Positions 1-64,000 of a stretch of 64,000 bases of DNA are shown here, piece after piece. The DNA is from a virus. Both the position numbers and the translations under genes were made by a program. The notes under the pieces are model-generated. The model did no database searches. It was not told the origin of the DNA and saw nothing but the letters and a program-made list of their open reading frames with translations. The stretch lies in IMG/VR virus record IMGVR_UViG_3300030109_004085, positions 1 to 64,000 of that record, one strand, 5' to 3'. Positions within the stretch are counted from its first letter, which is position 1, and the number at the start of each line of letters is the position of its first letter.

Positions 1-38
1 AGAAGTCCGTTGCTCTATCCTGACTGAGCTACGGGTGC
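1..38 (-). tRNA. tRNA-Arg(TCT), 5' half only (truncated by window edge)
   Basis: Reverse complement GCACCCG TA GCTC AGTCAGGATA GAGC A ACGGA CTTCT: acceptor 5' strand, D-arm, anticodon stem, anticodon TCT. Confidence 0.85.
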
Positions 39-58
39 TCGTTCCTTCCATCATCTAT

Positions 59-87
59 ACAATAGCACACAGGGCCGCGGTTGTCAA
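59..87 (-). promoter_or_regulatory. sigma70-type promoter for tRNA-Arg
   Basis: TTGACA-N17-TATTGT with TG extended -10. Confidence 0.75.
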
Positions 88-94
88 GAATTGA

Positions 95-466
95 TTACGA
101 AAGTCTTGTTTTCTTGAGCTTGCCTTCATTATCAAACCAGTAAACATTCTTCACGCCTTTGCGTGTCAGCAACTTCATACAACCATGACAGGGTTTTGAA
201 GATCCAAGTCCACCGTTCGGTTGGATACGCACACAAAGCACCTCTGAATTATAGATAGCGTCCGCACGCAAACCCTTCAAGCAATCTCGCTCTGAATGAA
301 TAGAAAACCGACGCTTGTCATCATCGTTTGGTGGTGCGACGGGATAGTTGTACCCTGTTCCAAGGATCTTCTTACCCTTCCAAATCACAGCACCGTGACG
401 ATAGTTCATTGGCGATTTATACGCTTGCGTTACAGCAAGTTGTAGAATGTTATCGTTAATCTTCAT
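95..466 (-). CDS. zinc-dependent cytidine/dCMP deaminase-family protein
   Basis: HGAVI..GYN, HSE (HxE) and KPCHGC (PCxxC) motifs. Confidence 0.8.
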   Translation of the reverse strand: MKINDNILQLAVTQAYKSPMNYRHGAVIWKGKKILGTGYNYPVAPPNDDDKRRFSIHSERDCLKGLRADAIYNSEVLCVRIQPNGGLGSSKPCHGCMKLLTRKGVKNVYWFDNEGKLKKTRLS

Positions 467-471
467 AACTA

Positions 472-894
472 TCAGTAGTCCGTGTTTTTCCTGACAGTTT
501 CATTAATCGGGAAATGTGTAGGCTGGTGCTTCTTAACACTGAAGCTTTTCGGCTTAGACTTATACAAATCCAAGGGGTAATAGAAAATTTGTTTTGTCTC
601 TATATCCACTCCCGCTAGCCACTCTACTCCACAAGCAGCGTAATCAATAGAGTTCCTTACTTTCCCATTTTTTGTTACCCTCTGATTACCGCGCTCAACG
701 ATCCGGTGCAGCTTATGATTGCTCATTTTTTTTACCTGCACTCTATAAAATGTACCGTGCATTTCCACAACCAAATCATAAGCCGAGTCACGCGAGGAGG
801 GAGTTAGTACAATCCATCCACGACGCATAAGATCAGTGCTAACCATAGCCTCAGCTAAATCGGCATTCATATTGGTATTGGTTTTATAAGTCAT
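472..894 (-). CDS. PD-(D/E)xK endonuclease, I-Ssp6803I/PDDEXK_5-like (probable homing endonuclease)
   Basis: AE..V...L..RGW.V..P....AYDLVV......RVQVK pattern; start moved to ATG 894 because the track ORF runs into a tRNA. Confidence 0.7.
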   Translation of the reverse strand: MTYKTNTNMNADLAEAMVSTDLMRRGWIVLTPSSRDSAYDLVVEMHGTFYRVQVKKMSNHKLHRIVERGNQRVTKNGKVRNSIDYAACGVEWLAGVDIETKQIFYYPLDLYKSKPKSFSVKKHQPTHFPINETVRKNTDY

Positions 895-918
895 AACTAC
901 GAAGTCTGAATAGTAAAA

Positions 919-995
919 TGGCTGGGGCGGTTGGATTCGAACCAACAACCTCCGGGGTAACAACCCGGCGTCCTTGCCAATAGGACCTCACCCCA
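919..995 (-). tRNA. tRNA-Asn(GTT), divergent copy
   Basis: TGGGGTG AG GTCC TATTGGCAA GGAC G CCGGG TTGTTAC CCCGG AGGTT GTTGG TTCGAAT CCAAC CGCCCCA GCCA. Confidence 0.85.
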
Positions 996-996
996 A

Positions 997-1073
997 TGGT
1001 GGGATAGGTGGGACTTGAACCCACGACCGGCGCTTTATAAGAACGCTACTCTGACCTACTGAGTTACTATCCC
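997..1073 (-). tRNA. tRNA-Ile(TAT)
   Basis: GGGATAG TA ACTC AGTAGGTCA GAGT A GCGTT CTTATAA AGCGC CGGTC GTGGG TTCAAGT CCCAC CTATCCC ACCA. Confidence 0.9.
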
Positions 1074-1126
1074 AGGTTTAGGTTTGTAGGTCATTGAGAG
1101 TATACACTTAGGCTCGTAAGCGCCGG

Positions 1127-1318
1127 CTAACTCTTCTTATCTGTTTGTAAAACCATGAGAAGCCACTGCTTAAATTGCTTAGGTGCCCATCGTTTAAGGT
1201 TGTGTTCCAGTTTGAACCACTTTACAAAGTCATCAGACATGTCAATAGTCAGGACATTCTCGTCCTCGTTCTTTAACTCAACTTTTAGCATTGTAATGTG
1301 GGGCTTGTAATCTTTCAT
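1127..1318 (-). CDS. hypothetical protein (MKDYKPH...)
   Basis: ORF trimmed to ATG 1318, just downstream of its own promoter; the track extension overlaps a tRNA. Confidence 0.6.
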   Translation of the reverse strand: MKDYKPHITMLKVELKNEDENVLTIDMSDDFVKWFKLEHNLKRWAPKQFKQWLLMVLQTDKKS

Positions 1319-1325
1319 TGTGAAT

Positions 1326-1354
1326 ATATTACCACGCTGGAACGTGTTTGTCAA
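1326..1354 (-). promoter_or_regulatory. sigma70-type promoter (probably leaderless mRNA)
   Basis: TTGACA-N17-TAATAT, TG extension, ATG 7 nt downstream. Confidence 0.7.
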
Positions 1355-1362
1355 GCGTTTTT

Positions 1363-1437
1363 TGGCTCCGGTGGCTGGACTCGAACCAGCAACCGTCCGA
1401 TTAACAGTCGGAAGCTCTACCATTGAGCTACACCGGA
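1363..1437 (-). tRNA. tRNA-Asn(GTT), canonical copy
   Basis: TCCGGTG...TCCGA CTGTTAA TCGGA...TTCGAGT...CACCGGA GCCA. Confidence 0.95.
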
Positions 1438-1443
1438 ATAAAA

Positions 1444-1542
1444 TTAGTCGTCTTGATCGTAAGTTTTAAGGCCATTACTAACCTCTGCAATGGCCACAGA
1501 AGCTGCCATCACAAATAACGTGAATCCTACTACAACATACAT
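1444..1542 (-). CDS. 32-aa hydrophobic peptide MYVVVGFTLFVMAASVAIAEVSNGLKTYDQDD
   Basis: GGAG SD, TAATG overlap with upstream micro-ORF; below track size cutoff. Confidence 0.45.
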   Translation of the reverse strand: MYVVVGFTLFVMAASVAIAEVSNGLKTYDQDD

Positions 1543-1622
1543 TATCTTTTCTCCATGTAAAACCATACAGCCAGTCCCATTAGAACTACGACTGCTACTA
1601 TTGCTTCAATATAATCTAGCAT
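1542..1622 (-). CDS. 26-aa single-TM peptide MLDYIEAIVAVVVLMGLAVWFYMEKR
   Basis: Manual translation; one hydrophobic helix; fills the gap between tRNAs. Confidence 0.45.
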   Translation of the reverse strand: MLDYIEAIVAVVVLMGLAVWFYMEKR

Positions 1623-1638
1623 ATTATACTTTCTTAAT

Positions 1639-1724
1639 TGGTAGCGCGGGCGAGAGTCGAACTCGCACGCACATAAGTGCGGCAGATTTTGAGTCTGCTG
1701 TGTCTACCATTCCACCACCGCGCC
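1639..1724 (-). tRNA. tRNA-Leu(CAA)
   Basis: GCAGA CTCAAAA TCTGC anticodon arm, long variable arm, TTCGACT, ACCA end. Confidence 0.95.
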
Positions 1725-1743
1725 GTATCTCCATCGTGACTAC

Positions 1744-1772
1744 AGTCTATCACGCCCTGCCAGTCTTGTCAA
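1744..1772 (-). promoter_or_regulatory. sigma70-type promoter for tRNA-Leu
   Basis: TTGACA-N17-TAGACT, TG extension. Confidence 0.75.
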
Positions 1773-1804
1773 CCCTTATCTTAACTTTCAGCTTATTTTG
1801 AGAA

Positions 1805-1880
1805 TGGTGAACCCCCAGGGACTCGAACCCTGAACCGGCGGATTAAAAGTCCGCAGCTCTACCTGTTGAGCTAGGGGTCC
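1805..1880 (-). tRNA. tRNA-Lys(TTT)
   Basis: GCGGA CTTTTAA TCCGC anticodon arm, TTCGAGT, ACCA end. Confidence 0.95.
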
Positions 1881-1898
1881 TTCTCTCATCGTGTGTAT

Positions 1899-1927
1899 AC
1901 TATACCAGGGCCAGTGAGGTTTGTCAA
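1899..1927 (-). promoter_or_regulatory. sigma70-type promoter for tRNA-Lys
   Basis: TTGACA-N17-TATAGT, TG extension. Confidence 0.8.
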
Positions 1928-1931
1928 GGTA

Positions 1932-2696
1932 TTATTTACAAACTTCGTAATCAATCCGAAGCGTCCCAGACGTTATTCCCTTTCTGGACTTTTGCGATAT
2001 TCGAATACCCTTGAGGTTGGAGTAAACTTTCTTGATGTAATTATCATCAATAGGCTTGTAGTAAAATGGCGTAAGGATATGAGTTGCAGAAGCGAAGTGA
2101 TGGCGACCCATAGTATAACAACCAGTTAGCGCTTCTTCGACCAAGCGTAGTGCGAAGGGTGGGTGATTTTCTAAAAACTTCGTAATTCGCGAAGCCAGAA
2201 GGGTCCCAATGTTTTTGTTCCATAATCCATAGTCATATTGGGGGAGAAGCTTGCCGTTCTGGAACCAATTCTTGCAGGAAGGGTGTTCTAGCAAAACCCG
2301 CTTTATATTCTGTGGAGCTACTCCACGCACGGGCATTTGTTGTAGGTTCGTAATGATCCAATCCAGTCCGCACGCGAGGAAGGTGTCCCGTAAATCGGCG
2401 GGAAAGGTATCATTGACCGCTCTAAACATATTAGCAGTAGTGGTTCCCTCCGCGGAGGTTAGTTGTACACCGCCCTTGAACTTCACCGAAACCCTATGGG
2501 AGCCAAATACAATGTCTGTTTTAACCTCTCCGACCGTGCCTGGGGCGCGCTTAATCTTAGCTTGAACACTCGTCTGTGAAGCTGCGATATTAGCTCCAGC
2601 CGCAGCAGCATGATTGCGTGCCTGGACTGCAAGAGGCTCAGTTGTATAAGGATTAGCGCACTCGCGCTCAAATTGTTTAGCGGTTAATTTGGACAT
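1932..2696 (-). CDS. putative restriction-endonuclease-fold (PD-(D/E)xK-like) protein
   Basis: N-terminal FE helix, KTDI...SVK core. Confidence 0.45.
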   Translation of the reverse strand: MSKLTAKQFERECANPYTTEPLAVQARNHAAAAGANIAASQTSVQAKIKRAPGTVGEVKTDIVFGSHRVSVKFKGGVQLTSAEGTTTANMFRAVNDTFPADLRDTFLACGLDWIITNLQQMPVRGVAPQNIKRVLLEHPSCKNWFQNGKLLPQYDYGLWNKNIGTLLASRITKFLENHPPFALRLVEEALTGCYTMGRHHFASATHILTPFYYKPIDDNYIKKVYSNLKGIRISQKSRKGITSGTLRIDYEVCK

Positions 2697-2756
2697 ACTG
2701 GTTTCTTACCAAGCTCTTCTTCTCACGCCAGAGTGGCGCTCGTTCATCTTGTGTAC

Positions 2757-2785
2757 ACTGTAGCACAGCTCTGGTCGTGTGTCAA
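2757..2785 (-). promoter_or_regulatory. sigma70-type promoter
   Basis: TTGACA-N17-TACAGT, TG extension. Confidence 0.75.
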
Positions 2786-2795
2786 GTCTTTTTTA

Positions 2796-3746
2796 CTAAC
2801 CCAGAATTAGTATCTCGGATGATTCTTTGCTTTTATTCATGCCGTAAGCCCAATCAACTTCTACAATTCTGTATCCGTCGTACAACTCACGAATATATTC
2901 ACAATCATTATATGATAATACCCACTTTTCCCGAGACTTTAGAACGTTAGCCATACCAACATGGTCAAACCCTTCGTGATGATCTCCTTCGGTCCCATAC
3001 AAAGTTTCTCGATTTGTACCATTATTGCCGGTCTCTTTATTGAGACAGTACGGAGGATCTAGATATAGACCTGTATCAGGATGTTCTGCGATGGAAACAT
3101 TGAAGTCTGCGTTTCTTACCACAAAGTTATCAACCTTAAACTTGCTGAGATTATCCAACGTATTTTGTGTAAGTCGAGCCCAGCTTGCTTTCCAAGACCA
3201 ACCTCCCGATGTTGTGGAGCCAGAAAAGCTTGTACGGTTCACGATGTAATATTGTGCAGCAGCACGGAAAAGCTTATCTTGATTCTTTACCTGTGTCCGA
3301 CTATTAACTAATTCCCTCATATCAGTAAAAACCTGTTTAGGGACGCCCAGCATATCATTCTGCCAAATACGAAGTACATCTTTGTGATGAGCACAATACT
3401 CTGTATGATTTCCTTTGGAAAGGCATTTCTTTACCTTGCACATCTTTGCAGCTTCACGAAATAGAATTGCCTCGTCTGTATAGTCACGAACATTATGTCG
3501 ATATTCGTTTATATATTCCAGTAACTTATCCGGATTGGAAAGCAAAGCCTGCCAAAACCACACAAGAGGCTGGAAAAGATCATAACCATGAACGATCATT
3601 CCTTCTTCCGCACACTTTAATTCAATTGATCCGCCCCCTAGAAAGGGGGAGCAAAGCTCCCCACAATCTAGGTTACGAATGTAAGGCATAATTGTCTCGA
3701 CTGCACGAGACTTTCCGCCTGGATATCGTAACGGCGTTTTAGGCAT
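2796..3746 (-). CDS. dam: Dam-family (D12 class) N6-adenine DNA methyltransferase
   Basis: PLRYPGGKS, PFLGGGS, YLDPPY, LSYND motifs; target specificity not determined. Confidence 0.85.
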   Translation of the reverse strand: MPKTPLRYPGGKSRAVETIMPYIRNLDCGELCSPFLGGGSIELKCAEEGMIVHGYDLFQPLVWFWQALLSNPDKLLEYINEYRHNVRDYTDEAILFREAAKMCKVKKCLSKGNHTEYCAHHKDVLRIWQNDMLGVPKQVFTDMRELVNSRTQVKNQDKLFRAAAQYYIVNRTSFSGSTTSGGWSWKASWARLTQNTLDNLSKFKVDNFVVRNADFNVSIAEHPDTGLYLDPPYCLNKETGNNGTNRETLYGTEGDHHEGFDHVGMANVLKSREKWVLSYNDCEYIRELYDGYRIVEVDWAYGMNKSKESSEILILG

Positions 3747-4920
3747 CGTCGTCCTTTGTCAATTTTTTGATTTCCTTTTCACAATCCTCGCAAGTGTTAA
3801 GGGTGCCCTCATCGTAGTTAACCAGCTGCCCCAGTTGAAATACATAATCGAATAAAGACTGCTTATCAGTTATATCAGAGCTAGAAAAATCTAGTTTTTC
3901 CATGACACCCTTTGAATCTTTATAAACTTCAACACTCTTCGTCTTCTTCGACAACGTAATTACTACAGACTTGATACTAGGAGAATTGTTGGTCTTGCGT
4001 CGGAGCAATTCCTGTCCAATGATTTTCTCTGTCATGCCTGCGGTTGGGGTTCGTAAATAAACCTTGTATTCATCGTGCTCAAATGAGTTTTCATCTGTCC
4101 ATGTGTCTGAGTCAATTGAGAACTCGGTACCGTCATCGAGAAGAACACCAGCATCTAAGGCTTTCTTGATAGTATTCCGACGATATTTTTCGTCACGATA
4201 CGAACGAATCCCCTGCTCTTGTTGCTCGCGGCGGCGAAGGGCTTCTTGCACCCACTTCTTAACGGTGGATTCTGCACGGCGCGCATCGCAGACGTGGTAA
4301 GCCCACGCAGCCAAAGACGCCTTGAACTCCTTGGAATTCACGGTTTCTTTATCCGCTGCATTGATCTTTCGACCAACAGCAGCCTTTATATCCTCAGCCG
4401 AGTTTTCTGAAGCGGGAAGGTGATTGTTAAAGGCTAGTCGTACTTCATCAGCCCACTTACACAAGAACTTGATCAGCGCGTGATCCTTCACTAGTCCTGC
4501 TCGCATGGGCTTCCGCGTGATCACGCCGTCATGCTCCAAATTTCGCGTCACAATCGTCTTAGAGCACCCATCAAATACTAATCCTTTAAAGGTAGCATTT
4601 GGATCAGTGTTGCTCAATAACAAAATTCTATCTTTTACCCCAGTAGAACGGACTGATTCGGTCATTTCAGCCACCTTACTTCCAATGTCATCTTCGCGAA
4701 TCTGTTTTATCAACCAATCAGCGTTGTCATAGAGCTGCTTATCTCCAGCGTCAATGTCAGGGTGGTAACACTGGTCTGCAAAAAAACTACCATAGTTAAT
4801 TACTTTTCCATAGAATTGATTCTTAGGATCGTTGAATGCGGAATTATTCTTAAAAGATTCAACAAATTCTTTTATTTTATTCCACTCAGTGTCAGTAGGC
4901 AAAATGTTCTTAGTCTTCAT
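3739..4920 (-). CDS. hypothetical protein, possible degenerate ParB/Srx-like N-terminal domain
   Basis: SVRSTGVKDRILL...VFDGCSK loosely resembles the ParB S....G...PI...DGxHR core. Confidence 0.4.
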   Translation of the reverse strand: MKTKNILPTDTEWNKIKEFVESFKNNSAFNDPKNQFYGKVINYGSFFADQCYHPDIDAGDKQLYDNADWLIKQIREDDIGSKVAEMTESVRSTGVKDRILLLSNTDPNATFKGLVFDGCSKTIVTRNLEHDGVITRKPMRAGLVKDHALIKFLCKWADEVRLAFNNHLPASENSAEDIKAAVGRKINAADKETVNSKEFKASLAAWAYHVCDARRAESTVKKWVQEALRRREQQEQGIRSYRDEKYRRNTIKKALDAGVLLDDGTEFSIDSDTWTDENSFEHDEYKVYLRTPTAGMTEKIIGQELLRRKTNNSPSIKSVVITLSKKTKSVEVYKDSKGVMEKLDFSSSDITDKQSLFDYVFQLGQLVNYDEGTLNTCEDCEKEIKKLTKDDDA

Positions 4921-4975
4921 TCTTATTCTCCTCTTTTCCCCACATTGGGGCTATATTTTTGGTCACGGTAAGATC

Positions 4976-5242
4976 CTACCAGTTATCATGATTCCTGTCA
5001 AGGGAAGTTTCATTTCTTCGGTTTCTTCCTGCCCCAGAAAGCACAAACGCCGGGGGCCAAATCGTAAGTATAACGAACAGGGTCGCTGCAACTCCAGTTT
5101 TCAGCGTGACGTATGTGTCTAACTGAAAATCGTTGATAACCACAGTTGCCATCGCTGCTGTTGCAGCCATATAAAGTGTGACTGCAATGAAGAACCCTAA
5201 GGCTAACATCATATCACGAACAAAATCTAAAAAGCGTCTCAT
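4976..5242 (-). CDS. two-TM membrane protein
   Basis: Two hydrophobic segments; GGAG SD. Confidence 0.6.
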   Translation of the reverse strand: MRRFLDFVRDMMLALGFFIAVTLYMAATAAMATVVINDFQLDTYVTLKTGVAATLFVILTIWPPAFVLSGAGRNRRNETSLDRNHDNW

Positions 5243-5629
5243 CTAATACTCCCCTGCCATAAAAGGCATATCCAATACTGTATCGTCACCACCAAAATGA
5301 TGCTTAAGCCAGTCGTTGATAGCCCTAATAGCATAATCTACAGTTACATCATCGTCAGTACGGTCCAACAAAAGCTCCTTAATCTCGTCAAAAAGATGAA
5401 TTTGCGGAATAGGAATCGCGCCGTCTAGACGTTCGGCATCTTCATGAACCTGGAAGGCAGAGAACGTTTCGCCCCGAAGACGAACGTACCTATCTCCATT
5501 CTTCCATTGCCAATCAAATCCTAGTTTCCATAGTCGAGCCCAAATAAGCGTCCAATCTCTAATCGCTTCTTCGGACCAAGTAAAGTTGCTAATTGTATGC
5601 GTCATCCATTCGTCTTCGTAATCAGTCAT
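5243..5629 (-). CDS. hypothetical protein
   Basis: ORF in packed operon; start moved to ATG 5629 (MTDYEDEW) after GGAGG. Confidence 0.55.
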   Translation of the reverse strand: MTDYEDEWMTHTISNFTWSEEAIRDWTLIWARLWKLGFDWQWKNGDRYVRLRGETFSAFQVHEDAERLDGAIPIPQIHLFDEIKELLLDRTDDDVTVDYAIRAINDWLKHHFGGDDTVLDMPFMAGEY

Positions 5630-5864
5630 CGCCGCGGTAAACCTCCATCGTTGCCATAGTATACCCTCTGAACAGCACGTTGTCAACCTCTACTTCAGAT
5701 CTTTTTATTTCGTGCTCAATCCTAAGTTCACGAAGTCGCCGGGTCGTGTATCTTTCAACCACCGGGTCTAGTTGTTGAAGCTGAGGGCGTTGCCCTCTAA
5801 GCTCCCTCATTCTTCGCTTAGTATATTCTTCAATCTCTTGATATTCGTTCAAGGTAATCTCCAT
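5622..5864 (-). CDS. hypothetical protein with a duplicated YTxRR(M/L)RELR motif
   Basis: YTKRRMRELR and YTTRRLRELR in translation. Confidence 0.55.
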   Translation of the reverse strand: MEITLNEYQEIEEYTKRRMRELRGQRPQLQQLDPVVERYTTRRLRELRIEHEIKRSEVEVDNVLFRGYTMATMEVYRGDD

Positions 5865-6036
5865 GAAATGTTATTGTTTTTCTAAATTTAGTAAAATAAA
5901 CAGCATACTTCTTTCCGTGGTCATTCTCTTTGCCCCGCGGATAATGTCCGTCTAATACGACACCAATTCCATAGCCGTTTTCGCCTTTGTTTAATTTATC
6001 GCGAACTAAGTCGCCTACCTTTAATTCTTTCTTCAA
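5830..6036 (-). CDS. small SH3/KOW-like beta-barrel protein
   Basis: LKVGDLVR...GIGVV pattern. Confidence 0.55.
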   Translation of the reverse strand: MKKELKVGDLVRDKLNKGENGYGIGVVLDGHYPRGKENDHGKKYAVYFTKFRKTITFHGDYLERISRD

Positions 6037-6503
6037 CGTTTTACAACCATTACATCAGGCGCTCTACGCGGCTTTCTACTGCGTTTTGTCGCCTTCTGCT
6101 TTGTCCTCCCCTCTGCTTGCCTTACACAACGTCCACAAGCAACGTAGCCCTTCATAGGACCCTCCTTAAGACGTAAGAATGCTGGGGAATATCCACAACT
6201 TTCACACGTTATTCGTGATTGTTCCCGAGCAGTCTCAATGAGATCCAAGACCGGCGGCGTAAGATTGCGTGCCTCAACATAAAGTGTCCCGTCTTCGTTG
6301 CGAGAAACTTCTGTAACGGCTGGTGCGAATTCGTCGTCTGACGATAGCGCAGCAATCCTTTTAGACATTTTGTGAATAATATTATACCAACCATCACCAC
6401 ACTGAAATCCCCAGCCCATCTTTGAGCTTTCTAATGGGGCCAATCTTTCTCTGTATAAATGTGAGAACCTTTCGTAAAGTTCGTTTTCTTTATGACTATC
6501 CAT
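6033..6503 (-). CDS. conserved phage hypothetical protein with Zn ribbon
   Basis: GFQCGDGW, CESCG and CGRC motifs. Confidence 0.65.
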   Translation of the reverse strand: MDSHKENELYERFSHLYRERLAPLESSKMGWGFQCGDGWYNIIHKMSKRIAALSSDDEFAPAVTEVSRNEDGTLYVEARNLTPPVLDLIETAREQSRITCESCGYSPAFLRLKEGPMKGYVACGRCVRQAEGRTKQKATKRSRKPRRAPDVMVVKR

Positions 6504-6522
6504 AGTAGCCTCCTACACCCAT

Positions 6523-6551
6523 ACAGTAGCACAGGGGACAGGAGATGTCAA
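6523..6551 (-). promoter_or_regulatory. sigma70-type promoter
   Basis: TTGACA-N17-TACTGT, then AGGAGG SD. Confidence 0.75.
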
Positions 6552-6565
6552 GGTTTATTATCGTT

Positions 6566-6811
6566 TTATCGAGTTTGGCGTGCTCGGACCGCTGAATAAT
6601 ATCCGTTCTTTTGTGCGGACTCTTCATCAGCGAAGCACAGTTCAGCGTTTGTACGATGATAGAACGGACTATCCGGGGTATGATATAAATATGAATTAGC
6701 ATTGCCCTTAATAGGGAAATCCGCTGGACAGCTTCCATCGAGGGGCGCAAACCTTATATGGGCACACCCAGTCATTAATAGAGCGCAAATAATAATTAAA
6801 ATCTTTCTCAT
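6566..6811 (-). CDS. small lipoprotein with sunset/Ada-like domain
   Basis: Lipobox LMTGC; IKGN...YH.P....Y.....E.CF..E..A...GY. Confidence 0.7.
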   Translation of the reverse strand: MRKILIIICALLMTGCAHIRFAPLDGSCPADFPIKGNANSYLYHTPDSPFYHRTNAELCFADEESAQKNGYYSAVRARQTR

Positions 6812-6812
6812 C

Positions 6813-7016
6813 TTATCCTCTTTTAATCAGATCAACATCTTGAACTGGAAAAACATGTATTTCGTTGTTTATGTGGGCTTTGCCCACCCACCACGACTCA
6901 CCACTCTCTTCGTGCGTAAGCTTATAAACATCCACCACAACTCCAACTGAGTCGCGAAGATACGCAACGCGAGGACGCACCAAATCACCAATTCTTATGT
7001 CTACTGGGCACTCCAT
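6813..7016 (-). CDS. small SH3/KOW-like protein
   Basis: IRIGDLVRP...VGVVV; start moved to ATG 7016 downstream of promoter and GGAG. Confidence 0.55.
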   Translation of the reverse strand: MECPVDIRIGDLVRPRVAYLRDSVGVVVDVYKLTHEESGESWWVGKAHINNEIHVFPVQDVDLIKRG

Positions 7017-7034
7017 CGCTCCACCTTCAACTAC

Positions 7035-7063
7035 ATAGTAGCACGCAGGGCGCTCGGTGTCAA
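7035..7063 (-). promoter_or_regulatory. sigma70-type promoter
   Basis: TTGACA-N17-TACTAT, TG extension. Confidence 0.75.
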
Positions 7064-7071
7064 GGATTATA

Positions 7072-7746
7072 TTATCTTCTTCGCTTGGGGGGGACATCCA
7101 CGCTCATTAGAGCATCTAATGCGTCGCGTTCTGGGGTGCCGGGAGTAGCAGCACGACCGACAGGAACATTTCTAGCTGGACGACTGTCAGCGTCGGACTT
7201 GGCTCTATCAAACATATCCTTACCTAAGTCCATAGTCTTCTTCTCAACGTATGTTAGAAGTGACTCAAGGTTTTCTGTGTTTGATCTTCCTTTAACTTCC
7301 AAAGCGGCGTCTTGAGAATTCTTAAACATTCCAATCCACTCTTCCACCCTGTCCATAAGCATAGGATTTGGCTTATTCATCTTTGTTTCGCCTGGGAACA
7401 TGAAACCAAACAAACTATCCAGAAGGTTACCCTCATCGTCCTCTTGTCTTAAACTAAAGATCAACTCTCGATTTGTGACATCTGGATATAGAATATCTAC
7501 GAGGCTCTCGGCGCGGCGACGATCTTCCTTGGTGGCTTTCGAGCCGCGCATGGCACGATCTCGGAGTTTATCGCGCATAGCTCGGACGTCAACTTTCTTG
7601 GTTTCTGCCCCGGCGGCAGCGCGTTTCATCGCCTCTCTTTCACCCGGCTCAAGCATACGCGTTGTTCCCGGGTCTTCCTGCTCCGCAAGAATATTATGCA
7701 GTTCCTCTGTGATGATTCGCTTAAGCTTCGACTTCGTTATTTTCAT
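7072..7746 (-). CDS. putative internal head protein with MKITKxxLxxIIxEE leader
   Basis: N-terminus MKITKSKLKRIITEELHNILAE; late motif upstream. Confidence 0.55.
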   Translation of the reverse strand: MKITKSKLKRIITEELHNILAEQEDPGTTRMLEPGEREAMKRAAAGAETKKVDVRAMRDKLRDRAMRGSKATKEDRRRAESLVDILYPDVTNRELIFSLRQEDDEGNLLDSLFGFMFPGETKMNKPNPMLMDRVEEWIGMFKNSQDAALEVKGRSNTENLESLLTYVEKKTMDLGKDMFDRAKSDADSRPARNVPVGRAATPGTPERDALDALMSVDVPPKRRR

Positions 7747-8098
7747 TGGGTTTTTCCTCTTCAGTAATTAGTCCATATCTCTCTTGTTCGCCGTCGTCAT
7801 ATGTAATAATCGTGCGATTGCCGGGATGCGGCTTGATATGAACAGTGATGAAATCGTTCATCGAATCAAAAATAGCAATAGAACCCTTCGGTCGAGGATA
7901 TAACCAGTGTGCGATACACTGACCCGTTGCTAGTACAACGCCTTCAATAACTACTCCTTCACCCGACACTCCCGATTCGTCCGCTTGCCGCGCAACCGTG
8001 AATGTCTGAATGCCGCGGGGACATAGACGAGAGGGTTTCTTAGGTATTAACTCCTCAGCGGGAGTTTGTTCTTCTTCAGTGGTAGTTTCATCGCTCAT
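7721..8098 (-). CDS. conserved phage hypothetical protein
   Basis: DESGVSG.G.V.EGV motif. Confidence 0.6.
   Translation of the reverse strand: MSDETTTEEEQTPAEELIPKKPSRLCPRGIQTFTVARQADESGVSGEGVVIEGVVLATGQCIAHWLYPRPKGSIAIFDSMNDFITVHIKPHPGNRTIITYDDGEQERYGLITEEEKPNENNEVEA
7765..7772 (-). promoter_or_regulatory. putative late promoter ACTAATTA
   Basis: Member of recurrent (A)CTAHTTA motif. Confidence 0.5.
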
Positions 8099-8471
8099 TT
8101 TTTAAAATCCAATCGAATGCTTCTATCAAATTTGGAGTCGTCTGATAATCCTCTATACTATCTCTAGTGACCCACTCAAAATCGTCATGCTCAACACCAA
8201 TCCGTACGGTGCCGCTATGGTGGCCACAATAATATATGTCAACGACTTCATTACTAAATTCTTTTAGACAAACTAGATCAGATATATCAATATCCAAATC
8301 AGTCTCTTCTTTCGTCTCTCTAATCACGGCGCCCGGAGAATTTTCTCCGGAGTCGATTCTGCCTCCGGGTAAGCCCCACTTTCCGGGCATCCACCAAGCT
8401 TTTGTCGTCCTTTTTAAGATTAGAACTCGATCTTGCTCGTCCAGAATTAAGACTGCTGCGTTTCCTTTCAT
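8088..8471 (-). CDS. NUDIX hydrolase
   Basis: PGGRIDSGE....AVIRETKEETDL Nudix box. Confidence 0.9.
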   Translation of the reverse strand: MKGNAAVLILDEQDRVLILKRTTKAWWMPGKWGLPGGRIDSGENSPGAVIRETKEETDLDIDISDLVCLKEFSNEVVDIYYCGHHSGTVRIGVEHDDFEWVTRDSIEDYQTTPNLIEAFDWILKNER

Positions 8472-8494
8472 GTTTTTCCTGATCCTTATTTTAA

Positions 8495-10513
8495 TTACTG
8501 ATCTAAACTAAGAGCCTGATCGTATGCTTTGATATACACATCGTGTAGTTTCTGAATAGCATTGGATCTTCGCAGCATCTTAAACGCGAGATTCTCGGGA
8601 GAGAAGATGCCAGCTTTTTCCAATCCTGTTTGTCGCATTGTTTTGATCTTCTCTTTCAGACTAGCCGCAGCCTCAAGTGCTGCATTGTGATCTCCATCAT
8701 ACAGGATGGATGCCACCTTGTCAACCCCTCTTTCAATATCAGCTGCTTTTTTCCGAGCGGTTTTCTTGTCAATGAAGGGCTTCACTTTGTTTGGCTTCAC
8801 GAGCCACTTATCGTTCATTAAAGAATATACGCCCGTTGAAACATGTGGCTCGCTTTCGTCCTGAACATAAAGCTCAACCTCGTGTCCCTTGACTTTTATA
8901 TCGTGGGTTCTGTTCCAGTTGGCACGAACTGCGTCAAAGAAACGCTTAACCAACTCTTCATTCTCGTTAACTTCTTTGAAGTCTATCAGGATATGTAAAT
9001 CAATGTCAGAAAACTTTGACCAGTTATAGTTCGCTAAAGACCCTGTAAGGATAATATCTTTAATCTCGGCGTCTAAATCTAAACGCTCAACGAATTCATC
9101 AACAATATCCATCAAAGCAGCTTTAACCCCAGGTCGGATTCTCTCTTCACCGTCCCAGATTTTTTGCTGGAACTCTGGCTGCATCTCAAATGTTGCTAGA
9201 TCCTCTTCATTGCCTACGGAAATTAGAATATCCTCGCGTAAACGGTCAAAGCGGCTGAGATCTTTGTTGGTGTATCGTGGCTTGCGTTTTTGCTTTGTAA
9301 CCTGTACATACTTGTCGGCGCCTTGCAGGGATGCGGTGGTGTCTTTTGAATCCTTTTTATAAATCTTTGTAAGATGACGCTTGTTCTTGACATAATCTTT
9401 CATTGATTCTTTTGATTCTAGGTCGCTAACTGGTATAAAACCAGCCTCAGCCATATGGCGCGCAAGGTTATCTATGTCTGTTACACCAGCTTCATAAGCG
9501 TCGTACCAATCATCAATTGAGGAGTCTGCTTCTTTCTTTTCAACATCATCTCGGCTATCGTGGTAATACTTCCATACTGCCGCAGCATCGTCGGAGACAC
9601 TGTTATCATCTGCTTTTAGTCCTCTGCTGCTCTCTGACGCTATCTCTAGTGCCACATCATACAGCAAAGGTCCGAAGCCATCTCTGGCCTTTACAGTAGC
9701 AACTTTATAGGTTCCCTTGAACGGATCTCCGGAAGAACGGTGTGCCTCCAGCACGCCGTATACGTCGATACCAGCCTCCATACGATCTAAATCGTCCGCA
9801 ACCAAAGGAGCGTTAGGATTGTCCTTCATCGCGTAATACACCTTGTATTTCATTGGCATCTGCTGAAGATCAACGGCAACCACAACCCCTTCGGGTAGGT
9901 CGGCGGCAGTCTTCATCGCTTCGTCAAGGATAGCCTCTTCTAACCCACCGACGGCGCCGGGTGGTGCTGATTCAAAGTCAGGCGAGTCACTTACGTTTTT
10001 GTATCCACCCTTTCTCTGAGGTCCTTTGGAAGTAAGATCTTTGAAATCCTTTTTCAAATCTGACTTATGTTTTGCAGACTGATAATAATCACCCTCCGAT
10101 ACATTCTGGACTCTCTTGGTGTATGAACCGGGACCGTAGAAAGCTTTTCTTCTTTGTTTAGGTTTGCGTTCCTTGTATCTCAAGACCGAAACACCCTTGA
10201 GTCTAGCGATGAGCTTTACAACTCGCTTCATCATTAGTTCTTTGGACGTGTCTCGTGGACGACGGACGTGAACTTTGAGCGTGGAAAGATAAGTGTTGCC
10301 TAAATCTTTCTGAACACCTCCCTTTTCTCTCTCAATGAGAGTAACAGTCAGAACCTCTGGAAGGGCGCGGATGTCGTTTTTAGTCTCGTCGCGGGAGCCG
10401 CCACGATTCTTGTCCATTGATATCAGAACAGTAAAGTTAAACGTGTCCTGAAAGTATGCAGGATCTTTAGCTTCCTCTAGGAAGTCTTTAAAGGTTTGAA
10501 GTTCGCGTTTCAT
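8495..10513 (-). CDS. multidomain protein: small N-domain + GNAT-like domain + Pol-beta-family nucleotidyltransferase
   Basis: GFGPLLYD...SVSDDAAAVW (GNAT-like); TGSLANY...SDIDLH...VELY (GS, DxD, third acidic residue). Confidence 0.7.
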   Translation of the reverse strand: MKRELQTFKDFLEEAKDPAYFQDTFNFTVLISMDKNRGGSRDETKNDIRALPEVLTVTLIEREKGGVQKDLGNTYLSTLKVHVRRPRDTSKELMMKRVVKLIARLKGVSVLRYKERKPKQRRKAFYGPGSYTKRVQNVSEGDYYQSAKHKSDLKKDFKDLTSKGPQRKGGYKNVSDSPDFESAPPGAVGGLEEAILDEAMKTAADLPEGVVVAVDLQQMPMKYKVYYAMKDNPNAPLVADDLDRMEAGIDVYGVLEAHRSSGDPFKGTYKVATVKARDGFGPLLYDVALEIASESSRGLKADDNSVSDDAAAVWKYYHDSRDDVEKKEADSSIDDWYDAYEAGVTDIDNLARHMAEAGFIPVSDLESKESMKDYVKNKRHLTKIYKKDSKDTTASLQGADKYVQVTKQKRKPRYTNKDLSRFDRLREDILISVGNEEDLATFEMQPEFQQKIWDGEERIRPGVKAALMDIVDEFVERLDLDAEIKDIILTGSLANYNWSKFSDIDLHILIDFKEVNENEELVKRFFDAVRANWNRTHDIKVKGHEVELYVQDESEPHVSTGVYSLMNDKWLVKPNKVKPFIDKKTARKKAADIERGVDKVASILYDGDHNAALEAAASLKEKIKTMRQTGLEKAGIFSPENLAFKMLRRSNAIQKLHDVYIKAYDQALSLDQ

Positions 10514-11251
10514 CTATATAAATAGTTCGCCGTACTCAATAAGTGCGCGTGTTTCTTCCGGACATAGAACTTGATACCAGTGAGAACCTACAACAGATTC
10601 TAAACGCTGTGCGAGAGGCCAATCATTTCCGCCGGGTATGTTCTTATCCCCAACAAAAATCATCTCAACATCATCGCCGTGCAGCTCTCTTAGTTTTTCC
10701 ACCACTTGTCCTTTATTTTTGCCTTTTGGATAGATATCTACCGAGATCGAACCGCCAATTGAAACCTCTAGTTCTGGGTATGTTTCGCCAATATATGCGA
10801 CAATGTCTTCTCGTTCAAGTGTCCTCTTATCCCATCGCTCATAAGCCTCTCTCATATTCTTGTTGGCATTTCTTCCAACTGTAGAGAAATTAATCATACC
10901 GGGTCTTTTTTCAATATGATTACCTTTCTTAGAAAGCCATTGAGAGTTGTCTAAGTATAACTCTAAGTCTGAAATAAATTCTTCACTAGGACTGAAGACA
11001 TTGCTATAAACAATCTGTCCTTCCTGTCTAAACACATTCCCCGAGCACGTAAATACACCTAGACAAGAACGTATAAGATCTTCGCCTAGTTGCTCTCGTG
11101 TCTTTGAGATGTCCGAGCCTGTGACCAAATATACTTTCTTGCCACCGGTGACCCATGACATAAACACATCTTCAATTTCTGTCTTGATTTTTTGGCGGGG
11201 CTCAGTTAACGTCCCATCAACATCAAATAGGTATATTCTTTCAGGCATCAC
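10514..11251 (-). CDS. HAD-IIB phosphomannomutase (eukaryote-type PMM/Sec53 family)
   Basis: FDVDGTLT.PR, E.R.GMINFS..GR, SIGG.IS.D..P.G..K, FVGDK...GGND. Confidence 0.85.
   Translation of the reverse strand: MMPERIYLFDVDGTLTEPRQKIKTEIEDVFMSWVTGGKKVYLVTGSDISKTREQLGEDLIRSCLGVFTCSGNVFRQEGQIVYSNVFSPSEEFISDLELYLDNSQWLSKKGNHIEKRPGMINFSTVGRNANKNMREAYERWDKRTLEREDIVAYIGETYPELEVSIGGSISVDIYPKGKNKGQVVEKLRELHGDDVEMIFVGDKNIPGGNDWPLAQRLESVVGSHWYQVLCPEETRALIEYGELFI
10519..10526 (-). promoter_or_regulatory. putative late promoter ACTATTTA (leaderless)
   Basis: Motif 5 nt before ATG of the 672-aa gene. Confidence 0.6.
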
Positions 11252-11507
11252 CTTGGACTTTCGTATTTCGTAAAAGAATCTCAGCGATTTCTTTATTGTA
11301 ATCCTCTGCGCTGTTCACGAAGATTTGATCCATTTCTCTTTGCTCGTCAAGCATCTGCCACAAAGCATCGTTCTCATCGGCAAGCTTATCAAACTTTTTA
11401 ATCTTTGTTTGAACCTGATTTATCGTGCTTTCGATTCTATCCAAGCGGCTAAGCACGGTATCGAATGATGTGGCCGCTCGGAGTATTTTCTGTACTAAAG
11501 ATAACAT
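11241..11507 (-). CDS. coiled-coil hypothetical protein
   Basis: AGGAG SD; heptad pattern. Confidence 0.55.
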   Translation of the reverse strand: MLSLVQKILRAATSFDTVLSRLDRIESTINQVQTKIKKFDKLADENDALWQMLDEQREMDQIFVNSAEDYNKEIAEILLRNTKVQGDA

Positions 11508-11718
11508 TTATCAACTCCTGTCTAGTAATTATGCCAGACTTGCGATTATAAATCAACTCTAAAAGTCTTTTTTGTGTTTCCGTTGAGAGAGGGAAGGGTG
11601 TATTCATATATGTATCAGGACTCACCTCTGCCATCTCAATAGCACGCGTCTCAGGAACGTCTGTTGCGTTTGTATTCCATTTGTCTTTCAAAACTATTAC
11701 CTCTTTTTTCACACTCAT
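11449..11718 (-). CDS. hypothetical protein
   Basis: Fills gap on coding strand; ACTACTTA motif overlaps the ATG, so the start is uncertain. Confidence 0.4.
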   Translation of the reverse strand: MSVKKEVIVLKDKWNTNATDVPETRAIEMAEVSPDTYMNTPFPLSTETQKRLLELIYNRKSGIITRQELINVIFSTENTPSGHIIRYRA

Positions 11719-11724
11719 AAGTAG

Positions 11725-12762
11725 TTAACTACCGGCTGAATCGTCATCATCACCGGCGCTGTCGTCATCATCACCGGCATCATGATCAATAACATATCCA
11801 ATTTCCACTAATGCACCCTCGTAAGGCACCACCAGGAATTCAATGCTGTTTGTAGCAGCGTTATACACCCAGTCTGTGTCAGCCATCGGCACAGTATCTT
11901 CAAAAACAATCAACGTATCCTCAATAGGTGTGTAGGTCAGCGGCCACTCTTCGTAGGGGTCGACCTGTGAGGATGCAGCGGCTACACCGGGGGACCAATC
12001 TTCTTCGCAAATGTCAACCACCACACCACTGAATGCGTCTGTGGCGTCCATGTATCTGTCTCCCACAAAAGTAGCAGATACCCCTCCGTCGCAAATAGTG
12101 TCTGCTGGGTCAACGTTTACAATGCTCGCCATGAAGACAGATTGTCTTTGGTTACCGTACCACTGAATAAACTCTTGAAGACCGGCGTTGGTTGAAGTGA
12201 ATTGGGAACTACTTTGTTCATCTTCATCGCTAACAAATACTACCAACAGGGCGGCATCATTGCGTAGCCACGTTTGGTTGTAAGAGTTGAGAGCAACATA
12301 ACTGTGTAGCGCGTCGAAGCCTGCCTCTCGATAAGACGGGAGTCCGATGAGGGTGTTATAGGCTGCCTCAGCATCAGCCACCGTATCTCCCGGAACCAAT
12401 GGGAATATGGCTTGCTGTTGTGCCTGCATGTAGTCAGTTGTAGTAATCCCCAAACGCCAACCTACTGCCGGTAGGGCACTCATCATCTGACCAATACCAT
12501 CGATTACTGCTTGATTAAACGTATTCATTGAGCCCGATTGGTCAATAAGCCAAATAATGTCGACGCCATCAACTGTGAAAGGTTGTTCAAACGAATCAAC
12601 CCAAACATCGCCACCCTCTCCTGGAATGTCAATGTAAACAGTTTCTCCCGGGATTTCAACGTAGACTGTTTCACCTGGATTCTGCGAGTAGATTGTGTAA
12701 TCTCCTTCGCATCCGAAAACCGTCAAACAAACAAGAAATACTAGTGCAAATCTACTAAGCAT
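11725..12762 (-). CDS. vWA-domain lipoprotein with C-terminal GDDDDSA repeats
   Basis: Lipobox VFGC; MIDAS DIIWLIDQSGSM; VFVSDEDEQS; tail GDDDDSAGDDDDSAGS. Confidence 0.75.
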   Translation of the reverse strand: MLSRFALVFLVCLTVFGCEGDYTIYSQNPGETVYVEIPGETVYIDIPGEGGDVWVDSFEQPFTVDGVDIIWLIDQSGSMNTFNQAVIDGIGQMMSALPAVGWRLGITTTDYMQAQQQAIFPLVPGDTVADAEAAYNTLIGLPSYREAGFDALHSYVALNSYNQTWLRNDAALLVVFVSDEDEQSSSQFTSTNAGLQEFIQWYGNQRQSVFMASIVNVDPADTICDGGVSATFVGDRYMDATDAFSGVVVDICEEDWSPGVAAASSQVDPYEEWPLTYTPIEDTLIVFEDTVPMADTDWVYNAATNSIEFLVVPYEGALVEIGYVIDHDAGDDDDSAGDDDDSAGS

Positions 12763-12764
12763 TT

Positions 12765-13601
12765 TTAATCCCTCAACCCACCTCTTCTCGGAGCAGCAGC
12801 GCCAGGAATAGATTTCATCTCCCGCACTGGAACATCAGAGGATAGAATTCTTACTTTTAATAACTCAAGATCAATTTGACTAATGGGGGCAATCCAAACA
12901 ATCTCCTCCAGCGGGATACGACCGCCGCCGCCGAAGCGCCCAACGTCAATTCCCGACACACAGCCAAGATATCTGCCTGACTGGTCAAATACTCCGGAGC
13001 CAGATGAGCCGAACCACCCGAACATGTTGGATACAATCATGCTGTGCTCTAGGGCTGCTACATATCCTCGGATTGTCAGAAGGTCGTGATGTGATGGAAA
13101 GCCAGTATAAGTTAAGTTTTTTCCAACGAGTCTCTCGTCGTATTTTAATTCTGGTCGGTAACGAATGGCTGTTCTGGTTTCAATCTCAGGAACAACCATA
13201 AAAGCAATGTCAACCCTGTGGTCTGCAAAGATAACCTTGCCTATGACCACTTCACCATCTCGGCCCTCTATGAGCATAGTACTCTCGTTCCGGACAACGT
13301 GAGCAGCCGTTGCGACGATGCGGCGGCCATAGGCGACCATGTAAGTACCAGAGCCATGACCACCCTGTAAAAGCGAACGGACTTTTACAGCTGCCTGTCT
13401 GGTTCTTTTTTCTGTTAATGTAAGGTTAAGGGCGTCAATGACTTCCAGAACTCGTCCGATAGAGTTCCGTACTTCAACTGTACGCTGTGTTTGAATAATA
13501 TCCGGATTTAAGTTTGAGTTAGAATTTGGTAAGACCGGTCCAGTACAACTTACCAAAAGTAAAGAAGCTATTATTATAAAGTTTTTAATCCACCTAGACA
13601 C
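12765..13601 (-). CDS. trypsin-like serine protease lipoprotein
   Basis: Lipobox LVSC; TAAHV (His), DIA (Asp), GSSGSG (Ser). Confidence 0.8.
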   Translation of the reverse strand: MSRWIKNFIIIASLLLVSCTGPVLPNSNSNLNPDIIQTQRTVEVRNSIGRVLEVIDALNLTLTEKRTRQAAVKVRSLLQGGHGSGTYMVAYGRRIVATAAHVVRNESTMLIEGRDGEVVIGKVIFADHRVDIAFMVVPEIETRTAIRYRPELKYDERLVGKNLTYTGFPSHHDLLTIRGYVAALEHSMIVSNMFGWFGSSGSGVFDQSGRYLGCVSGIDVGRFGGGGRIPLEEIVWIAPISQIDLELLKVRILSSDVPVREMKSIPGAAAPRRGGLRD

Positions 13602-13770
13602 GAAAAATCCTCCGTGAAATAGGTTACTTTATCACTATCACTCCAACGTACTAATACCTGCAAACTCCTTACGGGACGCTAAATTTTGCATACAACCTGA
13701 GTCCTTTCTAACCCGATATGTCTATAAGTAACTAGAAGGCAAAAGACCTTTGACGAAAGAAGTTCTAAAT

Positions 13771-15411
13771 TTATTTTATAATTTTTGCCCAGGAGCCAAA
13801 AACCTTGGACTCTTGGAAGGGAAGAGTTTGTTGCCCTGCCTCTTCTTCTTGGTCGCGCTTCATCTGGCGATCCTCTTCGCCGGCAATGTCTCGATACACG
13901 CCGAGTGCCTCTAATCTCTCCTGAACACCTTCCCAGAAACCGTTGTAATCAAAATCTGCTTCTTCGGGCGCAGCTGTCGTGCTTATCAGATATTCGGAGA
14001 CATCTTGCATTTCGTCTAGATAGTTGTTTAGGCGAGCTAGCTCTTCCGCCACATCCTCTGGTTCGTCTGGATCATCTGGTTCAAAACTATCTACCCACTC
14101 CATTTCAATACGGAGCATCGCGGCTTGCGAATCTTGTACGCCGCGCGGAAACACATCAACGCTGACAATGTTGGGGTTGGGAGTGAGGGTGTCGTAGCCA
14201 ATCCTCTGCGCATCCTGGCGAATCTCGTAACGCAAACGAGTGGTCTCTTCCTGTACAATAATATCTTTCACAGGCCAGAACGCTTGGTGCTTCACAAGGA
14301 AGCTCACTGCGAGGGATCCCATTGAGGGCCAGTCCACTTCCTGGCTTGTCTGGGAGTCGGACTCAAAGCCGGGAGCATACTGTTCTAACAGTTCATTGGC
14401 TTCTGTAATCCATGAGTCCTCAAACTTGATATCGGGGTGCTTCTGTTTAAGATATTCCAGCATCTCTATAAAACCGACGCTGTCAGAACTATGCGTTCCG
14501 TCCTCGTCAAACTTCTCTACGCCCGCGTTCTCAAGGAACCAATCAATGTAGGGCCACAAATCTTCGGTAGGAGCTTTGTTAGCTTTGCCTTTAACTTGAT
14601 ATACAACACCGTCAGCAAATTCCAGAGTAACCATTGGTTTAATGCTGCGGCGCTTCTCTCCGCTGCGGAGGGAGTAGAGCATCCCCTGGTCGGCGCGACC
14701 ACAATGTCCCATCTTCTTGCCTTCAAAATCACAAGCTCTGCTGCGGATATCATACCAGAAGTAGCCATTATCAAAGGTGTGAATAACTTGATCTTCTGCT
14801 TTGGCCGGACTAGTCAAAACATCTCGGGCTATCTCACTTGCAGTGCGGAGGAAGCGTTCCTGGTTCGTACCAATCCCCTGGCGTAGTTCGTCGTAGAAAG
14901 CTGGATCTTCTGCCAGCAGCGTCATAATGGGAACAATGTATCCCTGGAGCGCGCGAACGCCCTGAGTCGCTCTATATTCTAAAAACGAATCTAATTGCTT
15001 AATCAGCATGTCGGGAGCACCGCGCTTTTTCAGCATCTTTCGGGCGCTCTTTCTAAGAGATTTAAGATCCGCCAGTCCAGGGGCTCCCCGTACGCCGGAA
15101 TGGTTGATATACCACTCGCTAAAGAATTTGACGGTATTGCTCCAGGCTTCTTCTGCTTCGGGGGTATCGGGCCACCGGTCACGTCCAATTATTTCTTCAA
15201 TGATAGTCTTGTGGACGCTGGGGCTGTAGAAGTTCCTACTCTTAACCGCTTTTACAAGAGTGCCAATCCAAGTCAGATGTTTGTTGCTGACCGGACCGTA
15301 CTCATTGTTCATCTGCCTTAAGATAAACGCAACTTCAGAGGGGAGGCCAATATCCTCGACCCCTTCTTGAAGTAGATAATCTTTCCATTTGTTAGTTTGA
15401 CGCAAATACAT
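13771..15411 (-). CDS. putative virion cargo protein with PcfJ-like domain
   Basis: EGKKMGHC...LYSLR...VTLE...QVKGKAN..P; late motif 6 nt before ATG. Confidence 0.55.
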   Translation of the reverse strand: MYLRQTNKWKDYLLQEGVEDIGLPSEVAFILRQMNNEYGPVSNKHLTWIGTLVKAVKSRNFYSPSVHKTIIEEIIGRDRWPDTPEAEEAWSNTVKFFSEWYINHSGVRGAPGLADLKSLRKSARKMLKKRGAPDMLIKQLDSFLEYRATQGVRALQGYIVPIMTLLAEDPAFYDELRQGIGTNQERFLRTASEIARDVLTSPAKAEDQVIHTFDNGYFWYDIRSRACDFEGKKMGHCGRADQGMLYSLRSGEKRRSIKPMVTLEFADGVVYQVKGKANKAPTEDLWPYIDWFLENAGVEKFDEDGTHSSDSVGFIEMLEYLKQKHPDIKFEDSWITEANELLEQYAPGFESDSQTSQEVDWPSMGSLAVSFLVKHQAFWPVKDIIVQEETTRLRYEIRQDAQRIGYDTLTPNPNIVSVDVFPRGVQDSQAAMLRIEMEWVDSFEPDDPDEPEDVAEELARLNNYLDEMQDVSEYLISTTAAPEEADFDYNGFWEGVQERLEALGVYRDIAGEEDRQMKRDQEEEAGQQTLPFQESKVFGSWAKIIK

Positions 15412-15417
15412 CAACTA

Positions 15418-15425
15418 TAAGTAGT
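15418..15425 (-). promoter_or_regulatory. putative late promoter ACTACTTA (leaderless)
   Basis: Recurrent motif, 6 nt before ATG. Confidence 0.55.
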
Positions 15426-15433
15426 TTTGAATT

Positions 15434-15835
15434 CTACTTTCCGCTTTGTTTGGTTTCGGGCAGTGAGGCTGGCTCAACGCGGCTGTAGTCATCAGCCAAG
15501 CGAACCACATCACCTAACTCGGGGGTGCTTACTTCGACTAGTCGAACATCTCCCATTTCCGCACAAAAGCGGTGAACGGTGCCCGGTGATACATGAAAGA
15601 TGTCACCAGGATCCATTACATGGCGTATAATCTCAGAGTTCTCCTCTGACGGACCCTCTTCGCAGATCAGCTGTCCATCTAGAACCATGATAGTTTCTTC
15701 TTTAGTGTTATGATACTGTCGCGACAGGCGATGACCTTTCTTAATAAACAGTATCTTTCCCGCGTATCGGGAGGCTTTAGCCCAGAGAAGTTCGTGTCCC
15801 CACGGCTTCTCGAACCGGTTAGCAGTTGTAATCAT
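15434..15835 (-). CDS. cupin, mannose-6-phosphate isomerase type II C-terminal-like
   Basis: KPWG, K.L.I..G.RLS.QYH..K.E, PG..HR, EVSTP...D..RL.DDY.R. Confidence 0.8.
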   Translation of the reverse strand: MITTANRFEKPWGHELLWAKASRYAGKILFIKKGHRLSRQYHNTKEETIMVLDGQLICEEGPSEENSEIIRHVMDPGDIFHVSPGTVHRFCAEMGDVRLVEVSTPELGDVVRLADDYSRVEPASLPETKQSGK

Positions 15836-15838
15836 TCT

Positions 15839-16147
15839 CTATCCTTTCAAAAGTTGATGGTTTTGTCGCGATAGCCTGTTGGCAACCGTTGCTGGATCCC
15901 CCACGACAGTGTGGACAGAGGAACTACCACCTTCATTAACAATGATTGTGGTAAAACGATGATTAGGATCTAGGTCAACTCCAGGCATACCTTCTTTCAA
16001 GAGACTATTATAGCCTACATGTTCCCTAACATTAACAACATATTTTTCATTAATCCAAACCTCGCCCAATTCAAACCGTGGCTTCGCAGTTCGTTCCATT
16101 CTCGGATTCTTGTCTGTCTTATTAATTACCTCTACAAACCGTATCAT
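15839..16147 (-). CDS. hypothetical protein
   Basis: ORF in operon. Confidence 0.6.
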   Translation of the reverse strand: MIRFVEVINKTDKNPRMERTAKPRFELGEVWINEKYVVNVREHVGYNSLLKEGMPGVDLDPNHRFTTIIVNEGGSSSVHTVVGDPATVANRLSRQNHQLLKG

Positions 16148-16381
16148 CTACAACTCCTTAATAGTATATACATCTTGCTCTCTAACTGACCATTCTTTGC
16201 CGTTCCACAAAACCTGTACATAGCCATCTGCCCAGTCTATACCGCTAACTATAGCTACTTTGGGCTCCTCCAAGCGCAGAAAATCCCAAGGTATGTGAAC
16301 CTGCTTGCTGGTTGGGCTAAAATGCGTCAATCGACTGGCTTGTGGAATGTGAACTAGGTCACCAATTTTACTCTTCTTCAC
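16148..16381 (-). CDS. small SH3/KOW-like protein
   Basis: KIGDLVHIP...VLW pattern. Confidence 0.55.
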   Translation of the reverse strand: MKKSKIGDLVHIPQASRLTHFSPTSKQVHIPWDFLRLEEPKVAIVSGIDWADGYVQVLWNGKEWSVREQDVYTIKEL

Positions 16382-16707
16382 TAATCGGCCCCGTAATACC
16401 TTTCATTCTCAGGAGCAGGAGCTTCTCCTTCTGATCTCTGATCGACGCGGTACTTGTCGTAACCTTTGATAATATCCTCAACTTCAATCAGTCGCGTATC
16501 AACTGCTAGCAACGCCTTGCGAAAATCCTCAATCATATCCAAAACTTTACCTGTGTTAGGCGCCTCTTCTTCTCGACGTAGCTCCTCCTGAACCGCTTTA
16601 AACATATCAATCGCGTGGCTCATATCGTCCGACGAAAGTCCGAGGATCTTAGCGGCTTCCTTCAAAATATCTTCTTCTTCAACTGTGTAAGATAGTTTAA
16701 CTCTCAT
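16381..16707 (-). CDS. hypothetical helical protein
   Basis: AGGAG SD, ORF in operon. Confidence 0.65.
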   Translation of the reverse strand: MRVKLSYTVEEEDILKEAAKILGLSSDDMSHAIDMFKAVQEELRREEEAPNTGKVLDMIEDFRKALLAVDTRLIEVEDIIKGYDKYRVDQRSEGEAPAPENERYYGAD

Positions 16708-16716
16708 TTTAATCTC

Positions 16717-17001
16717 CTAGGGGAATAAGACTGTCCAGACAGTTTTGACCAATAAACCGGCAACGGAGCCGCCAACCAACCACATCGCTCTAGTATTAGC
16801 CGCTTTCCAAGTTTCAAGCTGAATAATACGAATATCCAAATCTCTTAATCGAGCAAACAATCCCGAATCAGGATTGTAAACAGCTTCTTTAATCTTGCTA
16901 ATATTATCAGCTAATTCTTCTTGTTTGTCAAGTAAAATCTCCAACTTTGTGGACATTTCAACCAGCATTACAGTTAGTTTCTTCTCGTTATCGTCGGTCA
17001 T
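16717..17001 (-). CDS. coiled-coil plus C-terminal TM protein (XhlA/holin-like architecture)
   Basis: Heptad N-part, hydrophobic C-terminus, late motif CTATTTA at 17025-17031. Confidence 0.5.
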   Translation of the reverse strand: MTDDNEKKLTVMLVEMSTKLEILLDKQEELADNISKIKEAVYNPDSGLFARLRDLDIRIIQLETWKAANTRAMWLVGGSVAGLLVKTVWTVLFP

Positions 17002-17033
17002 TATTGGTCACCTCCAGACACCAGTAAATAGAA

Positions 17034-18608
17034 CTAAATCTCTATAATGGCGTGTGAAGTTGTGATTAATGTTCCAGCAGCAGAGGCAGCATTTTGAAGT
17101 GCTGTCCGCGTAACCTTAACGGGATCTATAATGCCTTCTTCAAGCATGTCAACCATTTCATCGGTGCGGAAGTTATAGCCTAGATTGCTTTCAGCCGCTT
17201 CGATCTGAGCAAGAATCAAGTCGGGGGATAACCCACAGTTCTGTGCCATCTGTCGTAGTGGAGCTTTAACTGCGTCGCGTACTATTTCAATGCCAAACAC
17301 CTGATCTTCGTTCTCTGCTTCCACCATTAGAAGGTTGTTAGATACTCGAACCAATGTAACACCACCGCCGGGAATAATGCCTTCTTGCTGTGCAGACTTA
17401 ACCGCTTCAAGCGCGTCTTCAATACGATGCTTCTTCTCAATCATCTCTACTTCAGTTGCCGCACCCACCTTAATGACTGCTACCCCAGAGGCCAACTTGG
17501 TGATGCGTTCCTGAATATTGTCACATTCACGCATGTCATCGGTCTGCATCAACTCAGTCTTCAGCAAATCAATGCGACGATCAATCTCTTCAAAGTCGCC
17601 TTTGCCGCCAATCACAGTAGTATTACCCTTTGTAATGTCGATGGAACGACACTGACCAAAGTGTTGTAGCTTAATGTCTTTTAAGCCAACCGTGCCGCCC
17701 GTAGAGACGAACTCCGCACCTGTTGAAAGTGCTAGGTCGGACAGAATGTTACGACGCCTCTCGCCGTAGAAGGGAGCCTTTACAGCAACAATCTTCAAAG
17801 ATCCCCTAACAGTATTCATAATAAGGGCTGCGAGTGCCTGACCTTCAATTTCTTCGGCAACAATAACAAGGGGACGACCGTCACGAGATACAATCTCCAA
17901 CGCTGGGAGAATCTGGTCTACTGATTCAATCCGATTATCAGTTACAAGAAGAAGCGGGGAATCATAGTGAACCGCACCACGACGTTCGTCGGTTACGAAA
18001 GCAGACGCAGCATAGCCAGATTCAACTCGGAAACCTTCAATAACATCAAGTGAAGTATCGATCGTCTTGGCATCTTGAATGGTAATAGAGCCATCCTTAC
18101 CAGCCTTATCAACAGCAGTGGCGATTAACTTACCAATGGTTCTATCATTGTTGGCCGAGATGGTTGCGATGTTCTCAACATCGTCAAGCGTTTCAATGTG
18201 TTGTGCGTTGCTTTTAAGTTGTCCAACCAAAGCCTCCACAGCCAAATCAATGCCTCGCTTTAATTCTACCGGAGACGCACCAGCAGTGATATAACGCTGC
18301 GCCTTATTAAGGATGGCGCGCGCGAGGACAGTCGCTGTAGTGGTTCCGTCACCAGCCATAGTGTTGGTCTGGGAGGTTGCCTGCTTTAGAATCTGTGCAG
18401 CAGCGTTTTCAAACTCATCGTCCAGATGAACAAACGCAGAGACAGTTACACCGTCCTTCGTAATAATGGGATCATTTCCTTTTTGATGTAGGATAACATT
18501 GCGACCCTTCGGTCCTAAAGTTGCCGCAACATTGTCGGCAAGCTTATTAACTCCGTCCAGAACCTTTTGACTCAGGCCCTGTCGGTCTTCAAATACACAT
18601 TTGGGCAT
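17034..18608 (-). CDS. groEL: chaperonin GroEL
   Basis: TLGPKGRNV, ITKDGVTV, AGDGTTTATVL, GIIPGGG, IDPVKVTR; no GGM tail. Confidence 0.97.
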   Translation of the reverse strand: MPKCVFEDRQGLSQKVLDGVNKLADNVAATLGPKGRNVILHQKGNDPIITKDGVTVSAFVHLDDEFENAAAQILKQATSQTNTMAGDGTTTATVLARAILNKAQRYITAGASPVELKRGIDLAVEALVGQLKSNAQHIETLDDVENIATISANNDRTIGKLIATAVDKAGKDGSITIQDAKTIDTSLDVIEGFRVESGYAASAFVTDERRGAVHYDSPLLLVTDNRIESVDQILPALEIVSRDGRPLVIVAEEIEGQALAALIMNTVRGSLKIVAVKAPFYGERRRNILSDLALSTGAEFVSTGGTVGLKDIKLQHFGQCRSIDITKGNTTVIGGKGDFEEIDRRIDLLKTELMQTDDMRECDNIQERITKLASGVAVIKVGAATEVEMIEKKHRIEDALEAVKSAQQEGIIPGGGVTLVRVSNNLLMVEAENEDQVFGIEIVRDAVKAPLRQMAQNCGLSPDLILAQIEAAESNLGYNFRTDEMVDMLEEGIIDPVKVTRTALQNAASAAGTLITTSHAIIEI

Positions 18609-18634
18609 TGAAACCTCACTTTCTTACTCTTAGT

Positions 18635-18662
18635 ATTATAACATACGATTCGTATATGTCAA
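18635..18662 (-). promoter_or_regulatory. consensus sigma70 promoter for groEL
   Basis: TTGACA-N16-TATAAT; spacer contains palindrome ATACGA-n-TCGTAT. Confidence 0.8.
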
Positions 18663-18665
18663 GTA

Positions 18666-20375
18666 TTATTTATCACTTTGAAGGTCTTTGGTCCGTTCTC
18701 CAATAGACTTGGATGCATCAATTGCTGTTTGAGCCTCTTGATCATTCTGTAGCCCATTACCAAAGTAACTTTGAATGTTTGTGGTTAGAACCTTTAGATC
18801 CGAAAAGATTGCGAAGACTGAAGTGTCAATAATCTCGGAGATCTTCTGCATAAGATTCACAACCTGTTCTTGACCAATCTCAATGGAACCCAGCATAACC
18901 TTATCCTGGTTGGCGGGGAATATCTCCTTGCCAGCAGCAAGTGTTTTAATATCCAAAATACGAGGCTCGGTCAGTTCAAACTGGTCTGTATTAACATAGC
19001 CGTGGCTGAGCAAGAGAGCTTTCTTTTTCTGCTCCGGGGTAAGATTGTTGTAGGCTACGATCGAGTCTTTGGCGCCTTCTTGTTTTTTGTCTTTAGCGTA
19101 AGCCCCGCCGGCTCGACCCATCAGTTCTTGGCGAGCCGCGAGGTTTGCATTGGTTAATTCCGTAACCTCATTGTAGGCGGCTACAACAATTTCGTTGTAA
19201 ATTCTCAAAGCGGTGACGATGCGGTCTCCGTATGTTTCGATCCATTCTGCTCTCGCAGCCTTGGTAGTGGGAGCCTTCGGCGCCGGTTCAGACAAAAGGC
19301 CCATCCTGTAGGCTAAAGCAGCCTCCCGTGCTCCAGTGGGATTGTCCACTGCGCGCGGCATCAGTGGGTCGCGACCGAAGCGTTTGGGAGTTTTCAACTG
19401 CGAGGTGTCCTCTGGAAGTCCAACGAGCTTGACTGCATTTACCAATATATCTTGGGAGATATCGGACGCATCTCCCAACTCTTTCACCCGATCGTGGTAA
19501 AGTTTAAGAACGTCCTCGGCTTTGGGAGGAGGCGGGATCTTCACATCGGCCACGCTATCAGGATCATTTATAAATCCTTGAGGCAGCCTCATAAGACCTG
19601 GGTTTTCCAGACCGCCATTATACATGAGGTTGGCTACGTTATCTAACGTGAAGTCGAAGCGATAAAAGTCTAGACGCCCTGAACCTTGGTCGTCCAGTTT
19701 CTTTGTCACAGCTACATACTGCATCTTTTCGTACTTTCGAAGATCGTTTACCAAATCAGTGAAACTACCGCCAACCTTTAGGGAGCCTGCGGTGTATAAT
19801 TTAAGACTGATAGGAACTTTTTCTCCACCCACATTGGCGGTGAGGTCAGCAATTGTTCCTTCGCCAGTAGCAATCTGTGCGCCGCCCAAAAGCACCCCCA
19901 GAAAAGCTTCAAATGAGAAACCAGCCGAGGAAGCGTTGAAGTGGGCGACAATCTTTGTTAGGGTCTTATAGAAAGTTAGATAACCTAAAGCTTTTGAAAT
20001 ACGTTCCTTGTCAGTATCTCCAAAGAAACCCTGTTCAAGAAGTTGAACCGGGTCGGTCTGATAGAACTTTGCTAGACCCTCAACTTTGTCTTTTAGGTCA
20101 TCTCCTGCGATATCATCTAGGAACTGTTCAAGCTGCTTTCTCTGAGGGCTCGGGATATCAGCCCCTCCTTCAACTGTCTGAACAGAGGACCAGGGAATTT
20201 CCGAGATTGGAATATCGGGGACACCATCAAAGGTTAAAGTGATTGCCTCTCTTTGTTCTCTGATTAAGGCTTCGGCTTGTTCTCCACCTACTAATAGACT
20301 TAGAACTTCTTTAATTATGCTTTCAGTCTCGTCTTTTTTGGAGTAGAAACTCTCCACCAGTGTATCAATATTCAT
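18666..20375 (-). CDS. large late protein with possible PD-(D/E)xK-like nuclease core
   Basis: GFSFEAFL...IADL...PISLKLY; CTAATTA motif at 20399-20405. Confidence 0.5.
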   Translation of the reverse strand: MNIDTLVESFYSKKDETESIIKEVLSLLVGGEQAEALIREQREAITLTFDGVPDIPISEIPWSSVQTVEGGADIPSPQRKQLEQFLDDIAGDDLKDKVEGLAKFYQTDPVQLLEQGFFGDTDKERISKALGYLTFYKTLTKIVAHFNASSAGFSFEAFLGVLLGGAQIATGEGTIADLTANVGGEKVPISLKLYTAGSLKVGGSFTDLVNDLRKYEKMQYVAVTKKLDDQGSGRLDFYRFDFTLDNVANLMYNGGLENPGLMRLPQGFINDPDSVADVKIPPPPKAEDVLKLYHDRVKELGDASDISQDILVNAVKLVGLPEDTSQLKTPKRFGRDPLMPRAVDNPTGAREAALAYRMGLLSEPAPKAPTTKAARAEWIETYGDRIVTALRIYNEIVVAAYNEVTELTNANLAARQELMGRAGGAYAKDKKQEGAKDSIVAYNNLTPEQKKKALLLSHGYVNTDQFELTEPRILDIKTLAAGKEIFPANQDKVMLGSIEIGQEQVVNLMQKISEIIDTSVFAIFSDLKVLTTNIQSYFGNGLQNDQEAQTAIDASKSIGERTKDLQSDK

Positions 20376-20401
20376 TTTAAATCCTCGGGAACTAATACTA
20401 A

Positions 20402-21046
20402 TTAGATGATTTCATCAGCAAGACCCATTTCAATTGCCTCTTCAGCAGAGAAATATTCGTCTATATTCTTAGAAAACATGTTATGAATCTCGCCAACAGA
20501 AAGATTGGAGTTCTCGGCAATCACCCGAACCATATTGTCTTCCATTAAGCGCATTTCATCGTGGCTTGCCTTCATATCGGCAGTGGATCCCATACCGCCC
20601 GATGAACAACGGTGCAACATAATGCGAACATTGCGCGTCACGAAACGCTTACCCTTTGTTCCCGAGACCAATAAAGGCACGCCAGCAGAGAACACCTTGC
20701 CTGTTCCTAGCGTTGCGATATCGCGGCGTCTCTTCACAATATTCATTATGTCAACAACACCGAACATATCGTAGACAGCACCGCCGCCAGTTGAAATAAG
20801 AAAGTGAACGTCCTCTGGGACTTCCTCTCCTTCTTCTAATGGGTTTGGAAAGACCTTCCCTCCGTTTAACTGAACAAGCCCCATATATAATTCTTGAGTT
20901 GATTCCTCATTTAATTCTCCAACCAAGCCAAGGGTATTGGGTTCTTCGCCATCCTGGCCAGCTGCCATCGCTGCCATAACCATTGCAGCCTGATGCTCAC
21001 AGATCTCCTCTTCTTCATCTGGGGTTTCGTTATTGAAAATTAACAT
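20402..21046 (-). CDS. clpP: ClpP-like protease subunit (copy 1)
   Basis: ISTGGG, FSAG (Ser), IMLH (His), D.YFSAEEA.EMGLAD. Confidence 0.85.
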   Translation of the reverse strand: MLIFNNETPDEEEEICEHQAAMVMAAMAAGQDGEEPNTLGLVGELNEESTQELYMGLVQLNGGKVFPNPLEEGEEVPEDVHFLISTGGGAVYDMFGVVDIMNIVKRRRDIATLGTGKVFSAGVPLLVSGTKGKRFVTRNVRIMLHRCSSGGMGSTADMKASHDEMRLMEDNMVRVIAENSNLSVGEIHNMFSKNIDEYFSAEEAIEMGLADEII

Positions 21047-21053
21047 TGTTTTC

Positions 21054-21452
21054 CTATTCTCCCTTAAGGGAATTGTTTAAGAACCGCATAGCACTGTCCC
21101 AGTCGTGGAACGGTAACATCGATTTAAAGTGTCGGGGGGCTCTCTTCACTAGCGATACTATAACAGAGTCCTTCCAGTTTGTCAAGAATTGGTCGTCAAC
21201 TTTCTGGAACTGACGAATCTGCTCCTCTGTAAAGCCTGCGTCGTGCATCGACTTCGACTTTAATTCCTGCAGGAACGATAAGTCCTCTACCATCTTTACC
21301 AGCATCCATACCACAGAAACAACAGCCTCTTGCACTATTCTCCAAGTATGCACAATCTCCAGAAACCGAGACAAAAACATACTCGCGAATACGCCGGCGA
21401 AGAAAGCCATCGCAGCGATGGCGGTTAAATCATCTGTTGTTAGTTCTAACAT
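21054..21452 (-). CDS. membrane-anchored hypothetical protein
   Basis: N-terminal hydrophobic helix. Confidence 0.6.
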   Translation of the reverse strand: MLELTTDDLTAIAAMAFFAGVFASMFLSRFLEIVHTWRIVQEAVVSVVWMLVKMVEDLSFLQELKSKSMHDAGFTEEQIRQFQKVDDQFLTNWKDSVIVSLVKRAPRHFKSMLPFHDWDSAMRFLNNSLKGE

Positions 21453-21469
21453 AATTCATCCAAAATAAA

Positions 21470-21498
21470 AAAAGCTGTGAGGGTCACTCACAGCTTTT
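21470..21498 (-). terminator. intrinsic terminator
   Basis: AAAAGCTGTGAG-TGACC-CTCACAGCTTTT followed by further T. Confidence 0.75.
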
Positions 21499-21527
21499 AG
21501 TATACGTTAGGAATTTTGGTTTGTCAA
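21499..21527 (-). promoter_or_regulatory. sigma70-type promoter abutting the terminator
   Basis: TTGACA-N17-TATACT. Confidence 0.75.
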
Positions 21528-21528
21528 C

Positions 21529-22239
21529 CTATTTCTTAGTGCTAAGAGCCTCCATAAGAATTCTCTTTGCAACTCTCTTCGTGATGGTCTCCATTAGATC
21601 ATCACCCATCTCGTCTGCATCAGCTGGCTCGTCTGCCATGGCGTCCATAGCATCTGGGGGCTCGTCTGCATCTGCAACCTCGTCAGCGTCAATTTCGACT
21701 TCCTCACCCATTGCGTCTTCAAGGGCGCGCTCAAGGGCTGAAAGGAAATCATCAACTGAAACCATCTTGCCTGCATCTGCGGCTGGCTCCTCAGCTGGTG
21801 CCTCTATCTCTGCATCTACTTCTAGTTCCTCGTCACCGGCAGCATCTTCCATTTCGGCTGCGTCGACTTCCAACTCTGCATGCTCCTCTTCCTCAAGACG
21901 ATCGGCTGGTCCGCGGCCTCTGCCGTGACCTCTTCGTGCGTCCTGTAGACCTCCACCAGCAGCGTCGGTGCGGACTTCATCCATCTCGTCTTCATCTCGT
22001 GCGTGACGCATCTCGTCAAGATCGTCTTCATCACGGCGCATGCCACGCATGCCCTCTTCCATCTCTTCCTCATCCTCACCGCGCATGCGCATTCCTCGAC
22101 CTTCTTCTAGGTCCTCATCAGCGTGCTTCTCTTCGGTAAGACCCTCTACAAAGCCTGGGGTCAAAGGCTCTAGCCTAGCTAGCTTCATGAACTGGCGAAT
22201 CTGTGACTCGCTTAAAATTGTTTTATTCTTTTTGGACAT
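21529..22239 (-). CDS. very acidic scaffold/core-like late protein
   Basis: Repeated (L/M)xE units, RQFMKLARL motif resembling the scaffold C-terminus; ACTATTTA at 22280-22287. Confidence 0.6.
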   Translation of the reverse strand: MSKKNKTILSESQIRQFMKLARLEPLTPGFVEGLTEEKHADEDLEEGRGMRMRGEDEEEMEEGMRGMRRDEDDLDEMRHARDEDEMDEVRTDAAGGGLQDARRGHGRGRGPADRLEEEEHAELEVDAAEMEDAAGDEELEVDAEIEAPAEEPAADAGKMVSVDDFLSALERALEDAMGEEVEIDADEVADADEPPDAMDAMADEPADADEMGDDLMETITKRVAKRILMEALSTKK

Positions 22240-22278
22240 CCTGCAAAACTCCTAACATTATTCGCGAATATGCTATTT

Positions 22279-22521
22279 TTAAATAGTATTTTGATCTGAT
22301 AATGTCTTTTTTAATTTAACAAGTGATTCATCGACTAATTGTTTTGCCCTTACAATGCTCACGCCGTGTCGCTCTCCTATCTGTTTAAGGGTCATAGCGC
22401 CGTGTTTATAGACGGCGATATCAGTACAATTTAAATCCTCTTCGTAATCTAAGTGCAACCTGCATTCACTTTGCGAGCAGGGTACGTGATGTATATAGCA
22501 TTTGCTGGCACATTCTTTCAT
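22279..22521 (-). CDS. stand-alone sigma70 region-4 HTH protein with N-terminal Cys cluster
   Basis: MTLKQIGERHGVSIVRAKQLVDESLVKL resembles TLEEVG..F.VTRERIRQIE..AL.KL; five Cys upstream. Confidence 0.65.
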   Translation of the reverse strand: MKECASKCYIHHVPCSQSECRLHLDYEEDLNCTDIAVYKHGAMTLKQIGERHGVSIVRAKQLVDESLVKLKKTLSDQNTI

Positions 22522-22853
22522 AACTCTGGTAAATCCTCTTCTAATATATCGAATATGTTTTCGATGTCTTCTTCAGTTAGCGCAAGGTCTTGTAACATTT
22601 TCTCGCCATCCTCACGCAGTTTGCGAGATTTAGTAACACGCTTTTTAGATTGAACTTTCTTGTTAATTTTGTAGTCGTCAAGAAACTTCATAAAAAGTTT
22701 GTCTTGTGATAGATAAGATTCAACGCAGTATCGAAAGAACTCGCTCTGTGTTTTAATCTCATCGTAGAACAATCTAATCTTTAAGTTCTCGTGGAGTTTT
22801 GAATCCAACGAGAAAGATAATATAGAGTGTCCTTCTGGGTACGATCTTTTCAT
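22518..22853 (-). CDS. ribbon-helix-helix-like DNA-binding protein
   Basis: Alternating strand ILSFSL followed by two helices (LHENLKIRL, QSEFFRYCVE). Confidence 0.45.
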   Translation of the reverse strand: MKRSYPEGHSILSFSLDSKLHENLKIRLFYDEIKTQSEFFRYCVESYLSQDKLFMKFLDDYKINKKVQSKKRVTKSRKLREDGEKMLQDLALTEEDIENIFDILEEDLPEL

Positions 22854-23869
22854 CTCAAGATATGTGTCCCACTCTCAGTCTGTCCGCTAGAAGTCTGGCG
22901 GATAAACCGAGCTTTTGCTTGTAGCTCTGTAATGGTTCGTGCTCCGGAATATGAAAGTCCCGAACGAATGCCGCGGTCTAGTTCCATTAGTATATCTGCC
23001 ACTGGACCCTTACAAGGCACTGTCGTTGCAATACCCTCTAATGACGCTGTTCTTCCACGCCACTCGACCTGAGCATCCTTTGAAGCCATTCCACGGTAAG
23101 CCTTAAACTTACCTTCTCTGGTATTGATTATATCCCCAGGAGTCTCATTAGTACCTGACAAGAGAGAACCAAGCATAACGAAGTCAGCCCCAGCTGCCAA
23201 AGCTTTGACAATATCCCCCGAGTTTCGGATTCCCCCGTCAGCAATGATGGGAACGTTCCTGTCTGATCTCGCGCAATCAATAATTGTGTGAAGGCCCGGG
23301 ACACCGTGGCCAGTCTGAACCCTAGTTGAACAAATAGAACCGCCGCCAATATTGCAACGCACACTATCGGCTCCCCAATCGACCAAGTCATTATAACCCT
23401 CCAAGGTGGCAACATTGCCAGCCATGATATGAACAGAGTCTTTAAGGATCCCACGCAACTCTTGAAGCGCATGCTTCATTAGTATGTGGTGTCCGTGAGC
23501 TACATCAACACAAAGTATATTTGCGCCGTGCCCCACAAGAGCCACTGCTCTTTCTAAATAGTCACCAGACGTTCCTATTGCTGCGGCGACCGAACTGTCG
23601 GGATTCACAAGGTTTGCTATTGAGTGCTCTACTATGTTGACTTGCTCTTCAATAGTGTTGTATCTGTGAACAATAGCCAGCCCACCTTCGTCAGCCATTG
23701 CCACAACCATATCCTTTTCAGACACAGTGTCCATTGGACTGGCAATAATTGGCAATCTAAATTGATTGTCTGATAAGTTTGAAGTAAGTTTAACTTCGTT
23801 CCTGCTTTTAATGTCCGAATACTGCGGGACCAGTAGGACATCATTATAAGTTACTGCTTCTTGTATCAT
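22850..23869 (-). CDS. guaB: IMP dehydrogenase/GMP reductase family (no CBS domains)
   Basis: [38 protein letters not shown]. Confidence 0.85.
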
Positions 23870-24114
23870 TTTATCTTCTCCAATGCTTCCGTTATTTTAC
23901 CCCAACAATCTGGGCAAGTCAAGCGAACTCTATCTTCTACTACTGATACTTGCCAAGTCTTAACTGTTTCGTGGTTCCTCACAAACGGAATTCCACAAAC
24001 ACAACATTCTTTGGGATGGTCAAGGAAAGCAGCGGTCTGCTTTTCAAGCTTCTTCTGAGCTTCCTTGCGTTCCTTCTTTCTTTTGTTTGTGTTTACTTTT
24101 CTTACCTTTTTCAT
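23866..24114 (-). CDS. basic Zn-ribbon protein
   Basis: CCVC and CPDC. Confidence 0.6.
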   Translation of the reverse strand: MKKVRKVNTNKRKKERKEAQKKLEKQTAAFLDHPKECCVCGIPFVRNHETVKTWQVSVVEDRVRLTCPDCWGKITEALEKIK

Positions 24115-24601
24115 TGATCTTTAAAAACTCTCTGTATTCTTTATTAAGGTTATCATAATATTTCGTTTTGCGCAAGGACTTATGTGCATTATTTAACGCT
24201 TTTTTGTGCGCGATATTTATCATAAAGTAAGGCGCTTCTGCTCTTGGGTTATACCCCTGCACTTCCACCTCGTCGTTTGGGTTGAAACAAATACATTTAT
24301 AATCTTTTAGTCCCAACCTTTTTAAAATTGCATTAACAAAAACCTGAAACGGTTTGGTGTTTTCAGCTGATAACTCGTGTGGAAGTGCTATCAAAGCACT
24401 ATCATAATCTGATGCTGCGAAATCTTCAAGAAGATCTTTAATTCCTTTGTCTTCCTCGTGCATCATAACAACCATTAGTTTATCTTTAGCCAACTCTGGC
24501 GCAGCAAAGGGACAGGTGGCCACATCATTGAACTCTGGTCTCTTCTTATTCAGAACATTGTTAATGTAATCAGCTATTTTTTGTTTGTACGAACTTGACA
24601 T
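24044..24601 (-). CDS. DUF1415-like hypothetical protein
   Basis: CPFA, F.P, APY motifs. Confidence 0.5.
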   Translation of the reverse strand: MSSSYKQKIADYINNVLNKKRPEFNDVATCPFAAPELAKDKLMVVMMHEEDKGIKDLLEDFAASDYDSALIALPHELSAENTKPFQVFVNAILKRLGLKDYKCICFNPNDEVEVQGYNPRAEAPYFMINIAHKKALNNAHKSLRKTKYYDNLNKEYREFLKINEKGKKSKHKQKKEGTQGSSEEA

Positions 24602-24791
24602 GACGCTTTAGGTACCACTCCGCTTTCTTTAAATCTTCAATATTATCTTGTGATTTCTTGCCGGCTCTTGAAATGTATTTGACGACATTACCAAGATGAA
24701 AGTTTAAATCCCACGCTTCAATAACTTTAATTGCTTCGTAAGTGTTGTCCTCGCCGCCATAATGTCCTGGGTGATTTACTTTTTCAGCCAT
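24570..24791 (-). CDS. DUF3310 (T7 gp1.7-like nucleotide kinase domain)
   Basis: VNHP.HY, GNVVKYISRAGKK, EDLKKAEWYL; start moved to ATG 24791. Confidence 0.8.
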   Translation of the reverse strand: MAEKVNHPGHYGGEDNTYEAIKVIEAWDLNFHLGNVVKYISRAGKKSQDNIEDLKKAEWYLKRHVKFVQTKNS

Positions 24792-25509
24792 TATCCCTAA
24801 TCCTTCTGTAGGCTCCAACTGTCTCAGGGAATAGATCCGTAGCGATCTCCAAGCAAGCCTCAGCAACCTTTTGAATCTCCCATTGCGCGCCTTCGTGTGT
24901 GCGAAGGTCAACGAACTTCAAGAGGTTAGATAGATTAACTGTGCCATAGTATTCGGTGTAGAGGTTCTGCGGTAGAATTCCTCTTGCCTGCTCTCGGCAA
25001 ACGCCGGCTTCAATCATCTTGTTATAAAGAGCGAGACAATCCTTATGATGAACCTGCAGCGCATTGCTAACAGATGTTTTATAAAGCTTGTTCTCGCCCG
25101 GAATGTAACAACCGATATCAGGATCGATCAACTCTTCGGCGTTTGATGCTTGTCGGTTTGACTTATGCTGTGTTCTGAAAGCCTTTGGCTCATAGAATCG
25201 GAGATCCACATCAGTATACCGCCGGGATATCTCATTATAAGACCAAGTTCGATGACGGTGATGCTGACTACGAATATATAAAGGTACACAAAGGCGGTAA
25301 GTGACAAGGTTATGCTCCAAAGTTGAGGTATGTCTATGTTTGATTAGATAGTTGATCAGCTTCTTATCTTTGTTATCCAGTTCTTCTTTCTGGACTCCAA
25401 ATGAAACTCTAGCCGAGTTGACGACGGTAAGGTCAGACCCCATATGTGAAACATAATCAACCTTTCCAATACCGTCGCCGTATAAATCAATAGACTTACT
25501 GTAACTCAT
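24784..25509 (-). CDS. thyX: FAD-dependent thymidylate synthase
   Basis: ARVS, H.S.LEH, RHR..SYNEISRRY, REQAR.ILP, AQWEI. Confidence 0.95.
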   Translation of the reverse strand: MSYSKSIDLYGDGIGKVDYVSHMGSDLTVVNSARVSFGVQKEELDNKDKKLINYLIKHRHTSTLEHNLVTYRLCVPLYIRSQHHRHRTWSYNEISRRYTDVDLRFYEPKAFRTQHKSNRQASNAEELIDPDIGCYIPGENKLYKTSVSNALQVHHKDCLALYNKMIEAGVCREQARGILPQNLYTEYYGTVNLSNLLKFVDLRTHEGAQWEIQKVAEACLEIATDLFPETVGAYRRIRDNG

Positions 25510-26072
25510 TAAATGATCTCGTCAATCACACCCAACTTAAGAGCTTCTTCCGCGGACATGTACCAATCAATCTTGTTCTTAAGAATGTCGTTTAACTTCT
25601 TCTTAGAGATGTTGGTCTTTTCCAGGGTAATATCCTCTATCATCTTCTGAAGGCGCTTAGTTTCCTTTAACTTCTCCTCCATGTCCTGAACCTTACCGAT
25701 AAAACCGCTAGAGACCTGATGGTAGAGTGGAGTGGCGAGATTGTATGCAAACCTCTTGTGGCCACAGATTAGAATCATGAAACCACAAGACATAGCTGCA
25801 CCAGTTACAATAGTGTGGATTGGAGTTTCAGATCTCTCCATAACCCCGAGCAATCCAAAGCACTGATACACAGCGCCCCCATACGAATCAATGTGTAGCT
25901 TAATTGGTGCCGCCACGTATTCTAGATCGTGAACGGCATACAACTTCTTCAAGTGAGTATCACTGGCATTAATACCGATGATGCTCTGCGTGAGCTTATG
26001 CATTGATTCCTGATTAACTTGTTCAGGAAGATACAGATACCGATCCTTTGGCAATGGTAGTGAAGGAGGCAT
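25509..26072 (-). CDS. clpP: ClpP-like protease subunit (copy 2)
   Basis: IDSYGG, AMSCG (Ser), YHQ (His), DWYMSAEEALKLG. Confidence 0.85.
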   Translation of the reverse strand: MPPSLPLPKDRYLYLPEQVNQESMHKLTQSIIGINASDTHLKKLYAVHDLEYVAAPIKLHIDSYGGAVYQCFGLLGVMERSETPIHTIVTGAAMSCGFMILICGHKRFAYNLATPLYHQVSSGFIGKVQDMEEKLKETKRLQKMIEDITLEKTNISKKKLNDILKNKIDWYMSAEEALKLGVIDEII

Positions 26073-26536
26073 TACTTACCCGTGCTCCCTAGCGCACCCT
26101 CACCGCGGTTAGAAATGGTAATGGGATGCCAATCATAAATATCTGGATCGTCAGAAGCAACAAACCGAGCGTGGACCACTGGCACAACGACAGCCTGGGC
26201 AATCTTGTCTCCGGGTTCTACAATCTGGAAGTGACTTCCAATATTGTGAAGGTTTACGAAGACCTCACCATCGTAGCCGGAATCCACCACGCAAGCTCCA
26301 ACTAGAAGCTGACGCTTCGCTGCCATACTGGATCGGTTCTTAATCTCCATCATATAGCCGTGCGGGATCGCAAAACGTAGCCCGGTAGGCAGTAACTTGC
26401 TTTCTCCCGGCTCGATGCGTAGGGCACGGACTGCTTTGTCCTCGGGGTTAAATCGCAAGTCTAAACCTGCATCTGACGGGTTAGACCTCGTCGGGGGTTC
26501 CACATTATCGTGAACCATATGGTACTGCAAAATCAT
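26072..26536 (-). CDS. dut: trimeric dUTPase
   Basis: AGLDL, RSS, VDSGYDGE, GDKIAQ, RGEGALGSTG. Confidence 0.95.
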   Translation of the reverse strand: MILQYHMVHDNVEPPTRSNPSDAGLDLRFNPEDKAVRALRIEPGESKLLPTGLRFAIPHGYMMEIKNRSSMAAKRQLLVGACVVDSGYDGEVFVNLHNIGSHFQIVEPGDKIAQAVVVPVVHARFVASDDPDIYDWHPITISNRGEGALGSTGK

Positions 26537-26538
26537 TT

Positions 26539-27555
26539 CTAAATCCTTTCTGGTGATTCTGAAAAGACAACTCTAACAGTTGCCTTGGTGTTGAGGTAAC
26601 GCTTGATATATTGTTTCCAAGATGTCTCCGTTCCCAACTTAAGCATAATAGCATCATTATCGGAAGAACGCAAGTTCCAAGTGCGCGCGGAACGCAGAAT
26701 ATCTACTTTATTAATGATTACATCTGTGACACCATTAATATCAACTGCTTTCTTTAGATTCCGAATATTAAGCCAATTGCACTGTCTCGGGCGTCCGGTG
26801 GTTGCACCGAACTCTTGACCGAGTTGTTGAAGAAGATTAAATACTCTTCCTTCTCCATGGAACTCCTTGGCACCAACATAAGTGTCGTATGCCTTAGCCA
26901 CTCCGTATACACGGCGAACAGCCTGCGGCGGGATGCCGTTTAGGAGCGCCCCAGCGGACGTACAGTGGCTTGAAGTAACATAAGGGTAGTCTCCCCAGTC
27001 AATGTCCAACCCAAAGCCTTGAGCGCCCTCACAGAGGATGATACTGGAACAATCAAATTCCTCATCGGAATCGTACAGTTCTGTATACAAATCAATTAAG
27101 TATGGAGTACCGGCGAGTGCCTCGGAAGCAAGTGTCCCTCTACGATCATACTTATCCCGATAAGCGGGCCCGTTCCCTTGTTTGGTGGTGCCGAGCGTTG
27201 TGTCTTTACCGTCCTCTTCTAAATGAGCATCAGTAATGATGTGAGCGTTGTTTGCAATATAAATCAAACCTTCGGTTTTAATTCCGCCATCGTGAAGCAT
27301 CTGCAGTTCTCTCTGGAACTGATCGATATTCACAACACATCCATTACCGATAATGGACTTTACTCCAAAGAACACCCCGGCAGGGATATGGTGCGTTACA
27401 AACTTAACGCCTTCGTGATAAATGGTATGACCAGCATTGCAGCCGCCGTTAAAGCGAATACAATGAGTGTAGTCCCCATTCTTCAAAAGGTGATGTGTTA
27501 CTTTTCCTTTGCCCTCATCACCATAAGACAAACCTACTACGATATCAGCTAACAT
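26539..27555 (-). CDS. purA: adenylosuccinate synthetase (short form)
   Basis: GDEGKGK, GG.NAGHT, GTT..G.GPAY, EGAQG, YPYVTSS, GATTGRPR, NKVD. Confidence 0.92.
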   Translation of the reverse strand: MLADIVVGLSYGDEGKGKVTHHLLKNGDYTHCIRFNGGCNAGHTIYHEGVKFVTHHIPAGVFFGVKSIIGNGCVVNIDQFQRELQMLHDGGIKTEGLIYIANNAHIITDAHLEEDGKDTTLGTTKQGNGPAYRDKYDRRGTLASEALAGTPYLIDLYTELYDSDEEFDCSSIILCEGAQGFGLDIDWGDYPYVTSSHCTSAGALLNGIPPQAVRRVYGVAKAYDTYVGAKEFHGEGRVFNLLQQLGQEFGATTGRPRQCNWLNIRNLKKAVDINGVTDVIINKVDILRSARTWNLRSSDNDAIMLKLGTETSWKQYIKRYLNTKATVRVVFSESPERI

Positions 27556-27558
27556 TTT

Positions 27559-30500
27559 TTATCCTAACAATCTTAGATTTCTTTTAATCGATCGAGTTGA
27601 AAAACCCCACGCAGGGTCATAATCCAACTTACCCATGTAAGGACGGTTCAGATGAATCCTGTCCTTGCCCTCAACTATACCCCAACATCGGAACTTTGTC
27701 AAGGCAGAATTGGAATCAATTACCTCCACAATCCAATAAGGTTTACCGTTTTTCGTTTTCTTGCGAATGATCTCGCGTGGGATAAACCACACAAGCCCCA
27801 ACTCTGGATCGTAATCCGAAATCGCCGGAATGTAATATTCATCCAGCTTTTGCTGGACCTCCGGAGTTACAACCAACGACATAGGAAAGATTCCAGTGAT
27901 TGTCGTTAGATTCTCGATTTCTTCCGCCGAAGTGAAGTCGCCTTCGTCCTTGTACTTGTCAATGTTTTCATTGAACTTCTTGCGGTTGTAGACTCTATCG
28001 ACCGCGACAGCGGACCAATAATGTTTGCGGCCCGTAAAGCGGTCATCCATTAGACTATTCATTGCACCTGAGCGAACCAAGCAATCCAATGCTTTCTTAT
28101 TTAGCTTGCTGTATACAATGTCGTCGTGGAATAGAAACTCCTCGATATTCGCGAACGGACGGTTGTCGACAATCTGCTGGATCGCTGCGTCACCTAGCCC
28201 CTTCAAGCCCGCAAGAGGCTGAATAAGCTTGCGGTCATCATCGGGATCGATCTCCCAAACAAATGATGAGCGGTTTACGTCTGCCTTCTCGATAAAGAAG
28301 CCGTTCTGCTTCGCGATATTAATTGCCTTTTCCTTTCGCTTCTCGGGCTCCTTGTCCAAGAATGAAGCCATCCACTCTACCGGGTAATAATTCCATAGCC
28401 ACGCGCATTGGAACGAGATAGCCGAATATGAAATAGCGTGAGACTTGTTGAAGCCATACCCGGAGAAGTATTCAAACCTCTCCCACATATCCTCGGCTTC
28501 GCGTTGGCGAATCCCCTTCTCCACGCAACCGTTGATAAACTTCTGCTTGAGTTGGTTCTTAACTCGTGCTCCCTTACCCGTTCCCTTCTTCGTTAGCACC
28601 TTACGAAGCATATTGCCTTCGTCTAGGCTTAGATCCTTGCCGAGCTTGTGGGCGAGCAATGCAATCTGTTCCTGGAAGATAAGGAACCCGTAAGTTTCCT
28701 CCGTAACATCCTTAATATGATGATTCATGTAATCAATCTCGTCTGCGTTCTCCTTAGCTTGAATATACTGCTCGTGAACATTTGCCGATAGAGGACCCGG
28801 ACGATAAATGGAGGTAATAGCGGAAATGTCAACTAAGCTCTTGGGTTTTACGTTCGAACAGAATTCCTGTGCCCGCCCTTCGGTAAACTGAAAAATTCCC
28901 GCGAAATTGCCCTTCTGAAAAACATTCTTATACACCGCTTGATCGTCAAAATCAATCACGTCCGGATGGAGGTGCTTGTTGTAGAAAGCCTGAACATCCT
29001 TGAATGTCGGCTCTGGAATATTATGATGCCGAACAAGAATGTGACGGACCGCACCTTCGATCATCCGAAGCGTGGAGAGTCCCAACAAATCAAACTTAAT
29101 AAACCCGAGCGGTTCCAAGTGACGAAGGTTTTGACCTTCTGCCCACGGAGACTGGCGAACACCACCTGAACTAATAATTGGCATATGCTCGTTTAGGTCG
29201 TCTGCAATCAAAACACCCCCCGCGTGACGGGAGCAGGAACGAACCTGACCCACAAGCGCCTCAACGTGTGTTTTGATATGCGGATGCTTTACAAGGAACC
29301 CGCGGAGGGACGGAGATAGTTCCATAACCTCCTGCCAAGTCGGATTGTATACACCAGCCTTGATACCGTGCTTTGCCTTTGCAGCAGGCGTTGCCTCAAA
29401 GATCATCTGAGAAGTAACTTTGTTTACCTCGATAAACGGAACCCCATAGAACTTTGAAATGTCCTTAATCAGCGACTTCAGTTGCAGCGTGTTCCAGTTA
29501 GAGATCGGAACCACCGAGTTCTTGCCCCATTCGTCCATTAGAAGTTCTTTAAGTTCCATAGGCTCTGCGACATCATAATCAATATCGGGGTAATCCGTTG
29601 CATCCTTACGAAGGAATCTCTCAAAAAGAAGTCCGTACTTAATAGGATCAATCTGCGTGATTCCAAGAACATAAGCCACCAGCGAACCCGCAGCAGAGCC
29701 GCGGCCAGGACCAGTCAACTGAACTTCGTTTGCCTTGTCTGAGATAGCCTTCATAGTCAAGAAGTATTTACTAAATCCTCGGTCATCGATAACATCCAAC
29801 TCCATCTTGAGCCGGTCTGTGTATTCTTTGTTCTCATGCAGATCACGCTGACGCAATCCCTCTAAAGAATAGTTTACCAAAGCTGAGGTAGCCGTGAACC
29901 CTGCTGGAACCACAAAGTCTGGAAGTTTCACGGTCGTGTCCGGGACAAAGTCTTCAACCCGGTTGAAGGCAATGTTATGAGTCTCAGTGATGGAGTTCAT
30001 TACCAACTCATCATCATACTCGTGTCCACCGACCTTTGAATAATACTTATAGGCATCCCACATTTGGTTGCCGTTCTTCGGATACAGCTCGTATCCAATC
30101 TCTTCAACTCCCTCGGGGAGTTCCGTATTGTCCTCGGCCCAAGCAGGAGTTCCCTTGCCAAGCCAGCCAAGCCGCTTGTACAACTCTCGGTCCTTCCAGG
30201 CTTCGGTGTTTGGATAATGACTATCCGCAGTAGAAATGAGCGTAATATCAAACTCTTTGCATACCTTAATAATATACTGGTTTAATTCATGTTGCTCTGG
30301 AATGTTGTTCCATTGAAGCTCCCCATACCAGCGATCACCGAAGATCTCCACAAAGCGACGACTGGTTTCGCGCATCGCCTCCATAACAGCTTCGGACCCT
30401 TCTTCTCGGTTAGCCCAATAGTTTCCTGCATACGGACCACCCAAACAGGCTGAGGATGCAATCACACCTTCCGAATACTTGTCCAGAAGCTTGTAATCCA

Positions 30501-30999
30501 CACGAGGATAACGATAGAAGTTCTCTTCCTTGTAGGACTCAGAGATCAACTTGAATAGATTGTTCAATCCTGTCTGACTCTGAGCCAGAAGGACCAAATG
30601 ACGGCGACGATTGATAACAGACTTCACAGCCTTCTTAGAGGCTTCTTCGTCCTCCACGGTCGCACCAGAGGTGTCCCCCGCCTTGGCCAGCGTCTTAGCT
30701 AGTTTAGCGTCTGCCTTGATGCGATCATACTCCTTTTGCCATTCCTCAATAGAAGGTAAGAAATAAGCTTCAACACCAAAGATAGGCTTGAAGTCCTTGC
30801 CTTCTGCCTTCATCTTCTTCCAATGAAGAAACTGGTGTGAGAACCCATTCATGTTCCCGTGGTCTGTGAGTGCGAGAGCTTCGCCTCCATTCTCATAGCA
30901 GAAATCCATATGCTCATCGGGGTATCCGATAGCATCAAAAATGGAACCCGCCACAGAGTGAGCGTGAAGTCCAACAAAAGGTATCTTTTTATCCGTCAT
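27559..30999 (-). CDS. dnaE: DNA polymerase III alpha subunit (family C)
   Basis: PHP motifs (HAHS, TDHG, DSHY), GRGSAAGSLV, PDIDYD, KFDLLGL, YGFNKSH. Confidence 0.95.
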   Translation of the reverse strand: MTDKKIPFVGLHAHSVAGSIFDAIGYPDEHMDFCYENGGEALALTDHGNMNGFSHQFLHWKKMKAEGKDFKPIFGVEAYFLPSIEEWQKEYDRIKADAKLAKTLAKAGDTSGATVEDEEASKKAVKSVINRRRHLVLLAQSQTGLNNLFKLISESYKEENFYRYPRVDYKLLDKYSEGVIASSACLGGPYAGNYWANREEGSEAVMEAMRETSRRFVEIFGDRWYGELQWNNIPEQHELNQYIIKVCKEFDITLISTADSHYPNTEAWKDRELYKRLGWLGKGTPAWAEDNTELPEGVEEIGYELYPKNGNQMWDAYKYYSKVGGHEYDDELVMNSITETHNIAFNRVEDFVPDTTVKLPDFVVPAGFTATSALVNYSLEGLRQRDLHENKEYTDRLKMELDVIDDRGFSKYFLTMKAISDKANEVQLTGPGRGSAAGSLVAYVLGITQIDPIKYGLLFERFLRKDATDYPDIDYDVAEPMELKELLMDEWGKNSVVPISNWNTLQLKSLIKDISKFYGVPFIEVNKVTSQMIFEATPAAKAKHGIKAGVYNPTWQEVMELSPSLRGFLVKHPHIKTHVEALVGQVRSCSRHAGGVLIADDLNEHMPIISSGGVRQSPWAEGQNLRHLEPLGFIKFDLLGLSTLRMIEGAVRHILVRHHNIPEPTFKDVQAFYNKHLHPDVIDFDDQAVYKNVFQKGNFAGIFQFTEGRAQEFCSNVKPKSLVDISAITSIYRPGPLSANVHEQYIQAKENADEIDYMNHHIKDVTEETYGFLIFQEQIALLAHKLGKDLSLDEGNMLRKVLTKKGTGKGARVKNQLKQKFINGCVEKGIRQREAEDMWERFEYFSGYGFNKSHAISYSAISFQCAWLWNYYPVEWMASFLDKEPEKRKEKAINIAKQNGFFIEKADVNRSSFVWEIDPDDDRKLIQPLAGLKGLGDAAIQQIVDNRPFANIEEFLFHDDIVYSKLNKKALDCLVRSGAMNSLMDDRFTGRKHYWSAVAVDRVYNRKKFNENIDKYKDEGDFTSAEEIENLTTITGIFPMSLVVTPEVQQKLDEYYIPAISDYDPELGLVWFIPREIIRKKTKNGKPYWIVEVIDSNSALTKFRCWGIVEGKDRIHLNRPYMGKLDYDPAWGFSTRSIKRNLRLLG

Positions 31000-31855
31000 T
31001 AATTTTTCCTCTTCTGTACATTATCTTTTTAGATGGTCGCTTCATGCGCTTGCCGAGCGGCGACCCTAGTAAATTAGCATACCCAGCCCAGGTTGTCAAG
31101 TCAAAAAACTCTTCAATCTCTTGATCGTTGCTAGTGGGCCCTCCACCGAACACATCTTCAAGATTATACTTTAGGGACACCAATCGTTCCTCGGGGGGTA
31201 ACTTCTCTGTTGGGATGGCCTCTCCATCGGTTGACTTCCAAACCGAAGCATTTGTGGTTATTGTGTGTTTTGCTCTGCGCCACTCTTCTGGTTCCATAAC
31301 AAATGAGATAGGATATCCGTCCCTTACAGTCTTGCCTTTGTGCGAAAAGTAGAATGTTTTCTTTTTTTGCACCTTGGCCCGATGTTTAAGTAGTTCTTTT
31401 GGGTCCAGCATTCCCAAAGGAAAGGAAACGTAATAAGCAGCCGGTGTTGTCCAGCGCGAGAACATGCGCATAACCCAAAAACATACATTTGCGCCATAAA
31501 TGGTGGACCAAGCGTAGTTGTCGACCCTGTCTCTATGTTTCGGGTGAATAGGAACATAATAAATGGGAACTTCCAAATGATTGGGACTGCCCCAGTTTTT
31601 GAACGCACCTTGCTCCACAGAACGCATATCTGTCGCGTATTCACCAATGCGATGGCGGATAAGAGGGGCAATGTCGTCGTTTGCAACAATCCAAATAGAA
31701 TTGCACCCAACGTGGATGCATTCAAAGATAGCCGATTCCAATGCGGTGTAGTTTGGAGCAACAGGTATAAGAGAAGAGTCCCATTCCATACCAAACTCGG
31801 AGGTCATTCCTGCGACTGGAATAATGCCCGGTAGGTTTTCTTTACTACGGCTCAT
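30989..31855 (-). CDS. divergent sugar-nucleotidyltransferase-like (GT-A/NTP_transferase fold) protein
   Basis: GIIPVAG...L.PV......E.AI.E....G...I.IV; canonical GxGTR and K are absent. Confidence 0.5.
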   Translation of the reverse strand: MSRSKENLPGIIPVAGMTSEFGMEWDSSLIPVAPNYTALESAIFECIHVGCNSIWIVANDDIAPLIRHRIGEYATDMRSVEQGAFKNWGSPNHLEVPIYYVPIHPKHRDRVDNYAWSTIYGANVCFWVMRMFSRWTTPAAYYVSFPLGMLDPKELLKHRAKVQKKKTFYFSHKGKTVRDGYPISFVMEPEEWRRAKHTITTNASVWKSTDGEAIPTEKLPPEERLVSLKYNLEDVFGGGPTSNDQEIEEFFDLTTWAGYANLLGSPLGKRMKRPSKKIMYRRGKINDG

Positions 31856-32576
31856 GCAGGACTATTCTATCATCCAAATCTTCTGTTGTCTCGAAATAAA
31901 AGTTTCTTTTGCTTATGTGACGGTCGCTATGACTTAACTTTAAGTATTCTTTGTTGTTTCGCTTGAGCTTCATTTGCTTTATTTTTCTTTCCAAAAGCAA
32001 GCGCACAATGGTGTCGGAATAATCAAAGTTTTTGATGTCTTGGGCGTCAATGATACTTGTTGCTAAAAAGTCCTTGAAATCTCCGGTTGAATTCCTATCA
32101 ACTCGGTTGGTTCTTATGGTTCTGAACTCTTTAACGAACGAATCGTGGGGCTTGACGATAATATCGTGCCCTAGCTTGGAACCTACTGTAATATCAAAGT
32201 AATCTTTAACAATGTAATCGTTAATGGTCTGATCCACGCCATCAAAATAGCAGTTTTCAAGGTCAAAAATATGAAGGAACTTAAACTCGACTAGAATCTT
32301 GGTGTTTCCCTTTGTAATAATCTTTAATTTGTCGTCTTCCATTCCGATAGTTTGAATATCAAACGGAACAGGAAGTTTGGATTTCATTCCAAGTTCAAAT
32401 ATGCCGTTATACCAGTTGCTTTTTACATCTTCATAACGAAAGAAATGAACAAAAGGTCTTTGCTCATCATTGACGATTAGGTGGTAGTTCTTTTTGTTCG
32501 CGAATGTAATCGCTTCTTCCCGCCAGCCAATCACAACGTTGGGAAGTTTGATTTGTATAGGTGAAAGCCCAGTCAT
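31845..32576 (-). CDS. hypothetical protein, possible degenerate Rossmann N-terminus
   Basis: NVVIGW..EA..FA start. Confidence 0.45.
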   Translation of the reverse strand: MTGLSPIQIKLPNVVIGWREEAITFANKKNYHLIVNDEQRPFVHFFRYEDVKSNWYNGIFELGMKSKLPVPFDIQTIGMEDDKLKIITKGNTKILVEFKFLHIFDLENCYFDGVDQTINDYIVKDYFDITVGSKLGHDIIVKPHDSFVKEFRTIRTNRVDRNSTGDFKDFLATSIIDAQDIKNFDYSDTIVRLLLERKIKQMKLKRNNKEYLKLSHSDRHISKRNFYFETTEDLDDRIVLHEP

Positions 32577-32582
32577 ACTACT

Positions 32583-32611
32583 AATGTAGCATAACCGGGC
32601 TTACAAGTCAA
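32583..32611 (-). promoter_or_regulatory. sigma70-type promoter (leaderless)
   Basis: TTGACT-N17-TACATT, ATG 6 nt downstream. Confidence 0.65.
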
Positions 32612-32619
32612 GTATTATT

Positions 32620-32853
32620 TTATAGAATGTTTTTTAGCGCTTCCTCAAGGAATGCGCGGAGAACATTTATATCTACATTTTGCTGGGCATCACTGATGGC
32701 ACTGTCAAGTATCTCAAGAGTTCCGATTTCTGCTTCGTTTCTGCCGTATCTTTCGCCGGCAGTTCGCATATCGGGCTCTTCCTCTTCGGATACAGCACCA
32801 AGCCCCAACTCTTCCTTAATAATCTCTTGTAATCTTGCTTTTGTGATTTTCAT
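32620..32853 (-). CDS. putative internal head protein with MKITK leader
   Basis: MKITKARLQEIIKEEL...AVSEE. Confidence 0.6.
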   Translation of the reverse strand: MKITKARLQEIIKEELGLGAVSEEEEPDMRTAGERYGRNEAEIGTLEILDSAISDAQQNVDINVLRAFLEEALKNIL

Positions 32854-32865
32854 TTTATGCCCCTA

Positions 32866-33174
32866 CTATAGATTAGCTATATATTCATCAAAGAACTTAT
32901 CACCCATGCTTCGAACGGAGGCAAAATCGGCGCCCATGGCACCTTGTTTTCCGAGAGCTTGATAAATCTTCTTGCCGGAATACTTGGTCGCCTCTACATA
33001 GTCATCGTATGGGATACTGTTTGGATCGAGGCCGCGGGCGGCAAGGTACTCATCGTATTCACGCATCTCGTCGCGGTCGACAAGAGGAAGTTCCGTCTGT
33101 CCTTCAAGTTCCTCGGACACAGCTGCAATCTCTTCCTTAATAATCTCTCTTAGTTTTGCTTTTGTAATTCTCAT
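32866..33174 (-). CDS. putative internal head protein with MRITK leader
   Basis: MRITKAKLREIIKEEI.AVSEE; start at 33174 after AGGAG and ACTATTTA (33204-33211). Confidence 0.6.
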   Translation of the reverse strand: MRITKAKLREIIKEEIAAVSEELEGQTELPLVDRDEMREYDEYLAARGLDPNSIPYDDYVEATKYSGKKIYQALGKQGAMGADFASVRSMGDKFFDEYIANL

Positions 33175-33214
33175 GGCTTTATAATCTCCTTTTGCCGACA
33201 ACTTAAATAGTTGT

Positions 33215-33493
33215 TTAATCGGATAAAATCCCAATAACATGGTTTTCTTTAATGACCGTGAAGGTTTCGCCATTATGGTCAATGTCTCGCAACATATGAG
33301 CCTCCACAACCAACCGCAGTCCAAATGCCCATAGGACGTTGTTTGAAGTGGTATGAGCTTGTCGTAGCTCCACAACCGCAAACGGTGATTCAACAGATCG
33401 GTAATCCTGTGGAAGCAAGATTCCGCTGTCTTCTGATTCATTATCCTCTACGGTTCTAACGTAAAGGTAGTTATTTACTGGTACAAAGTTCAT
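33215..33493 (-). CDS. groES: co-chaperonin GroES
   Basis: F.P.N..L.V, SGILLP mobile loop, IKE..VIG. Confidence 0.75.
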   Translation of the reverse strand: MNFVPVNNYLYVRTVEDNESEDSGILLPQDYRSVESPFAVVELRQAHTTSNNVLWAFGLRLVVEAHMLRDIDHNGETFTVIKENHVIGILSD

Positions 33494-33501
33494 TTTATCT
33501 C

Positions 33502-33810
33502 CTAGCTAAATGACATTCCGCAGCCACACGTTGAATTGGCGTCGGGGTTTCTAAACACAAATCCATGTTGTTGTAGTCCAGATTGGTAATCCACCGTCGT
33601 ATTCTTCAGTATGTCTGCGCTATGTGGATCAATATACACCTTCACGCCGGGAATGTCAAGCTTAATATCTTCTTCATCTATTTCCTCGGTAAAAGCTAAA
33701 GTATAAGTGAACCCACTACAACCGCCGCCCACAACAGCAACACGGATGATTTCTTCTTCTTCTACACCTTCCTTCAGATACTCCTTTGCGCTCGCTGTAA
33801 ATTCTATCAT
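33502..33810 (-). CDS. iscA: A-type Fe-S carrier (IscA/HesB/ErpA)
   Basis: GGGCSGF.Y, F.NP.A..TCGCG.SF. Confidence 0.92.
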   Translation of the reverse strand: MIEFTASAKEYLKEGVEEEEIIRVAVVGGGCSGFTYTLAFTEEIDEEDIKLDIPGVKVYIDPHSADILKNTTVDYQSGLQQHGFVFRNPDANSTCGCGMSFS

Positions 33811-33811
33811 G

Positions 33812-36226
33812 TTATCCGCACTTTGCGTAGCCGCACACCGTGCAAGTCACGCAACCCTCAACATATATTAGGCCATCGGCATCACACTCAGGACAAGTCT
33901 TTTCAGTTGCTTCTTGTCCATCGGGAATGTAATTCTTAAGGATACGAGCGATACACTTTGAGAACGAGAACATATCAGAGTCCTTGTCTTTTTGTAATTG
34001 CTCTACAACATACTGAATGTTTGCTCCGTGGCGCAGGCCAAGTGAAATCATACGAGTGAAGGCGCTATGGTTTGCGTTGTCAAATACCTTAACGAGGTCC
34101 TTGATGATAACAGTATCACCATTTGTACCGACGCGCAAGTCATAAATAGAATTTACAGTTTTTCGTGGGTTCTTAACAAGAACTCCCTTTGCTTTGCCTC
34201 TCGGAATCTCGATAAGGTTTGAAAGTCCTCCCATGACCTCGTACGGCTTGTCGCCAAGAAGTCCGACCATAACAACCCACTTTTCACCCTTAATGGTGGT
34301 ATGGTGGATATTACACTCCAACTCCAAGGGACGCTTTGGCGCCCGGTGTTGAGGGAATGTCTCTTCCGCTTCTTTATCGTCCTCGGTCAACAAAACACCA
34401 GTTCGGGAACCATCAACATATACAGTGATGCCCTTGAGTCCCATTTCCCAGCCTTGCTGATATAATTTGCCAACAACTTCCGGGGCGGTGCCCTTTGGAA
34501 GGTTGATTGTGGAACTAATAGAATGATCAATAGACTTTTGAATTGCCGCCTGAATGGCCACTCGCTGTGACCAGTCGATAGAATCGGACTCCACAAAGAA
34601 ATCTGGAATGTCTTCAGTTTCTAATAATTTAAGATACTCGCGGACATTGTGATGGAACACCTTATATTCCAACCAACGATCTCCTAGCTCATCTACAAAG
34701 TCAGGCGTGACATCTGTCTCATTATGCGACAGTTTGCGGCGGCGAATGTAGTAGTTCTTAAATACGGGCTCCAAACCAGATGAAGTCTGTGACATAATAG
34801 AAACAGAACCAGTAGGAGCGTTCGTCAGAATAGAAATGTTACGACGACCATGAGTTTGAATTAAAGCCTGTATTTCATCGGGAAGGCGCTGGATGTAGGC
34901 GTTGTTGCTTTCCAGTTCCCAATCAAATACCGGGAATGCTCCACGCTCTTGTGCAAGGTAGCAACTTTCAGTGTAAGCGGTGTCTCTAACGGTCTCATAG
35001 ATTTTATCAATCAAAGCCAAAGCCTCGTCTGAGTCATAGGCAAGGTTCATTCGAGCGATAGCGTCTGCAAGACCGTGAGTCCCAAGACCAGTTCTGCGGC
35101 CATTTGCGGCTGCATTATAAAGTTTAGTCCATAGTTCCTTTTCATCATCTGAATCGGCAACGGCGCGGATGTTTTCTAACTTTTCTAGCTCCAATTCCAC
35201 AAGGTTGTCTGAAAGTCGCATACCAACAGCCGCTATCTCCTGCAGTTTGTTATAATCAAACACCGCGAGGTCCGTAAAGGGCTCCAAAACAAGATGCTTG
35301 AGATTCAGAGAAATAAGACGACAAGAATCATAAGCAGAAAGTGGGATTTCTCCACAGGGGTTGGTAGTCTTCGTTTGAAACTGTGGATAAGAGTGTGCCG
35401 GTAGGTTATTGATGATATTATCCCACATAAGAAGTCCGGGCTCTGCCGTCTTAGTGGCTGACTCTACAATGTCGTTCCAAAGCTCTACGGCGTTGATAGA
35501 GCTAATATGCGTTGGAGTCTCGGCATCTACCGGGAAACGAAGTGTAAACTCCTCTCCGTCCCTCACAGCCTCCATAAAGTCGTCTGTAATCTTTACAGAA
35601 ACGTTGGCGCCCGTAACCTTAGTCAGATCGTGCTTCATCTTTACAAATTCTTGAATGTCCGGGTGACGAACGTCCATAGAAATCATAAGGGCTCCCCGAC
35701 GACCATTCTGTCCGATCATCCGACAAACGTAAGAATAAAAATCAGCAAAAGACCAAGCCCCAGTTGTAGTGCGAGCAGAGTTGTTAACGGGAGCACCCTC
35801 GGGGCGCAAATCAGAAATATCAAGCCCAACCCCACAACGGCGCTTAAACAAGTTAGCAATGTCTTTGCCAGCATCCATAATAGAAGAAATGGAGTCTTTA
35901 GGATTCTCCACGACAACGCAGTTAGATAGTGATACATTAACATAATCATTTCCAATCCCCATCATGGGCGAACCCTGTGGGACAATATATTTGAAGTCCT
36001 TTAAGTAAGAGTAGATTTCTGATTCAGTCGGGTGGTCTCCACCGAACTTTTCTTCCATCCGAGCGAATTCGCTAGCGATGCGGAGATGCATCTCATCGGG
36101 GGTCTTTTCAACATAATTCCCCTTATTGTCGCGAAGACAATATTTCGTCATAAAAACGTTTGTTGCGAGTTCATCGCCATCAAAATAATCGAGCGTGGCC
36201 TCTCTTACTTCACCTTCATTATACAT
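33812..36226 (-). CDS. nrdJ: class II (B12-dependent) ribonucleotide reductase
   Basis: SLSNC, RRGA.M, TNPCGE, APTGS, G.KGIT.Y..GSR, C-terminal TSCPD/Zn ribbon. Confidence 0.85.
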   Translation of the reverse strand: MYNEGEVREATLDYFDGDELATNVFMTKYCLRDNKGNYVEKTPDEMHLRIASEFARMEEKFGGDHPTESEIYSYLKDFKYIVPQGSPMMGIGNDYVNVSLSNCVVVENPKDSISSIMDAGKDIANLFKRRCGVGLDISDLRPEGAPVNNSARTTTGAWSFADFYSYVCRMIGQNGRRGALMISMDVRHPDIQEFVKMKHDLTKVTGANVSVKITDDFMEAVRDGEEFTLRFPVDAETPTHISSINAVELWNDIVESATKTAEPGLLMWDNIINNLPAHSYPQFQTKTTNPCGEIPLSAYDSCRLISLNLKHLVLEPFTDLAVFDYNKLQEIAAVGMRLSDNLVELELEKLENIRAVADSDDEKELWTKLYNAAANGRRTGLGTHGLADAIARMNLAYDSDEALALIDKIYETVRDTAYTESCYLAQERGAFPVFDWELESNNAYIQRLPDEIQALIQTHGRRNISILTNAPTGSVSIMSQTSSGLEPVFKNYYIRRRKLSHNETDVTPDFVDELGDRWLEYKVFHHNVREYLKLLETEDIPDFFVESDSIDWSQRVAIQAAIQKSIDHSISSTINLPKGTAPEVVGKLYQQGWEMGLKGITVYVDGSRTGVLLTEDDKEAEETFPQHRAPKRPLELECNIHHTTIKGEKWVVMVGLLGDKPYEVMGGLSNLIEIPRGKAKGVLVKNPRKTVNSIYDLRVGTNGDTVIIKDLVKVFDNANHSAFTRMISLGLRHGANIQYVVEQLQKDKDSDMFSFSKCIARILKNYIPDGQEATEKTCPECDADGLIYVEGCVTCTVCGYAKCG

Positions 36227-36228
36227 TG

Positions 36229-37617
36229 TTAATTTTCTCCTTTGTTCTTCTTGAAATTCTTGTATTTTTCTGCAAGTGATTGCTTTTGCTTTTTAGCATT
36301 CACTTCCACATTCTCATCCTCCTCAGATGGCTCCAAAACCTTGATACTGACTGTGCTCGTATCCATAAAAATAGGAAATACAAGCCCATCAGGTCCATTT
36401 CTGTTCTTTGCCACAAAAACCCTTCCACCGTTCGCAACCTTATCATCCACAGTTCTTGAGACTGTGAAAATAAAGTCAGAAACAAAACATTTGTTGAACG
36501 CTTCGGAGATCGCCTCCATCGTGATAACCTCGGCATTCAAGCCAGACCTGTTAGTCTGTGAAGCCGTCCAGATGGGGCATTTCACCTCTGCCGCAATACC
36601 GCGGAGTTCTTCGTAAATAGTCTCTAGCTCATTTCTCTTCTCTCTTTGAGTACGAACCGGACGAAGCAGATCAGCATAATCTACGATAATCATATCAACG
36701 TTGATATCGCGCATCTTTAACTTTTCAAGGTGCGTCTTAATTGTGTGAGTTGTCGCAGACTTTGTTGGGTATTCCTTAACAATAAGGCGACCTTCAATAT
36801 CCTGGACCTCTTCATAAATCTTCTCTTTGAACGACATAAGATTACCCAAAGGCACCTTCGTCAGACATGAATCATAACGAGACGCGATAACCGTATCCTG
36901 AAGTTCTAGGGTATAATGAACAACGGTTTTACCAGCCTTTAGTGCTTGCGTGCCAAGGTGAACGAGCACCATTGATTTACCAGCACCGGTCGGGGCAATA
37001 ACAACACCAAGCTCCTTCTGTCCCAGACCGCCCTTAGAGATATTATCAATTAGATCCCAACCAGTTGAAATAGGGTTGCGGAAACGAGGCTTGAAGCGTT
37101 CTTCAAAGTCCTTCTTCCAGTCATAACCCTCGTCATTGTTCATACCAAGTCTTAGCGAGTCATTAATAACTTGCGAGATCTCATCATATGAAGAGTTCTG
37201 GAGCAGTCCGATGGACTTGACCATTGCAGACTTGAGATTCTGCTTTTTACAGAAGTCAAGCGACGTATCTTTGATATACTCTACGTCTGTAAGATTTGCG
37301 ATTTGTGAGCGTACATAAAACTCACGCACTTGTTTCGCAGTTAGTTCGTTCTCGCCATCTAGATCGGAGCGCAAGATAGTCTTCATAATATCACGGGATG
37401 GGTGGACCCCATACTTCTCGCGATAAGAGAAAACCTTCGTTAAAAAGAGTTTTAGGTAGTTTAACTCCAAAAAGTTAATATCAAGGACTTCTTCAATCTG
37501 GTCTGCAAATGAACGATCGTCTAGGATCACCATACAAAGCTTTTCTTGAAAGGACTTGCCATACTTTGAAAAGTTGGCGTTTTCGTTTTTACCGATAATA
37601 GTTTGATTCATAGCCAT
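36229..37617 (-). CDS. replicative DNA helicase (DnaB/T4 gp41-like)
   Basis: APTGAGKS, TLE, IVKEYPT, IVDYAD, TASQ.NR, KNR.G; real start may be ATG 37611. Confidence 0.9.
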   Translation of the reverse strand: MAMNQTIIGKNENANFSKYGKSFQEKLCMVILDDRSFADQIEEVLDINFLELNYLKLFLTKVFSYREKYGVHPSRDIMKTILRSDLDGENELTAKQVREFYVRSQIANLTDVEYIKDTSLDFCKKQNLKSAMVKSIGLLQNSSYDEISQVINDSLRLGMNNDEGYDWKKDFEERFKPRFRNPISTGWDLIDNISKGGLGQKELGVVIAPTGAGKSMVLVHLGTQALKAGKTVVHYTLELQDTVIASRYDSCLTKVPLGNLMSFKEKIYEEVQDIEGRLIVKEYPTKSATTHTIKTHLEKLKMRDINVDMIIVDYADLLRPVRTQREKRNELETIYEELRGIAAEVKCPIWTASQTNRSGLNAEVITMEAISEAFNKCFVSDFIFTVSRTVDDKVANGGRVFVAKNRNGPDGLVFPIFMDTSTVSIKVLEPSEEDENVEVNAKKQKQSLAEKYKNFKKNKGEN

Positions 37618-37646
37618 ATCTTACTCTTCTCTCAGTGCTTTGTCAA
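37618..37646 (-). promoter_or_regulatory. sigma70-type promoter in 3' end of exonuclease gene
   Basis: TTGACA-N17-TAAGAT, in-frame ATG 6 nt downstream. Confidence 0.65.
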
Positions 37647-38589
37647 TACAAATTTTGTTCATAGTGCTGTGCAGATCCTCCCAGTTAAAGACACCAAAGC
37701 CATCCTGATTCATCATACGAAGAATCTCGGTTTTGTTGTAATCGTGCTCAAAGTTGTTTAGTGCGTAGTGTACCTTTTCTTGACTCTGCAACGAGATGGC
37801 TGGAGCATACAGTTGCATAAGTTTATAGTTACTTATAACTATGTCTTTGTGCTCTAAAATGTTCGTGAAAAACTTTGCTTTTGAGTCGATATTCTCGCAA
37901 AAATCGAAAACCTCGTGTAAAGTCACATCTTTATCTTCTCTCAGAAAATTAAGATTTTTTGCGATGGACTTAAGACCAGCACGAGGAACACCCACAAGAT
38001 TGTCGGATGCATCGCCAGCGATGGCCCGGGCAAGAGCAAAGTTACGAGGGTGGATATTGAAATCATCAACCACATTTAGCTTATTATGTACAATCTTCTG
38101 AGTGGGACGAAGTAATACGGTTTCGTCGTCACATAGCTGAATGAAGTCCTTATCATTGGACACAATAACTTTCTGCCACCCATCATATTGCGAGAGGCGA
38201 CTGACATAAGAGATAATGTCGTCAGCCTCAATCTCGTCAAAGCGGAACTGAATAACAGGTAATTCATTTAGATACTCGATAAGTCGTACCTGCTGCCATA
38301 CCATGTTCTCACGCTGTTGTTCGGGCGTGAGATTATTGGGTCGATTGACCCGAATGGGCTTGCGACCCTCTTTATAATTCTTGTTTTGTTGTCGACGCTT
38401 ACGTGAGCCTCCCGGCCCATCCCAGACAATTACAATACTGTCTGGGTTAATATCCCGGCAAAGCTTCTGTAGAATGCCTAGAAAACCCTTAAGACCACCA
38501 ATTGGCTGTCCGTGGATCGAAATACTTGGATTTACAATGAAAGCCCTGAAGTAAGCATTCAGAGCATCCACAATCATTACTCTTTTCAT
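37621..38589 (-). CDS. 5'-3' exonuclease / flap endonuclease (T4 RNase H-like)
   Basis: IVDALN, YKEGR, EADD, S.DKDF.QL, GDASDN..GV. Confidence 0.92.
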   Translation of the reverse strand: MKRVMIVDALNAYFRAFIVNPSISIHGQPIGGLKGFLGILQKLCRDINPDSIVIVWDGPGGSRKRRQQNKNYKEGRKPIRVNRPNNLTPEQQRENMVWQQVRLIEYLNELPVIQFRFDEIEADDIISYVSRLSQYDGWQKVIVSNDKDFIQLCDDETVLLRPTQKIVHNKLNVVDDFNIHPRNFALARAIAGDASDNLVGVPRAGLKSIAKNLNFLREDKDVTLHEVFDFCENIDSKAKFFTNILEHKDIVISNYKLMQLYAPAISLQSQEKVHYALNNFEHDYNKTEILRMMNQDGFGVFNWEDLHSTMNKICIDKALREE

Positions 38590-38625
38590 TTGTTATCCCC
38601 TAACGTAGAAAGCGACTGTGAGGTT

Positions 38626-38654
38626 ATGATACCCCACAGCCGCCGGTTTGTCAA
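38626..38654 (-). promoter_or_regulatory. sigma70-type promoter
   Basis: TTGACA-N17-TATCAT. Confidence 0.7.
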
Positions 38655-38665
38655 CCCTTATTTAC

Positions 38666-39790
38666 TTATTCTTCTTTATCTACGTCGTAGAAATCGCCTG
38701 CGTCTCCTTCGCGATTATCAAACTTCTTGATAATCTCCTCATCCATAATCTTAAATACACGATTTCTAAACTTATCATCTTCCAACTTATCTAACCAATG
38801 GGCTGACTGGAACTTTTCTTCTGTGCCATCTGCATAAACTAATGAATACCAAGCTCCTGCTTGCTTCAAATTGTCGGAGATCTTGATTGCCTCCAACCAA
38901 CTTTCCCTATCTTGCACCCCGATGTCTTCTGAGCCCCAAAGAATTTTGAAGGCGCAGTTTCTACCGGCAGTTCCAAATCGTGACTTCTCCAACTTAACTT
39001 TTACTTCTGAACCAATGCGGAAGCCACTTTCATCTACAATAAAGGCAGCCTTTGCCTTTCTTCCTGTCAGCCAAATGCGCAGGGAGTACACATAATGCAT
39101 AGACTTGCCGCCCGGAGTGATATAGGGCGTGGTCATAGCAATAATACGCGCATTTGGACCCTGTGGGATATTCGTCTTTAACTGATTAAGAACCAAGAAC
39201 GCAGACTGTGTGTTTGCGATTGGAACCGTCAGCTTTGACATTCCCTTTGATAGAACACGAGCCTTGACGGCCATCGTAGAGTTCGGGTTGAAATCTCCCT
39301 CTACATCTGAGACCGTTGGAGTCAGAGCAAGTGAATCCCAAATGAATAGGGTTCGGGTCGCTCCTGAATCCAAAACTGCCTCAACAGTCTCAAGAACATG
39401 TTCCACGCTCTGTGCCTGAACATAAATAAGGTTTTCTAAATCACATCCCGTACGCTGTAAGAAGCTCGGGTCAATAGCAGACTCTGCGTCCATATAAACA
39501 ACATTCATACCCATCTTCTGGGCGTTTGCAGCAGTCTGCGCAGCCATAAAAGACTTTCCTGTTGCTTCAAGTCCAGCAATCTCCGTAAACTTGCCGACCG
39601 GGATTCCAGCCAACTGTCCTCGGCAAATGATAGAGTCAAGCCAGCGCGAACCGGTTGGAATCCATTCTTTTACCTCAGTTGGATTTTCTTGATTTAGATT
39701 GTGGGCACACTCCACCCCTGAAGTCTTATTAATGAGACTTCGTAGACCGTCAATCGAAATCTTGCCAGCCTTTGATTTACTCTTCGCCAT
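38666..39790 (-). CDS. recA: RecA/UvsX recombinase
   Basis: IPTGS..LD, GLEATGKS, DAE, WDS, NQ, TPGG. Confidence 0.92.
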   Translation of the reverse strand: MAKSKSKAGKISIDGLRSLINKTSGVECAHNLNQENPTEVKEWIPTGSRWLDSIICRGQLAGIPVGKFTEIAGLEATGKSFMAAQTAANAQKMGMNVVYMDAESAIDPSFLQRTGCDLENLIYVQAQSVEHVLETVEAVLDSGATRTLFIWDSLALTPTVSDVEGDFNPNSTMAVKARVLSKGMSKLTVPIANTQSAFLVLNQLKTNIPQGPNARIIAMTTPYITPGGKSMHYVYSLRIWLTGRKAKAAFIVDESGFRIGSEVKVKLEKSRFGTAGRNCAFKILWGSEDIGVQDRESWLEAIKISDNLKQAGAWYSLVYADGTEEKFQSAHWLDKLEDDKFRNRVFKIMDEEIIKKFDNREGDAGDFYDVDKEE

Positions 39791-39944
39791 CTTTATTAAA
39801 CCTTTCTAAGTATTTCTTATACATTTCTTCTGCGAAATCTTTATGCAAAGCCTGAAGGGCTTGCTCAACTTCGTTTAATTGGCGCCGCAAATCTAACAGA
39901 TACCAGATTAAAAGCGCTGTCAGAGTTGCGACGACCAATATCAT
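39777..39944 (-). CDS. 55-aa TM plus coiled-coil protein (MILVVATLTALLIWYLLDLRRQL...)
   Basis: Manual translation; fills gap; not in track. Confidence 0.55.
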   Translation of the reverse strand: MILVVATLTALLIWYLLDLRRQLNEVEQALQALHKDFAEEMYKKYLERFNKDGEE

Positions 39945-39948
39945 TTTA

Positions 39949-40122
39949 TCACTCTGCGCTATCGTCGTCGTCTACAGCAGCCGAATCATCATCATCGGTG
40001 GCAGAGTCGTCGTCGTCGTCGGCGTTAGCAAGCGGACAGCCACTTAGGACCACCATTGCAAAGCCCATAATCAAGCTGAGAAACGCTGTTAGCGCAATTC
40101 TATTATTTCGTACGATCATCAT
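39949..40122 (-). CDS. 57-aa lipoprotein whose mature part is DDDDSA repeats
   Basis: MMIVRNNRIALTAFLSLIMGFAMVVLSGC-PLANADDDDDSATDDDDSAAVDDDDSAE; AAGGA SD; lipobox LSGC; not in track. Confidence 0.75.
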   Translation of the reverse strand: MMIVRNNRIALTAFLSLIMGFAMVVLSGCPLANADDDDDSATDDDDSAAVDDDDSAE

Positions 40123-40131
40123 ATATCCTTT

Positions 40132-40662
40132 CTAGTCGAACGTTAGGGTGCCGTTTGCAGTCTGGACAGAGACATTAAAGCCGGACACAAAACTATCTAC
40201 ATCAAAATACTTGAAACGACCGTCAGTGTCAAGCTCTGCGTTAAGAATATCTCCAAAACGAACCTTGACCGCGGTGGAAATATCACAACGGCCGCGCTTG
40301 TAGTCATACTGCTCGGTTGAATACTCTAGAGAATACTCTCCCTCGTAGATGGTCTCCACAAGACGTTCAGTAATGAAATCCTGGAAATACTCCTCTCCTC
40401 GCTCATACTCATCAAGCTCATTATTAGCACGCATCTCATTAAGAATATCGTTGCCTTCACTTGGCTCGCCGTAGGTGCTGTACACCGGAACACCAGATGC
40501 AAGCAGTCCTGCAAGCATACTAGCAGTCGCCGTCTCAGCAACCGAATCAGCAACATACCCATCATTGATATGCCACACATCATTACCCTCTGTGAAAGAG
40601 AGGGTTACAAAACTATCCTCTGACATCTCCAGCTTCTTTAGCTGGTTAATAAAATCACTCAT
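40132..40662 (-). CDS. acidic hypothetical protein
   Basis: GGGAG SD; D/E-rich. Confidence 0.7.
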   Translation of the reverse strand: MSDFINQLKKLEMSEDSFVTLSFTEGNDVWHINDGYVADSVAETATASMLAGLLASGVPVYSTYGEPSEGNDILNEMRANNELDEYERGEEYFQDFITERLVETIYEGEYSLEYSTEQYDYKRGRCDISTAVKVRFGDILNAELDTDGRFKYFDVDSFVSGFNVSVQTANGTLTFD

Positions 40663-40690
40663 TTTAAACTCCCTTTGTTAAGTGAAAAAT

Positions 40691-40720
40691 GGGGCACCTG
40701 TAACCCGTGCCCCCCTGCGG
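40691..40720 (-). promoter_or_regulatory. structured RNA element, copy B
   Basis: CCGCAGG-GGGGCAC-GGGUUACAG-GUGCCCC followed by AUUUUU. Confidence 0.65.
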
Positions 40721-40730
40721 TTGGTAGAGT

Positions 40731-40919
40731 TTACCTAGCGTTCTTAGTCTCTTGGACCTCAACGCGAAGCTCTTGAGCAAGCGTCTTTACTTCTTGCATA
40801 GCCTTGCGAACACGAGTTCCGGCGGCATTGTTTCCAGTGCCGAAGAACTTCTCGTGATCTTCGCGAGTCTGTTCAAGAAGCGTAATCAGCGTCTCAAGTC
40901 GGTTCGTTGTAGTAGTCAT
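40731..40919 (-). CDS. histone H1-like (Hc1-family) small protein
   Basis: D.EKF...GN.AAGTRVRK.MQE.K.LAQELR. Confidence 0.75.
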   Translation of the reverse strand: MTTTTNRLETLITLLEQTREDHEKFFGTGNNAAGTRVRKAMQEVKTLAQELRVEVQETKNAR

Positions 40920-40940
40920 AACTCTTCCTTTCTAAATTGT

Positions 40941-40971
40941 GAGACCCCTGTAACCCCGGGCCTCCCTGCGG
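40941..40971 (-). promoter_or_regulatory. structured RNA element, copy A
   Basis: CCGCAGG-GAGGCCC-GGGGUUACAG-GGGUCUC. Confidence 0.65.
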
Positions 40972-41022
40972 AGGGGATGTTTTCCAATTTTGCCTGAACT
41001 GCAAGGACTTGCTTTTCAAGGT

Positions 41023-41050
41023 ATTTTATCATTCTACGGTAAGAATGCAA
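41023..41050 (-). promoter_or_regulatory. sigma70-type promoter
   Basis: TTGCAT-N16-TAAAAT, TG extension. Confidence 0.55.
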
Positions 41051-41091
41051 CTCCTTGACAAGAAAGTCTTGTTCTTGCTCCATGGACATTT

Positions 41092-41868
41092 TTACAGAGA
41101 ACCCAACTCTGCGAATGCGGCATCGACAGAGTTAGTCTCACTGTCGCTGTTCTTATTGCCGTACTTCGTGGTCTCACTGCTAATCGCCTCTGGATCCTCG
41201 ACCTGCGAGTTAATAAAATTATCAAGCATCGTTTGGACATCAGAAGTCGACTTGCGCTCAAATAGTCCCCCGAATTCGGGAATACCATCAAGAAGCTCAG
41301 CGCACTTATCTGGAGTTAAATCCTCACAGAGAGCGGATGAACGTCGTCGTGGGACCAACTTAGTCTGGGGGAACGACGCTCCTGGGGGCTTACCGTAAGT
41401 AAGAGTCAGATCAGTGCCTGCCTCCGTATCGGTAATATCACCGTACTCAGGGTTGAGCACGAGAGAAAGAAGGTTTTCGTAAGCCATCTTGCCATAACCC
41501 CAGATACGAACTCCGAGATTTTCCTCGCCGCGGACCATCACCGGGGAGAAGAAACGCTGACGGACGAAGAGAGACTTCGCAGTCTTCTTGGAATGTTCGT
41601 CGTTGTTGTTTACACCCTCACGCCATAGCTGAGAAGCAAAATCGCACACAGGACAGTCATCACCGAAGTTACGCTTCGGACAAAGGAAGCCGCCCTTTTC
41701 TACATTGTAATGGAAATGCATTTCCTTGAAGGGGTCTCCATCAGCAGTCGGAACAATACGAATGTCCTGATCACCTTCTGAAGGCCGCCAGAAAACGGAA
41801 TCTCCACCTTTTCCCTCACCTCGCAAGGCTGAGAGCTTTTCTCGCATTTTGTCTAGATTAATACCCAT
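41092..41868 (-). CDS. single-stranded DNA-binding protein (T4 gp32-like)
   Basis: FW.P......IR..P, H..C...CPVC Zn site, DITD...G.D, acidic tail ending AFAEL. Confidence 0.8.
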   Translation of the reverse strand: MGINLDKMREKLSALRGEGKGGDSVFWRPSEGDQDIRIVPTADGDPFKEMHFHYNVEKGGFLCPKRNFGDDCPVCDFASQLWREGVNNNDEHSKKTAKSLFVRQRFFSPVMVRGEENLGVRIWGYGKMAYENLLSLVLNPEYGDITDTEAGTDLTLTYGKPPGASFPQTKLVPRRRSSALCEDLTPDKCAELLDGIPEFGGLFERKSTSDVQTMLDNFINSQVEDPEAISSETTKYGNKNSDSETNSVDAAFAELGSL

Positions 41869-41902
41869 TTTTTAATCTCCTTATTGTTGGGTTAAAGTAC
41901 GA

Positions 41903-42769
41903 TCAGCTAATATCCTGATCGTCTAAAAGTTTGTTAATATATTGTACCACAGAGGAATACCGAATGCAATAACAATATTTCTGCTCGTAACTCGTTCTGA
42001 ACACACCATACGATACATTCTTCCCCGTGTCAAGCCGAGACTTGACAAAGTTGTTGATTTTTCTGAACAGAGTGCCGTCATTCTTCAGGTCGTCCTCTCC
42101 AATACCATAGTAGTATACCACGTCCTTCGTGTTTGTCAAGGGATAAAACCACTTTTCCTTATACTGAGTGTAGTCATCGCCCTCCAGTGTTACTGCGCCT
42201 ATGGTGCAGATACGCGATAATTCAGACGGAGTGATAAAATTACCAATTACAGGTTCTGAATGTCTAAACACATTAGTCATATGAATAATATTTACGATTG
42301 CTTGGTTCAGAGTGTCATAATAACCAATAATCGACATATCACCAATGCTTCGCTCAATGTAAGCGTTATTAACCATAATAATTTGCTCCAACATACCCGA
42401 ACGAGCATATTCCTGCAACACAGAGGATACAATTTTCTCTTGCTTCTTCTGAACCTCGGACATAATCGAGAGGTCGCCCTCAATATACAAAACAGTCAGT
42501 CTGTTCTTTTGAAGTTGCTCCAACAGTCGTAGTGAGCCGCCAGAAATCTTACCTGCGCCAGCAATAACAACCAATACATCCTCATCTTTAAACTTTAGCT
42601 TCCTCTTAAGATCCGGGAATGAACTATCGTACTCTTCGTGGTTCTTTTTAGCTTTAATTGTGATATCAGCGTCTGGGTTGGCATCGATACCATAAGTTTG
42701 GTATTGCGGAAACTTTGAGAAAGCCTTCGCTATGTTGCAACCAGCCTTGCCAAGGCCAACCACGATCAT
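41903..42769 (-). CDS. divergent tubulin/FtsZ-family protein
   Basis: VVGLGKAGCNIA (T1 loop), GID, AGAGKISG (degenerate GGGTGSG), V.N, Y..LN..I; ATGA overlap gives start 42769. Confidence 0.6.
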   Translation of the reverse strand: MIVVGLGKAGCNIAKAFSKFPQYQTYGIDANPDADITIKAKKNHEEYDSSFPDLKRKLKFKDEDVLVVIAGAGKISGGSLRLLEQLQKNRLTVLYIEGDLSIMSEVQKKQEKIVSSVLQEYARSGMLEQIIMVNNAYIERSIGDMSIIGYYDTLNQAIVNIIHMTNVFRHSEPVIGNFITPSELSRICTIGAVTLEGDDYTQYKEKWFYPLTNTKDVVYYYGIGEDDLKNDGTLFRKINNFVKSRLDTGKNVSYGVFRTSYEQKYCYCIRYSSVVQYINKLLDDQDIS

Positions 42770-43080
42770 TCCTGAACCCACTCCAGAAAATATCCCATAT
42801 CAAAACCACCGCGCTCAATTCGCTTGACAGTAGTAGCCGTCATAATCTGAGAATCTCGGATGCCTTCGCGCTCGCAAATAAAATGAAGAATTTCCATGAT
42901 ATCGGCTGCTTCTTCGGCACAAGGGTTCTCGATAAATTCCGTCACTTCCTCTTGAAGCTTCTTGAGAGCCGCGGACGTAAGAGCTTCACCTTCAAGAATT
43001 GTGGTTTGGTGAACTTTGCCCGCTTCTTCAATAATCTCTGGAATTCGATCTCGGACAAGCTTGTGATGTAGTGTTTTCAT
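42766..43080 (-). CDS. MazG-like nucleoside triphosphate pyrophosphohydrolase
   Basis: KLVRDRIPEII, KL.EE..EF, EE.AD..E, KR..RGGF. Confidence 0.8.
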   Translation of the reverse strand: MKTLHHKLVRDRIPEIIEEAGKVHQTTILEGEALTSAALKKLQEEVTEFIENPCAEEAADIMEILHFICEREGIRDSQIMTATTVKRIERGGFDMGYFLEWVQE

Positions 43081-43304
43081 CGCTGGGCCTCTTCCAACTG
43101 AAACTCTTCTTCCTGGTCAACCAAATATTCAAAAATATCTGCCACCGTAAGTTCGGTATAATCGCACCCAAATTTCTCAGCGCACTCTTCAAATATCTCA
43201 ATAAGTTGAAGCCTCATAAATCCGGCGACACCATCGACTTTTCGTACGCCATTAACATAATGACTGTGTCTTGGAGGTCTGATCTCTCTTACGTTGTCTT
43301 TCAT
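43077..43304 (-). CDS. hypothetical protein
   Basis: ATGA overlaps on both sides. Confidence 0.55.
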   Translation of the reverse strand: MKDNVREIRPPRHSHYVNGVRKVDGVAGFMRLQLIEIFEECAEKFGCDYTELTVADIFEYLVDQEEEFQLEEAQR

Positions 43305-44488
43305 AATTTTAATTCCTTCATTGCTCCGAGGTTCCTTCCAGCGGAGACATTCACCTTAAAGTCACCATAGCGGGTTTTTTTGAACGTGTCAAGCATTTCT
43401 ACAATTGCTTGTCGTTCGTCATTTGCGAGATCGATGTATACAGCGTCGTGAATAAGAAACGCGATATTGCTTTTCATCCCCCTCAAAAGCTTAAAAACCT
43501 TATATGCCTGCTCATGCACCATATCAATGGTGGTGCTTTGCACAATGTAGTTTAGAGAGCGATGCTCATCTACATTATCCATTATTCTACCATAATCAGT
43601 CTTGATTTTGAAGCCATTCCAGAACTTATTTCGTACAATATCCTTATTGTAAAGTTGCTCTAACTGCTTGTTTTCATTGGAAGAATACAACCAAGCGAAA
43701 GTCTTGACTTTGGCTTCCTCACGGGTTAATGTATTATTGAATACGCTCTGAACATTCCAATCATGAATGTCATTTTGCGGCTGTTCTTGCTCGGATAGAG
43801 CCAAAAGTACTCTTAACTCTGCGGCGTTGAAGTCAAGTTCCACGAGCCAATCATTGTTCGGCTTAATACATCCGCGAAATTCCTTGCCCATCGTCAGAAT
43901 CGGAAAAGACTTAGGCTTTGTCGCAAGTCTGCCGGTTACAGTGCCCCAGGCGTTATAATCACACACCCAACGTGAGTTACGGAGCCTGTGATGGAAGTTC
44001 CGACCCTTTACAGAAGACAAAAGATGCTTGATAGGCTCGATATCGATGTTTAAGTCTCTCGACTCAATGTCCGAGAGCATCTGAACCAGATTAGACATAT
44101 GCTCGTAATTCTCAGGACGATCGAAAGTGTCCAAAACGTGCTTTGTGACCTCATTTTTCGCATTCATATAGCGATAAAGGAAATATTCCGGCAATACGTC
44201 ATAGAAGCAATTATCGTCCAAGGAAAGGTCAGCAGTTTTGAAGGCTCTCAGACACGATCTAAGCGTGTTTTTGATTTCCTCCCAGTCAGCCTTCATATCC
44301 TCCGGACAAACGTCTGTAATCGACGCTCCGTTGGCGTAGATGCGTGCTATCTCGTAGTTACCTTCACCCAAATGACTGGAATATTCCCAAGTGCCACCTT
44401 CTGATGGAAGATCCGTCGTAGAGTTTATCTGATTTTTAGCGAAATAGCCAACACAATCGCGCTTGGCGTCTAGAACTTGAAAAAGCAA
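43301..44488 (-). CDS. compact family A DNA polymerase domain
   Basis: TVTGRL, motif A DFNAAELR, motif B REEAK...F..LY, NY.VQS, motif C IHDA; TTG start after GGGAGG. Confidence 0.8.
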   Translation of the reverse strand: MLFQVLDAKRDCVGYFAKNQINSTTDLPSEGGTWEYSSHLGEGNYEIARIYANGASITDVCPEDMKADWEEIKNTLRSCLRAFKTADLSLDDNCFYDVLPEYFLYRYMNAKNEVTKHVLDTFDRPENYEHMSNLVQMLSDIESRDLNIDIEPIKHLLSSVKGRNFHHRLRNSRWVCDYNAWGTVTGRLATKPKSFPILTMGKEFRGCIKPNNDWLVELDFNAAELRVLLALSEQEQPQNDIHDWNVQSVFNNTLTREEAKVKTFAWLYSSNENKQLEQLYNKDIVRNKFWNGFKIKTDYGRIMDNVDEHRSLNYIVQSTTIDMVHEQAYKVFKLLRGMKSNIAFLIHDAVYIDLANDERQAIVEMLDTFKKTRYGDFKVNVSAGRNLGAMKELKL

Positions 44489-44497
44489 GTTACCTCC

Positions 44498-45772
44498 CTA
44501 GTAACTGGACTGAATCGCAACAGCGGTTTCAGCCACTGTGTCTACTATATCAGATATTTCTGTCATGTCAAGGGAAGAATTCAGTTGACCATAATTTTTG
44601 GGGTAGATAAAGTTTTTGTAAGTTTCATCAACATACTTAACAATTTTCGCCATGGCCGTTTCTAGGGATGTTTGTGTTTTGAATATTTCGTAAGCTCTTC
44701 TCTTAGTTTTCTTAACAGATGGTCCCTCATAGTTTACCTCTGCATTTCTCAGATCAATGTAAAGATCAATTAGTTCCTTCGTTGTTAACGTTTGAGAACC
44801 TAATTGATCTCTTTGTTTTGTTACTAACTTATCCTTACCGCATGCTTCTTCGTAAAAAGGCTTTCGGTCAATAAACATTTGATATGCCCTTTGAATAGAA
44901 TATTCTAATAAGCTTAAATCAGTTTCACTAGCATCAGAATAAAACGTATTAAAGAAATTTTGTTCTGTAATATCTTCTCCTTGATTTGTTAGGTAATAAT
45001 CAATGTAATTTAAAGAAGCATCTGTGAACAAGTCATATGTTAATATCCAAGGCACATACTTGTCAACCAGAAAGCCAAACTTTTTTGCGGCGCGCGCATA
45101 AAACTTAAAATTAGGGTCGTTAATAAACTGATCGTATTTGATTGCATCATTACCGGCATCTTGCTGGGCGATTGCGATCTTTAAACCGCTGCCAAAAGTT
45201 GAGGCGAAAGGAGACAAAACAAAGCTGGTCATGGTTATGGGCATACTTTTAACCATACTTAAAAGATATTTGACATATATATGCTTAAAATCTATAAAGT
45301 TTCTAATTGGGGATTCGTAAGAAGGAACATAATTGTTGATAAAAGCCTCTATTATCTTGTTAGTGTGTGTGATGTGGGAAGAAGGCCAATCGATGTAACT
45401 AATAACAGCCCTTATATTATACAAAGATGAATTTCCGCCTCTATCAATACAATTTGTCAAATAAGCTGTTTTCATATGCTCAACAAAATCAGAAAATGCT
45501 TTGTTAACAAAGTTTAAACAAAACATGTTTGGCTGCACGCCGTACTCAATTTGAACTATGCTAGACTGCTTGGGTATCACGACTGTCTGCTCTTGATTAA
45601 CTCTACCGTATAAGTTCTTATCATACCAACTATCAAGAGGCTTAACAATATCGTCAGGATAGATAACTTCTTTGTATAATGAACGTTGAAAAAACTTAGC
45701 TCTGGCAGATTGAGAGTTTCTACCTGACGGGTTAGCCATCTCTTCCTCGGTATAATCGTATGTTGTAGTCAT
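44498..45772 (-). CDS. hypothetical protein at end of baseplate operon
   Basis: Long ORF directly after baseplate hub gene. Confidence 0.6.
   Translation of the reverse strand: MTTTYDYTEEEMANPSGRNSQSARAKFFQRSLYKEVIYPDDIVKPLDSWYDKNLYGRVNQEQTVVIPKQSSIVQIEYGVQPNMFCLNFVNKAFSDFVEHMKTAYLTNCIDRGGNSSLYNIRAVISYIDWPSSHITHTNKIIEAFINNYVPSYESPIRNFIDFKHIYVKYLLSMVKSMPITMTSFVLSPFASTFGSGLKIAIAQQDAGNDAIKYDQFINDPNFKFYARAAKKFGFLVDKYVPWILTYDLFTDASLNYIDYYLTNQGEDITEQNFFNTFYSDASETDLSLLEYSIQRAYQMFIDRKPFYEEACGKDKLVTKQRDQLGSQTLTTKELIDLYIDLRNAEVNYEGPSVKKTKRRAYEIFKTQTSLETAMAKIVKYVDETYKNFIYPKNYGQLNSSLDMTEISDIVDTVAETAVAIQSSY
44544..44571 (-). promoter_or_regulatory. sigma70-type promoter for the polymerase-A operon, embedded in upstream CDS
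   Basis: TTGACA-N16-TATAGT, TG extension. Confidence 0.65.
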
Positions 45773-45773
45773 A

Positions 45774-48700
45774 TTAATTTCCCGAGGTCTTGGGGTTCAA
45801 TACTGTTCGCCCATCATAACGAATTAGTTGTGTAACAGAATTTCCAGCACCCGAAAAGTCGATTCCTTCTTGAAGCGCGTCAATCGTTACGTTAAACCCG
45901 GCAGAAGATATATCGTGTGAAACTTTAGTCACCATATAATAGCCTCCTATGCCCAGTAATCGAGCTAAGTTTGGCAAGCTTCCTTTTTGCTGCATGCTGC
46001 CTGCTCCGATCGCAATGGGATTCACATAAATATATTGTCCATTTTTATGTAAATTGTTACCAATCATTTGAATATTCGCGTTGTAAAGCTCTCTCAGCTG
46101 CAGCGCCGACAGCGCACTCTTTCTTTGGAGGCGTCCTTCACGATAATATGGGATATCGGTTCTATTAAACGATATCTTTTTGGCAATTCCGCATGCTGCC
46201 CCCAGGTAATAATGATAAATCCCTGTATTCAAGTCATCATCATAGTTTCCAGTCATTGGTCTGGAGTCAACAGAATAGAGAACAAATGTTGGTATTGTCG
46301 GACTTTGGTTTTGAGGCAGAGCAATACAGTCTTTCTTATCGGCTGATTTTTTGGAGGACGCCAATTCTTCTACAGTTGTAACTTTGCCGGTAAATGTCTT
46401 ATCGAAATTAAATATTGAAGTATCAAATCTTAAATTAAAGTTAAGATCTTCAAAACAAGAGGCATTAAAAGCTTTTCCAATTAATGAGCTACATACTGTT
46501 TTAATAAATCTTAAAACATTATAGTTGTCTACCTGAGGTTTCACAATATTATTGATAAACCACTCTTGGAAGACTTCCAAAGAAATTGGCATGCTCGCTA
46601 TATTGGTGGTAAACTTCATTCCCACAAGTCCACGAAATCGCATTGGGTCTATTTGCGACATTTGTCGCAATACTTCAACATCTTTGTTGTCCGGACACTG
46701 AATCTTGACTGATTCGATCTGGTAAGCCAGGAGCGGATCCAACAACTCAACCTGAGACAGAATTAGTTGAAAACTTCCTCGGTCACCTTCTTTGTCGACA
46801 ATAATATCAATATGTTCCAGAACAGCATCTAGCAGATCGCCCAAATAAAAAAATGGAATCTTCAAGTCTGTGTTTGTTTTGCTCGCGGCTGTCCTCAAAT
46901 TAAAGTTTGAGACCGCACCTTTAGCCTTGGCTTCTTCAGACAAGACCTCGTCGCTTTCTTCAGATTTACTAATTTCGCTAATTTGTTTTGCAGCTGAATC
47001 ATATATTGCTGCTGCTGCGCCTGAATCAGACTGCGCTTCCCAACCAACTTGATATTCGTTAGACGCCACTCTGGTTGCAGCTTTCTTTGCTCTTTCCTCA
47101 GGTGTCATGTTTTTGAAAAGAATTCTTTCAGAGGCTGGTACCACATAAGTGTATATTTTTTGATCGTTGTACAACTTGTTCAAGAACCTTTTGTACTTAA
47201 TCGCTTTGCTTTGCTTTGTGAGCTTAACTTTTTCCTCAAGAAGATCTTCTTTATCTCTTCTCAAATCATTTATCGCATCATCTTCTAGTGCTAGCGTTCG
47301 ATTTTCTGGATCGTACGCATTGGTTCTTTCACTTATTCTTTTATTTTTTTCTTTAAGCTTTTCATTAATCTGTTTTAGTTGCCGGGACAATTCCGTGCCC
47401 CCAGAAAATATGTTTGCTGCTGGGGATCTTGCCAGTCCAGACAATCTTGCTTGGTAGTTTACACTCAGATCAACAGAGCCATTTTCATTAAAGTTTAGTT
47501 CGTGGGTGGTCAGGGTTAAGTATAGCCCAACTCTTGTCTCGTTGATCGCAGCTTCAAGATTTATCCCGTAGTCCGGTCCCTTATCTCTAGAGGATTGCAA
47601 ATCATTTATAATGTTTGAGAAATTTGCTGGCGTTGACCACCCTACGCACGCTTTGATTTCAAAATCTCTTGGATCATACTCCATCATCGTAGCTTCAAAA
47701 CATTCTGTCGAGATAGGGGCTGCCGCGGCCTGCTCGTTGAGAGCAGTTCCCCCCCCAGATTTGTTGGATCGTTGCCTTGCAGACTTGATGATAAGATCTA
47801 GATACCCGGGCTTCGCCTGTCCTGCAGCTAGCCCCTGGTTTAACGAGAACAGATCTTGAATTGTTTGGAAATGTAAGTCCAATCGGGCGCTTATGTTATT
47901 ATCAACCTCTGCTGGGTTTACACCATCTAAATTCCAAGAAAACGATTTAATGCCGGCGCCTGGGAATCGACCATAATCATTATTCATAATAGCCTGAATG
48001 TCCGACGGGTCTATGAAGTTTGGAAATGGTATTTCCTGTTGAAGTGTAGGAATTAACTTATTTTCACCTTCATATTCGACGCGATATATTTTAATATGTG
48101 GCGTTAGTAGAGCGTACACCTCCGGACATAAGTTTAAAAGAGCGTTTACTTCGTCAGTTTTGTCTGCATGATTAATATACGAAATCAAGTTGCCCGGGAG
48201 TGAATTCTTTCCTTGTGTACTGTTATATATCGTGCTGATATTCTCATATTTTTCCACACCACCCGCAATAACGCTATCTTTATACTCAGTTAAAACTCTA
48301 ATGTTTTCCAACAAATAGCACTGATGATCGACTGGCTTCAGGGCTTCTTTCTTCGGTGTTCTAACCACTTTTTTAGTGAAGGGTGTTCTGACGTCACCCT
48401 CATCAGCGCCTAGTATCCCTTCGGCCTGCTTAATATTTTTGTCAACTTCTCCAACAAAATCTAATAAAACTGACTTAAAGACTGACCAAGTTACGCTTGG
48501 ATATAAGGTGGCTATAGAGGTTATTACATCTTCATTCCAACCGTATATAGCTTCGAATATAGGTCCGCGCGCTTGTCGGACTTCATCACCGCCATTATAA
48601 AATAAAATGTTTCCCGCAAAAGGCTGCCCGGGTCTTTCGTCGTACAATCCGCCGGTAAGACCTCTAAAATCATAACCTTCACTTTCAAGCTCTTCTCTTG

Positions 48701-49613
48701 TTTTGACTTCAATTGTGCCGGCATTAGACATATATGATATTTCAACATCTGCAGGACCGAAAGTTCCCCCTGCAGGGATACCAACAAGCTCAGTGTTTTC
48801 TGTTAGTTTTGTAACCTCCCTAGTGGAAGGGGGTATACCGTCTCGAACGGACCCTGGGTTTCTTACAGTCTTCGTCTCGTAAACTGGCGCGCCGTCTGGT
48901 ACCATGTACGGGAAGTAGATGGGATTAAGGACGCCCGCAAAACGATCACCTAGTTCAGCCCTATCATCTGGCAGCGAAGTTGCGCCAAGTTTTACAGGTA
49001 AGTTTTCTGTATAATCTTTTGTGAACCACCCTGTTTGATACACAAACAGAAAGAACAAATAAATGCCTTCGCTTTGTAAATTTAGTGTCATTCCAGCAGT
49101 TGGCCAGTCTAACACTGGCTTGTCTACCGCGCCACCGAGATTGGCAGCTTCAATATTCGCTACATCCTCCCTTGGATTAAGTCTAGGATCTCGGAAGACT
49201 TCATTTGCGTTTTGTAGAATTGTGTACAAAACGGACTTTCCAAGTTCAGTTGTAAAAAGTTTCCTTATCGACTTGTAGGTGTTAGAAGCAACCGTATTTG
49301 TGTGCAGAGTAAATTGGTTTTTTACGAAATTATCATAGGCTTCTTTGGTGTTGTCCACCCGTTTGTATTCCGTAACCTCCTCACCGGTCTCTTCGTCTGT
49401 ATAAGTTTCTTTTAAGAACGCAAAATCAGGATCATTCTTATAAGCCTCCAGAAGTGTATTGAGTTTATCAGCCCACACAGCTGGGTCTACACCCTCGGGG
49501 GCAGCCCCACCAGAAGACAAGTATTCATAGACATATGATTGACATATATTTTCTATAATTTTGTTGTTAATCAAAAAATCAACTGCTTGTTTAATGTTAT
49601 TGGGCTGTGTCAT
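45774..49613 (-). CDS. large baseplate hub-like protein
   Basis: C-terminal MIGN....G....V...LG.GGYY.V..V.H.I....F.....A (gp27/gpD-like); position after LysM gene. Confidence 0.6.
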   Translation of the reverse strand: MTQPNNIKQAVDFLINNKIIENICQSYVYEYLSSGGAAPEGVDPAVWADKLNTLLEAYKNDPDFAFLKETYTDEETGEEVTEYKRVDNTKEAYDNFVKNQFTLHTNTVASNTYKSIRKLFTTELGKSVLYTILQNANEVFRDPRLNPREDVANIEAANLGGAVDKPVLDWPTAGMTLNLQSEGIYLFFLFVYQTGWFTKDYTENLPVKLGATSLPDDRAELGDRFAGVLNPIYFPYMVPDGAPVYETKTVRNPGSVRDGIPPSTREVTKLTENTELVGIPAGGTFGPADVEISYMSNAGTIEVKTREELESEGYDFRGLTGGLYDERPGQPFAGNILFYNGGDEVRQARGPIFEAIYGWNEDVITSIATLYPSVTWSVFKSVLLDFVGEVDKNIKQAEGILGADEGDVRTPFTKKVVRTPKKEALKPVDHQCYLLENIRVLTEYKDSVIAGGVEKYENISTIYNSTQGKNSLPGNLISYINHADKTDEVNALLNLCPEVYALLTPHIKIYRVEYEGENKLIPTLQQEIPFPNFIDPSDIQAIMNNDYGRFPGAGIKSFSWNLDGVNPAEVDNNISARLDLHFQTIQDLFSLNQGLAAGQAKPGYLDLIIKSARQRSNKSGGGTALNEQAAAAPISTECFEATMMEYDPRDFEIKACVGWSTPANFSNIINDLQSSRDKGPDYGINLEAAINETRVGLYLTLTTHELNFNENGSVDLSVNYQARLSGLARSPAANIFSGGTELSRQLKQINEKLKEKNKRISERTNAYDPENRTLALEDDAINDLRRDKEDLLEEKVKLTKQSKAIKYKRFLNKLYNDQKIYTYVVPASERILFKNMTPEERAKKAATRVASNEYQVGWEAQSDSGAAAAIYDSAAKQISEISKSEESDEVLSEEAKAKGAVSNFNLRTAASKTNTDLKIPFFYLGDLLDAVLEHIDIIVDKEGDRGSFQLILSQVELLDPLLAYQIESVKIQCPDNKDVEVLRQMSQIDPMRFRGLVGMKFTTNIASMPISLEVFQEWFINNIVKPQVDNYNVLRFIKTVCSSLIGKAFNASCFEDLNFNLRFDTSIFNFDKTFTGKVTTVEELASSKKSADKKDCIALPQNQSPTIPTFVLYSVDSRPMTGNYDDDLNTGIYHYYLGAACGIAKKISFNRTDIPYYREGRLQRKSALSALQLRELYNANIQMIGNNLHKNGQYIYVNPIAIGAGSMQQKGSLPNLARLLGIGGYYMVTKVSHDISSAGFNVTIDALQEGIDFSGAGNSVTQLIRYDGRTVLNPKTSGN

Positions 49614-49616
49614 CCT

Positions 49617-49955
49617 TTATTCCAAAATGTAATTTAATATCTTTTCTAGCGGAGTCGGTATGTAAATAATATCTCCGACAGTCAGATCAGCTTCGGTTGG
49701 TTTTTTGTTATAATGCGCAATAACCCACCAATACTTTGGATTGCCGTAATACTTTGAAGCTAGTTTGTAGTACCTGTCTCCTACACTCCAGACGTGTTGC
49801 ACCCTTGTTAGGTTCTTGATTTCATCGACAGTTGGATATTTTATAAATCTAGTTCCATACTGGAAGATTTGTTTGACTCCCCTGTCTTCAAGAATATTCT
49901 CATACTCTTCTAGATTGTTTTTAAGAACTCGTCGGTTATCGTATCTGCTGGTCAT
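49617..49955 (-). CDS. LysM/tail-X-like baseplate protein
   Basis: GDRYYKLASKYYG....WWVIA.YN...GD.IYIP. Confidence 0.8.
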   Translation of the reverse strand: MTSRYDNRRVLKNNLEEYENILEDRGVKQIFQYGTRFIKYPTVDEIKNLTRVQHVWSVGDRYYKLASKYYGNPKYWWVIAHYNKKPTEADLTVGDIIYIPTPLEKILNYILE

Positions 49956-49966
49956 AATATGAATTC

Positions 49967-50800
49967 CTAGGTTTTCTTAGTAATTTTTTCCTGCTGAGCC
50001 TCAGCTTCAGTTTGATTTGTGCCAATTCCGGTCTGCCAAACATCGGCAACCCCGTCGTTATTGAGATCGGGAGTTGTTATCTGTGGTGGTCCGACGTCTG
50101 GATTTGGATATTTGGGGACATAACCACTTGCGCCGGCGTGAGGGAAATTTCCATTTAAGCTGGCAGCCTCGCGCGATTGGTCAGCCCTTCCAAAAGAGTA
50201 TGTAACTTTACCATCGGCTCCCTGACCACCTTCTGTCTGTACCCAGCCAGTTAGGTGTGTGTGCAGCACGTTAAACGTCAATTGAACATTATGAGATTGA
50301 TAAACAAAGTCTTTATCTTTATTAGCAAAAAACTGACCCACCTCTATATTTGGAGCATATGTAAAACCATTTAAAAAACCAACCAAGTCGCTTCCATCGA
50401 CTGCGTTTCTTACAAGAGAGTTGAACTTCATTTTCAATAGAGGCGCGGCTTTGAGAACCTGACTATTTTCTCTAGAGGATCCGCCGGCAACTGGATTAGA
50501 ATATACAGGATACAAGAACTGAGTTAGTGTATTAAGTCTTGCCTGATTAAGCCTTGCTTCGTTAATATCAGCTGCCACAACATCAAAACTCATTGTTATC
50601 ACGCGTCCAGTTTTGGCAAAGGTGTATAAATCGTCCATTCGCCCGTATACGGGGGTTCCTTGCCAAGTAGAGGAAAAAGCATCAGTAAAGCCTGTAAGCC
50701 ACGAATGAAACTCAACCTTTTTATTGGTTGGAATATGAGTGATATGAATTAAAAAATTTGAATCATTAAAAAATGTTGGTTGTTTTACTCTGTCGGCCAT
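49967..50800 (-). CDS. tail tube initiator/baseplate protein
   Basis: F.D.F...W....VYGR.D....F..T.R.I...F; position after tape measure. Confidence 0.65.
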   Translation of the reverse strand: MADRVKQPTFFNDSNFLIHITHIPTNKKVEFHSWLTGFTDAFSSTWQGTPVYGRMDDLYTFAKTGRVITMSFDVVAADINEARLNQARLNTLTQFLYPVYSNPVAGGSSRENSQVLKAAPLLKMKFNSLVRNAVDGSDLVGFLNGFTYAPNIEVGQFFANKDKDFVYQSHNVQLTFNVLHTHLTGWVQTEGGQGADGKVTYSFGRADQSREAASLNGNFPHAGASGYVPKYPNPDVGPPQITTPDLNNDGVADVWQTGIGTNQTEAEAQQEKITKKT

Positions 50801-50812
50801 TTACTTTACCTC

Positions 50813-53011
50813 CTATCCCTCGTAAAATGGGGAAATTGAATTTCTTCCTCTTGTAGAGTTCATAGCTTTGACAACAACATCACCTAATTGCTGGTCACCG
50901 ACCTGAACCTGTACATTCATCGCGTTTTGTATAGCCTCAACAAGGACAGCGGTCTGTTTTTCAACAGATTCCCTAATCGCCTTATCCAAAGTTCCGTCTG
51001 GCTTAGCAGCGACGACGCCGTCAGCGACTCTTTCAAATGTATCTTGGTTGCTGAACTGAACCATTTTTATCTCGCCATCCTGAATCTTTGTAGCACTGCT
51101 AACGCCTGCCGCGCCGCCGATTGCACCTCCAACCAATGCGCCAATTCCAGTACCGATGACGGGTATAAATGATCCGATAGCAGCACCGGTCAAGGCGCCG
51201 GTAGCAACACTGCCGCCAATAGATGTTGCTTGCGCTGCCCCGGTTTGTCCTTTCGATTTAAAATAATCAACACCCTTTGCGGTGGCGTAACCTGTTGCTC
51301 CAGCAGCTAGACCAAATGCGCCTCCGCGGGCGAAGCGACTGAACTTACCGGCTGCGCCGGCAGCTCGTCCAGTTTGGGAAGCCAAGCCTGACATCTCTCC
51401 TGTCGATCTTCTTAGTAAACTAGGCAAACGCATAAAAGGACTAAATAAGAACCCTACAGCTTTGAGTGCAAGCCCTAGACCCCCCAGCGCCAGGGCTAGT
51501 TTCCCAACACCAAACTCTATATCCATAAAGCTGGCTTTGCCTTCATTTACTTTCTGTACAAAATCAGAGAACTTATTTATACCCTCAGATACGCTGGTTA
51601 TTAAAGGAGCAAAAGAAATAATCAGCGAATTGATTGCATCGGTTAGTTTTTCCATTATGGAGCGAGCATCGCCGGCGCGCTTTGCCAACTCTTCTTGCTG
51701 TAGCGCTTGTAGTTGAACTTCTGGATCTAGCTCGTTTAAAGACCTACGAAGAGTATCAACATCAGTTCCCATGGCAGATGCAAATGCTTTTTGCTCAAAC
51801 TTGTTCAATTGATCAAATTGAACACCGCCGGCCTCAATAGCTTCTTTAATCATTTCAAGACGGTCAGCCTCAGAGGCGTTCAACATATCAATGGAGTTAA
51901 GGTATGGTCCGCCCAGGATGGCGTTGAGGCGCCCTACAGCTTGTCCTGCGCCTTCAAAGGTATCGAACTTCTCACCAACCAAGCCAAGCAAAGAATCGAC
52001 CGACAAGCCCGTAGCCTTTGATTGTCTTTCTAACTGTGCGAACACATCAAACATTTGCTTGCCGTAAAAAGCCAATTTTGGACCTGCAGATGCTAAGTCT
52101 CCCGCAACTTCTGTTAATGGTTTTCCTATGTCTATCGCCAATGTTGCGGCTTGTCTAGTTAGAAGCTCGGCTTCTTGAGTATTCATGTATAAAGACTTTG
52201 TTGCTTGATCAAGAATCGTGGCGGTCGTAGTCGCAGAAACGCCAAACTGTTTTAACGTTGCGGTTGTGGCAATGACATTGGTTCTCTCACTCTCGGAAAG
52301 ATTTGTAAAATCACGGAAATTAGAAAATAAATCTTGTGCGGCTGCACCGGCATCTTCAACATTTATTCCGTAAGCTGCGAAGGCTAGTCCAGCATTTGCA
52401 ATAGAACTTGCGTATTCATTTCCGGCGCCCGTTGACCTCTTAAAGGCAGCGTTTTGCCTATCAAGTTCGAAAGCAAAATTAATAGAGTTGCCAATTACCT
52501 TTTGGAAAGTTTTTACAAACAAATCTCCTGTTATTACTGCTTTACCAAGACCAGTAACGAATCCAGCTAACCTCCGAGGCGAGGCGCCAATAGTTTGGAA
52601 GAACTTGGCGCCTTCTTTGTCAAGCTTAAGGAAACTGTTAGCTAGGTTGTCAGCTTCGGCTGCACCCTTTTCAAACTCGGCATTCAGGTTTTTTGTGCTG
52701 CGTTCTAGTTTTTGATTTGAATCCGAAAGTTCTTTGGCGCGCCCAATAGCTTCTTCGTAACCTTCGTTTCCTTCGCCAATAGCTACAGCTTGTTTCCTGT
52801 AAAAGTCAAGTTGCTCTTTTTGATATTTTGAATCCAGAGCTGCAAGTTCTTTTTTGCTTTTAAGAGTTTCTCTTTCTAACTTGTAAAACTTTTCGGCGGC
52901 TTTTCTTTTAGCTTCGATTTGCTCAGGCGTTTGACCACCAGCGGTGCCTTGACCCTGCAATTGTGCCGTGAGTCTGTTAACTGCTGCTGTGAGATCTGTA
53001 ATTTCAGACAT
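50813..53011 (-). CDS. tape measure protein
   Basis: Ala/Gly-rich helical protein with glycine-zipper hydrophobic C-part; canonical position. Confidence 0.75.
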   Translation of the reverse strand: MSEITDLTAAVNRLTAQLQGQGTAGGQTPEQIEAKRKAAEKFYKLERETLKSKKELAALDSKYQKEQLDFYRKQAVAIGEGNEGYEEAIGRAKELSDSNQKLERSTKNLNAEFEKGAAEADNLANSFLKLDKEGAKFFQTIGASPRRLAGFVTGLGKAVITGDLFVKTFQKVIGNSINFAFELDRQNAAFKRSTGAGNEYASSIANAGLAFAAYGINVEDAGAAAQDLFSNFRDFTNLSESERTNVIATTATLKQFGVSATTTATILDQATKSLYMNTQEAELLTRQAATLAIDIGKPLTEVAGDLASAGPKLAFYGKQMFDVFAQLERQSKATGLSVDSLLGLVGEKFDTFEGAGQAVGRLNAILGGPYLNSIDMLNASEADRLEMIKEAIEAGGVQFDQLNKFEQKAFASAMGTDVDTLRRSLNELDPEVQLQALQQEELAKRAGDARSIMEKLTDAINSLIISFAPLITSVSEGINKFSDFVQKVNEGKASFMDIEFGVGKLALALGGLGLALKAVGFLFSPFMRLPSLLRRSTGEMSGLASQTGRAAGAAGKFSRFARGGAFGLAAGATGYATAKGVDYFKSKGQTGAAQATSIGGSVATGALTGAAIGSFIPVIGTGIGALVGGAIGGAAGVSSATKIQDGEIKMVQFSNQDTFERVADGVVAAKPDGTLDKAIRESVEKQTAVLVEAIQNAMNVQVQVGDQQLGDVVVKAMNSTRGRNSISPFYEG

Positions 53012-53022
53012 TGCTTAGCCGC

Positions 53023-53340
53023 CTAGTTCTTAAACGGCCACCGTAAGCCTGTTTCTTTCTCAAATCCAGAGACTGCTCTATCTAAGTCTCTTCTGTTCGT
53101 CATGGTTCTAGAGTCGCTCAGTCCGTGTCTTATATAAGAATCCATATACCTCTTCTCGCCCCGAAGAGCTTTAAAGAACGACTCAATCTGAGCTTGTGTC
53201 CCTCTAATAGTGGGGTTAATATTTACGCCGGCGTCATATAAATCCAGCAACAATCGGTTGACCTTATAAGAAAAATCTGTATAAAGCCTCTCATTAAGGG
53301 ACTTATCCGTTAAATCAATAACAATCTCATCTTTGCTCAT
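53023..53340 (-). CDS. conserved late hypothetical protein
   Basis: ACTATTTA at 53361-53368 and GAGG SD. Confidence 0.65.
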   Translation of the reverse strand: MSKDEIVIDLTDKSLNERLYTDFSYKVNRLLLDLYDAGVNINPTIRGTQAQIESFFKALRGEKRYMDSYIRHGLSDSRTMTNRRDLDRAVSGFEKETGLRWPFKN

Positions 53341-53374
53341 GTGGGAACACCTCTTCTAATTAAATAGTAGCATA

Positions 53375-53402
53375 AAGAAAAAGGCGCACTTATCGTGCGC
53401 CC
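53375..53402 (-). terminator. intrinsic terminator
   Basis: GGCGCAC-GATAA-GTGCGCC-TTTTTCTTT. Confidence 0.7.
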
Positions 53403-53578
53403 GACATAGCTTTCTCTTCTGCAGCCTTCTTCTCATCAAAATGTTTTACGAGTCGATCCAAGAACCAGCGCCGTAATCCAGTGGGAAGCGAATAAGCCTC
53501 AGCAAAAGACCAATTTCCATGCTGCTTTAAAATAAAGAACTCTTCGTATAAAGTTGCTTGATAATCAGAGTTTAGGCC
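53390..53578 (-). CDS. start-less ORF, probable frameshift extension of the tail chaperone (gpGT/gp51-like)
   Basis: GLNSDYQATLYEEFFILKQHGNWSFAEAYSLPTGLRRWFLDRL...; +1 frame from the T7 run at 53579-53585; no usable start codon. Confidence 0.65.
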   Translation of the reverse strand, partial: GLNSDYQATLYEEFFILKQHGNWSFAEAYSLPTGLRRWFLDRLVKHFDEKKAAEEKAMSGAR

Positions 53579-54419
53579 AAAAAAAGTCGATATTAATCGG
53601 CACCTCCATTCGCTCTATGTGGGAGCAGTTGTCGCAATTAAAATCGGCTTTTAGTTGAATGTTTGGCATTGCCTCTTCGTAAGCTTTACGAATTTTTCTT
53701 GATAGATTGACTGGAATCTGATTTATGACCTCCTGCAAAGCGCTCGGCTGTGAGATGCCATTAACAGATACAAGGATGTTCTTCAAAAGTTCTGTAACAG
53801 TACCAACTTCCATCTTAAGCTTTCGTCTTCCTTCGACATACTTGCTGATTTTCTGTTCATCATGACCGGTCAGTAATTTGATTTCAAAAGTAATCTCTGG
53901 GTTATACTCGTTAGCCGTAAGCAAAAAGTTGCCGTTGTCCAGAAGTTGCACATTTTCGAGCAAATTAGATTCTTTAATTTCTCTCTCTTGTAGAGAAAAC
54001 TCTTTTTCGTTCAGGTGCCCGCAAGAAGGACAATTTACGCTTGTTCCATACAATGGACCAAAGCCTGTCTCTCGGACGGACATAATAATAGCGTTTTTAT
54101 CGCCAATCAAAAGCGATGAAGGGTTAATGTTATCATCCACCAAAACAGAGCGCAAAAGCTTATCCATAACGACGCCCTTTTTAATCAGCGCTTCGGAGGA
54201 GAGGATATCTTCCTCTTTTGCTGTCATGTGTTTAATTTCAATTGTTTCTACTTTATGAAGTGGGTGTCCTTCACCATAAAACAGTCCCTTACTTGGAAGT
54301 TCAACGAACTCCGTTGGGACCGGGAAGGAAAATAAGTTTTGTTGAAATTGTTCTGGTAGTTGCTGTTGTGGTGGCGGGGGCACATCAGGCGCCCCTTGTC
54401 TGTTTGAATTTCTACTCAA
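53565..54419 (-). CDS. tail/baseplate hub assembly chaperone (T4 gp26-like)
   Basis: VELPSKG..Y, MTAKEEDIL, GDK.AI....R...G..Y, CPSC/CDNC, ends FFWP. Confidence 0.7.
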   Translation of the reverse strand: MSRNSNRQGAPDVPPPPQQQLPEQFQQNLFSFPVPTEFVELPSKGLFYGEGHPLHKVETIEIKHMTAKEEDILSSEALIKKGVVMDKLLRSVLVDDNINPSSLLIGDKNAIIMSVRETGFGPLYGTSVNCPSCGHLNEKEFSLQEREIKESNLLENVQLLDNGNFLLTANEYNPEITFEIKLLTGHDEQKISKYVEGRRKLKMEVGTVTELLKNILVSVNGISQPSALQEVINQIPVNLSRKIRKAYEEAMPNIQLKADFNCDNCSHIERMEVPINIDFFWPKL

Positions 54420-54438
54420 AAATCACCGTCTCTTTCTT

Positions 54439-55014
54439 TTATCGAATGTTTGCTAAAGCTCTAGTTGCTGGACCTACGTCATAAGTTGCCCAGTCGTAAC
54501 GCATCTGGATTGTAATATCTAGAAGTTCCTCGCCTGCGTAATCTAAATCACCGAAAGTTACATTTGTAATAAAAGCATTCTGCAACTTCCAAGTTCCAAG
54601 TGTACCACCTTCTCCAGAAAGCTCGTCAAACTGAACCTGACCAAGCGCTGCTAGCGCAGCCTGCTTGTTCGGCGTTGAGGCTGGAAGGTTCTGTAGGAAA
54701 ACATCTTCCTGAACGTCAGGCTTTAGATAACCCATCTGCTGGAGTGCCTGATAAAGAAGCTCGTTACCATCTGGCGAGACGGAGTTAACAATAGTCGCTG
54801 TGCATTCATTCCATGTGACCGCGCCTGGGTAGTAATATGTGTTCCCTAAAAACTTGTGCGATGTCTCGCCAACTGTGTAGGAGGGCTTTGTAACAGACTT
54901 GGCCAAATACTCGGCGTACGCAAAGTCTCCATCCGGCGTGATAAGCTCCGGGAATCTCAAAATAAATCTGTGTTGTCTCTTAGGTTCTGAAAGTGCGCTT
55001 GTCCAAAAGGCCAT
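54439..55014 (-). CDS. tail tube protein (gp19-like)
   Basis: EPKR..RF, KP, W.L.NAF...V.FGDLDY, YDWA; ACTATTTA at 55042-55049. Confidence 0.8.
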   Translation of the reverse strand: MAFWTSALSEPKRQHRFILRFPELITPDGDFAYAEYLAKSVTKPSYTVGETSHKFLGNTYYYPGAVTWNECTATIVNSVSPDGNELLYQALQQMGYLKPDVQEDVFLQNLPASTPNKQAALAALGQVQFDELSGEGGTLGTWKLQNAFITNVTFGDLDYAGEELLDITIQMRYDWATYDVGPATRALANIR

Positions 55015-55049
55015 TGTTATTATCTCCTGATAGGTCTAAGTTAAATAGT

Positions 55050-55071
55050 GTGGGGAGTCGGAACTCCCCCA
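55050..55071. terminator. hairpin between sheath and tube genes
   Basis: GTGGGGAGT-CGGA-ACTCCCCAC; weak U-tract on the coding strand. Confidence 0.5.
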
Positions 55072-55078
55072 CTTTTAT

Positions 55079-57916
55079 TTAATCGTCAAATGACGCTCCT
55101 GTTCTTGTGATATTGAAGTCAATCGCAATGAACTCGATTGCCCGCGTTGGCTTCAAGAAAATCTTCGCATATAGAATGTTTCTATCTACAAGATCAGGGG
55201 TTGTGGTTGTATCATCAAGAATAACTCTGTAATCCGAAAGACCAAAGTTTGTCTTTACATCAGCCAAGAAAGGATCAACTCGCGATGTGAATCTCGTCCA
55301 AGTTGTCTGAATATTTGGATCAAAGAGAATGCCACTGGCAATCTGCGAGATACGCTTCTTGACGAAGATCATTAGTCGTCGTACGTTAATACGATCCAAT
55401 GCCGAAGGGGTAACCTGCAGTGTCTTCTGACCGAAGATCACAATACCTTCTGCTGGGAACTTAGCAATTGGGTTAATGTTCGCAGCGTAGAGGTCATCAC
55501 GATCCTTTCGGCGCAGCTGGTGTGCAACGTCAACAACTGGAATTCCTGCGGAACCTTCTGTGAGTCCACCGCGGTTGAAACCAGCTGGTGCGAACCAAAC
55601 CTGTGTTCTGCGCTGTGAGCTAGAGAATGTGCCGATGGCCGCGACAGATGGTGGAAGCCATATGAACGAACCATTAATGGTGTCCCTAGCTCTGACCCAT
55701 GGGTAGTATGCCGCGCCGTAAGAGGAATTTAGGTTCCTGCTCCGAAGCCCATTGATAAGTGTAGTGATTGTGCTAGCAGTGTTATTTCTGTTGAGTTCCT
55801 CGCCGTCTTCTCTAGGAACGAATGCGTCCGGAAGATCAATAACAGCCATGGCGTCACCACGCTCCTCACAAGTTCTGACCAAGTGCGTTGTGAGACCGTC
55901 TTGAGTCTGAGCCGGGATGGCTGCAAGGTTCATCTCAACCACCTCTGGATCCGCGATAGAGTCGATGGCTCTTCTAATTGAGAAGAAGGCGTAACTATTA
56001 TCGTCGGTTGGCGCTGAAGGCATTCCCTTAACGCTAGAGAATGGATCCATCTGAAGGATGTCAACACCGTCGAAGCCACCGAAAAGTGGAACTGTGAAAC
56101 GATCGTATCCTTGATCTAGGACGCCTGATACAGCGCCACTCTGAGCGGTCAGGGATGTTTCGGTACCGGAGTTACCTGATCCGGTCACATATGTCCCATC
56201 AGATCCAGAAATATCATCCAAGGTAAATGTTGGGGAAAGAGCACCATTAGTTGGAACCGTGAATCCAACAGCGCCACCTCGTGGTCTGAACAAGTCAATG
56301 GTTGACTTACCAAAAACAGTAGAAGTAGCCGCCTCAGACGTTTGGACACCGAAGTATGCATCTGTTGGGTTAGCCAAGTTTCCGTCCGACGCGTTAACGC
56401 GAAGAACTGGTCTTGGGAACTCAACCGAGGCTGTTACCGAGACGCCGGCAGATGCCTGCGCCGAGGATGACACGACAAAGATTGAACCTGACGACGCGGC
56501 GACGAGGTCGTTCATCGAGCCCGAGCCGATCGATGCGGAGAGCCAGCTAGCCTGTCGTCCAGCAACATGAGATGAAATATCAATATACTTAACAATTCCC
56601 TGGAATCCGAATGGGAGCAAGCTTGGGTTTGTGTTACCGGCGTCGACATCAGAGTTAATACTAACGTAAACGTAGTCAGAATTATTAGCGTAATTACCCT
56701 GCTGCCTGTATCTTCGTTCATCCTGGCGCCAGTCCAGATAGGAGTCACCAATCTTGCGACCAATGTAGTTAAGGGAGTTTGGATTTAGGTTACAGTTATT
56801 AAACTGCTCAACCACCCTCACTACATTATCACTGTCGCTTAGGTGCCGAATTACAACCGAGAAAGAGCCGTAAGGATCATCGTCATTTGTGGAGCGCTTA
56901 ATATCTTGAATGGATACTTTAAGATTTTTGTTTGTCCAATCACCTGCCTTGCCCCTCGCAACAAACTTAAACAGCTTTGTTGGCTCAGCCGATGGAGAGA
57001 GCTTGCAGCTGATGATGAACGGAGTCTCTGCAGCTTGCGCTTCGTATCTAAAGTCGTCGCCCTCTGTGGTGGAGTTGTTGATTCTAACAAAAGCTGCCGC
57101 GATGGAAGAATCAGTATCTGTCAAAACATTGGTAAGGTGCCGATCAAATGTCTCGCCTAGGAAGTAATTCTTCTCATTGGCGGCAGTCGTAATCTCGCCA
57201 TTTAATAGCTGCGGATTTGTGTTGAGAACCTTTCGAATGTACTTCGAATCATTTTGATTGAAGTTAAATGTAATGGTGTCTAAAATAGTGCCCGTGCTGT
57301 TCTTGATAAGTGCCTTGAATTCTTTCGATGAATTGTTGGTAGAAAGTATAACTAGATCAGAGCCTGTGATCGCCATGCCAGAGTCAACATAGCGGTTCGT
57401 CAAGGTGTCTCTATTCTCAAGAATATTACCACTTAGTTCTAAGCTAACGCTATCCTCAGCGTATACAATGGCGCCTAACGCACCTGTCAAGCCCATAGCA
57501 GCAGACGACCCGGTTTGGAATACTACGAGTCCCCAGGCTCTTCCGTTTGTTCCACCATCCCAGCCGGCTTCGCCACCGCCCGACGCATTATCAGTCTCTG
57601 CTCCAAGCAAGCGAATGTAAGTTAGAGGAGAACTATTACGAAGATAAGCCTGCGCGGCGTACGCACCATAAGTTGTGGCAGTTGTGTTTGCGCCCTGGCG
57701 CCAAACGTCATCGCCAGAGTTTCCTGGGTTTGGGGTGCCGAAAACATTAACGAACTCTTCAAAAGAACTAACAGTTGTTGGTCTTAGTGACGGCCCTTTT
57801 TCGGCTCGTCCGATGATGACTGGTCCTATACCTGCTGGCGAGGCTGGTAGCTGTGAGTTGTCAATTTCATTGACAAAAACGCCGGGGGATACAAATCGGT
57901 AATTTTTAACTGACAT
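55079..57916 (-). CDS. tail sheath protein (gp18-like)
   Basis: SPGVFVNEID, YYPW, WFAPAG..RG, NINPI, GQKTLQ, LDRINVRRL, AIEFI. Confidence 0.93.
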   Translation of the reverse strand: MSVKNYRFVSPGVFVNEIDNSQLPASPAGIGPVIIGRAEKGPSLRPTTVSSFEEFVNVFGTPNPGNSGDDVWRQGANTTATTYGAYAAQAYLRNSSPLTYIRLLGAETDNASGGGEAGWDGGTNGRAWGLVVFQTGSSAAMGLTGALGAIVYAEDSVSLELSGNILENRDTLTNRYVDSGMAITGSDLVILSTNNSSKEFKALIKNSTGTILDTITFNFNQNDSKYIRKVLNTNPQLLNGEITTAANEKNYFLGETFDRHLTNVLTDTDSSIAAAFVRINNSTTEGDDFRYEAQAAETPFIISCKLSPSAEPTKLFKFVARGKAGDWTNKNLKVSIQDIKRSTNDDDPYGSFSVVIRHLSDSDNVVRVVEQFNNCNLNPNSLNYIGRKIGDSYLDWRQDERRYRQQGNYANNSDYVYVSINSDVDAGNTNPSLLPFGFQGIVKYIDISSHVAGRQASWLSASIGSGSMNDLVAASSGSIFVVSSSAQASAGVSVTASVEFPRPVLRVNASDGNLANPTDAYFGVQTSEAATSTVFGKSTIDLFRPRGGAVGFTVPTNGALSPTFTLDDISGSDGTYVTGSGNSGTETSLTAQSGAVSGVLDQGYDRFTVPLFGGFDGVDILQMDPFSSVKGMPSAPTDDNSYAFFSIRRAIDSIADPEVVEMNLAAIPAQTQDGLTTHLVRTCEERGDAMAVIDLPDAFVPREDGEELNRNNTASTITTLINGLRSRNLNSSYGAAYYPWVRARDTINGSFIWLPPSVAAIGTFSSSQRRTQVWFAPAGFNRGGLTEGSAGIPVVDVAHQLRRKDRDDLYAANINPIAKFPAEGIVIFGQKTLQVTPSALDRINVRRLMIFVKKRISQIASGILFDPNIQTTWTRFTSRVDPFLADVKTNFGLSDYRVILDDTTTTPDLVDRNILYAKIFLKPTRAIEFIAIDFNITRTGASFDD

Positions 57917-57952
57917 TCGTTCGGTTCTCCTACATTGCGAAAATGTTCAAAG

Positions 57953-57970
57953 TAAATAGTGCTAAGTAGT
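57953..57970 (-). promoter_or_regulatory. tandem putative late promoters ACTACTTA / ACTATTTA
   Basis: Two motif copies 10 nt apart upstream of the sheath gene. Confidence 0.65.
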
Positions 57971-57980
57971 AGGAATAGAA

Positions 57981-58925
57981 TTATTCTCTGTAAAATCCGT
58001 CCTTTATATTCTCAGGAATATCGCCAAGAATTGTTCTCTCTCGTCCAAGCTTTATGCTAACTGCATTTTCGCGCCGCACAATCTTTGGTCTTTCTTGGTT
58101 TTCTCCCTCACCAATAAGATAACCAAGAGTTTCAATATTAATATTGGTTTCGTAGTTCCTCTGCTCCATTCCAAGATTAGCTTGATTAGAGTTGTTTGCA
58201 AAACTACCATCAATAAATATTTCGTAATAGTGCCCTTCGGCTTCAATGCGTTTTGGTGTTCTTGAGTTACCTGGAATTGTTATAAACGGACGAATTAACT
58301 CATTCATTTGCTGCTGATACTCTGTTCTGATAGATATCTCATAGGTTACTTTAATCCAAGTAGGGATAGGGATTGTTATTGTTTCGTAAACAGCTTTCGC
58401 CGTAGACATATTTCTTTTATTGGTATTGAGCATCTTACTAGAGACGTTACCGTCGGCGCCGTATTTTCTATTAGCCTGTGCATTCTGGAACTCTGCTGTT
58501 TTCTTTTGATTAATCTGTCTGGCAATCGTTATAGTGCCGCCCTTTTCATCATTAATAGGATACAAGTTGGCGAATACAGTGCCACGAAAGTTGTCTTCTT
58601 TCGTCACGCTTGAGCGATTAACAGTGATTAAAGGAAGAATCAATGTTTCTTCTTTATCTCTTAAGTCTTTATTATGTTTTATCTGAAAGGCACGCTCGGC
58701 TGTAACCCAAAGGACTGGGACTTTCTTGAACCCATCATTGGTATTAGTGAAAAGATTAAGCTCTTCATCAATAAAACTAAGCATAGCTCTATCAATGGTT
58801 TCCAAAGAAGATGGCATAAACTCAATTTCTTGAAGTTTTTTTGCTACATCCTTATCCCCCACATAATCAAATCGCTGAGATCTCTTATCTTTTATTTGCT
58901 TTTCGGATCTTTTGCTGCGTGACAT
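57981..58925 (-). CDS. tail terminator / sheath stabiliser (gp15-like)
   Basis: ID.A, VPV....ER, LP.I...R, P....V.Y.I.I.T....QMN. Confidence 0.65.
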   Translation of the reverse strand: MSRSKRSEKQIKDKRSQRFDYVGDKDVAKKLQEIEFMPSSLETIDRAMLSFIDEELNLFTNTNDGFKKVPVLWVTAERAFQIKHNKDLRDKEETLILPLITVNRSSVTKEDNFRGTVFANLYPINDEKGGTITIARQINQKKTAEFQNAQANRKYGADGNVSSKMLNTNKRNMSTAKAVYETITIPIPTWIKVTYEISIRTEYQQQMNELIRPFITIPGNSRTPKRIEAEGHYYEIFIDGSFANNSNQANLGMEQRNYETNINIETLGYLIGEGENQERPKIVRRENAVSIKLGRERTILGDIPENIKDGFYRE

Positions 58926-58929
58926 TAAA

Positions 58930-60198
58930 CTATCCTACGAATATGCCGGTTGGAATGTTCTCTAGAACCTTCTTAGCGGAGTCTTGCAGTGATGAATCAA
59001 CGGTGGCCAGCTTGTCATAGGTAGTATCATCAAGAATAGTTTTAAGTTCCTCTCTCAACTGATCCATTTCAGTTCTGGCTTGTGATAGTAATTCAGACGC
59101 ATTTAATGTCACTGATTCACCTGGAATAGGAACAGTGGAAAATTTACCTCTTACCTGTCCGAGTATCTCTTTTGTTAAGGCCAAGGCAAACCTGCGGATC
59201 CATTGTTTACCGATCGCATTAATGTTCTCAAACGGAATATTCTCAAATGGCAGTGTGTTTATGTTGTTAATGCCCTCAGCGCCCGTGTCACCTCGACCGG
59301 TGTCTTCCCAAGGCTCATACTGTCTTTCAATACTGAACTGAACCCAAAACTTTTGTGGCGATGTGTTATCGGGCGTGGGGAATATTCTTAGATTATTGTC
59401 GTGTATTTCATAAGAGTAGTGCGAGACTCTAACATTCAGAGCATCTTCGTAGGCGATTGCCTGAAGCTTGTTTTGCCAAGTTGGTACGATCTCAAAGGTT
59501 GAATCATCTGCGTACTGTCCGTATGTACGAAGGTTGCCCACAACAGAAAAGCCACCATAGTAGCCGTAGAACCGCCACATTGCTCGTGGCGTCTTGAAAA
59601 ACACTTTTCTAATAATAACTCTTTTATCGCCAACTTGCCCGTAGTAAGCAGCAGTTGTATCAGTTGCAGCCGAAGATGAAATTAAAGTCTGCAAATCATA
59701 ATCTTGCTGATCGGTGACTTTGTCAACCGAAGCAGAGTAAATTGGTGTTGTACCGCCGAAACCAGCTTCTGTTGCCAGCCCTTCCGAAACTCTTCGAACA
59801 TAGCCATAATCAAACTTTGGATATCGCAAAGCAATATTAGACCCTGAGAGAGAGCTTCCAGATACTATCTGCCCATCTTGATCAAAGGAGCCCGTCGTCG
59901 CGCCCAAGAGAGATGAAAGAGAATTCTTTGTTTGATATAGATTTACAAGATACGAGTATTCTAGAACAGCCTCCTCATAGGCTGAATATACTGAGCCCTC
60001 TGCCAACTCAATGTCCAGTACATCGCCGCCCAACTTCTTATAGGTATACGCAACCTGATCGGCGGCTCCCGATAGGAAGGCAGTTGAATTAGCGTAAATA
60101 GCAAAAGGTAGTGTAGCTGCCACATTTGCAGCTGCCCCTGTAACGGGAAGAATATTAGCGTTTGAAGTGGAGGCTGGGTTTAAATTTGGAATTGACAT
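58930..60198 (-). CDS. neck/head-tail adaptor (gp13-like)
   Basis: KLGG..LDIEL, WIR...LAL.KE.LG.VRGK, LN..EL; CTATTTA at 60226-60232. Confidence 0.75.
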   Translation of the reverse strand: MSIPNLNPASTSNANILPVTGAAANVAATLPFAIYANSTAFLSGAADQVAYTYKKLGGDVLDIELAEGSVYSAYEEAVLEYSYLVNLYQTKNSLSSLLGATTGSFDQDGQIVSGSSLSGSNIALRYPKFDYGYVRRVSEGLATEAGFGGTTPIYSASVDKVTDQQDYDLQTLISSSAATDTTAAYYGQVGDKRVIIRKVFFKTPRAMWRFYGYYGGFSVVGNLRTYGQYADDSTFEIVPTWQNKLQAIAYEDALNVRVSHYSYEIHDNNLRIFPTPDNTSPQKFWVQFSIERQYEPWEDTGRGDTGAEGINNINTLPFENIPFENINAIGKQWIRRFALALTKEILGQVRGKFSTVPIPGESVTLNASELLSQARTEMDQLREELKTILDDTTYDKLATVDSSLQDSAKKVLENIPTGIFVG

Positions 60199-60232
60199 TA
60201 AGGTCCCTCAGATTTTATCTATTAATAAATAG

Positions 60233-60262
60233 AAAGCCCCGCCTCAAAAGAGACGGGGCTTT
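60233..60262 (-). terminator. intrinsic terminator after major capsid gene
   Basis: AAAGCCCCGTCTC-TTTT-GAGGCGGGGCTTT then CTATTT. Confidence 0.8.
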
Positions 60263-60290
60263 CATTATTTTGACCTCAAGTCAGGCTAAA

Positions 60291-62027
60291 TTAGCCTTCG
60301 AGACCTCGGCAGATGACCAAGCCGTACATATCTGGACGGACCATCTTCTTGGCGTAACGGGTCATAACACCCTTGCGAGGTACGAAGTCCTCTACACCGA
60401 AGATAGTAGGTGTGGTCTGTAGTGGCACATAAGGTGCGTATACATAACCGCTCTCAAGGAAACTACTTCCGCGTCGACCCACAAGGATCAAGTTACGTGG
60501 GAAGTATGGATCGACCATAACGTCGAACTTCTTGGAGAGAGCGCCAACCTTAACGGCACCAATATCACCACGATCAGCATCAGCAGTCACGTTAGCACGG
60601 AAACCAGCTGTGAACTCAAGGATGTTAGCAATCTCTGGGGATGTAACCACAAAGTTTGCAGCACCACGGAGTGTCTTTCTGTGGATCTGTGCGGAGACGT
60701 CGTTGATTGTCTCAACAAGTGTCTCGTACCACTCACTGACGTTACCGGTGAAGTCCTGCGTAACGCTAGAAACAGCACCTGTCTCGCGATCGAGGAACTG
60801 ACCTGGGTGACGCGACCAGTAGCGAGTGCCACCGGTGGACAACTTGATAAGGTCCTCAAGGATCTCACGATCGATCTCAAGGGCGATCTGCTCAGAAAGA
60901 ATCTGAGTAAGCTCGACCTCGGCATCAAGGTTGTGGTAAGCGTTGAGATCCTGTCCCAACTCTGGAGTCCACTTAGCCTTGAGCTTCTTAGTGACAGCTG
61001 TGACGGCCACTGAGTCGACCTTGATGTCGATCTCTGGAATTGCTTCCTGGTTCTCTAGACCCCACTCAGATGCACCTTCGACTGAACCAAGGGCACCACC
61101 AACAACAAAGTTATCAGCCAATGGAGCAGCGATGTGCTCGTGACCACCAACGATCGTTGAAAGCGCGGCAAGGTGAGCAGCAGTTGTTGAAGCAGTCGTA
61201 GAAGCGACTGTGACAAGAATCTTGCCCTCATCGACAAACGACTCTCTCTGGAGACGTCGAACCTGAATTGTGTTGACACCAAGCGACTGTGAAAGTGTAA
61301 GTGCAACAAGGTCTTCCAAGTTTACATCTGCAGCAACCAAAGTGGATCTTGGCATTGTAGCAACTACGAACTGTGAACCAGAAATTAGATCTGGGTCGAA
61401 GCGTAGAAGACGATCAGTCTCATAGCCAGCTGTTGGCGTGTTACCAGCGTAAATAGTAAAATCTGGAACACCACCAGCACCAACGTTACCCGAAGCGACT
61501 ACAGTAAAGGCCATACCAATTGAACCGGTTGGCGAAGAGTAGCCGTTGTTAAGGGCGTATGGTCCAGTCTCAGCGTTGGCGTTCGTTAGAAGAACACCAC
61601 CGGTGATCTGGGCACCAACTCGACCACCACCATAGAGGGACGTGTCAACGGCGTTGGCAAGGCGGTCGCCTGTCGTGTCGCTGAGTGTTCCACCAAAGGT
61701 GAAGTCAAGGAAGAAAATGAGACCCGATGGGAGACTCATTGGCTGAACGCTAACGAGATCGTTGGCGATCAAATTGCCGAATACTCGGCGTACTAGTGGG
61801 AATGCAACAGCTGCAAAACCCTCTACATCTCCAGCAGCCATGGCGCTGGACTCACGGAGAAGCTCTTTTGCTTGGTTTTCAAGCAAACGGGCCATACCGT
61901 TTCTCTGGGTATCATCGGAAATGCCCTCTAGAAGACCAGTCTGCTCCCACTTAGAAATAAGTGCGGCACCCTCGGTCGAGAGGTCACGATTGACAATACC
62001 TTCAGTCAATCTTTCTACAATAGACAT
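60291..62027 (-). CDS. major capsid protein (T4 gp23-like)
   Basis: KW...GLL, LLENQ, VQPM..P.GLIF, KLKAKWT.EL.QDL.A.H.LDAE.EL, YAPYVP, TRY. Confidence 0.95.
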   Translation of the reverse strand: MSIVERLTEGIVNRDLSTEGAALISKWEQTGLLEGISDDTQRNGMARLLENQAKELLRESSAMAAGDVEGFAAVAFPLVRRVFGNLIANDLVSVQPMSLPSGLIFFLDFTFGGTLSDTTGDRLANAVDTSLYGGGRVGAQITGGVLLTNANAETGPYALNNGYSSPTGSIGMAFTVVASGNVGAGGVPDFTIYAGNTPTAGYETDRLLRFDPDLISGSQFVVATMPRSTLVAADVNLEDLVALTLSQSLGVNTIQVRRLQRESFVDEGKILVTVASTTASTTAAHLAALSTIVGGHEHIAAPLADNFVVGGALGSVEGASEWGLENQEAIPEIDIKVDSVAVTAVTKKLKAKWTPELGQDLNAYHNLDAEVELTQILSEQIALEIDREILEDLIKLSTGGTRYWSRHPGQFLDRETGAVSSVTQDFTGNVSEWYETLVETINDVSAQIHRKTLRGAANFVVTSPEIANILEFTAGFRANVTADADRGDIGAVKVGALSKKFDVMVDPYFPRNLILVGRRGSSFLESGYVYAPYVPLQTTPTIFGVEDFVPRKGVMTRYAKKMVRPDMYGLVICRGLEG

Positions 62028-62053
62028 TTTTATATCCTCCTGAATGTTATTGT

Positions 62054-63112
62054 TTATTTATTCAAACCTGCTAAACGCAGCATACGACCCATAGATGGGT
62101 CCTTAGTTGCCTTGTTGTTTCTCTTAGAATTGATCAAAAGCGATGTAGGTCTTTGAACTGCTTCACGAAGTGTTTGTGGGCGTGTTCGGGGATCAGCCGA
62201 TGCCCCCACTGCGTTTTGAATTGTTTCAAAAATCATACTTGCTTCTTCAACAGAATTGGCAGATTGAACAGCTTCGACAATTTGTGTTTTTTGTCGCTCA
62301 TTCAGGGAGGCGCTGCCCAAAGCCTTGTTTTGATAAACAAGCTTGGCGTTATCAAGATTCAGCTTTGTAAGCTGATCCTTTGCTTCAACAATGAGAGCAC
62401 GAAGCTCTCTGTTAGATTCTGTAAGTTCGGAGATCTTTGTTTCGTGAAGTTCAACTGGCACAACGTCTGGTGCGGTATCTTCTTCAATCTCCTCTTCCTC
62501 TTCTTCCTCAAGGTGTGCTTCCTTAGCGGCTGCAATGGCATCATTGTTTGCCTGCAGCACGCTATTTTCAGCACCACCGAGCGAAGAGAAACCTGCTGGA
62601 GATGTGTCCATATCCAGGGTTAGTTCTTCTACTAATTCTTTAATAAAGTCTTCGGACAAGTTAAGGTCCTCGTCTTCTTCTAGTGGCTCGACGGGGGTGG
62701 CGCCTAGCTCGGCGGCATCCTCTTCGGCATCGCGGTCTGCCATTTTATCTAGCGGATCGCCTTCTGCTATTTCGTCAGCCATTTCTAAAGCGTCGTTGAG
62801 GGTATCTTCCTCTACAACTTCATCTTCCTCTTCTAGGCGTGTCTTCAACGCATCAAAGTCGATTTCAACGATTTCGTCTTCTGGGGCTTCGTCTAGCTCT
62901 TCGTTCTGAAAAGCATAGGGAACATCCTCCGTGAACTGTGTTTGAGTCTCATCCACTTCACCCTCTTCTAAATCTTCCTGTTCTAGTAAAGTATCTAATG
63001 CTTTCTTAACTTCGCCAGAATACTTTTCCAATACAACATTCTCAGCATTCTTCAATGCTGCTTCCTTAAGGGCTTTGGCGTCTACGATCGCCTCTTCTAA
63101 TAGTGAAGACAT
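62054..63112 (-). CDS. prohead scaffold/core protein
   Basis: Acidic coiled-coil, many LxE, directly upstream of capsid gene, ends RMLRLAGL; start MSSLLEE. Confidence 0.75.
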   Translation of the reverse strand: MSSLLEEAIVDAKALKEAALKNAENVVLEKYSGEVKKALDTLLEQEDLEEGEVDETQTQFTEDVPYAFQNEELDEAPEDEIVEIDFDALKTRLEEEDEVVEEDTLNDALEMADEIAEGDPLDKMADRDAEEDAAELGATPVEPLEEDEDLNLSEDFIKELVEELTLDMDTSPAGFSSLGGAENSVLQANNDAIAAAKEAHLEEEEEEEIEEDTAPDVVPVELHETKISELTESNRELRALIVEAKDQLTKLNLDNAKLVYQNKALGSASLNERQKTQIVEAVQSANSVEEASMIFETIQNAVGASADPRTRPQTLREAVQRPTSLLINSKRNNKATKDPSMGRMLRLAGLNK

Positions 63113-63147
63113 AAAAATTAACTCCAAACACGATAACTCGTCAAAAA

Positions 63148-63155
63148 TAAATAGT
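63148..63155 (-). promoter_or_regulatory. putative late promoter ACTATTTA for scaffold-capsid operon
   Basis: Recurrent motif. Confidence 0.65.
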
Positions 63156-63239
63156 GTTTTATTTCTCTAAATGACGAAAACAGTTTTATTTAAGAAGCGT
63201 AAAGTTAGTGCGGTCGACTGTATAACAACAAAAGTTCGA

Positions 63240-63989
63240 TTATGGGGTAGCTGTATACTCGGAGCCGTTAAGTATGACTTTATAAAGTCTGTAAGTTTCC
63301 TCTGATGCGGAACCAGCAAAGAATGATATTCCGATCGACACAGCGCCTCCTCCCGCATCCCACTGTTTGTCGGTGTCGGACCAACTTGGAGTTGCCGCCG
63401 TACCGCCTTCGCGGAACGAAACTGTCTGGCTGACGCGCTTTAGACCGACCCACCTTGCTGTAGTTCTAGACACATTCTGAGTTCCGTTGTGTGTAAGTCC
63501 ACCGGATGCCCAGGCGCCTATCCCATAGTATTTAGCGTTGGCTGCGTTCCATCTTCCATATCTATGTCCCAGCCAGTGAGCTTCACCCGTCGCATTGCCG
63601 CCGCCAGCCATCAAAGCTATCTCTGTGTTTACATTCTCGGCACTTGCACCTTGGTCAACATATATGGATAGATCAAAATCACCCATAAGAAGGTTAGGGT
63701 ATATAATACGTCCATTGGTTAAGATGCCATTGCCATTAGAAGGTGTTGAGGTGCCTCCGTCTCCCTGATCGAATTTGACATTAAATGTAGTGCCATCATC
63801 CACCATAGCATTAAAAACTCCATTTGGATCTTTAACAGTCCATCCACTTAGCATCCCGGCGTCTAGCGTAGCTCCATCTGCGATACTCGACGGGGTTCCA
63901 GCTGCAGGAACCTTGGTCTGAGCAACAGCTGTGACATTACTGCCGCCGGACTGTAATAACCAAATACCATTCTCTAATACTAATGCCAT
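63240..63989 (-). CDS. beta-rich hypothetical protein, possibly lectin-like virion protein
   Basis: Gly/Thr/Trp-rich beta pattern; located in head module. Confidence 0.5.
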   Translation of the reverse strand: MALVLENGIWLLQSGGSNVTAVAQTKVPAAGTPSSIADGATLDAGMLSGWTVKDPNGVFNAMVDDGTTFNVKFDQGDGGTSTPSNGNGILTNGRIIYPNLLMGDFDLSIYVDQGASAENVNTEIALMAGGGNATGEAHWLGHRYGRWNAANAKYYGIGAWASGGLTHNGTQNVSRTTARWVGLKRVSQTVSFREGGTAATPSWSDTDKQWDAGGGAVSIGISFFAGSASEETYRLYKVILNGSEYTATP

Positions 63990-64000
63990 CTTATAATACC

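Follow-up and report, generated by a model that had tools for sequence, protein, structure and literature searches.

A family of modular N-terminal leaders on predicted late genes of an uncultured marine far-T4-type phage: candidate tags for loading proteins into the capsid

Short N-terminal leader peptides, the principal one of which is a portable module on unrelated protein bodies, are encoded by predicted late genes of an uncultured marine far-T4-type myovirus (83.9 kb genome; the window analysed comprises positions 1 to 64,000 of IMG/VR record IMGVR_UViG_3300030109_004085). By analogy with phage T4, these leaders most likely represent a larger and more varied version of the tag by which proteins are loaded into the capsid and then clipped, a reading given a probability of roughly 60 %. 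In T4, the core proteins, the internal proteins and Alt carry capsid targeting sequences (CTS) of 10–20 residues, which are removed by gp21. The initial annotation presented seven non-structural genes, scattered among early genes behind a motif common to structural genes, as a candidate undescribed system for packaging injected proteins. [quoted passage not shown] The underlying observation was partly confirmed, and its interpretation partly supported. The seven genes and all of the quoted peptide strings were recovered, but gene 16717, with a canonical motif upstream, had been overlooked, and a further leader gene (71941) and the head protease gene lie outside the window. A search for a cultured relative found none.

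The class 1 leader comprises 22 residues (MKITKxQLKQIIKEE(L/I)xx(L/V)LxE) and heads the products of genes 7072, 32620, 32866 (start at 33174) and 71941. When a PSSM built from leader positions 6–22 was scanned over the 84-kb genome, four matches of 17–30 bits were obtained, all at ORF starts, and the runner-up among ~56,000 positions scored 0.1 bits. What had been noted as three near-identical leaders is thus a sharply defined family, to which the scan added 71941. The true start of 32866 is at 33174 (MRITK), where a canonical motif and a Shine-Dalgarno sequence precede the gene; the upstream part of the longer ORF overlaps a separate GroES-like gene (33215–33493) in a different frame. The protein encoded by 32620 has one ortholog that is 70 % identical (L060). 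In the 7072 protein the leader is followed by an indel-rich acidic linker and a conserved body ending in ARNVPVGRAATPGTPER..KRRR; residues 1–22 are invariant in eight orthologs, the bodies of which are 47–85 % identical. At another locus (L161), upstream DNA and a 23-residue leader as in 7072 precede an unrelated 494-aa body.

A pattern scan of IMG/VR for the class 1 leader identified at least 184 leader ORFs at 120 or more loci. Among the matches listed, the ORFs are 46–375 aa in length (median body 105 aa) and 166 post-leader sequences fall into 141 BLAST clusters, with most bodies being small, of low complexity and without a known domain; these may be filler of the core instead of effectors. 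Synonymous codons vary freely in the leader, the peptide positions are invariant, those left free by the search pattern are conserved too, and conservation falls sharply after residue 22. Judged from the sequences, a second [LIVM]xE at residue 21–22 marks the leader end: a glutamate of this motif occurs at residues 19–24 in 108/162 of the ORFs listed, versus 15/162 for a control window. Cleavage, previously placed after IIKEE, is thus likely to occur after residue 21–22 as well. Leader genes mostly occupy head-module hot spots and are co-oriented; four such hot spots were distinguished, after an SbcC-like gene, around g79173, before the protease gene and after it. Among the matches listed, portal and terminase homologs are encoded within a few kb of ~50 leader loci and the protease near 26, and tandem arrays reach five leader genes. 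The S77 protease is found in 4/5 large leader-bearing contigs, the fifth being 27 % complete. The proposal of modular address tags therefore holds for the MKITK leader, but not for the leader of 18666, which is confined to a single protein family.

A second leader class follows the T4-CTS-like pattern aromatic, K/R, any, aromatic, L, any, E, which is enriched 23-fold at N-termini relative to internal positions (1637 ORFs); 8495 is a close match, whereas the match is loose for 13771 and 73705. The 8495 leader (QTFKDFLEE/A; slashes denote putative cleavage sites) bears a close likeness to those of T4 IPI (MKTFKEF..) and IPII/IPIII (MKTYQEFIAE/A). Comparison of the class 1 leader with T4 proteins revealed no significant similarity (a gp67 segment scores below zero). 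In 8495 the leader is followed by a ferredoxin-like domain (residues 21–117), a disordered linker with an invariant GGLEExxLDE/AMK, a GNAT-like domain (~200–405), a second disordered linker and a C-terminal Pol-beta-type nucleotidyltransferase with a helical bundle. The GNAT-like domain stands alone behind class 2 leaders at three loci (L006, L049 and L013), where its junction LTE/GMKTAAKLP matches the internal LDE/AMKTAADLP of 8495, while the nucleotidyltransferase stands alone behind MFQQFWKIFEAAEIE within the head module of L048. Given this match between the interdomain LDE/AMK and the leader-body junction of the GNAT-like homologs, it is probable that 8495 is loaded in the form of a polyprotein. 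Conservation does not single out the leader of this protein, being equally high in the residues past the putative cut. Unrelated domains including enzymes had been attributed to the whole gene set; of this set, enzyme-type domains were shown for 8495 alone.

The machinery needed for loading and clipping is present. The phage encodes a gp23-like capsid protein (phrog_138, E 1e-70), a gp20-like portal (Portal_T4, E 4e-79) and a gp21-like protease (Peptidase_S77, E 3e-30), the last sharing GELDHP and SSRGMGS blocks with T4 gp21. In an alignment, LLRE/S of the capsid protein coincides with INELLRE/S of T4 gp24, and the density of [LI]xE in the scaffold-like protein is 64 per 1000 residues, compared with 13 on average for the genome, an approximately five-fold enrichment. 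Both observations support the load-and-clip reading. [LIM]xE occurs inside the first 30 residues of ~45 % of all proteins in the genome, and thus LxE alone is no evidence of a tag.

Strict CTATTTA is present in nineteen copies on the minus (coding) strand and none on the plus strand, with 12/19 lying at most 60 nt upstream of gene starts (p = 2e-10), including those of the sheath, tube and scaffold genes; variant motifs are also enriched near starts (p = 6e-4). The motif had been described as common to cargo and structural genes, the capsid gene among them, but the latter lacks a separate motif and sits behind the scaffold gene, and 32620, co-transcribed with 32866, is likewise without one. 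Both CTAATTA (7072, 18666) and CTACTTA score low against a matrix built from structural-gene sites, but are confirmed as variants by relatives, in which CTATTTA occupies the corresponding positions. At the 7072 site, L158 and L159 have CTATTTA and L161 has CTACTTA; at the 13771 site, in an identical position, four relatives have CTATTTA and three CTAATTA; the degenerate position proposed for the motif is thus real. The motif of 21529 is identical and equally spaced in seven relatives. At 18666 the junction is conserved throughout at the DNA level, and motif conservation there is not independent evidence. Upstream of 8495 and 13771, 5–6 nt separate the motif from the start codon and a Shine-Dalgarno sequence is lacking; such close spacing is atypical when compared to the structural genes. 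Orthologous 7072 loci carry an equivalent TTGAC..TATAGT after the stop codon. The features of the window (Table 1) suggest a late cassette in which a CTA(T/A/C)TTA motif would be followed by a leader gene and then by a sigma70-like promoter restarting early transcription.

Table 1. Candidate leader genes, head genes and predicted transcription signals in the window
Feature	Position	Strand	Remarks
Sigma70-like promoter TTGACA-17-TACTAT	7035..7063	-	Directly after 7072 stop
224-aa protein, MKITK leader	7072..7746	-	Residues 1-22 MKITKSKLKRIITEELHNILAE
Late-motif variant CTAATTA	7765..7771	-	25 nt upstream of 7072 start, inside upstream ORF
672-aa three-domain protein	8495..10513	-	T4-CTS-like leader MKRELQTFKDFLEE/A
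Canonical CTATTTA	10519..10525	-	Ends 5 nt before 8495 ATG, inside 3' end of phosphomannomutase-like gene
546-aa protein	13771..15411	-	N-terminus MYLRQTNKWKDYLLQE/G, relaxed class 2 form
Motif variant CTACTTA	15418..15424	-	Followed by TAGTTG-ATG of 13771
Sigma70-like promoter, perfect (12/12 matches)	18635..18662	-	Directly after 18666 stop; predicted to drive GroEL-like gene
569-aa protein	18666..20375	-	First 28-31 residues MNIDTLVESFYSKKDETESIIKEVLSLL.. near-invariant
Motif variant CTAATTA	20399..20405	-	Spans ClpP-like stop codon, 30 nt before 18666 start
Sigma70-like promoter (11/12 matches)	21499..21527	-	Directly after 21529 stop
236-aa very acidic protein	21529..22239	-	Conserved N-terminus ..ESQIRQFMKLARLEPLTPGFVEGLTE, C-terminus TKRVAKRILMEALS
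Canonical late motif ACTATTTAAA	22280..22286	-	47 nt upstream of 21529; fifth in genome-wide matrix scan
Sigma70-like promoter	32583..32611	-	After 32620 stop
77-aa protein	32620..32853	-	Starts MKITKARLQEIIKEELGLGAVSE/EEE; 12 nt after 32866
102-aa protein	32866..33174	-	Starts MRITKAKLREIIKEEIAAVSE/E; internal start of 191-aa ORF
Canonical late motif ACTATTTAA	33204..33210	-	36 nt upstream of 33174 start, followed by AAAGGAG
gp23-like major capsid protein	60291..62027	-	LTE/G at residues 7-9, LLRE/S at 58-61
Scaffold-like acidic protein	62054..63127	-	23 [LI]xE in 357 aa; C-terminus R[WMF]xxLAG[LI]K conserved

Weaker cases are provided by 13771, 18666 and 21529. The 13771 leader is conserved in seven orthologs (42–70 % identity), and the body shows a PcfJ-like resemblance in a language-model search. 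The body of 18666 is fast-evolving and its gene always lies behind a ClpP-like gene, to which its leader may be related. Although 21529 had been counted as cargo, its composition (77 D+E, 17 M and 42 [LM]xE per 1000 residues) looks more like that of a scaffold or core protein.

The leader proteins may instead be prohead core or scaffold accessories comparable to T4 gp67, gp68 and gp22, an unlikely alternative under which the leader helix would build proteins into the core, the protease would chop them, and inert fragments would leave or stay. The mostly short (median 105 aa among the matches listed), acidic or low-complexity and domain-free bodies are in keeping with this, as are the acidic, [LM]xE-rich 21529, with its motif resembling the conserved scaffold C-terminus, and the cleavage of T4 core proteins to short fragments (PMC5694885). 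Like the small, partly acidic gp67 and gp68, which are encoded beside the protease gene, incorporated into the core and cut at LxE, leader gene 71941 (71498–71941) and 71048 (71048–71497), a conserved core gene, adjoin the protease gene, although their sequences are not significantly similar to those of the T4 pair. The leader family, however, is also dispersed beyond the head module and hypervariable, with bodies gained and lost between close relatives, whereas essential core parts are normally conserved. This turnover matches that of the internal proteins of T-even phages, which serve as cargo for counter-defence (PMC3012670), and the folded enzyme-type domains of 8495 likewise argue against a role confined to the core.

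Still less probable is a function that has nothing to do with the capsid, with the leader serving as a portable peptide for interaction or regulation. It might be a helix that docks proteins onto the phage-encoded chaperonin or ClpP-like proteases, a helix for oligomerisation, or a tag for degradation. The phage does encode GroEL-like, GroES-like and two ClpP-like genes, and the 18666 family with its conserved junction is invariably linked to one of the latter. The class 1 genes, however, form clusters with those for the portal, the terminase and the S77 protease rather than with ClpP or GroEL, their leader ends in an S77-type cleavage motif far above the control window, and the leader of class 2 is similar to the CTS defined by experiment in T4. 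That the shared N-termini are the last remnant of a diverged paralogous family with no targeting role, and the late-motif matches chance, is very improbable: small phage proteins do diverge fast and the variant motifs score low in the matrix scan, but leader residues stay invariant up to the drop after residue 22 despite codon variation, the bodies span 46–494 aa and contain folded domains of unrelated kinds, leaders of different classes precede homologous bodies, and the motif is both significantly enriched and kept at orthologous sites.

The load-and-clip reading thus finds its closest parallel in the CTS of T4 IPI, IPII, IPIII and Alt, likewise short N-terminal peptides ending in (L/I)-x-E on unrelated proteins, in a phage with a gp21-type protease, gp22-like scaffold and gp23-like capsid protein. 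As in this phage, the T4 genes ipII, ipIII and ipI are dispersed among non-structural genes, behind late promoters (PMC3012670; PMC5694885), and relatives vary in the set of cargo they carry. Unlike the CTS, the main MKITK leader has 22 residues and two LxE sites. A single genome contains several classes of leader, the family extends much further, to at least 120 viral contigs and with tandem arrays, and one candidate cargo has multiple domains and, inside the protein, a candidate cleavage site; the hosts, furthermore, are marine. In the giant phages phiKZ, 201phi2-1 and SPN3US, propeptides of head and ejection proteins are processed by gp21-related S80 proteases (PMC5694885). [quoted passage not shown] Those propeptides mostly exceed 100 residues and have the motif (S/A/G)-x-E, in contrast to the leaders of 14–31 residues and the closer gp21 (S77) homolog found here.

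By analogy with T4 IPI–III and Alt, the head of this phage would assemble around a T4-like scaffold core, and a gp21-type serine protease cutting after (L/I)-x-E would mature it. Late genes would supply proteins headed by short amphipathic leader helices, each leader docking its protein on the scaffold core during prohead assembly before being clipped by the protease at its terminal LxE. Behind a conserved leader, bodies are swapped between relatives. The body would be retained in the head with the DNA and could enter the cell at infection.

The window covers the opening 64 kb of one virus contig of 83,881 bp, with nearly all genes on the minus strand. Its capsid and portal proteins are 36-48 % identical to those of the nearest cultured relatives, Flavobacterium phage immuto, Microcystis phage Mel-JY01 and Rhodothermus phage RM378, and because these are so distant the genome is assigned to an uncultured 'far-T4' marine myovirus. 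Alignment of the S77 prohead protease with T4 gp21 revealed common GELDHP and SSRGMGS blocks. The initial annotation had pointed to (L/I)-x-E-type sites in the capsid and scaffold proteins, and these hold up: LLRE/S in the capsid protein (residues 58-61; a slash outside brackets marks the predicted cut) aligns with the end of the T4 gp24 propeptide, INELLRE/S, and the scaffold-like acidic protein contains 23 [LI]xE in 357 residues, or 64 per 1000, the genome mean being 13. There is thus good ground for assuming a phage protease that cuts after (L/I)-x-E, cleavage itself being predicted.

Features of the contig and recurrent sites of leader genes in related loci
Feature	Position	Strand	Remarks
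Major capsid protein, gp23-like	60291-62027		phrog_138, E 1e-70
Sheath, tube and baseplate hub genes			T4-like structural set
Portal, gp20-like	beyond the window		PF07230, E 4e-79
Large terminase gene	beyond the window		
Prohead protease, gp21-like	71945-72544, beyond the window		Peptidase_S77 (PF03420) E 3.4e-30; phrog_207 E 1.5e-57
Fourth class 1 leader gene	71498-71941		
Conserved core gene g71048	71048-71497 (L001 7048-7497)	-	
Ribosomal protein S21-like gene	70822-71043 (L001 6822-7043)	-	
Nudix hydrolase	8088-8471	-	
Motif of gene 8495	10519-10525	-	
Motif of gene 13771	15418-15424	-	
Phosphomannomutase-like and cupin (mannose-6-phosphate-isomerase-like) genes	10514-11251, 15434-15835	-	
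Pair with lipoprotein-type N-termini	11725-12762, 12765-13601	-	
Gene 16717	16717-17001	-	
GroEL-like chaperonin	17034-18608	-	PF00118, E 1e-67
Two ClpP-like genes	20402-21046, 25509-26072	-	
Sigma-70 region 4 protein	22279-22521	-	PF04545, E 1.8e-6
GroES-like gene	33215-33493	-	Cpn10/GroES, E 0.004
Hot spot 1	between SbcC-like gene and g80961		arrays of up to five
Hot spot 2	around g79173 and terminase gene		
Hot spot 3	between small membrane-protein gene and protease		
Hot spot 4	between protease and g71048		

Near-identical leaders had been noticed on three dispersed genes, 7072, 32620 and 32866 (named, like others here, by coordinate), and the genome-wide comparison bears this out. The N-termini of 7072 (MKITKSKLKRIITEE), 32620 (MKITKARLQEIIKEE) and 32866 (MRITKAKLREIIKEE) recur in a fourth gene directly downstream of the protease gene (MKISEERLKKIIKEE), and a PSSM of leader positions 6-22 distinguished exactly four sites in the genome, scoring 17-30 bits, with the next best position at 0.1 bits. 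The internal start of 32866 at 33174 had been chosen rightly, since the region upstream is taken in another frame by a GroES-like gene. This 92-aa ORF, just upstream of the MRITK gene, has a full-length, sub-threshold match to its family and, judging from these sequence matches, may form a phage-encoded chaperonin pair with the GroEL-like protein. By comparison, T4 gp31 works with the host GroEL in capsid protein folding.

A search of IMG/VR with a degenerate DNA pattern for this MKITK-type leader (class 1) identified at least 120 loci with at least 184 leader ORFs. Among the matches listed, the ORFs comprise 46-375 aa (median 105) and frequently stand in tandem arrays. Conservation in them extends to positions that the pattern left free, namely Q7, K/R9, K13 and hydrophobic residue 16, and 108 of 162 distinct ORFs have a second [LIVM]xE whose E falls at residues 19-24, versus 15/162 in a control window. 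Given this second site and the linker-like composition beyond it, the leader appears to be approximately 22 residues long and to end in a protease-type site, which in the window is ILAE (7072) or AVSE (32620 and 32866). Each conserved leader residue is encoded by freely varying synonymous codons; selection therefore acts on the peptide, and conservation at the DNA level is ruled out as the cause. As about 45 % of all proteins in this genome contain [LIM]xE within their first 30 residues, the argument rests on the conservation, modularity and context of the leader rather than on LxE. No meaningful match was obtained by tblastn of the 25-residue leaders against GenBank phages, and nothing relevant by a full-text literature search for the peptide strings. 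Homology to T4 gp67 (..DLIKEEKIAIARNFLIE), which is alike by eye, was rejected, its PSSM score being negative and among those of random segments.

The sequences behind the class 1 leader are highly diverse, with 166 proteins among the matches listed forming 141 BLAST clusters, including 123 singletons. Pfam and PHROGs searches with the candidates and ten large cargo proteins of relatives gave almost no match. Eight aligned 7072 orthologs pass from nearly invariant residues 1-22 through an indel-rich acidic stretch into a body (the part behind the leader) that is 47-85 % identical, and in one relative (L161) the upstream DNA and 23-residue leader are as in 7072, but the 494-aa body is unrelated. 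Tblastn of all phage genes against the listed loci placed portal and terminase homologs in at least about 50 leader loci and the S77 protease in at least 26. The leader genes are co-oriented with the head genes and, among the matches listed, cluster in four recurrent hot spots (see table). Where large contigs carry the leader locus elsewhere, the S77 protease is present in 4/5, the fifth contig being only 27 % complete. In L163, L165, L118 and L119, up to five MKITK-leader genes stand in tandem, and in arrays after the SbcC-like gene the first leader gene overlaps the SbcC-like stop codon (..GCAACATGA). The core gene g71048 adjoins the protease in 16 relatives, and its N-terminus, MKKSELKQLIKPVVKECIxEVLxEEG, bears a loose likeness to the MKITK leader without being a PSSM match; its product may be a resident core protein that the portable leaders imitate. 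The adjoining S21-like gene (73 aa), inside the head module, has homologs at the same place in L007, L013, L042, L094 and L111.

A second class of leaders resembles the capsid targeting sequence (CTS) of T4 internal proteins. ORFs beginning MK(K/L)L(L/M)(T/E)EWRKFLxE are common in the relatives, and at N-termini a relaxed pattern is, per residue, 23-fold more frequent than at internal positions (15 vs 6 matches in 1637 ORFs). In this genome it fits 8495 (MKRELQTFKDFLEE/A), 13771 (MYLRQTNKWKDYLLQE/G) and 73705 (..KLIMESWRSY..). The T4 record gives MKTYQEFIAE/A for IPII and IPIII and MKTFKEF.. for IPI, and the 8495 leader core, TFKDFLEE/A, is by eye very close to the experimentally defined T4 CTS, over a length too short for statistics. 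More than 380 full-length orthologs of 8495 exist, and 'predicted nucleotidyltransferase' is a name that sources give to orthologs; F8, F11, E14 and A15 are invariant in 17 aligned sequences, with the residues after them equally conserved.

The AlphaFold model of 8495 starts with a helix (residues 2-16) and a ferredoxin-like domain (21-117). Disordered linkers on either side then set off a well-folded middle domain, and a nucleotidyltransferase with a helical bundle completes the chain. A fold search with the whole model matched only the ferredoxin-like domain (Z 10.3 to the C-terminal domain of PheRS-beta) and the C-terminal bundle, and a profile search of the family against PDB sequences gave no match. 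The C-terminal domain carries an NTP_transf_2 signature (PF01909, E 5.6e-5, 23.9 bits, cut-off 21) and is predicted to be a Pol-beta-type nucleotidyltransferase. The middle domain, which has no Pfam match, reached a pLDDT of 87 when folded alone; its best 50 VIA structure matches are all GNAT-type acyltransferases, among them tRNA-acetylating toxins and the anti-CRISPR acetyltransferase AcrVA5, at Z of only 5.3-7.1, and the top Foldseek rows are also GNAT (E 0.03-0.5), so that the model suggests a GNAT-like fold with modest certainty. This domain stands alone behind class 2 leaders in L006, L049 and L013, where the junction ..FVLTE/GMKTAAKLP aligns with an invariant interdomain linker of 8495, GGLEExxLDE/AMKTAADLP, while in L048 the nucleotidyltransferase domain alone follows MFQQFWKIFEAAEIE, adjoining a Nudix gene inside the head module. 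One body family is furthermore found behind both class 1 and class 2 leaders. On these grounds 8495 resembles a polyprotein built from leader-tagged cargo, and a candidate cleavage site lies within it. A Nudix hydrolase gene also adjoins 8495, the nucleotidyltransferase-Nudix pairing thus recurring in the L048 head module. Phosphomannomutase-like and cupin genes flank the cassettes, and two neighbouring genes encode lipoprotein-type N-termini, one product with a weak VWA match and the other with a trypsin-like peptidase match (PF13365, E 5e-13); their homologs occur together in L023.

The seven genes of interest had been described as co-regulated with the capsid, sheath and tube genes through a common late motif, (A)CTAHTTA. 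All 19 copies of strict CTATTTA are on the coding strand, against about 7 expected there from base composition and about 10 on the opposite strand. A start codon follows within 60 nt in twelve of them (binomial p = 2e-10), and many are directly 3' of a terminator hairpin, ahead of structural genes such as those for sheath, tube and scaffold. The canonical motif also precedes 21529, where it ranks fifth when the whole genome is scanned with the matrix, as well as 16717, the 33174 start and 8495, in the last case ending 5 nt before the ATG. The variants CTAATTA (7072, 18666) and CTACTTA (13771) score low in the matrix scan, yet they are enriched upstream of starts (5/12, p = 6e-4) and supported by comparative sequence data: the site ahead of 7072 reads CTATTTA in L158 and L159 and CTACTTA in L161, while that ahead of 13771 reads CTATTTA in four relatives and CTAATTA in three, with TAGTTG-ATG always next. 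The ACTATTTAAA ahead of 21529 is kept at the same distance in 7/7 relatives. The common motif does not extend to the capsid gene and 32620, which lack one of their own and follow the scaffold gene and 32866, respectively. With this restriction, late expression of the leader genes is predicted from an upstream structural-gene motif that is conserved in relatives. Strong sigma70-like promoters lie directly 3' of the 7072, 18666, 21529 and 32620 cassettes and are kept after the 7072 orthologs; the order of late motif, gene and early promoter would fit late genes inserted between early transcription units. In T4, ipII, ipIII and ipI are likewise scattered among non-structural genes.

K-mers enriched upstream of the relatives' leader genes (TATGAATGGATTAGC and similar) were discarded as promoters, being conserved 3' ends of upstream genes. 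The 8495 and 13771 motifs take the form CTAYTTATAG, ending 3-6 nt before the start without a Shine-Dalgarno sequence, and seven relatives of 13771 keep this arrangement. Translation may start on (nearly) leaderless transcripts or be coupled to that of the upstream gene. Gene 16717 (94 aa), absent from the initial list, stands behind a canonical CTATTTA at 17031 and may start a late operon running down to 13771; its homolog in L038 has a transmembrane helix at the C-terminus. The gene directly 5' of the 21529 cassette encodes an 80-aa Cys-rich protein that matches sigma-70 region 4 and could be a late-transcription factor.

The remaining candidates are weaker. The 16-residue N-terminus of 13771 is among its best conserved parts (orthologs 42-70 % identical), and its body resembles viral PcfJ-like clusters in a language-model comparison (score 0.95), which serves as a lead only. 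In 18666, residues 1 to 28-31 (MNIDTLVESFYSKKDETESLINEVLSLLxTE) are near-invariant among orthologs only 28-36 % identical overall, and the peptide is retained through synonymous changes in the more distant L128. The gene always directly follows a ClpP-like gene, and their junction (ClpP 3' end, intergenic region and first 28 codons) is ~90 % identical in DNA while the bodies downstream are only ~30 % identical, making it a sharp mosaic boundary among close relatives. Two ClpP-like genes are present besides the S77 protease, the 18666 family following the first. A phmmer search of 1.84 billion representatives gave 12 matches to the 18666 leader, all heading one fast-evolving family, and because it is confined to that family it is a conserved propeptide-like N-terminus rather than a portable tag, and it may be linked to the ClpP-like protease. 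The idea of modular address tags thus stands for classes 1 and 2, which head unrelated bodies, but not for 18666, for which an atlas search returned only viral clusters and a chance-level restriction-enzyme lead. In 21529, 77 of 236 residues are D or E, [LM]xE is enriched four-fold, and the termini are conserved around a variable middle. Its FMKLA(K/R)L loosely matches the scaffold C-terminus, R[WMF]xxLAG[LI]K, itself conserved in six relatives. The proposed scaffold resemblance is therefore retained, loose as it is, but by sequence 21529 is a likelier scaffold or core component than cargo.

In T4, a short CTS is removed by gp21, diverse internal proteins have only the CTS in common, Alt is a packaged enzyme and the internal-protein late genes are scattered (PMC3012670, PMC5694885), and giant phages have related propeptides, including paralogs with identical N-termini (PMC5694885). 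The present genome is similar in encoding a gp21-family protease, a T4-type capsid and an LxE-rich acidic scaffold, and in placing short N-terminal peptides ending in (L/I)-x-E on unrelated proteins (classes 1 and 2, not 18666). It differs in that the class 1 leader, at 22 residues, is distinct and has no similarity to the T4 CTS, several leader classes coexist, the cargo set is very large and hypervariable and occupies head-module hot spots as well as dispersed late cassettes, and multi-domain enzyme cargo is predicted (8495). What had been proposed as an undescribed system of capsid-packaged cargo is thus partly confirmed as an observation and partly supported in its interpretation, its principle being established in T4 and its novelty lying in the distinct leader, the several classes and the large hypervariable cargo set. 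By analogy with T4, the leader would dock the protein on the scaffold core, the prohead protease would remove it, and the body would be retained in the head and then injected (PMC3012670, PMC5694885). That the class 1 leader, and probably that of 8495, act as T4-like head-loading tags is assigned a probability of roughly 60 %; that the bodies are injected effectors is considered less likely than not. The joint reading is rather doubtful: a whole uncultured marine T4-like clade would address proteins by a code readable in the sequence and made of several interchangeable leader classes, so that a large, rapidly exchanged set of proteins would be loaded into the capsid for co-injection, including a cleavable GNAT-like acetyltransferase and nucleotidyltransferase polyprotein, and the conserved leader would double as a 5' recombination handle for swaps of cargo cassettes. 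Were this so, sequence would be enough to predict which proteins uncultured phages inject. Provided that the leaders do act as genuine capsid-targeting signals, the packaged, possibly injected proteins of abundant uncultured marine phages would be readable from their genomes, giving hundreds of candidate first-minute effectors and counter-defence proteins without known domains. In that case, new short tags would also become available with which foreign proteins could be loaded into T4-type capsids, and the T4 internal-protein strategy would prove to be old and widespread, and far more elaborate in phages beyond the T-even group.

Follow-up and report, generated by a model that had tools for sequence, protein, structure and literature searches.

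A leader-tagged three-module protein as a candidate head-processed cargo polyprotein of a marine T4-like phage

The locus and its gene neighborhood

The analyzed window comprises 64,000 nucleotides of a viral genome (IMG/VR record IMGVR_UViG_3300030109_004085, positions 1 to 64,000). At 8495..10513 on the minus strand (coordinates include the stop codon), it carries an ORF for a leader-tagged three-module protein of 672 aa and 76 kDa. The ORF is real and belongs to a large family of uncultured marine T4-like phages, with more than 100 full-length homologue clusters listed at 54-96% identity and ~100% coverage; contigs with complete genomes of 171-194 kb are available for relatives. Neither a phmmer search of the whole protein against PDB sequences nor a tblastn search of its N-terminal and middle modules against 50,697 GenBank phage records yielded a match; among the three modules, relatives in cultured phages are known for the C-terminal nucleotidyltransferase (NTase) only. 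In a check of whether copies outside T4-type phages retain the Glu, ~185,000 prokaryotic genomes yielded 11 loci only, all in MAGs, and the sole apparent chromosomal copy (L099) is linked to bacterial genes through a run of Ns. The RNA data comprise one oligo-dT run with two 151-nt contigs.

The upstream gene (10514..11251, minus strand) encodes a PMM-like HAD hydrolase or mutase (Pfam PMM, E 3.8e-28), and its stop codon abuts the ATG of the query gene. It is found upstream in most relatives and is absent in one locus (L006). A NUDIX hydrolase gene (8088..8471, minus strand; Pfam NUDIX, E 8e-17) lies 23 nt downstream and has its own RBS. The NTase is followed by a NUDIX gene in 11 of 15 loci, and a natural variant contig omits exactly positions 8081-8495; NUDIX is a frequent, optional neighbor. 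The first-pass annotation had placed this gene behind a variant late motif, GTAATTA (8492-8498). The NUDIX gene does follow, but these letters are the stop codon in CAG TAA TTA, succeeded by the NUDIX RBS, and the real conserved motif lies upstream of the query gene.

This promoter-like motif, ACTATTTA (10519..10526, minus strand), stands directly upstream of the query ATG and is found ahead of the homologous gene in all 15 loci, also where the upstream PMM-like gene is missing. Its distance to the ATG is atypical at the query gene, 12 nt versus 24-51 nt elsewhere. It occurs at three of five ORFs with a leader of the type described below versus 12 of 89 other ORFs (p = 0.03). The string CTATTTA is confined to the coding strand, where it is present 19 times, and is located 34-43 nt ahead of the scaffold-position, neck, sheath and tube genes. 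The T4 late promoter TATAAATA was also considered; with a single occurrence on the coding strand, it is not the late signal of this phage.

The neighborhood bears on the main alternative to packaging, which we regard as possible but not probable. According to it, the protein is an uncut cytoplasmic multidomain enzyme, in which an ACT-like N-terminal module regulates or targets the NTase and a GNAT-fold module provides a second activity; it would act together with the PMM-like HAD enzyme and NUDIX on a nucleotide, a nucleotide-sugar or RNA, the leader being an N-terminal helix and the LxE motifs structural elements. A cassette of the PMM-like, N-module/NTase and NUDIX genes and a gene for a phrog_7499 protein is conserved across distant loci, and a NUDIX gene also lies near a stand-alone NTase gene in Maribacter phage Molly. 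The PMM-like and NUDIX genes of the cassette have no leader, and the query gene is ~50 kb from the head genes. The cassette looks metabolic, and these features count against packaging. On the other hand, some relatives lack the NUDIX gene, some lack the PMM-like gene, and the virion genes have the same promoter-like motif as the query gene.

Three modules and their exchange among relatives

The AlphaFold2 model of the 672-aa protein contains three folded modules (~20-115, 200-410 and 445-668) with low-confidence linkers between them. Thus, as the first-pass annotation had proposed, the protein is modeled not as one integrated fold but as modules that fold independently and are joined by disordered linkers. 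From the N- to the C-terminus, these are a ferredoxin/ACT-like N-module, a divergent GNAT-fold module, and a Pol-beta nucleotidyltransferase. No zincin-like MPTase, MuF or comparable hub or processing domain was detected in the protein by Pfam or PHROGs.

The N-module (residues 15-140; 10094..10471, minus strand) is a ferredoxin/ACT-like alpha-beta domain with a KERKPKQRRK stretch, ending in V-S-E140. Its computed mass is 14.6 kDa and its computed pI 10.3. In the AlphaFold2 model (pLDDT 80-87), VIA-align matches it to PheRS-beta FDX anticodon-binding domains (Z 9.8, with rmsd 3.6 over 92 aligned residues, followed by 8.7, 8.3 and 7.5) and to ACT domains of RelA and other proteins (Z 7.4-8.0). 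A protein-atlas search with this module returned rows below the threshold only. Conservation across the protein is highest in the N-module (83% mean identity in 36 family members). In 15 of 15 loci it resides in the same polypeptide as the NTase or in a gene adjoining the NTase gene. ACT domains regulate or target enzymes in GlnD or RelA. Both the ACT-type structural matches and the constant pairing speak for the uncut enzyme, and the pairing could indeed reflect one such enzyme.

The N-module is followed by a linker-tail element (residues 141-193; 9935..10093, minus strand) that ends in ...SAPPGAVGGLEE and is modeled with low pLDDT and a single short helix. Its residues G189, E192 and E193 are invariant in distant relatives. 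Stand-alone N-module proteins terminate exactly at the end of this element, with ...GGLEE, ...GGAAEE or ...GGSEE as their last residues, and the stand-alone NTase P0343 ends with a similar tail.

The middle module (residues 194-427; 9233..9934, minus strand) is entered through the motif AILDE/AMKTAADLPE, where the slash marks a predicted cut. The strings GFGPLLYD and SDDAAAVW, noted earlier as features of this module, are indeed within it, at residues 279-286 (nt 9656-9679) and 307-314, respectively. Modeled alone, the module reaches pLDDT 87 and pTM 0.84, and the best 50 VIA-align rows are all acyl-CoA N-acyltransferase folds with middling scores (Z 5.5-7.2); the top match is Elp3 (Z 7.2, rmsd 3.2, 104 aligned). 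GNATs recur in the Foldseek list, but nothing there falls below E 0.2. The sole PDB profile match is a GNAT at E 1.4, PF00583 is assigned to 13% of the members of one protein-atlas cluster, and no Pfam GNAT family (the Acetyltransf_ series) matches the 672-aa protein at E up to 1. The earlier assignment of a GNAT module therefore stands for the modeled fold and not for the sequence family: this is a divergent GNAT at fold level only. A candidate for motif A, R-D-G-F-G-P, is located between predicted beta4 (269-276) and alpha3 (281-293); its G-x-G is invariant, and CoA binding is putative. The module is also widespread as a stand-alone phage protein of ~200 aa that starts with MK.L..YIR..LL.E/A.K...DLP. 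The invariant Glu of this protein aligns with E198, which is invariant in 69 distant proteins.

The C-terminal module (residues 428-672; 8498..9232, minus strand), entered through ...RFDRLRE/D, combines a Pol-beta NTase with a helical domain. Pfam NTP_transf_2 (PF01909) matches above its cut-off (23.9 versus 21 bits), and the PHROG match is phrog_36119 (E 8.5e-46). The Pol-beta motifs reported earlier are intact: GS...DID occupies residues 491-505 (nt 8999-9043) and is followed by E545 and E547. Both the Pol-beta motif and the third carboxylate are present, with G491-S492, D503, D505, E545 and E547 all invariant.

The matches of the NTase to solved structures raise the possibility of a bifunctional small-molecule enzyme, nucleotidylating and acetylating like the aminoglycoside ANT and AAC enzymes, that shields the phage or its host from an antibiotic-like compound. 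Foldseek finds CdnE, ANT(9), AadA, ANT(6) and LinB (E between 1.6e-4 and 1e-2; the rmsd across the multidomain model is high), aminoglycoside acetyltransferases are among the GNAT-fold matches of the middle module, and one cyanophage homologue is annotated as an aminoglycoside nucleotidyltransferase. However, these matches are at fold level only and stand among others to CD-NTases and protein AMPylases, and the PDB profile search with the NTase gave no sequence match to the CD-NTase or aminoglycoside/lincosamide NTase families. Such an enzyme would also leave the leader, the junction sites and the M23 peptidase variants described below unexplained, and we consider this explanation very improbable.

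The modules are shuffled among relatives. The middle slot may be empty or contain the GNAT-like module or an M23 peptidase, and the observed arrangements are N+NTase, N+M23+NTase, N+GNAT-like+NTase, NTase+GNAT-like, and split genes with GGSEE as the last residues. Some relatives have up to three GNAT-like copies, or additional canonical GNAT and HNH domains. In some relatives, the gene is split exactly at ...GGLEE; the NTase of split-gene relatives lacks a separate leader. Stand-alone GNAT-like and NTase relatives are counted in the hundreds to thousands (more than 3000 for the NTase), and almost all are annotated as hypothetical. An M23 peptidoglycan peptidase makes sense in an ejected protein; in an uncut cytoplasmic enzyme, it would have no cytoplasmic substrate.

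The leader, the junction sites and the head protease

The protein starts with a CTS-like leader of 14 residues, MKRELQTFKDFLEE (10472..10513, minus strand), with predicted cleavage after E14. The T4-CTS-like start seen in the first-pass annotation, FKDFLEE, corresponds to residues 8-14 and is in the T4 CTS register, which is defined by hydrophobic residues at -6 and -3, L or I at -2, and Glu at the cut site (PMC9026906). The leader fills all four positions with residues that are invariant or conservative in the family: F8, F11 and E14 are invariant, and position 12 is L, I or M. Residues F8, F11, L12 and E14 correspond to Y4, F7, I8 and E10 of T4 IPIII, and the spacing equals that of MKTYQEFIAE/A in T4 IPII/IPIII (read from NC_000866). 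In the genome, the register is found at 4 of 94 N-termini versus 0.18 expected (P = 3e-5). These counts come from a register-based test that replaced an earlier pattern demanding A, G or S after the Glu; the earlier pattern overlooked the MKITK leader family and caught a MazG-like N-terminus that is unrelated. Leaders of the same type are found elsewhere in stand-alone GNAT-like proteins, stand-alone NTases, and an HxGH enzyme of cyanophage S-B68. The strong over-representation of the register at N-termini and its presence in unrelated proteins argue against a leader that is simply the N-terminal helix of an uncut enzyme.

The genome encodes an S77 (gp21-type) prohead protease outside the window (PF03420, E 1.7e-31; G000:C1:72029-72475) and a Gp23-type capsid protein (PF07068, E 3.9e-73; 60291-62027, minus strand). 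The capsid protein carries ELLRE/SS ~65 residues in, just ahead of the conserved core and at the position equivalent to that of gp23, and the scaffold-position ORF (62054-63112, minus strand) has 23 L/I-x-E sites in 353 aa. The sites in these two proteins are T4-like and serve as controls for LxE-directed maturation. S77 is present in 10 of 12 near-complete records with the GNAT-like module, and the two records without S77 lack the Glu, so that the negatives of this correlation are two genomes only. It is also present in both near-complete genomes with N-module fusions. An upstream trypsin-like protease was considered as a Glu-directed processing enzyme and rejected, because both this protease and the VWA protein carry lipoprotein signal peptides.

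The candidate sites in the 672-aa protein are NVSE/G (137-141), GLEE (190-193), AILDE/A (194-199) and RLRE/D (424-428), located at the module boundaries as had been claimed. A conserved [LIV]xE site is present at each module junction. The five sites of this type in the leader and linkers are retained by 94-100% of the 36 family members and by distant relatives as well, and [LIV]xE stands ahead of (D)YQ in 10 of 10 diverse N-module proteins. Thus, comparison with homologues bears out both boundary conservation and shuffling of modules at the junctions. LxE is a common tripeptide of acidic helices, and any domain fusion has junctions that coincide with gene boundaries; both points count against packaging and processing. 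Against purely structural sites in an uncut enzyme stands their conservation even though the linkers are disordered.

The same sites bear on a further alternative, removal of the leader only, so that a ~75-kDa three-module protein is packaged and ejected whole, with its internal LxE sites left unused. Only terminal propeptides are lost from T4 Alt and IPIII (PMC9026906), and an uncut protein would preserve the constant pairing of the N-module and NTase. However, the internal sites are conserved as much as the leader site and are located in disordered linkers, the modules are separate proteins in relatives, and head proteins of giant phages are cut at multiple redundant sites (PMC9026906). We consider leader-only removal unlikely.

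Possible packaging and relation to known systems

We give about an even chance to the interpretation that a marine T4-like myovirus targets the 672-aa protein to its capsid as a cargo polyprotein and processes it with the head protease. Since the three modules stand behind a T4-style load-then-cut tag, the sequence suggests that the virion probably takes up the protein, which would be cut apart there and injected together with the DNA. Synthesis would be late, from the ACTATTTA element common to virion genes, and the leader would load the protein into the prohead core. The S77 protease would then remove the leader after E14 and cut after E140, E193 and/or E198, and E427. The predicted products are the 14.6-kDa basic protein, a short peptide from the tail element, the GNAT-fold enzyme (26 kDa) and the NTase (28 kDa). 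Together with the DNA, these may exit the head, and they may modify host targets as soon as infection begins. Like AMPylases, the NTase would most likely attach an NMP to a hydroxyl group on a protein or RNA, in constant partnership with the N-module. The T4-type processing proposed earlier is thus supported by the S77 protease of the same genome, the CTS register, the splits and swaps at junctions, and the motif common to virion genes, whereas packaging and cleavage themselves are inferred.

The closest parallel is provided by the T4 internal head proteins IPI, IPII, IPIII and Alt. These share a short leader, hydrophobic residues at -6 and -3, L or I at -2, Glu at the cut site, and a gp21-type S77 protease in the genome; the small basic product predicted here resembles the IPs, and the enzyme cargo resembles Alt. 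In contrast to the T4 proteins, the leader has 14 residues rather than 10, the FDX/ACT-like, GNAT-fold and Pol-beta NTase modules are unrelated to the IPs and Alt, and the cargo, as judged from sequence and models, is not a single domain but a polyprotein of three modules with internal junction sites. Another parallel is found in phiKZ-like giant phages, where a gp175-type protease, a relative of gp21, cleaves many head-internal proteins behind the Glu of short, redundant motifs (PMC9026906). Here, too, cutting is predicted to be Glu-directed and performed by a gp21-type protease. However, the phiKZ-like phages are not T4-type, the motif there is S/A-x-E rather than L/I-x-E, and their inner-body and ejection proteins are not known as multi-enzyme polyproteins with the present module set.

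The protein also resembles the polyvalent proteins of phages and conjugative elements, for which delivery with DNA and release of domains by proteolysis were proposed (Iyer, Burroughs, Anand, de Souza and Aravind, 2017; PMC5512222). Polyvalent proteins combine at least two unrelated effector-type domains in one mobile-element polypeptide, and the phage polypeptide described here combines three unrelated modules. Unlike the polyvalent proteins, it has no MPTase, MuF or other hub domain, and processing would occur in trans, with the head protease cutting at LxE sites. The earlier premise of GNAT-NTase fusions in phage polyvalent proteins is a loose one: both are among the domain classes in PMC5512222, but the Pol-beta NTase family there is a minimal version found in conjugative elements only, and the GNATs are RimI-like and detectable by sequence. 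The NTase itself shares the Pol-beta fold and the GSxA...SDxD active site with DrrA/GlnE-type adenylyltransferases and minimal NTases. The AMPylation domain of DrrA is its best sequence-profile match to any solved structure, a marginal one (E 0.008-0.05) that covers the catalytic core only; neither the C-terminal helical domain nor the conserved motif ENLAFKxLRR has a counterpart there.

A broader scenario, in which our confidence is somewhat lower, is that the T4-type head protease doubles as a polyprotein processor. A portable 14-residue leader and LxE joints would allow marine T4-like phages to build, shuffle and co-package enzyme kits, which would be cut in the head and injected. The FDX/ACT-like module and the NTase would be the fixed pair, and the GNAT-fold or M23 modules the exchangeable inserts; the pair may be a new type of injected effector that nucleotidylates a host protein or tRNA. 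The analysis provides concrete candidate cleavage sites and a defined set of candidate enzymes for host takeover or anti-defense in the first minutes of infection. If the interpretation is true, it would supply a natural example of a polyprotein for the engineering use of T4 heads to carry proteins, and the T4 CTS and gp21 mechanism would extend beyond a few small T-even internal proteins to become a general modular delivery platform of abundant ocean phages.

Three predicted modules in a T4-type phage protein

The query ORF (8495-10513, minus strand) encodes a 672-aa protein and lies on an 83.9-kb IMG/VR virus entry estimated to be ~46% complete. The source phage is a T4-type myovirus; its T4-type gene set includes a Gp23-family capsid protein, tail sheath and tube, DNA polymerase, RNR, UvsX, and GroEL, and a gp21-type Peptidase_S77 prohead protease is encoded outside the window (G000:C1:72029-72475 on the source record). 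The protein is not an orphan. Its full-length homologues form >100 clusters in marine metagenomes (54-96% identity, ~100% coverage), the best annotation among them being "predicted nucleotidyltransferase".

The modular build proposed in the first-pass annotation was recovered in an AlphaFold2 model built on a 36-sequence alignment, with three separate folded units (residues ~20-115, ~200-410, and ~445-668) and low-confidence stretches between them (116-198 and 410-444). The N-terminal unit, the most conserved portion of the protein, is a predicted ferredoxin-like alpha-beta domain, with the PheRS-beta anticodon-binding domain (Z 9.8, 8.7, 8.3, 7.5) and ACT domains as its best structural matches. 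The C-terminal unit is a Pol-beta nucleotidyltransferase (NTase). It matches Pfam NTP_transf_2 over the cut-off and phrog_36119 with E 8.5e-46, and the motif earlier described as intact is indeed invariant (G491-S492, D503, D505, E545/E547). Its fold resembles NTases with a helical C-domain (CdnE, ANT(9), AadA, LinB). Among solved structures, the top sequence-profile match is the DrrA AMPylation domain, a marginal match (E 0.008-0.05) over the GSLA...SD.D core.

For the middle unit, the proposed GNAT domain holds at the level of the fold and not of sequence family. Modeled alone on an alignment including 69 distant relatives (pLDDT 87, pTM 0.84), this unit retrieved acyl-CoA N-acyltransferase folds in all of the best 50 matches of a Foldseek-independent structural search, including Elp3 (Z 7.2), NatD, YjdJ, Tip60, TacT3, and AtaT. 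Because Z-scores are middling, Foldseek returned no significant match, and GNAT sequence families do not match this unit, "GNAT fold" is the safe wording. In the model, the invariant GFGP would occupy the position of the GNAT pyrophosphate-binding loop.

Junction sites and module shuffling

Candidate cleavage sites had been placed at the module boundaries, and the family agrees: five [LIV]xE sites in the leader and linkers (starting at residues 12, 138, 191, 196, and 425) are kept in 94-100% of its members. Distant relatives concur. E198 is invariant across 69 stand-alone proteins at ~30% identity, GG.EE is invariant among diverse N-module proteins, and [LIV]xE directly precedes (D)YQ in 10/10 of the latter.

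Comparison of module orders shows that the junctions are evolutionary cut-and-paste points. After the N-module comes either the NTase itself or an insert ahead of it, which is an M23 peptidase (HxxxD and HxH intact) in some relatives and the GNAT-like module in others. The reverse order, NTase then GNAT-like module, is also found and represents an independent fusion linking both enzymes. In two related loci, L035 (ORF at 7094, 430 aa) and L077 (ORF at 405), the arrangement is leader, NTase, ...SLQE/S..W..F.NE/A (the slash follows the Glu of a site), and GNAT-like module. In loci L094-L096, the N-module is a gene of its own, with its stop directly behind ...GGSEE or ...PMGE and the NTase encoded by the following gene. 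The GNAT-like module retains its L-x-E-A-x-K...DLP entry in every setting, including three tandem copies in a 1370-aa protein. Repeated GNAT-like modules occur in L026 and, as paralogue arrays of five leader-bearing copies within ~12 kb, in L010 and in L027. In P0129, a 1367-aa protein, the module is accompanied by Pfam GNAT domains of the canonical kind and by an HNH domain.

Leader and head protease

In T4, gp21 cleaves after L/I-X-E, and residues 4 and 7 of the capsid targeting sequence (CTS) act in targeting, residues 8 and 10 in processing (PMC9026906). IPII and IPIII start with MKTYQEFIAE/A and IPI with MKTFKEF...ITE/A (NC_000866). Counted back from Glu, residues F8, F11, L12, and E14 of the query leader MKRELQTFKDFLEE/A, also invariant (L12 conservatively so) across the family, fall on CTS positions 4, 7, 8, and 10; the T4-CTS-like start noted earlier is in exact register. 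This 14-residue register is seen in 4/94 N-termini of the source genome vs 0.18 expected (P = 3e-5); the non-query N-termini belong to a MKITK..L..II.E family. Beside the query, four ORFs carry a 14-residue MK(I)T/S...L..II.E leader in its register (window 7072-7746, 32620-32853, and 32866-33174; G000:C1:71498-71941). The last of these adjoins the S77 gene, and its C-terminus ...GVAAEE resembles ...GGAAEE of stand-alone N-modules.

Comparable leaders are found on stand-alone GNAT-like proteins (MK.L..YIR..LL.E/A) and on many stand-alone NTases. In Synechococcus phage S-B68 (L081 2729-3598), an HxGH (cytidylyltransferase-type) enzyme encoded two genes upstream of a stand-alone NTase starts with MKNFNSFLTE/A, matching the T4 IPIII leader in length and register. 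A 547-aa ORF (13771-15414) has a leader-like start, ...NKWKDYLLQE/GVEDIGLP, with a two-residue offset and CTA[TAC]TTA 13 nt upstream; an 808-aa relative precedes a GNAT-like gene in L099. The …LVRDRIPEIIEE/AG N-terminus of a MazG-like 104-aa ORF (42766-43080) fits a loose leader pattern by chance. In Maribacter phage Molly_1 (L080 2804-3986), a NUDIX gene lies two genes ahead of the stand-alone NTase; its product contains an internal ...EAITEAAKG... followed by a small extra domain. The intervening ORF begins MKTGKIKTLIES...ALTE, and the S77 match in Molly is borderline only (27.1 bits).

Head proteins of the source phage also carry LxE sites. In the ORF that takes the gp22 (scaffold) position, 23 L/I-x-E sites fall within 353 aa, and the capsid protein has ELLRE/SS ~65 residues in, immediately ahead of the conserved core, a placement shared with T4 gp23. 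Among near-complete records with the GNAT-like module, 10/12 have S77 and Gp23; in the two without them, L-x-E is replaced by YLTGGAK or the leader is missing. S77 is present in 2/2 near-complete genomes with N-module fusions. The correlation of S77 with L-x-E is suggestive, with only two negative genomes. Prokaryotic genomes gave no larger sample, since the GNAT-like module is essentially phage-only in those surveyed. Two proteins encoded at 11725-13601, one with a VWA domain and the other a trypsin-like serine protease, begin with lipoprotein signal peptides (...TVFGC, ...LLLVSC), and this exported pair is conserved upstream of the cassette in relatives. The protease, as an exported lipoprotein, was rejected as the processing enzyme.

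Upstream motif, gene cassette and possible mode of action

The supposed variant late motif GTAATTA proved to be the stop codon, and the T4 late promoter TATAAATA occurs only once on the coding strand of the source genome. A candidate late promoter distinct from it is CTATTTA. The coding strand of the whole genome has 19 copies of it and the opposite strand none; they lie mostly 24-51 nt ahead of ORF starts (for example, at 63154, 60232, 57959, 55048, and 10525) and 34-43 nt before the scaffold-position, neck, sheath, and tube genes. Because ACTATTTA lies upstream of the homologous gene in 15/15 loci examined, including L006, although the upstream PMM-like gene is absent there, and L093, L094, and L097, where it lies in non-coding DNA ahead of an RBS, we consider it a putative conserved regulatory element common to virion genes. 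Its spacing for the query gene is an unusual 12 nt. The upstream motif is commoner on leader-bearing ORFs (3/5 vs 12/89 other ORFs, p = 0.03).

The recurrent cassette comprises a PMM-like HAD, N/NTase, NUDIX, and phrog_7499-like protein. The NUDIX gene expected behind the NTase is there in 11/15 loci and missing from L003, L005, L093, and L097. It is also missing from a metagenomic contig (sequencing run X2) that joins 8080 to 8496, omitting 8081-8495, exactly the NUDIX gene; NUDIX-containing and NUDIX-less variants coexist. The phrog_7499-like 125-aa protein (7721-8098), located after NUDIX or NTase in most loci, is the most conserved neighbor (86-91% identity vs 71-90% for the query). In T4 itself (L082, 65416-67490 of NC_000866), gene e and the NUDIX gene nudE are neighbors of ipII and ipIII, a setting of the same kind as that of the query, perhaps by coincidence.

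Both the conserved cassette and the constant N-module/NTase pairing favor the main rival explanation, an uncut cytoplasmic enzyme working with the PMM-like and NUDIX proteins, which we hold to be possible but rather unlikely. Module composition, leader register, conserved junction sites with shuffling at them, presence of S77, and the shared upstream motif form the basis for the preferred reading, to which we give about an even chance: the query is a cargo loaded in the prohead, cut apart, and ejected with DNA. Published polyvalent proteins have metallopeptidase and MuF hubs (PMC5512222); the query has neither and, unlike them, would depend on the head protease in trans. Cutting after prohead loading would yield four products, namely the basic N-module protein (14.6 kDa, pI 10.3), a tail peptide, the GNAT-fold enzyme (25.8 kDa), and the NTase (28.1 kDa), and these would be ejected along with the DNA.

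Follow-up and report, generated by a model that had tools for sequence, protein, structure and literature searches.

A widespread, uncatalogued family of predicted RNA pseudoknots with a fixed address in the gp32-to-uvsX interval of uncultured phages

Two copies of a small RNA element flank a histone H1-like (Hc1-like) gene in the window, as the whole 64,000-nucleotide stretch of viral DNA analysed here will be called (IMG/VR record IMGVR_UViG_3300030109_004085, positions 1 to 64,000). They belong to a widespread family of RNA pseudoknots that is absent from the catalogue and whose members occupy one defined place in the genome, between the gene for a single-strand DNA-binding protein (SSB) like gp32 and the gene for a recombinase like UvsX. 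To judge from sequence comparison, the element appears to punctuate the gp32-to-uvsX transcription unit of uncultured marine phages of ~180 kb; a marine origin is indicated by the run labels and by a single near-identical contig. No close relative was found among cultured phages, for which blastn returned nothing and the best tblastn match for UvsX shows 32% identity.

All genes of this region of the window are on the minus strand, in the order gp32-like SSB, 57-aa ORF, upstream element, Hc1-like gene, downstream element, 176-aa ORF, two small ORFs and the UvsX/RecA-like gene (Table 1), the last forming the far end of a variable gp32-to-uvsX interval. The preliminary description, made from the letters of the window, called the flanked gene histone-H1-like and the SSB gp32-like, and Pfam agrees on both (Hc1 and gp32). 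It also took the SSB gene to be the next gene upstream of the repeat. The gp32 match stands, but a 57-aa ORF that was not mentioned lies between the two and extends through the upstream copy. The final 20 codons of this ORF run through the pseudoknot, its stop codon forms an ATGA overlap with the Hc1 start, and its predicted product is coiled-coil-like. Its first 37 codons are an insertion specific to the window, without counterpart when ~200 related loci were searched by tblastn; only the part overlapping the element was matched there, bar weak matches in three loci (L057, L067 and L113; 38% over residues 18-56, spanning their own element too). Relatives have the element directly behind the gp32 stop codon, with no 57-aa ORF stretch. 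An RNA-library contig from a relative likewise joins gp32 directly to the element, and a second such contig carries a relative's element, both coming from low-depth assemblies. If the 57-aa ORF is translated, ribosomes would unfold the upstream copy. Homologues of the Hc1-like gene with flanking elements were found in many relatives.

Table 1. Positions of the two element copies and of the neighbouring genes in the window
Feature	Position	Strand	Remarks
gp32-like single-strand DNA-binding protein gene	41092..41868	-	Pfam gp32, E 6.5e-13; PHROG 1192
57-aa ORF	40916..41089	-	between gp32 and upstream copy
Pseudoknot element, upstream copy	40941..40972	-	before Hc1-like gene; covariance model R1 61 bits, E 6.2e-15; predicted S1, U (40972) and CC (40971-40970) with loop GGG; L1, GCAGG 40969-40965; S2, GAGGCCC 40964-40958, loop 40957-40948, GGGUCUC 40947-40941
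Hc1-like (histone H1-like) gene, 62 aa	40731..40919	-	Pfam PF07432, E 7.1e-21; an element on each side
Pseudoknot element, downstream copy	40691..40722	-	after Hc1-like gene; covariance model R1 60.7 bits, E 7.5e-15; predicted S1, AA (40722-40721) and CC (40720-40719) with loop GGUU; L1, GCAGG 40718-40714; S2, GGGGCAC 40713-40707, loop 40706-40698, GUGCCCC 40697-40691
A/U-rich spacer behind downstream copy	40663..40690	-	A, UUUUU and C at 40690-40684; SD GGGAG 40673-40669
176-aa ORF	40132..40662	-	directly behind downstream copy; no Pfam or PHROG match
UvsX/RecA-like recombinase gene	38666..39790	-	Pfam RecA, E 1.4e-37; PHROG 97

Both copies consist, on the minus strand, of CCGCAGG, the 5' half of a 7-bp stem, the loop G(G)GGUUACAG and the 3' half of the stem. 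The downstream copy reads AA-CCGCAGG-GGGGCAC-GGGUUACAG-GUGCCCC-AUUUUUC from 40722 to 40684, and the upstream copy reads U-CCGCAGG-GAGGCCC-GGGGUUACAG-GGGUCUC from 40972 to 40941. The duplication reported at first, with a spacing of 250 bp, is real; it is 250 nt from loop to loop and 251 nt from one CCGCAGG box to the other, because one loop is longer by a single base. Equally sound is the claim of compensated stems, each of which has seven pairs, three of them differing between the copies (G-C to A-U, G-C to G-U and A-U to C-G). The start codons put at 21-28 nt behind the copies lie 21 nt (ATG of the Hc1-like gene, 40919) and 28 nt (ATG of the 176-aa ORF, 40662) away. The AUUUUU described behind one copy is present, and only the downstream copy has it. 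Folding energy alone is unremarkable (z of -1.7 and +0.7), and support for the fold therefore rests on comparative data. A covariance-model search of the whole virus record (83.9 kb, representing only 46% of the genome) found no further copy.

The nearest comparisons are with close relatives whose Hc1 proteins are ~85-97% identical. There the orthologous stems are GGGGCAC/GUGCCCC, GAGGCAC/GUGCCUC, GAGGCCC/GGGCCUC and GAGGCAU/AUGUCUC. The stem changes are compensatory, and each of the two window copies is conserved orthologously. A UU(U/A)UCAC box behind the downstream copy (40684-40690) is invariant in six close relatives; across all elements, TCAC occurs within 18 nt behind 16%, against 4% of random windows.

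A scan of IMG/VR with an exact pattern located at least 119 loci, with 126 occurrences among the matches listed. Of these viral matches, 117 of 126 form a hairpin with a complementary 7-nt stem. The same pattern run on prokaryote genomes gave mostly chance matches and served as a negative control only: five of 78 fetched matches form the hairpin, four of them on two phage-like MAG contigs. The motif is thus far beyond chance. The pattern used to collect much of the alignment prescribes both flank and loop, and the conservation of these two parts was judged instead from a set of loci anchored on gp32, in which variants of flank and loop occur and the architecture is kept. The element or a close variant is present in 51 of the 77 usable loci of that set. 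The loop and the CCGCAGG flank, on whose conservation in related genomes the preliminary description staked its reading, recur in related phages.

The 7-bp hairpin, S2, is 99.1% paired over 92 distinct sequences among the matches listed, and at four of its seven pairs both partners vary. Pairing and covariation as high as this were seen in none of the shuffle and slide controls. In S2 there are 55 G.U pairs but not a single A.C pair, and the fold therefore belongs to the RNA of the sense strand; a DNA-level hairpin and a structure on the opposite strand are ruled out by the same count. The structured RNA proposed at first is borne out: it belongs to the coding strand and is conserved, recurring in more than 110 IMG/VR contigs with its stem 99% paired.

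The second helix, S1, makes the element, as far as covariation tells, an H-type pseudoknot. Pairing of an upstream AACC or AUCCCC with the loop had been suggested for the window copies; the idea is backed by covariation and holds in a refined form, in which the helix is (N-1)CC with GG(X4), often lengthened by an A-U pair. Of 126 distinct elements, 115 have a base -1 able to pair with position 4 of the loop (Fisher 4e-20, a value that ignores kinship). Base -1 is A in 29 of the 32 elements whose loop has GGGU, and C or U in 85 of the 94 whose loop has GGGG. The A-U state is found in ~7 clades of the gp32 tree. A test corrected for kinship retains only three well-supported independent pairs and, being underpowered, does not reach significance. 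The predicted order of parts is S1a, L1 (GCAGG), S2a, a spacer G, S1b, L3 ((U)UACAG) and S2b, with a total size of about 34-36 nt.

In a second allele, CCACAGG...AGGGUUAUCAG, base 3 of the flank and base 1 of the loop have changed jointly. These two positions are G/G in 102 elements, A/A in 21 and mixed in three, and they would face each other at the helix junction. One variant (L164:3409-3474) has an extra hairpin, GGACCC-UAAA-GGGGUC, in the middle of the loop and retains the GGGG at the 5' side of the loop and the AUAG at its 3' side. The loops GCAGG and ACAG are invariant, and the stem, xRGGCMY, is half-fixed.

The element was not recognised as a known riboswitch when it was first described, and the comparison with Rfam gave no match to any known RNA family. 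At gathering thresholds the window yields five tRNAs elsewhere and nothing at the elements, and at E up to 10 the stretch from 40600 to 41100 yields one spurious 12.7-bit match on the opposite strand. Literature searches with the loop sequence returned unrelated primer matches only. Five tRNA genes are clustered at 922-1880 of the window, on the minus strand. The conserved unpaired parts of the element, CC(A)ACCGCAGG ... GGUUAC (40698-40722 of the window, minus strand), match the reverse complement of helix 45 in the 16S rRNA of an enterobacterium (Morganella, L336). The counterpart there, CCAACCGCAGG-N9-GGTTAC, has a spacing that fits the form of the element with the 10-nt loop; one Vibrio 16S sequence lacks the helix 45 match, and when the 16S sequence was shuffled 20000 times the spaced motif turned up in 9. 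This likeness was spotted after the fact and is probably a coincidence.

The element is locus-specific. Genomes of 181-185 kb that are 98-100% complete have no more than one or two strict copies. Counting variants, there are up to four copies per ~180-kb genome, all of them in the gp32-uvsX interval and within about 0.2-1.4 kb of each other. A dispersed repeat or general regulon signal was considered and rejected because there are only one or two strict copies per genome; other matches to CCGCAGG or GGGTTACAG in the window are chance occurrences inside genes. Among the matches listed, the element starts 5-19 nt past a stop codon in 95 of 101 cases, and the gene upstream encodes the gp32-like SSB in 54 of 101 and Hc1 in 12. 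From the end of the stem to the next start codon there are 16-35 nt. The commonest next gene is uvsX (31 of 104 elements among the matches listed), followed by the 176-aa protein (19) and an FKBP-like protein (12), the rest being small membrane, lipoprotein or acidic proteins. Eight of the 98 copies among the matches listed have no start codon nearby, yet they too lie behind gp32. The tie to the Hc1-like gene that was drawn from the window therefore proves not to be specific: copies follow gp32 and each inserted small gene.

A gp32 homologue is present in 103 motif-bearing loci among the matches listed, with 37-90% identity to that of the window. Within this set, which was selected by the motif, the element is unchanged across phages whose gp32 proteins are only 37-60% identical. 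In six loci that have a relative of gp32 but lack the element, a classic GC-rich tetraloop terminator occupies the same slot, and other gp32-anchored loci have nothing there, gp32 abutting uvsX. In some relatives the slot holds a different H-type pseudoknot, predicted as AAGCC, 1-3 nt, a 7-nt S2a, GGCUU, UGUA/AUAAA and S2b, which lies directly behind the gp32 stop codon in eight loci. It is unrelated to the first class, has an A/U-rich tail of the AUCAUU type, and covaries in S2 (CCCUCC/GGAGGG, CUCCCC/GGGGAG and ACUGGUC/GGCCAGU); a scan for this class gave mostly chance matches and six genuine distinct instances. A tRNA gene lies directly behind the post-gp32 terminator or pseudoknot in three loci, one of which (L163) is among the six with a classic terminator.

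Several genomes carry arrays of three or four elements spaced about 210-380 nt apart, with one small ORF between each. They are L057, L067 and L113 (four copies) and a MAG contig, L286 (three copies); CCGCAGG and CCACAGG alleles co-occur within one array. The small genes beside the copies are variable and include Hc1, the 176-aa ORF, the FKBP-like gene, lipoproteins and membrane proteins. Such an arrangement recalls the PeSLs of T4-type phages, stem-loops found in hyperplastic regions and linked to insertions and deletions (PMC2839356, PMC4122927). Like the PeSLs, the elements are repeated intergenic stem-loops of one orientation around small variable ORFs in a hyperplastic region, and they are plausible substrates for modular shuffling. 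The repeat, of 31-35 nt, could then be mainly homology for recombination that shuffles small genes between gp32 and uvsX, the fold being an ordinary terminator carried as a passenger. The gp32-uvsX interval is indeed hyperplastic and each variable small gene adjoins a copy, with as many as four copies at spacings of 208-275 nt, as does the 57-aa ORF insertion; moreover, 16 of 67 within-genome copy pairs have identical stems, against 6% between genomes. As a main function, however, this seems distinctly unlikely. Homology leaves unexplained the S1/S2 covariation, the bias of G.U over A.C and loops that are invariant at 40% gp32 identity, and the two window copies differ at three stem pairs, each copy being conserved orthologously. 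PeSLs also contain an early promoter. None was found here, and most spacers (16-35 nt) are too short for one; at the window elements a search for sigma-70-type promoters gave no consistent -10/-35 boxes, and the sole nearby match overlaps a start codon. Further differences are that the element is a pseudoknot with invariant loops maintained by covariation, and that it keeps to one interval in each genome, yet its conservation extends to very distant phages and not to one genome pair only. A role in cassette shuffling probably coexists with the function at the 3' end of messages to which the following evidence points.

Behind the stem, among the matches listed, the base at +1 is A in 72 of 98 elements, T makes up 58-71% at positions +4 to +7, and from +2 to +7 there is hardly any G; 63 of the 98 have at least four T in the eight nucleotides from +2 to +9. 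Promoter-like boxes follow the element in two loci in which the next gene is farther off. The T-rich tail, the canonical terminators of relatives and these boxes together argue for a terminator-like or 3'-end function. Efficient termination is excluded because most next genes have no promoter room and several copies can precede uvsX; with up to four serial copies ahead of this essential gene, any termination must be leaky or regulated. The preliminary description had set plain terminators against a novel regulatory RNA. Ordinary terminators do occupy the same slot in relatives, and a terminator-like role thereby becomes part of the likely function and not a reason to dismiss the element.

The resemblance to intrinsic terminators is partial. 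Shared with them are a G+C-rich hairpin a few bases past a stop codon, in many copies with a U-rich tract behind it, and the position that canonical terminators hold in relatives. Against this stand the large loop of fixed sequence, the conserved 5' flank that pairs with it, the short stem, the many copies without a U-run, and the start of the next gene 16-35 nt on, too close for a promoter to fit in between. The upstream window copy, like about a third of the family, has no convincing U-tract. As an intrinsic terminator, a stem of 7 bp closing a loop of 9-10 nt would be weak, and a terminator consensus scan called neither window copy because the loop exceeds 8 nt.

The reading favoured here, tentatively and with somewhat less than even confidence, is that of a pseudoknot read by a factor, serving as both leaky terminator and exonuclease block. 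We infer that the pseudoknot and its A/U-rich tail would together let some transcription through and hold off 3' exonucleases. The upstream message, chiefly that of the SSB, would thereby be defined and stabilised, and read-through into the next cistron would be metered. The invariant loops and the half-fixed stem would be what a candidate trans-acting factor reads. By analogy with T4, the gp32-like protein is the obvious candidate, its putative connection with this RNA being suggested by adjacency and by the T4 precedent.

That precedent also supplies a different explanation. The T4 gene 32 operator consists of a 5' pseudoknot of ~28 nt and then an unstructured region with UUAAA/UAAA repeats that holds the RBS; this region is >40 nt long, and the frame of segG overlaps the pseudoknot (PMC535899). 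Surplus gp32-like SSB, or another protein, might by the same token nucleate on the pseudoknot described here, spread in the 3' direction along the A/U-rich, supposedly unstructured spacer and cover the SD of the next gene, whether uvsX or an inserted gene, so coupling recombinase synthesis to the level of SSB. Several features would suit such an operator. As in T4 and RB69 (PMC535899, PMC3014915), a compact H-type pseudoknot accompanies the SSB gene within a T4-like replication module, an A/U-rich, presumably unstructured stretch leads into the RBS, and the pseudoknot can be overlapped by the frame of a neighbour, here the 57-aa ORF and in T4 segG. The link to this gp32 family is tight, and the low, locus-specific copy number is typical of feedback internal to an operon. 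The spacer of 16-35 nt up to the SD and ATG is poor in G; compared with other leaders it has 31% against 22% T, 15% against 23% G, and 2.4 against 1.5 TAAA per 100 nt.

Nevertheless, an operator of this kind is rather doubtful. The element stands 3' of gene 32 and 5' of uvsX, Hc1 and others, whereas the 34-nt leader of gp32 itself has no such motif. The preliminary description had invoked the T4 case for the window; the association with gp32 proves systematic, so that the precedent fits better than could be seen from the window, but copies downstream of gp32 cannot form an autogenous operator of the T4 type. The spacer is shorter than the >40 nt of T4, and its enrichment in TAAA is small. Further differences from the T4 and RB69 operator are the one to four copies, the terminator-like, usually U-rich tail, and the absence of sequence similarity, binding of SSB being here only putative. 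Eight of the 98 copies stand behind gp32 without a close start codon, and the plain terminators in the slot of relatives suggest that the slot needs a 3' signal.

A further reading, which we regard as unlikely, would join the SSB to such a signal. The gp32-like protein would recognise or melt the 3' structure of its own mRNA, alter termination or decay, and so gate translation of the recombinase and of the inserted genes. If this were true, one fold would provide both feedback on the SSB:UvsX ratio and a docking slot for incoming genes, a mode of SSB sensing that would be previously undescribed.

Like lambda-type nut sites (boxA and boxB), the element has a linear box beside a hairpin with a conserved loop and a variable, covarying stem, in the sense RNA of an early phage operon. 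It differs in that the flank pairs with the loop in a pseudoknot and in that copies lie between cistrons, not at the start of the operon; to our knowledge no N-like protein is known in this phage lineage. A site at which an endoribonuclease cuts polycistronic early RNA into single-gene messages, leaving the pseudoknot as protection at one end, would account for the regular spacing, the intercistronic position and the single orientation, and invariant single-stranded loops would suit recognition of a specific sequence. T7 RNase III sites and Cas6 repeats are precedents for processing that leaves structured RNA ends. The stem is too short for RNase III, however, and the Pfam and PHROG matches and the lists of neighbours offer no candidate nuclease gene that is consistently nearby, which makes a processing site improbable.

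The preliminary description had allowed for a ligand sensor. A small riboswitch, that is, a ligand-sensing pseudoknot with its aptamer embedded in a terminator, would have the compact pseudoknot, invariant loop bases and U-rich tail seen here. In one subclade, moreover, a hairpin that would sequester the SD, CUCC-N4-6-GGAG, abuts the 3' strand of the stem. It lies before uvsX in eight loci and overlaps that strand by 1-2 bases, and the subclade is the one with the most divergent gp32 (~40% identity). Most copies, however, have no alternative pairing that competes with the fold and hence no switching structure, the genes downstream are heterogeneous and functionally unrelated, Rfam gives no match even at E up to 10, and relatives have plain terminators or nothing instead. 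A ligand sensor is consequently very improbable.

The element is a variant of the known intercistronic control elements of phages, and its role is probably to set the message and protein output of the next gene. Among uncultured phages of the ocean it defines a new RNA family that is abundant and very strongly conserved, with a fixed address beside the genes for SSB and recombinase and a three-dimensional architecture that can be tested. Its size of ~35 nt and its natural series of compensatory changes make it well suited to structural and biochemical work. The classic link between a pseudoknot and the SSB of T4 gene 32 is extended to a distant lineage, in which the RNA lies behind the gene, comes in several copies and serves other genes. 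The arrangement also hints at a way in which accessory genes, the histone-like Hc1 among them, may acquire expression control upon insertion.
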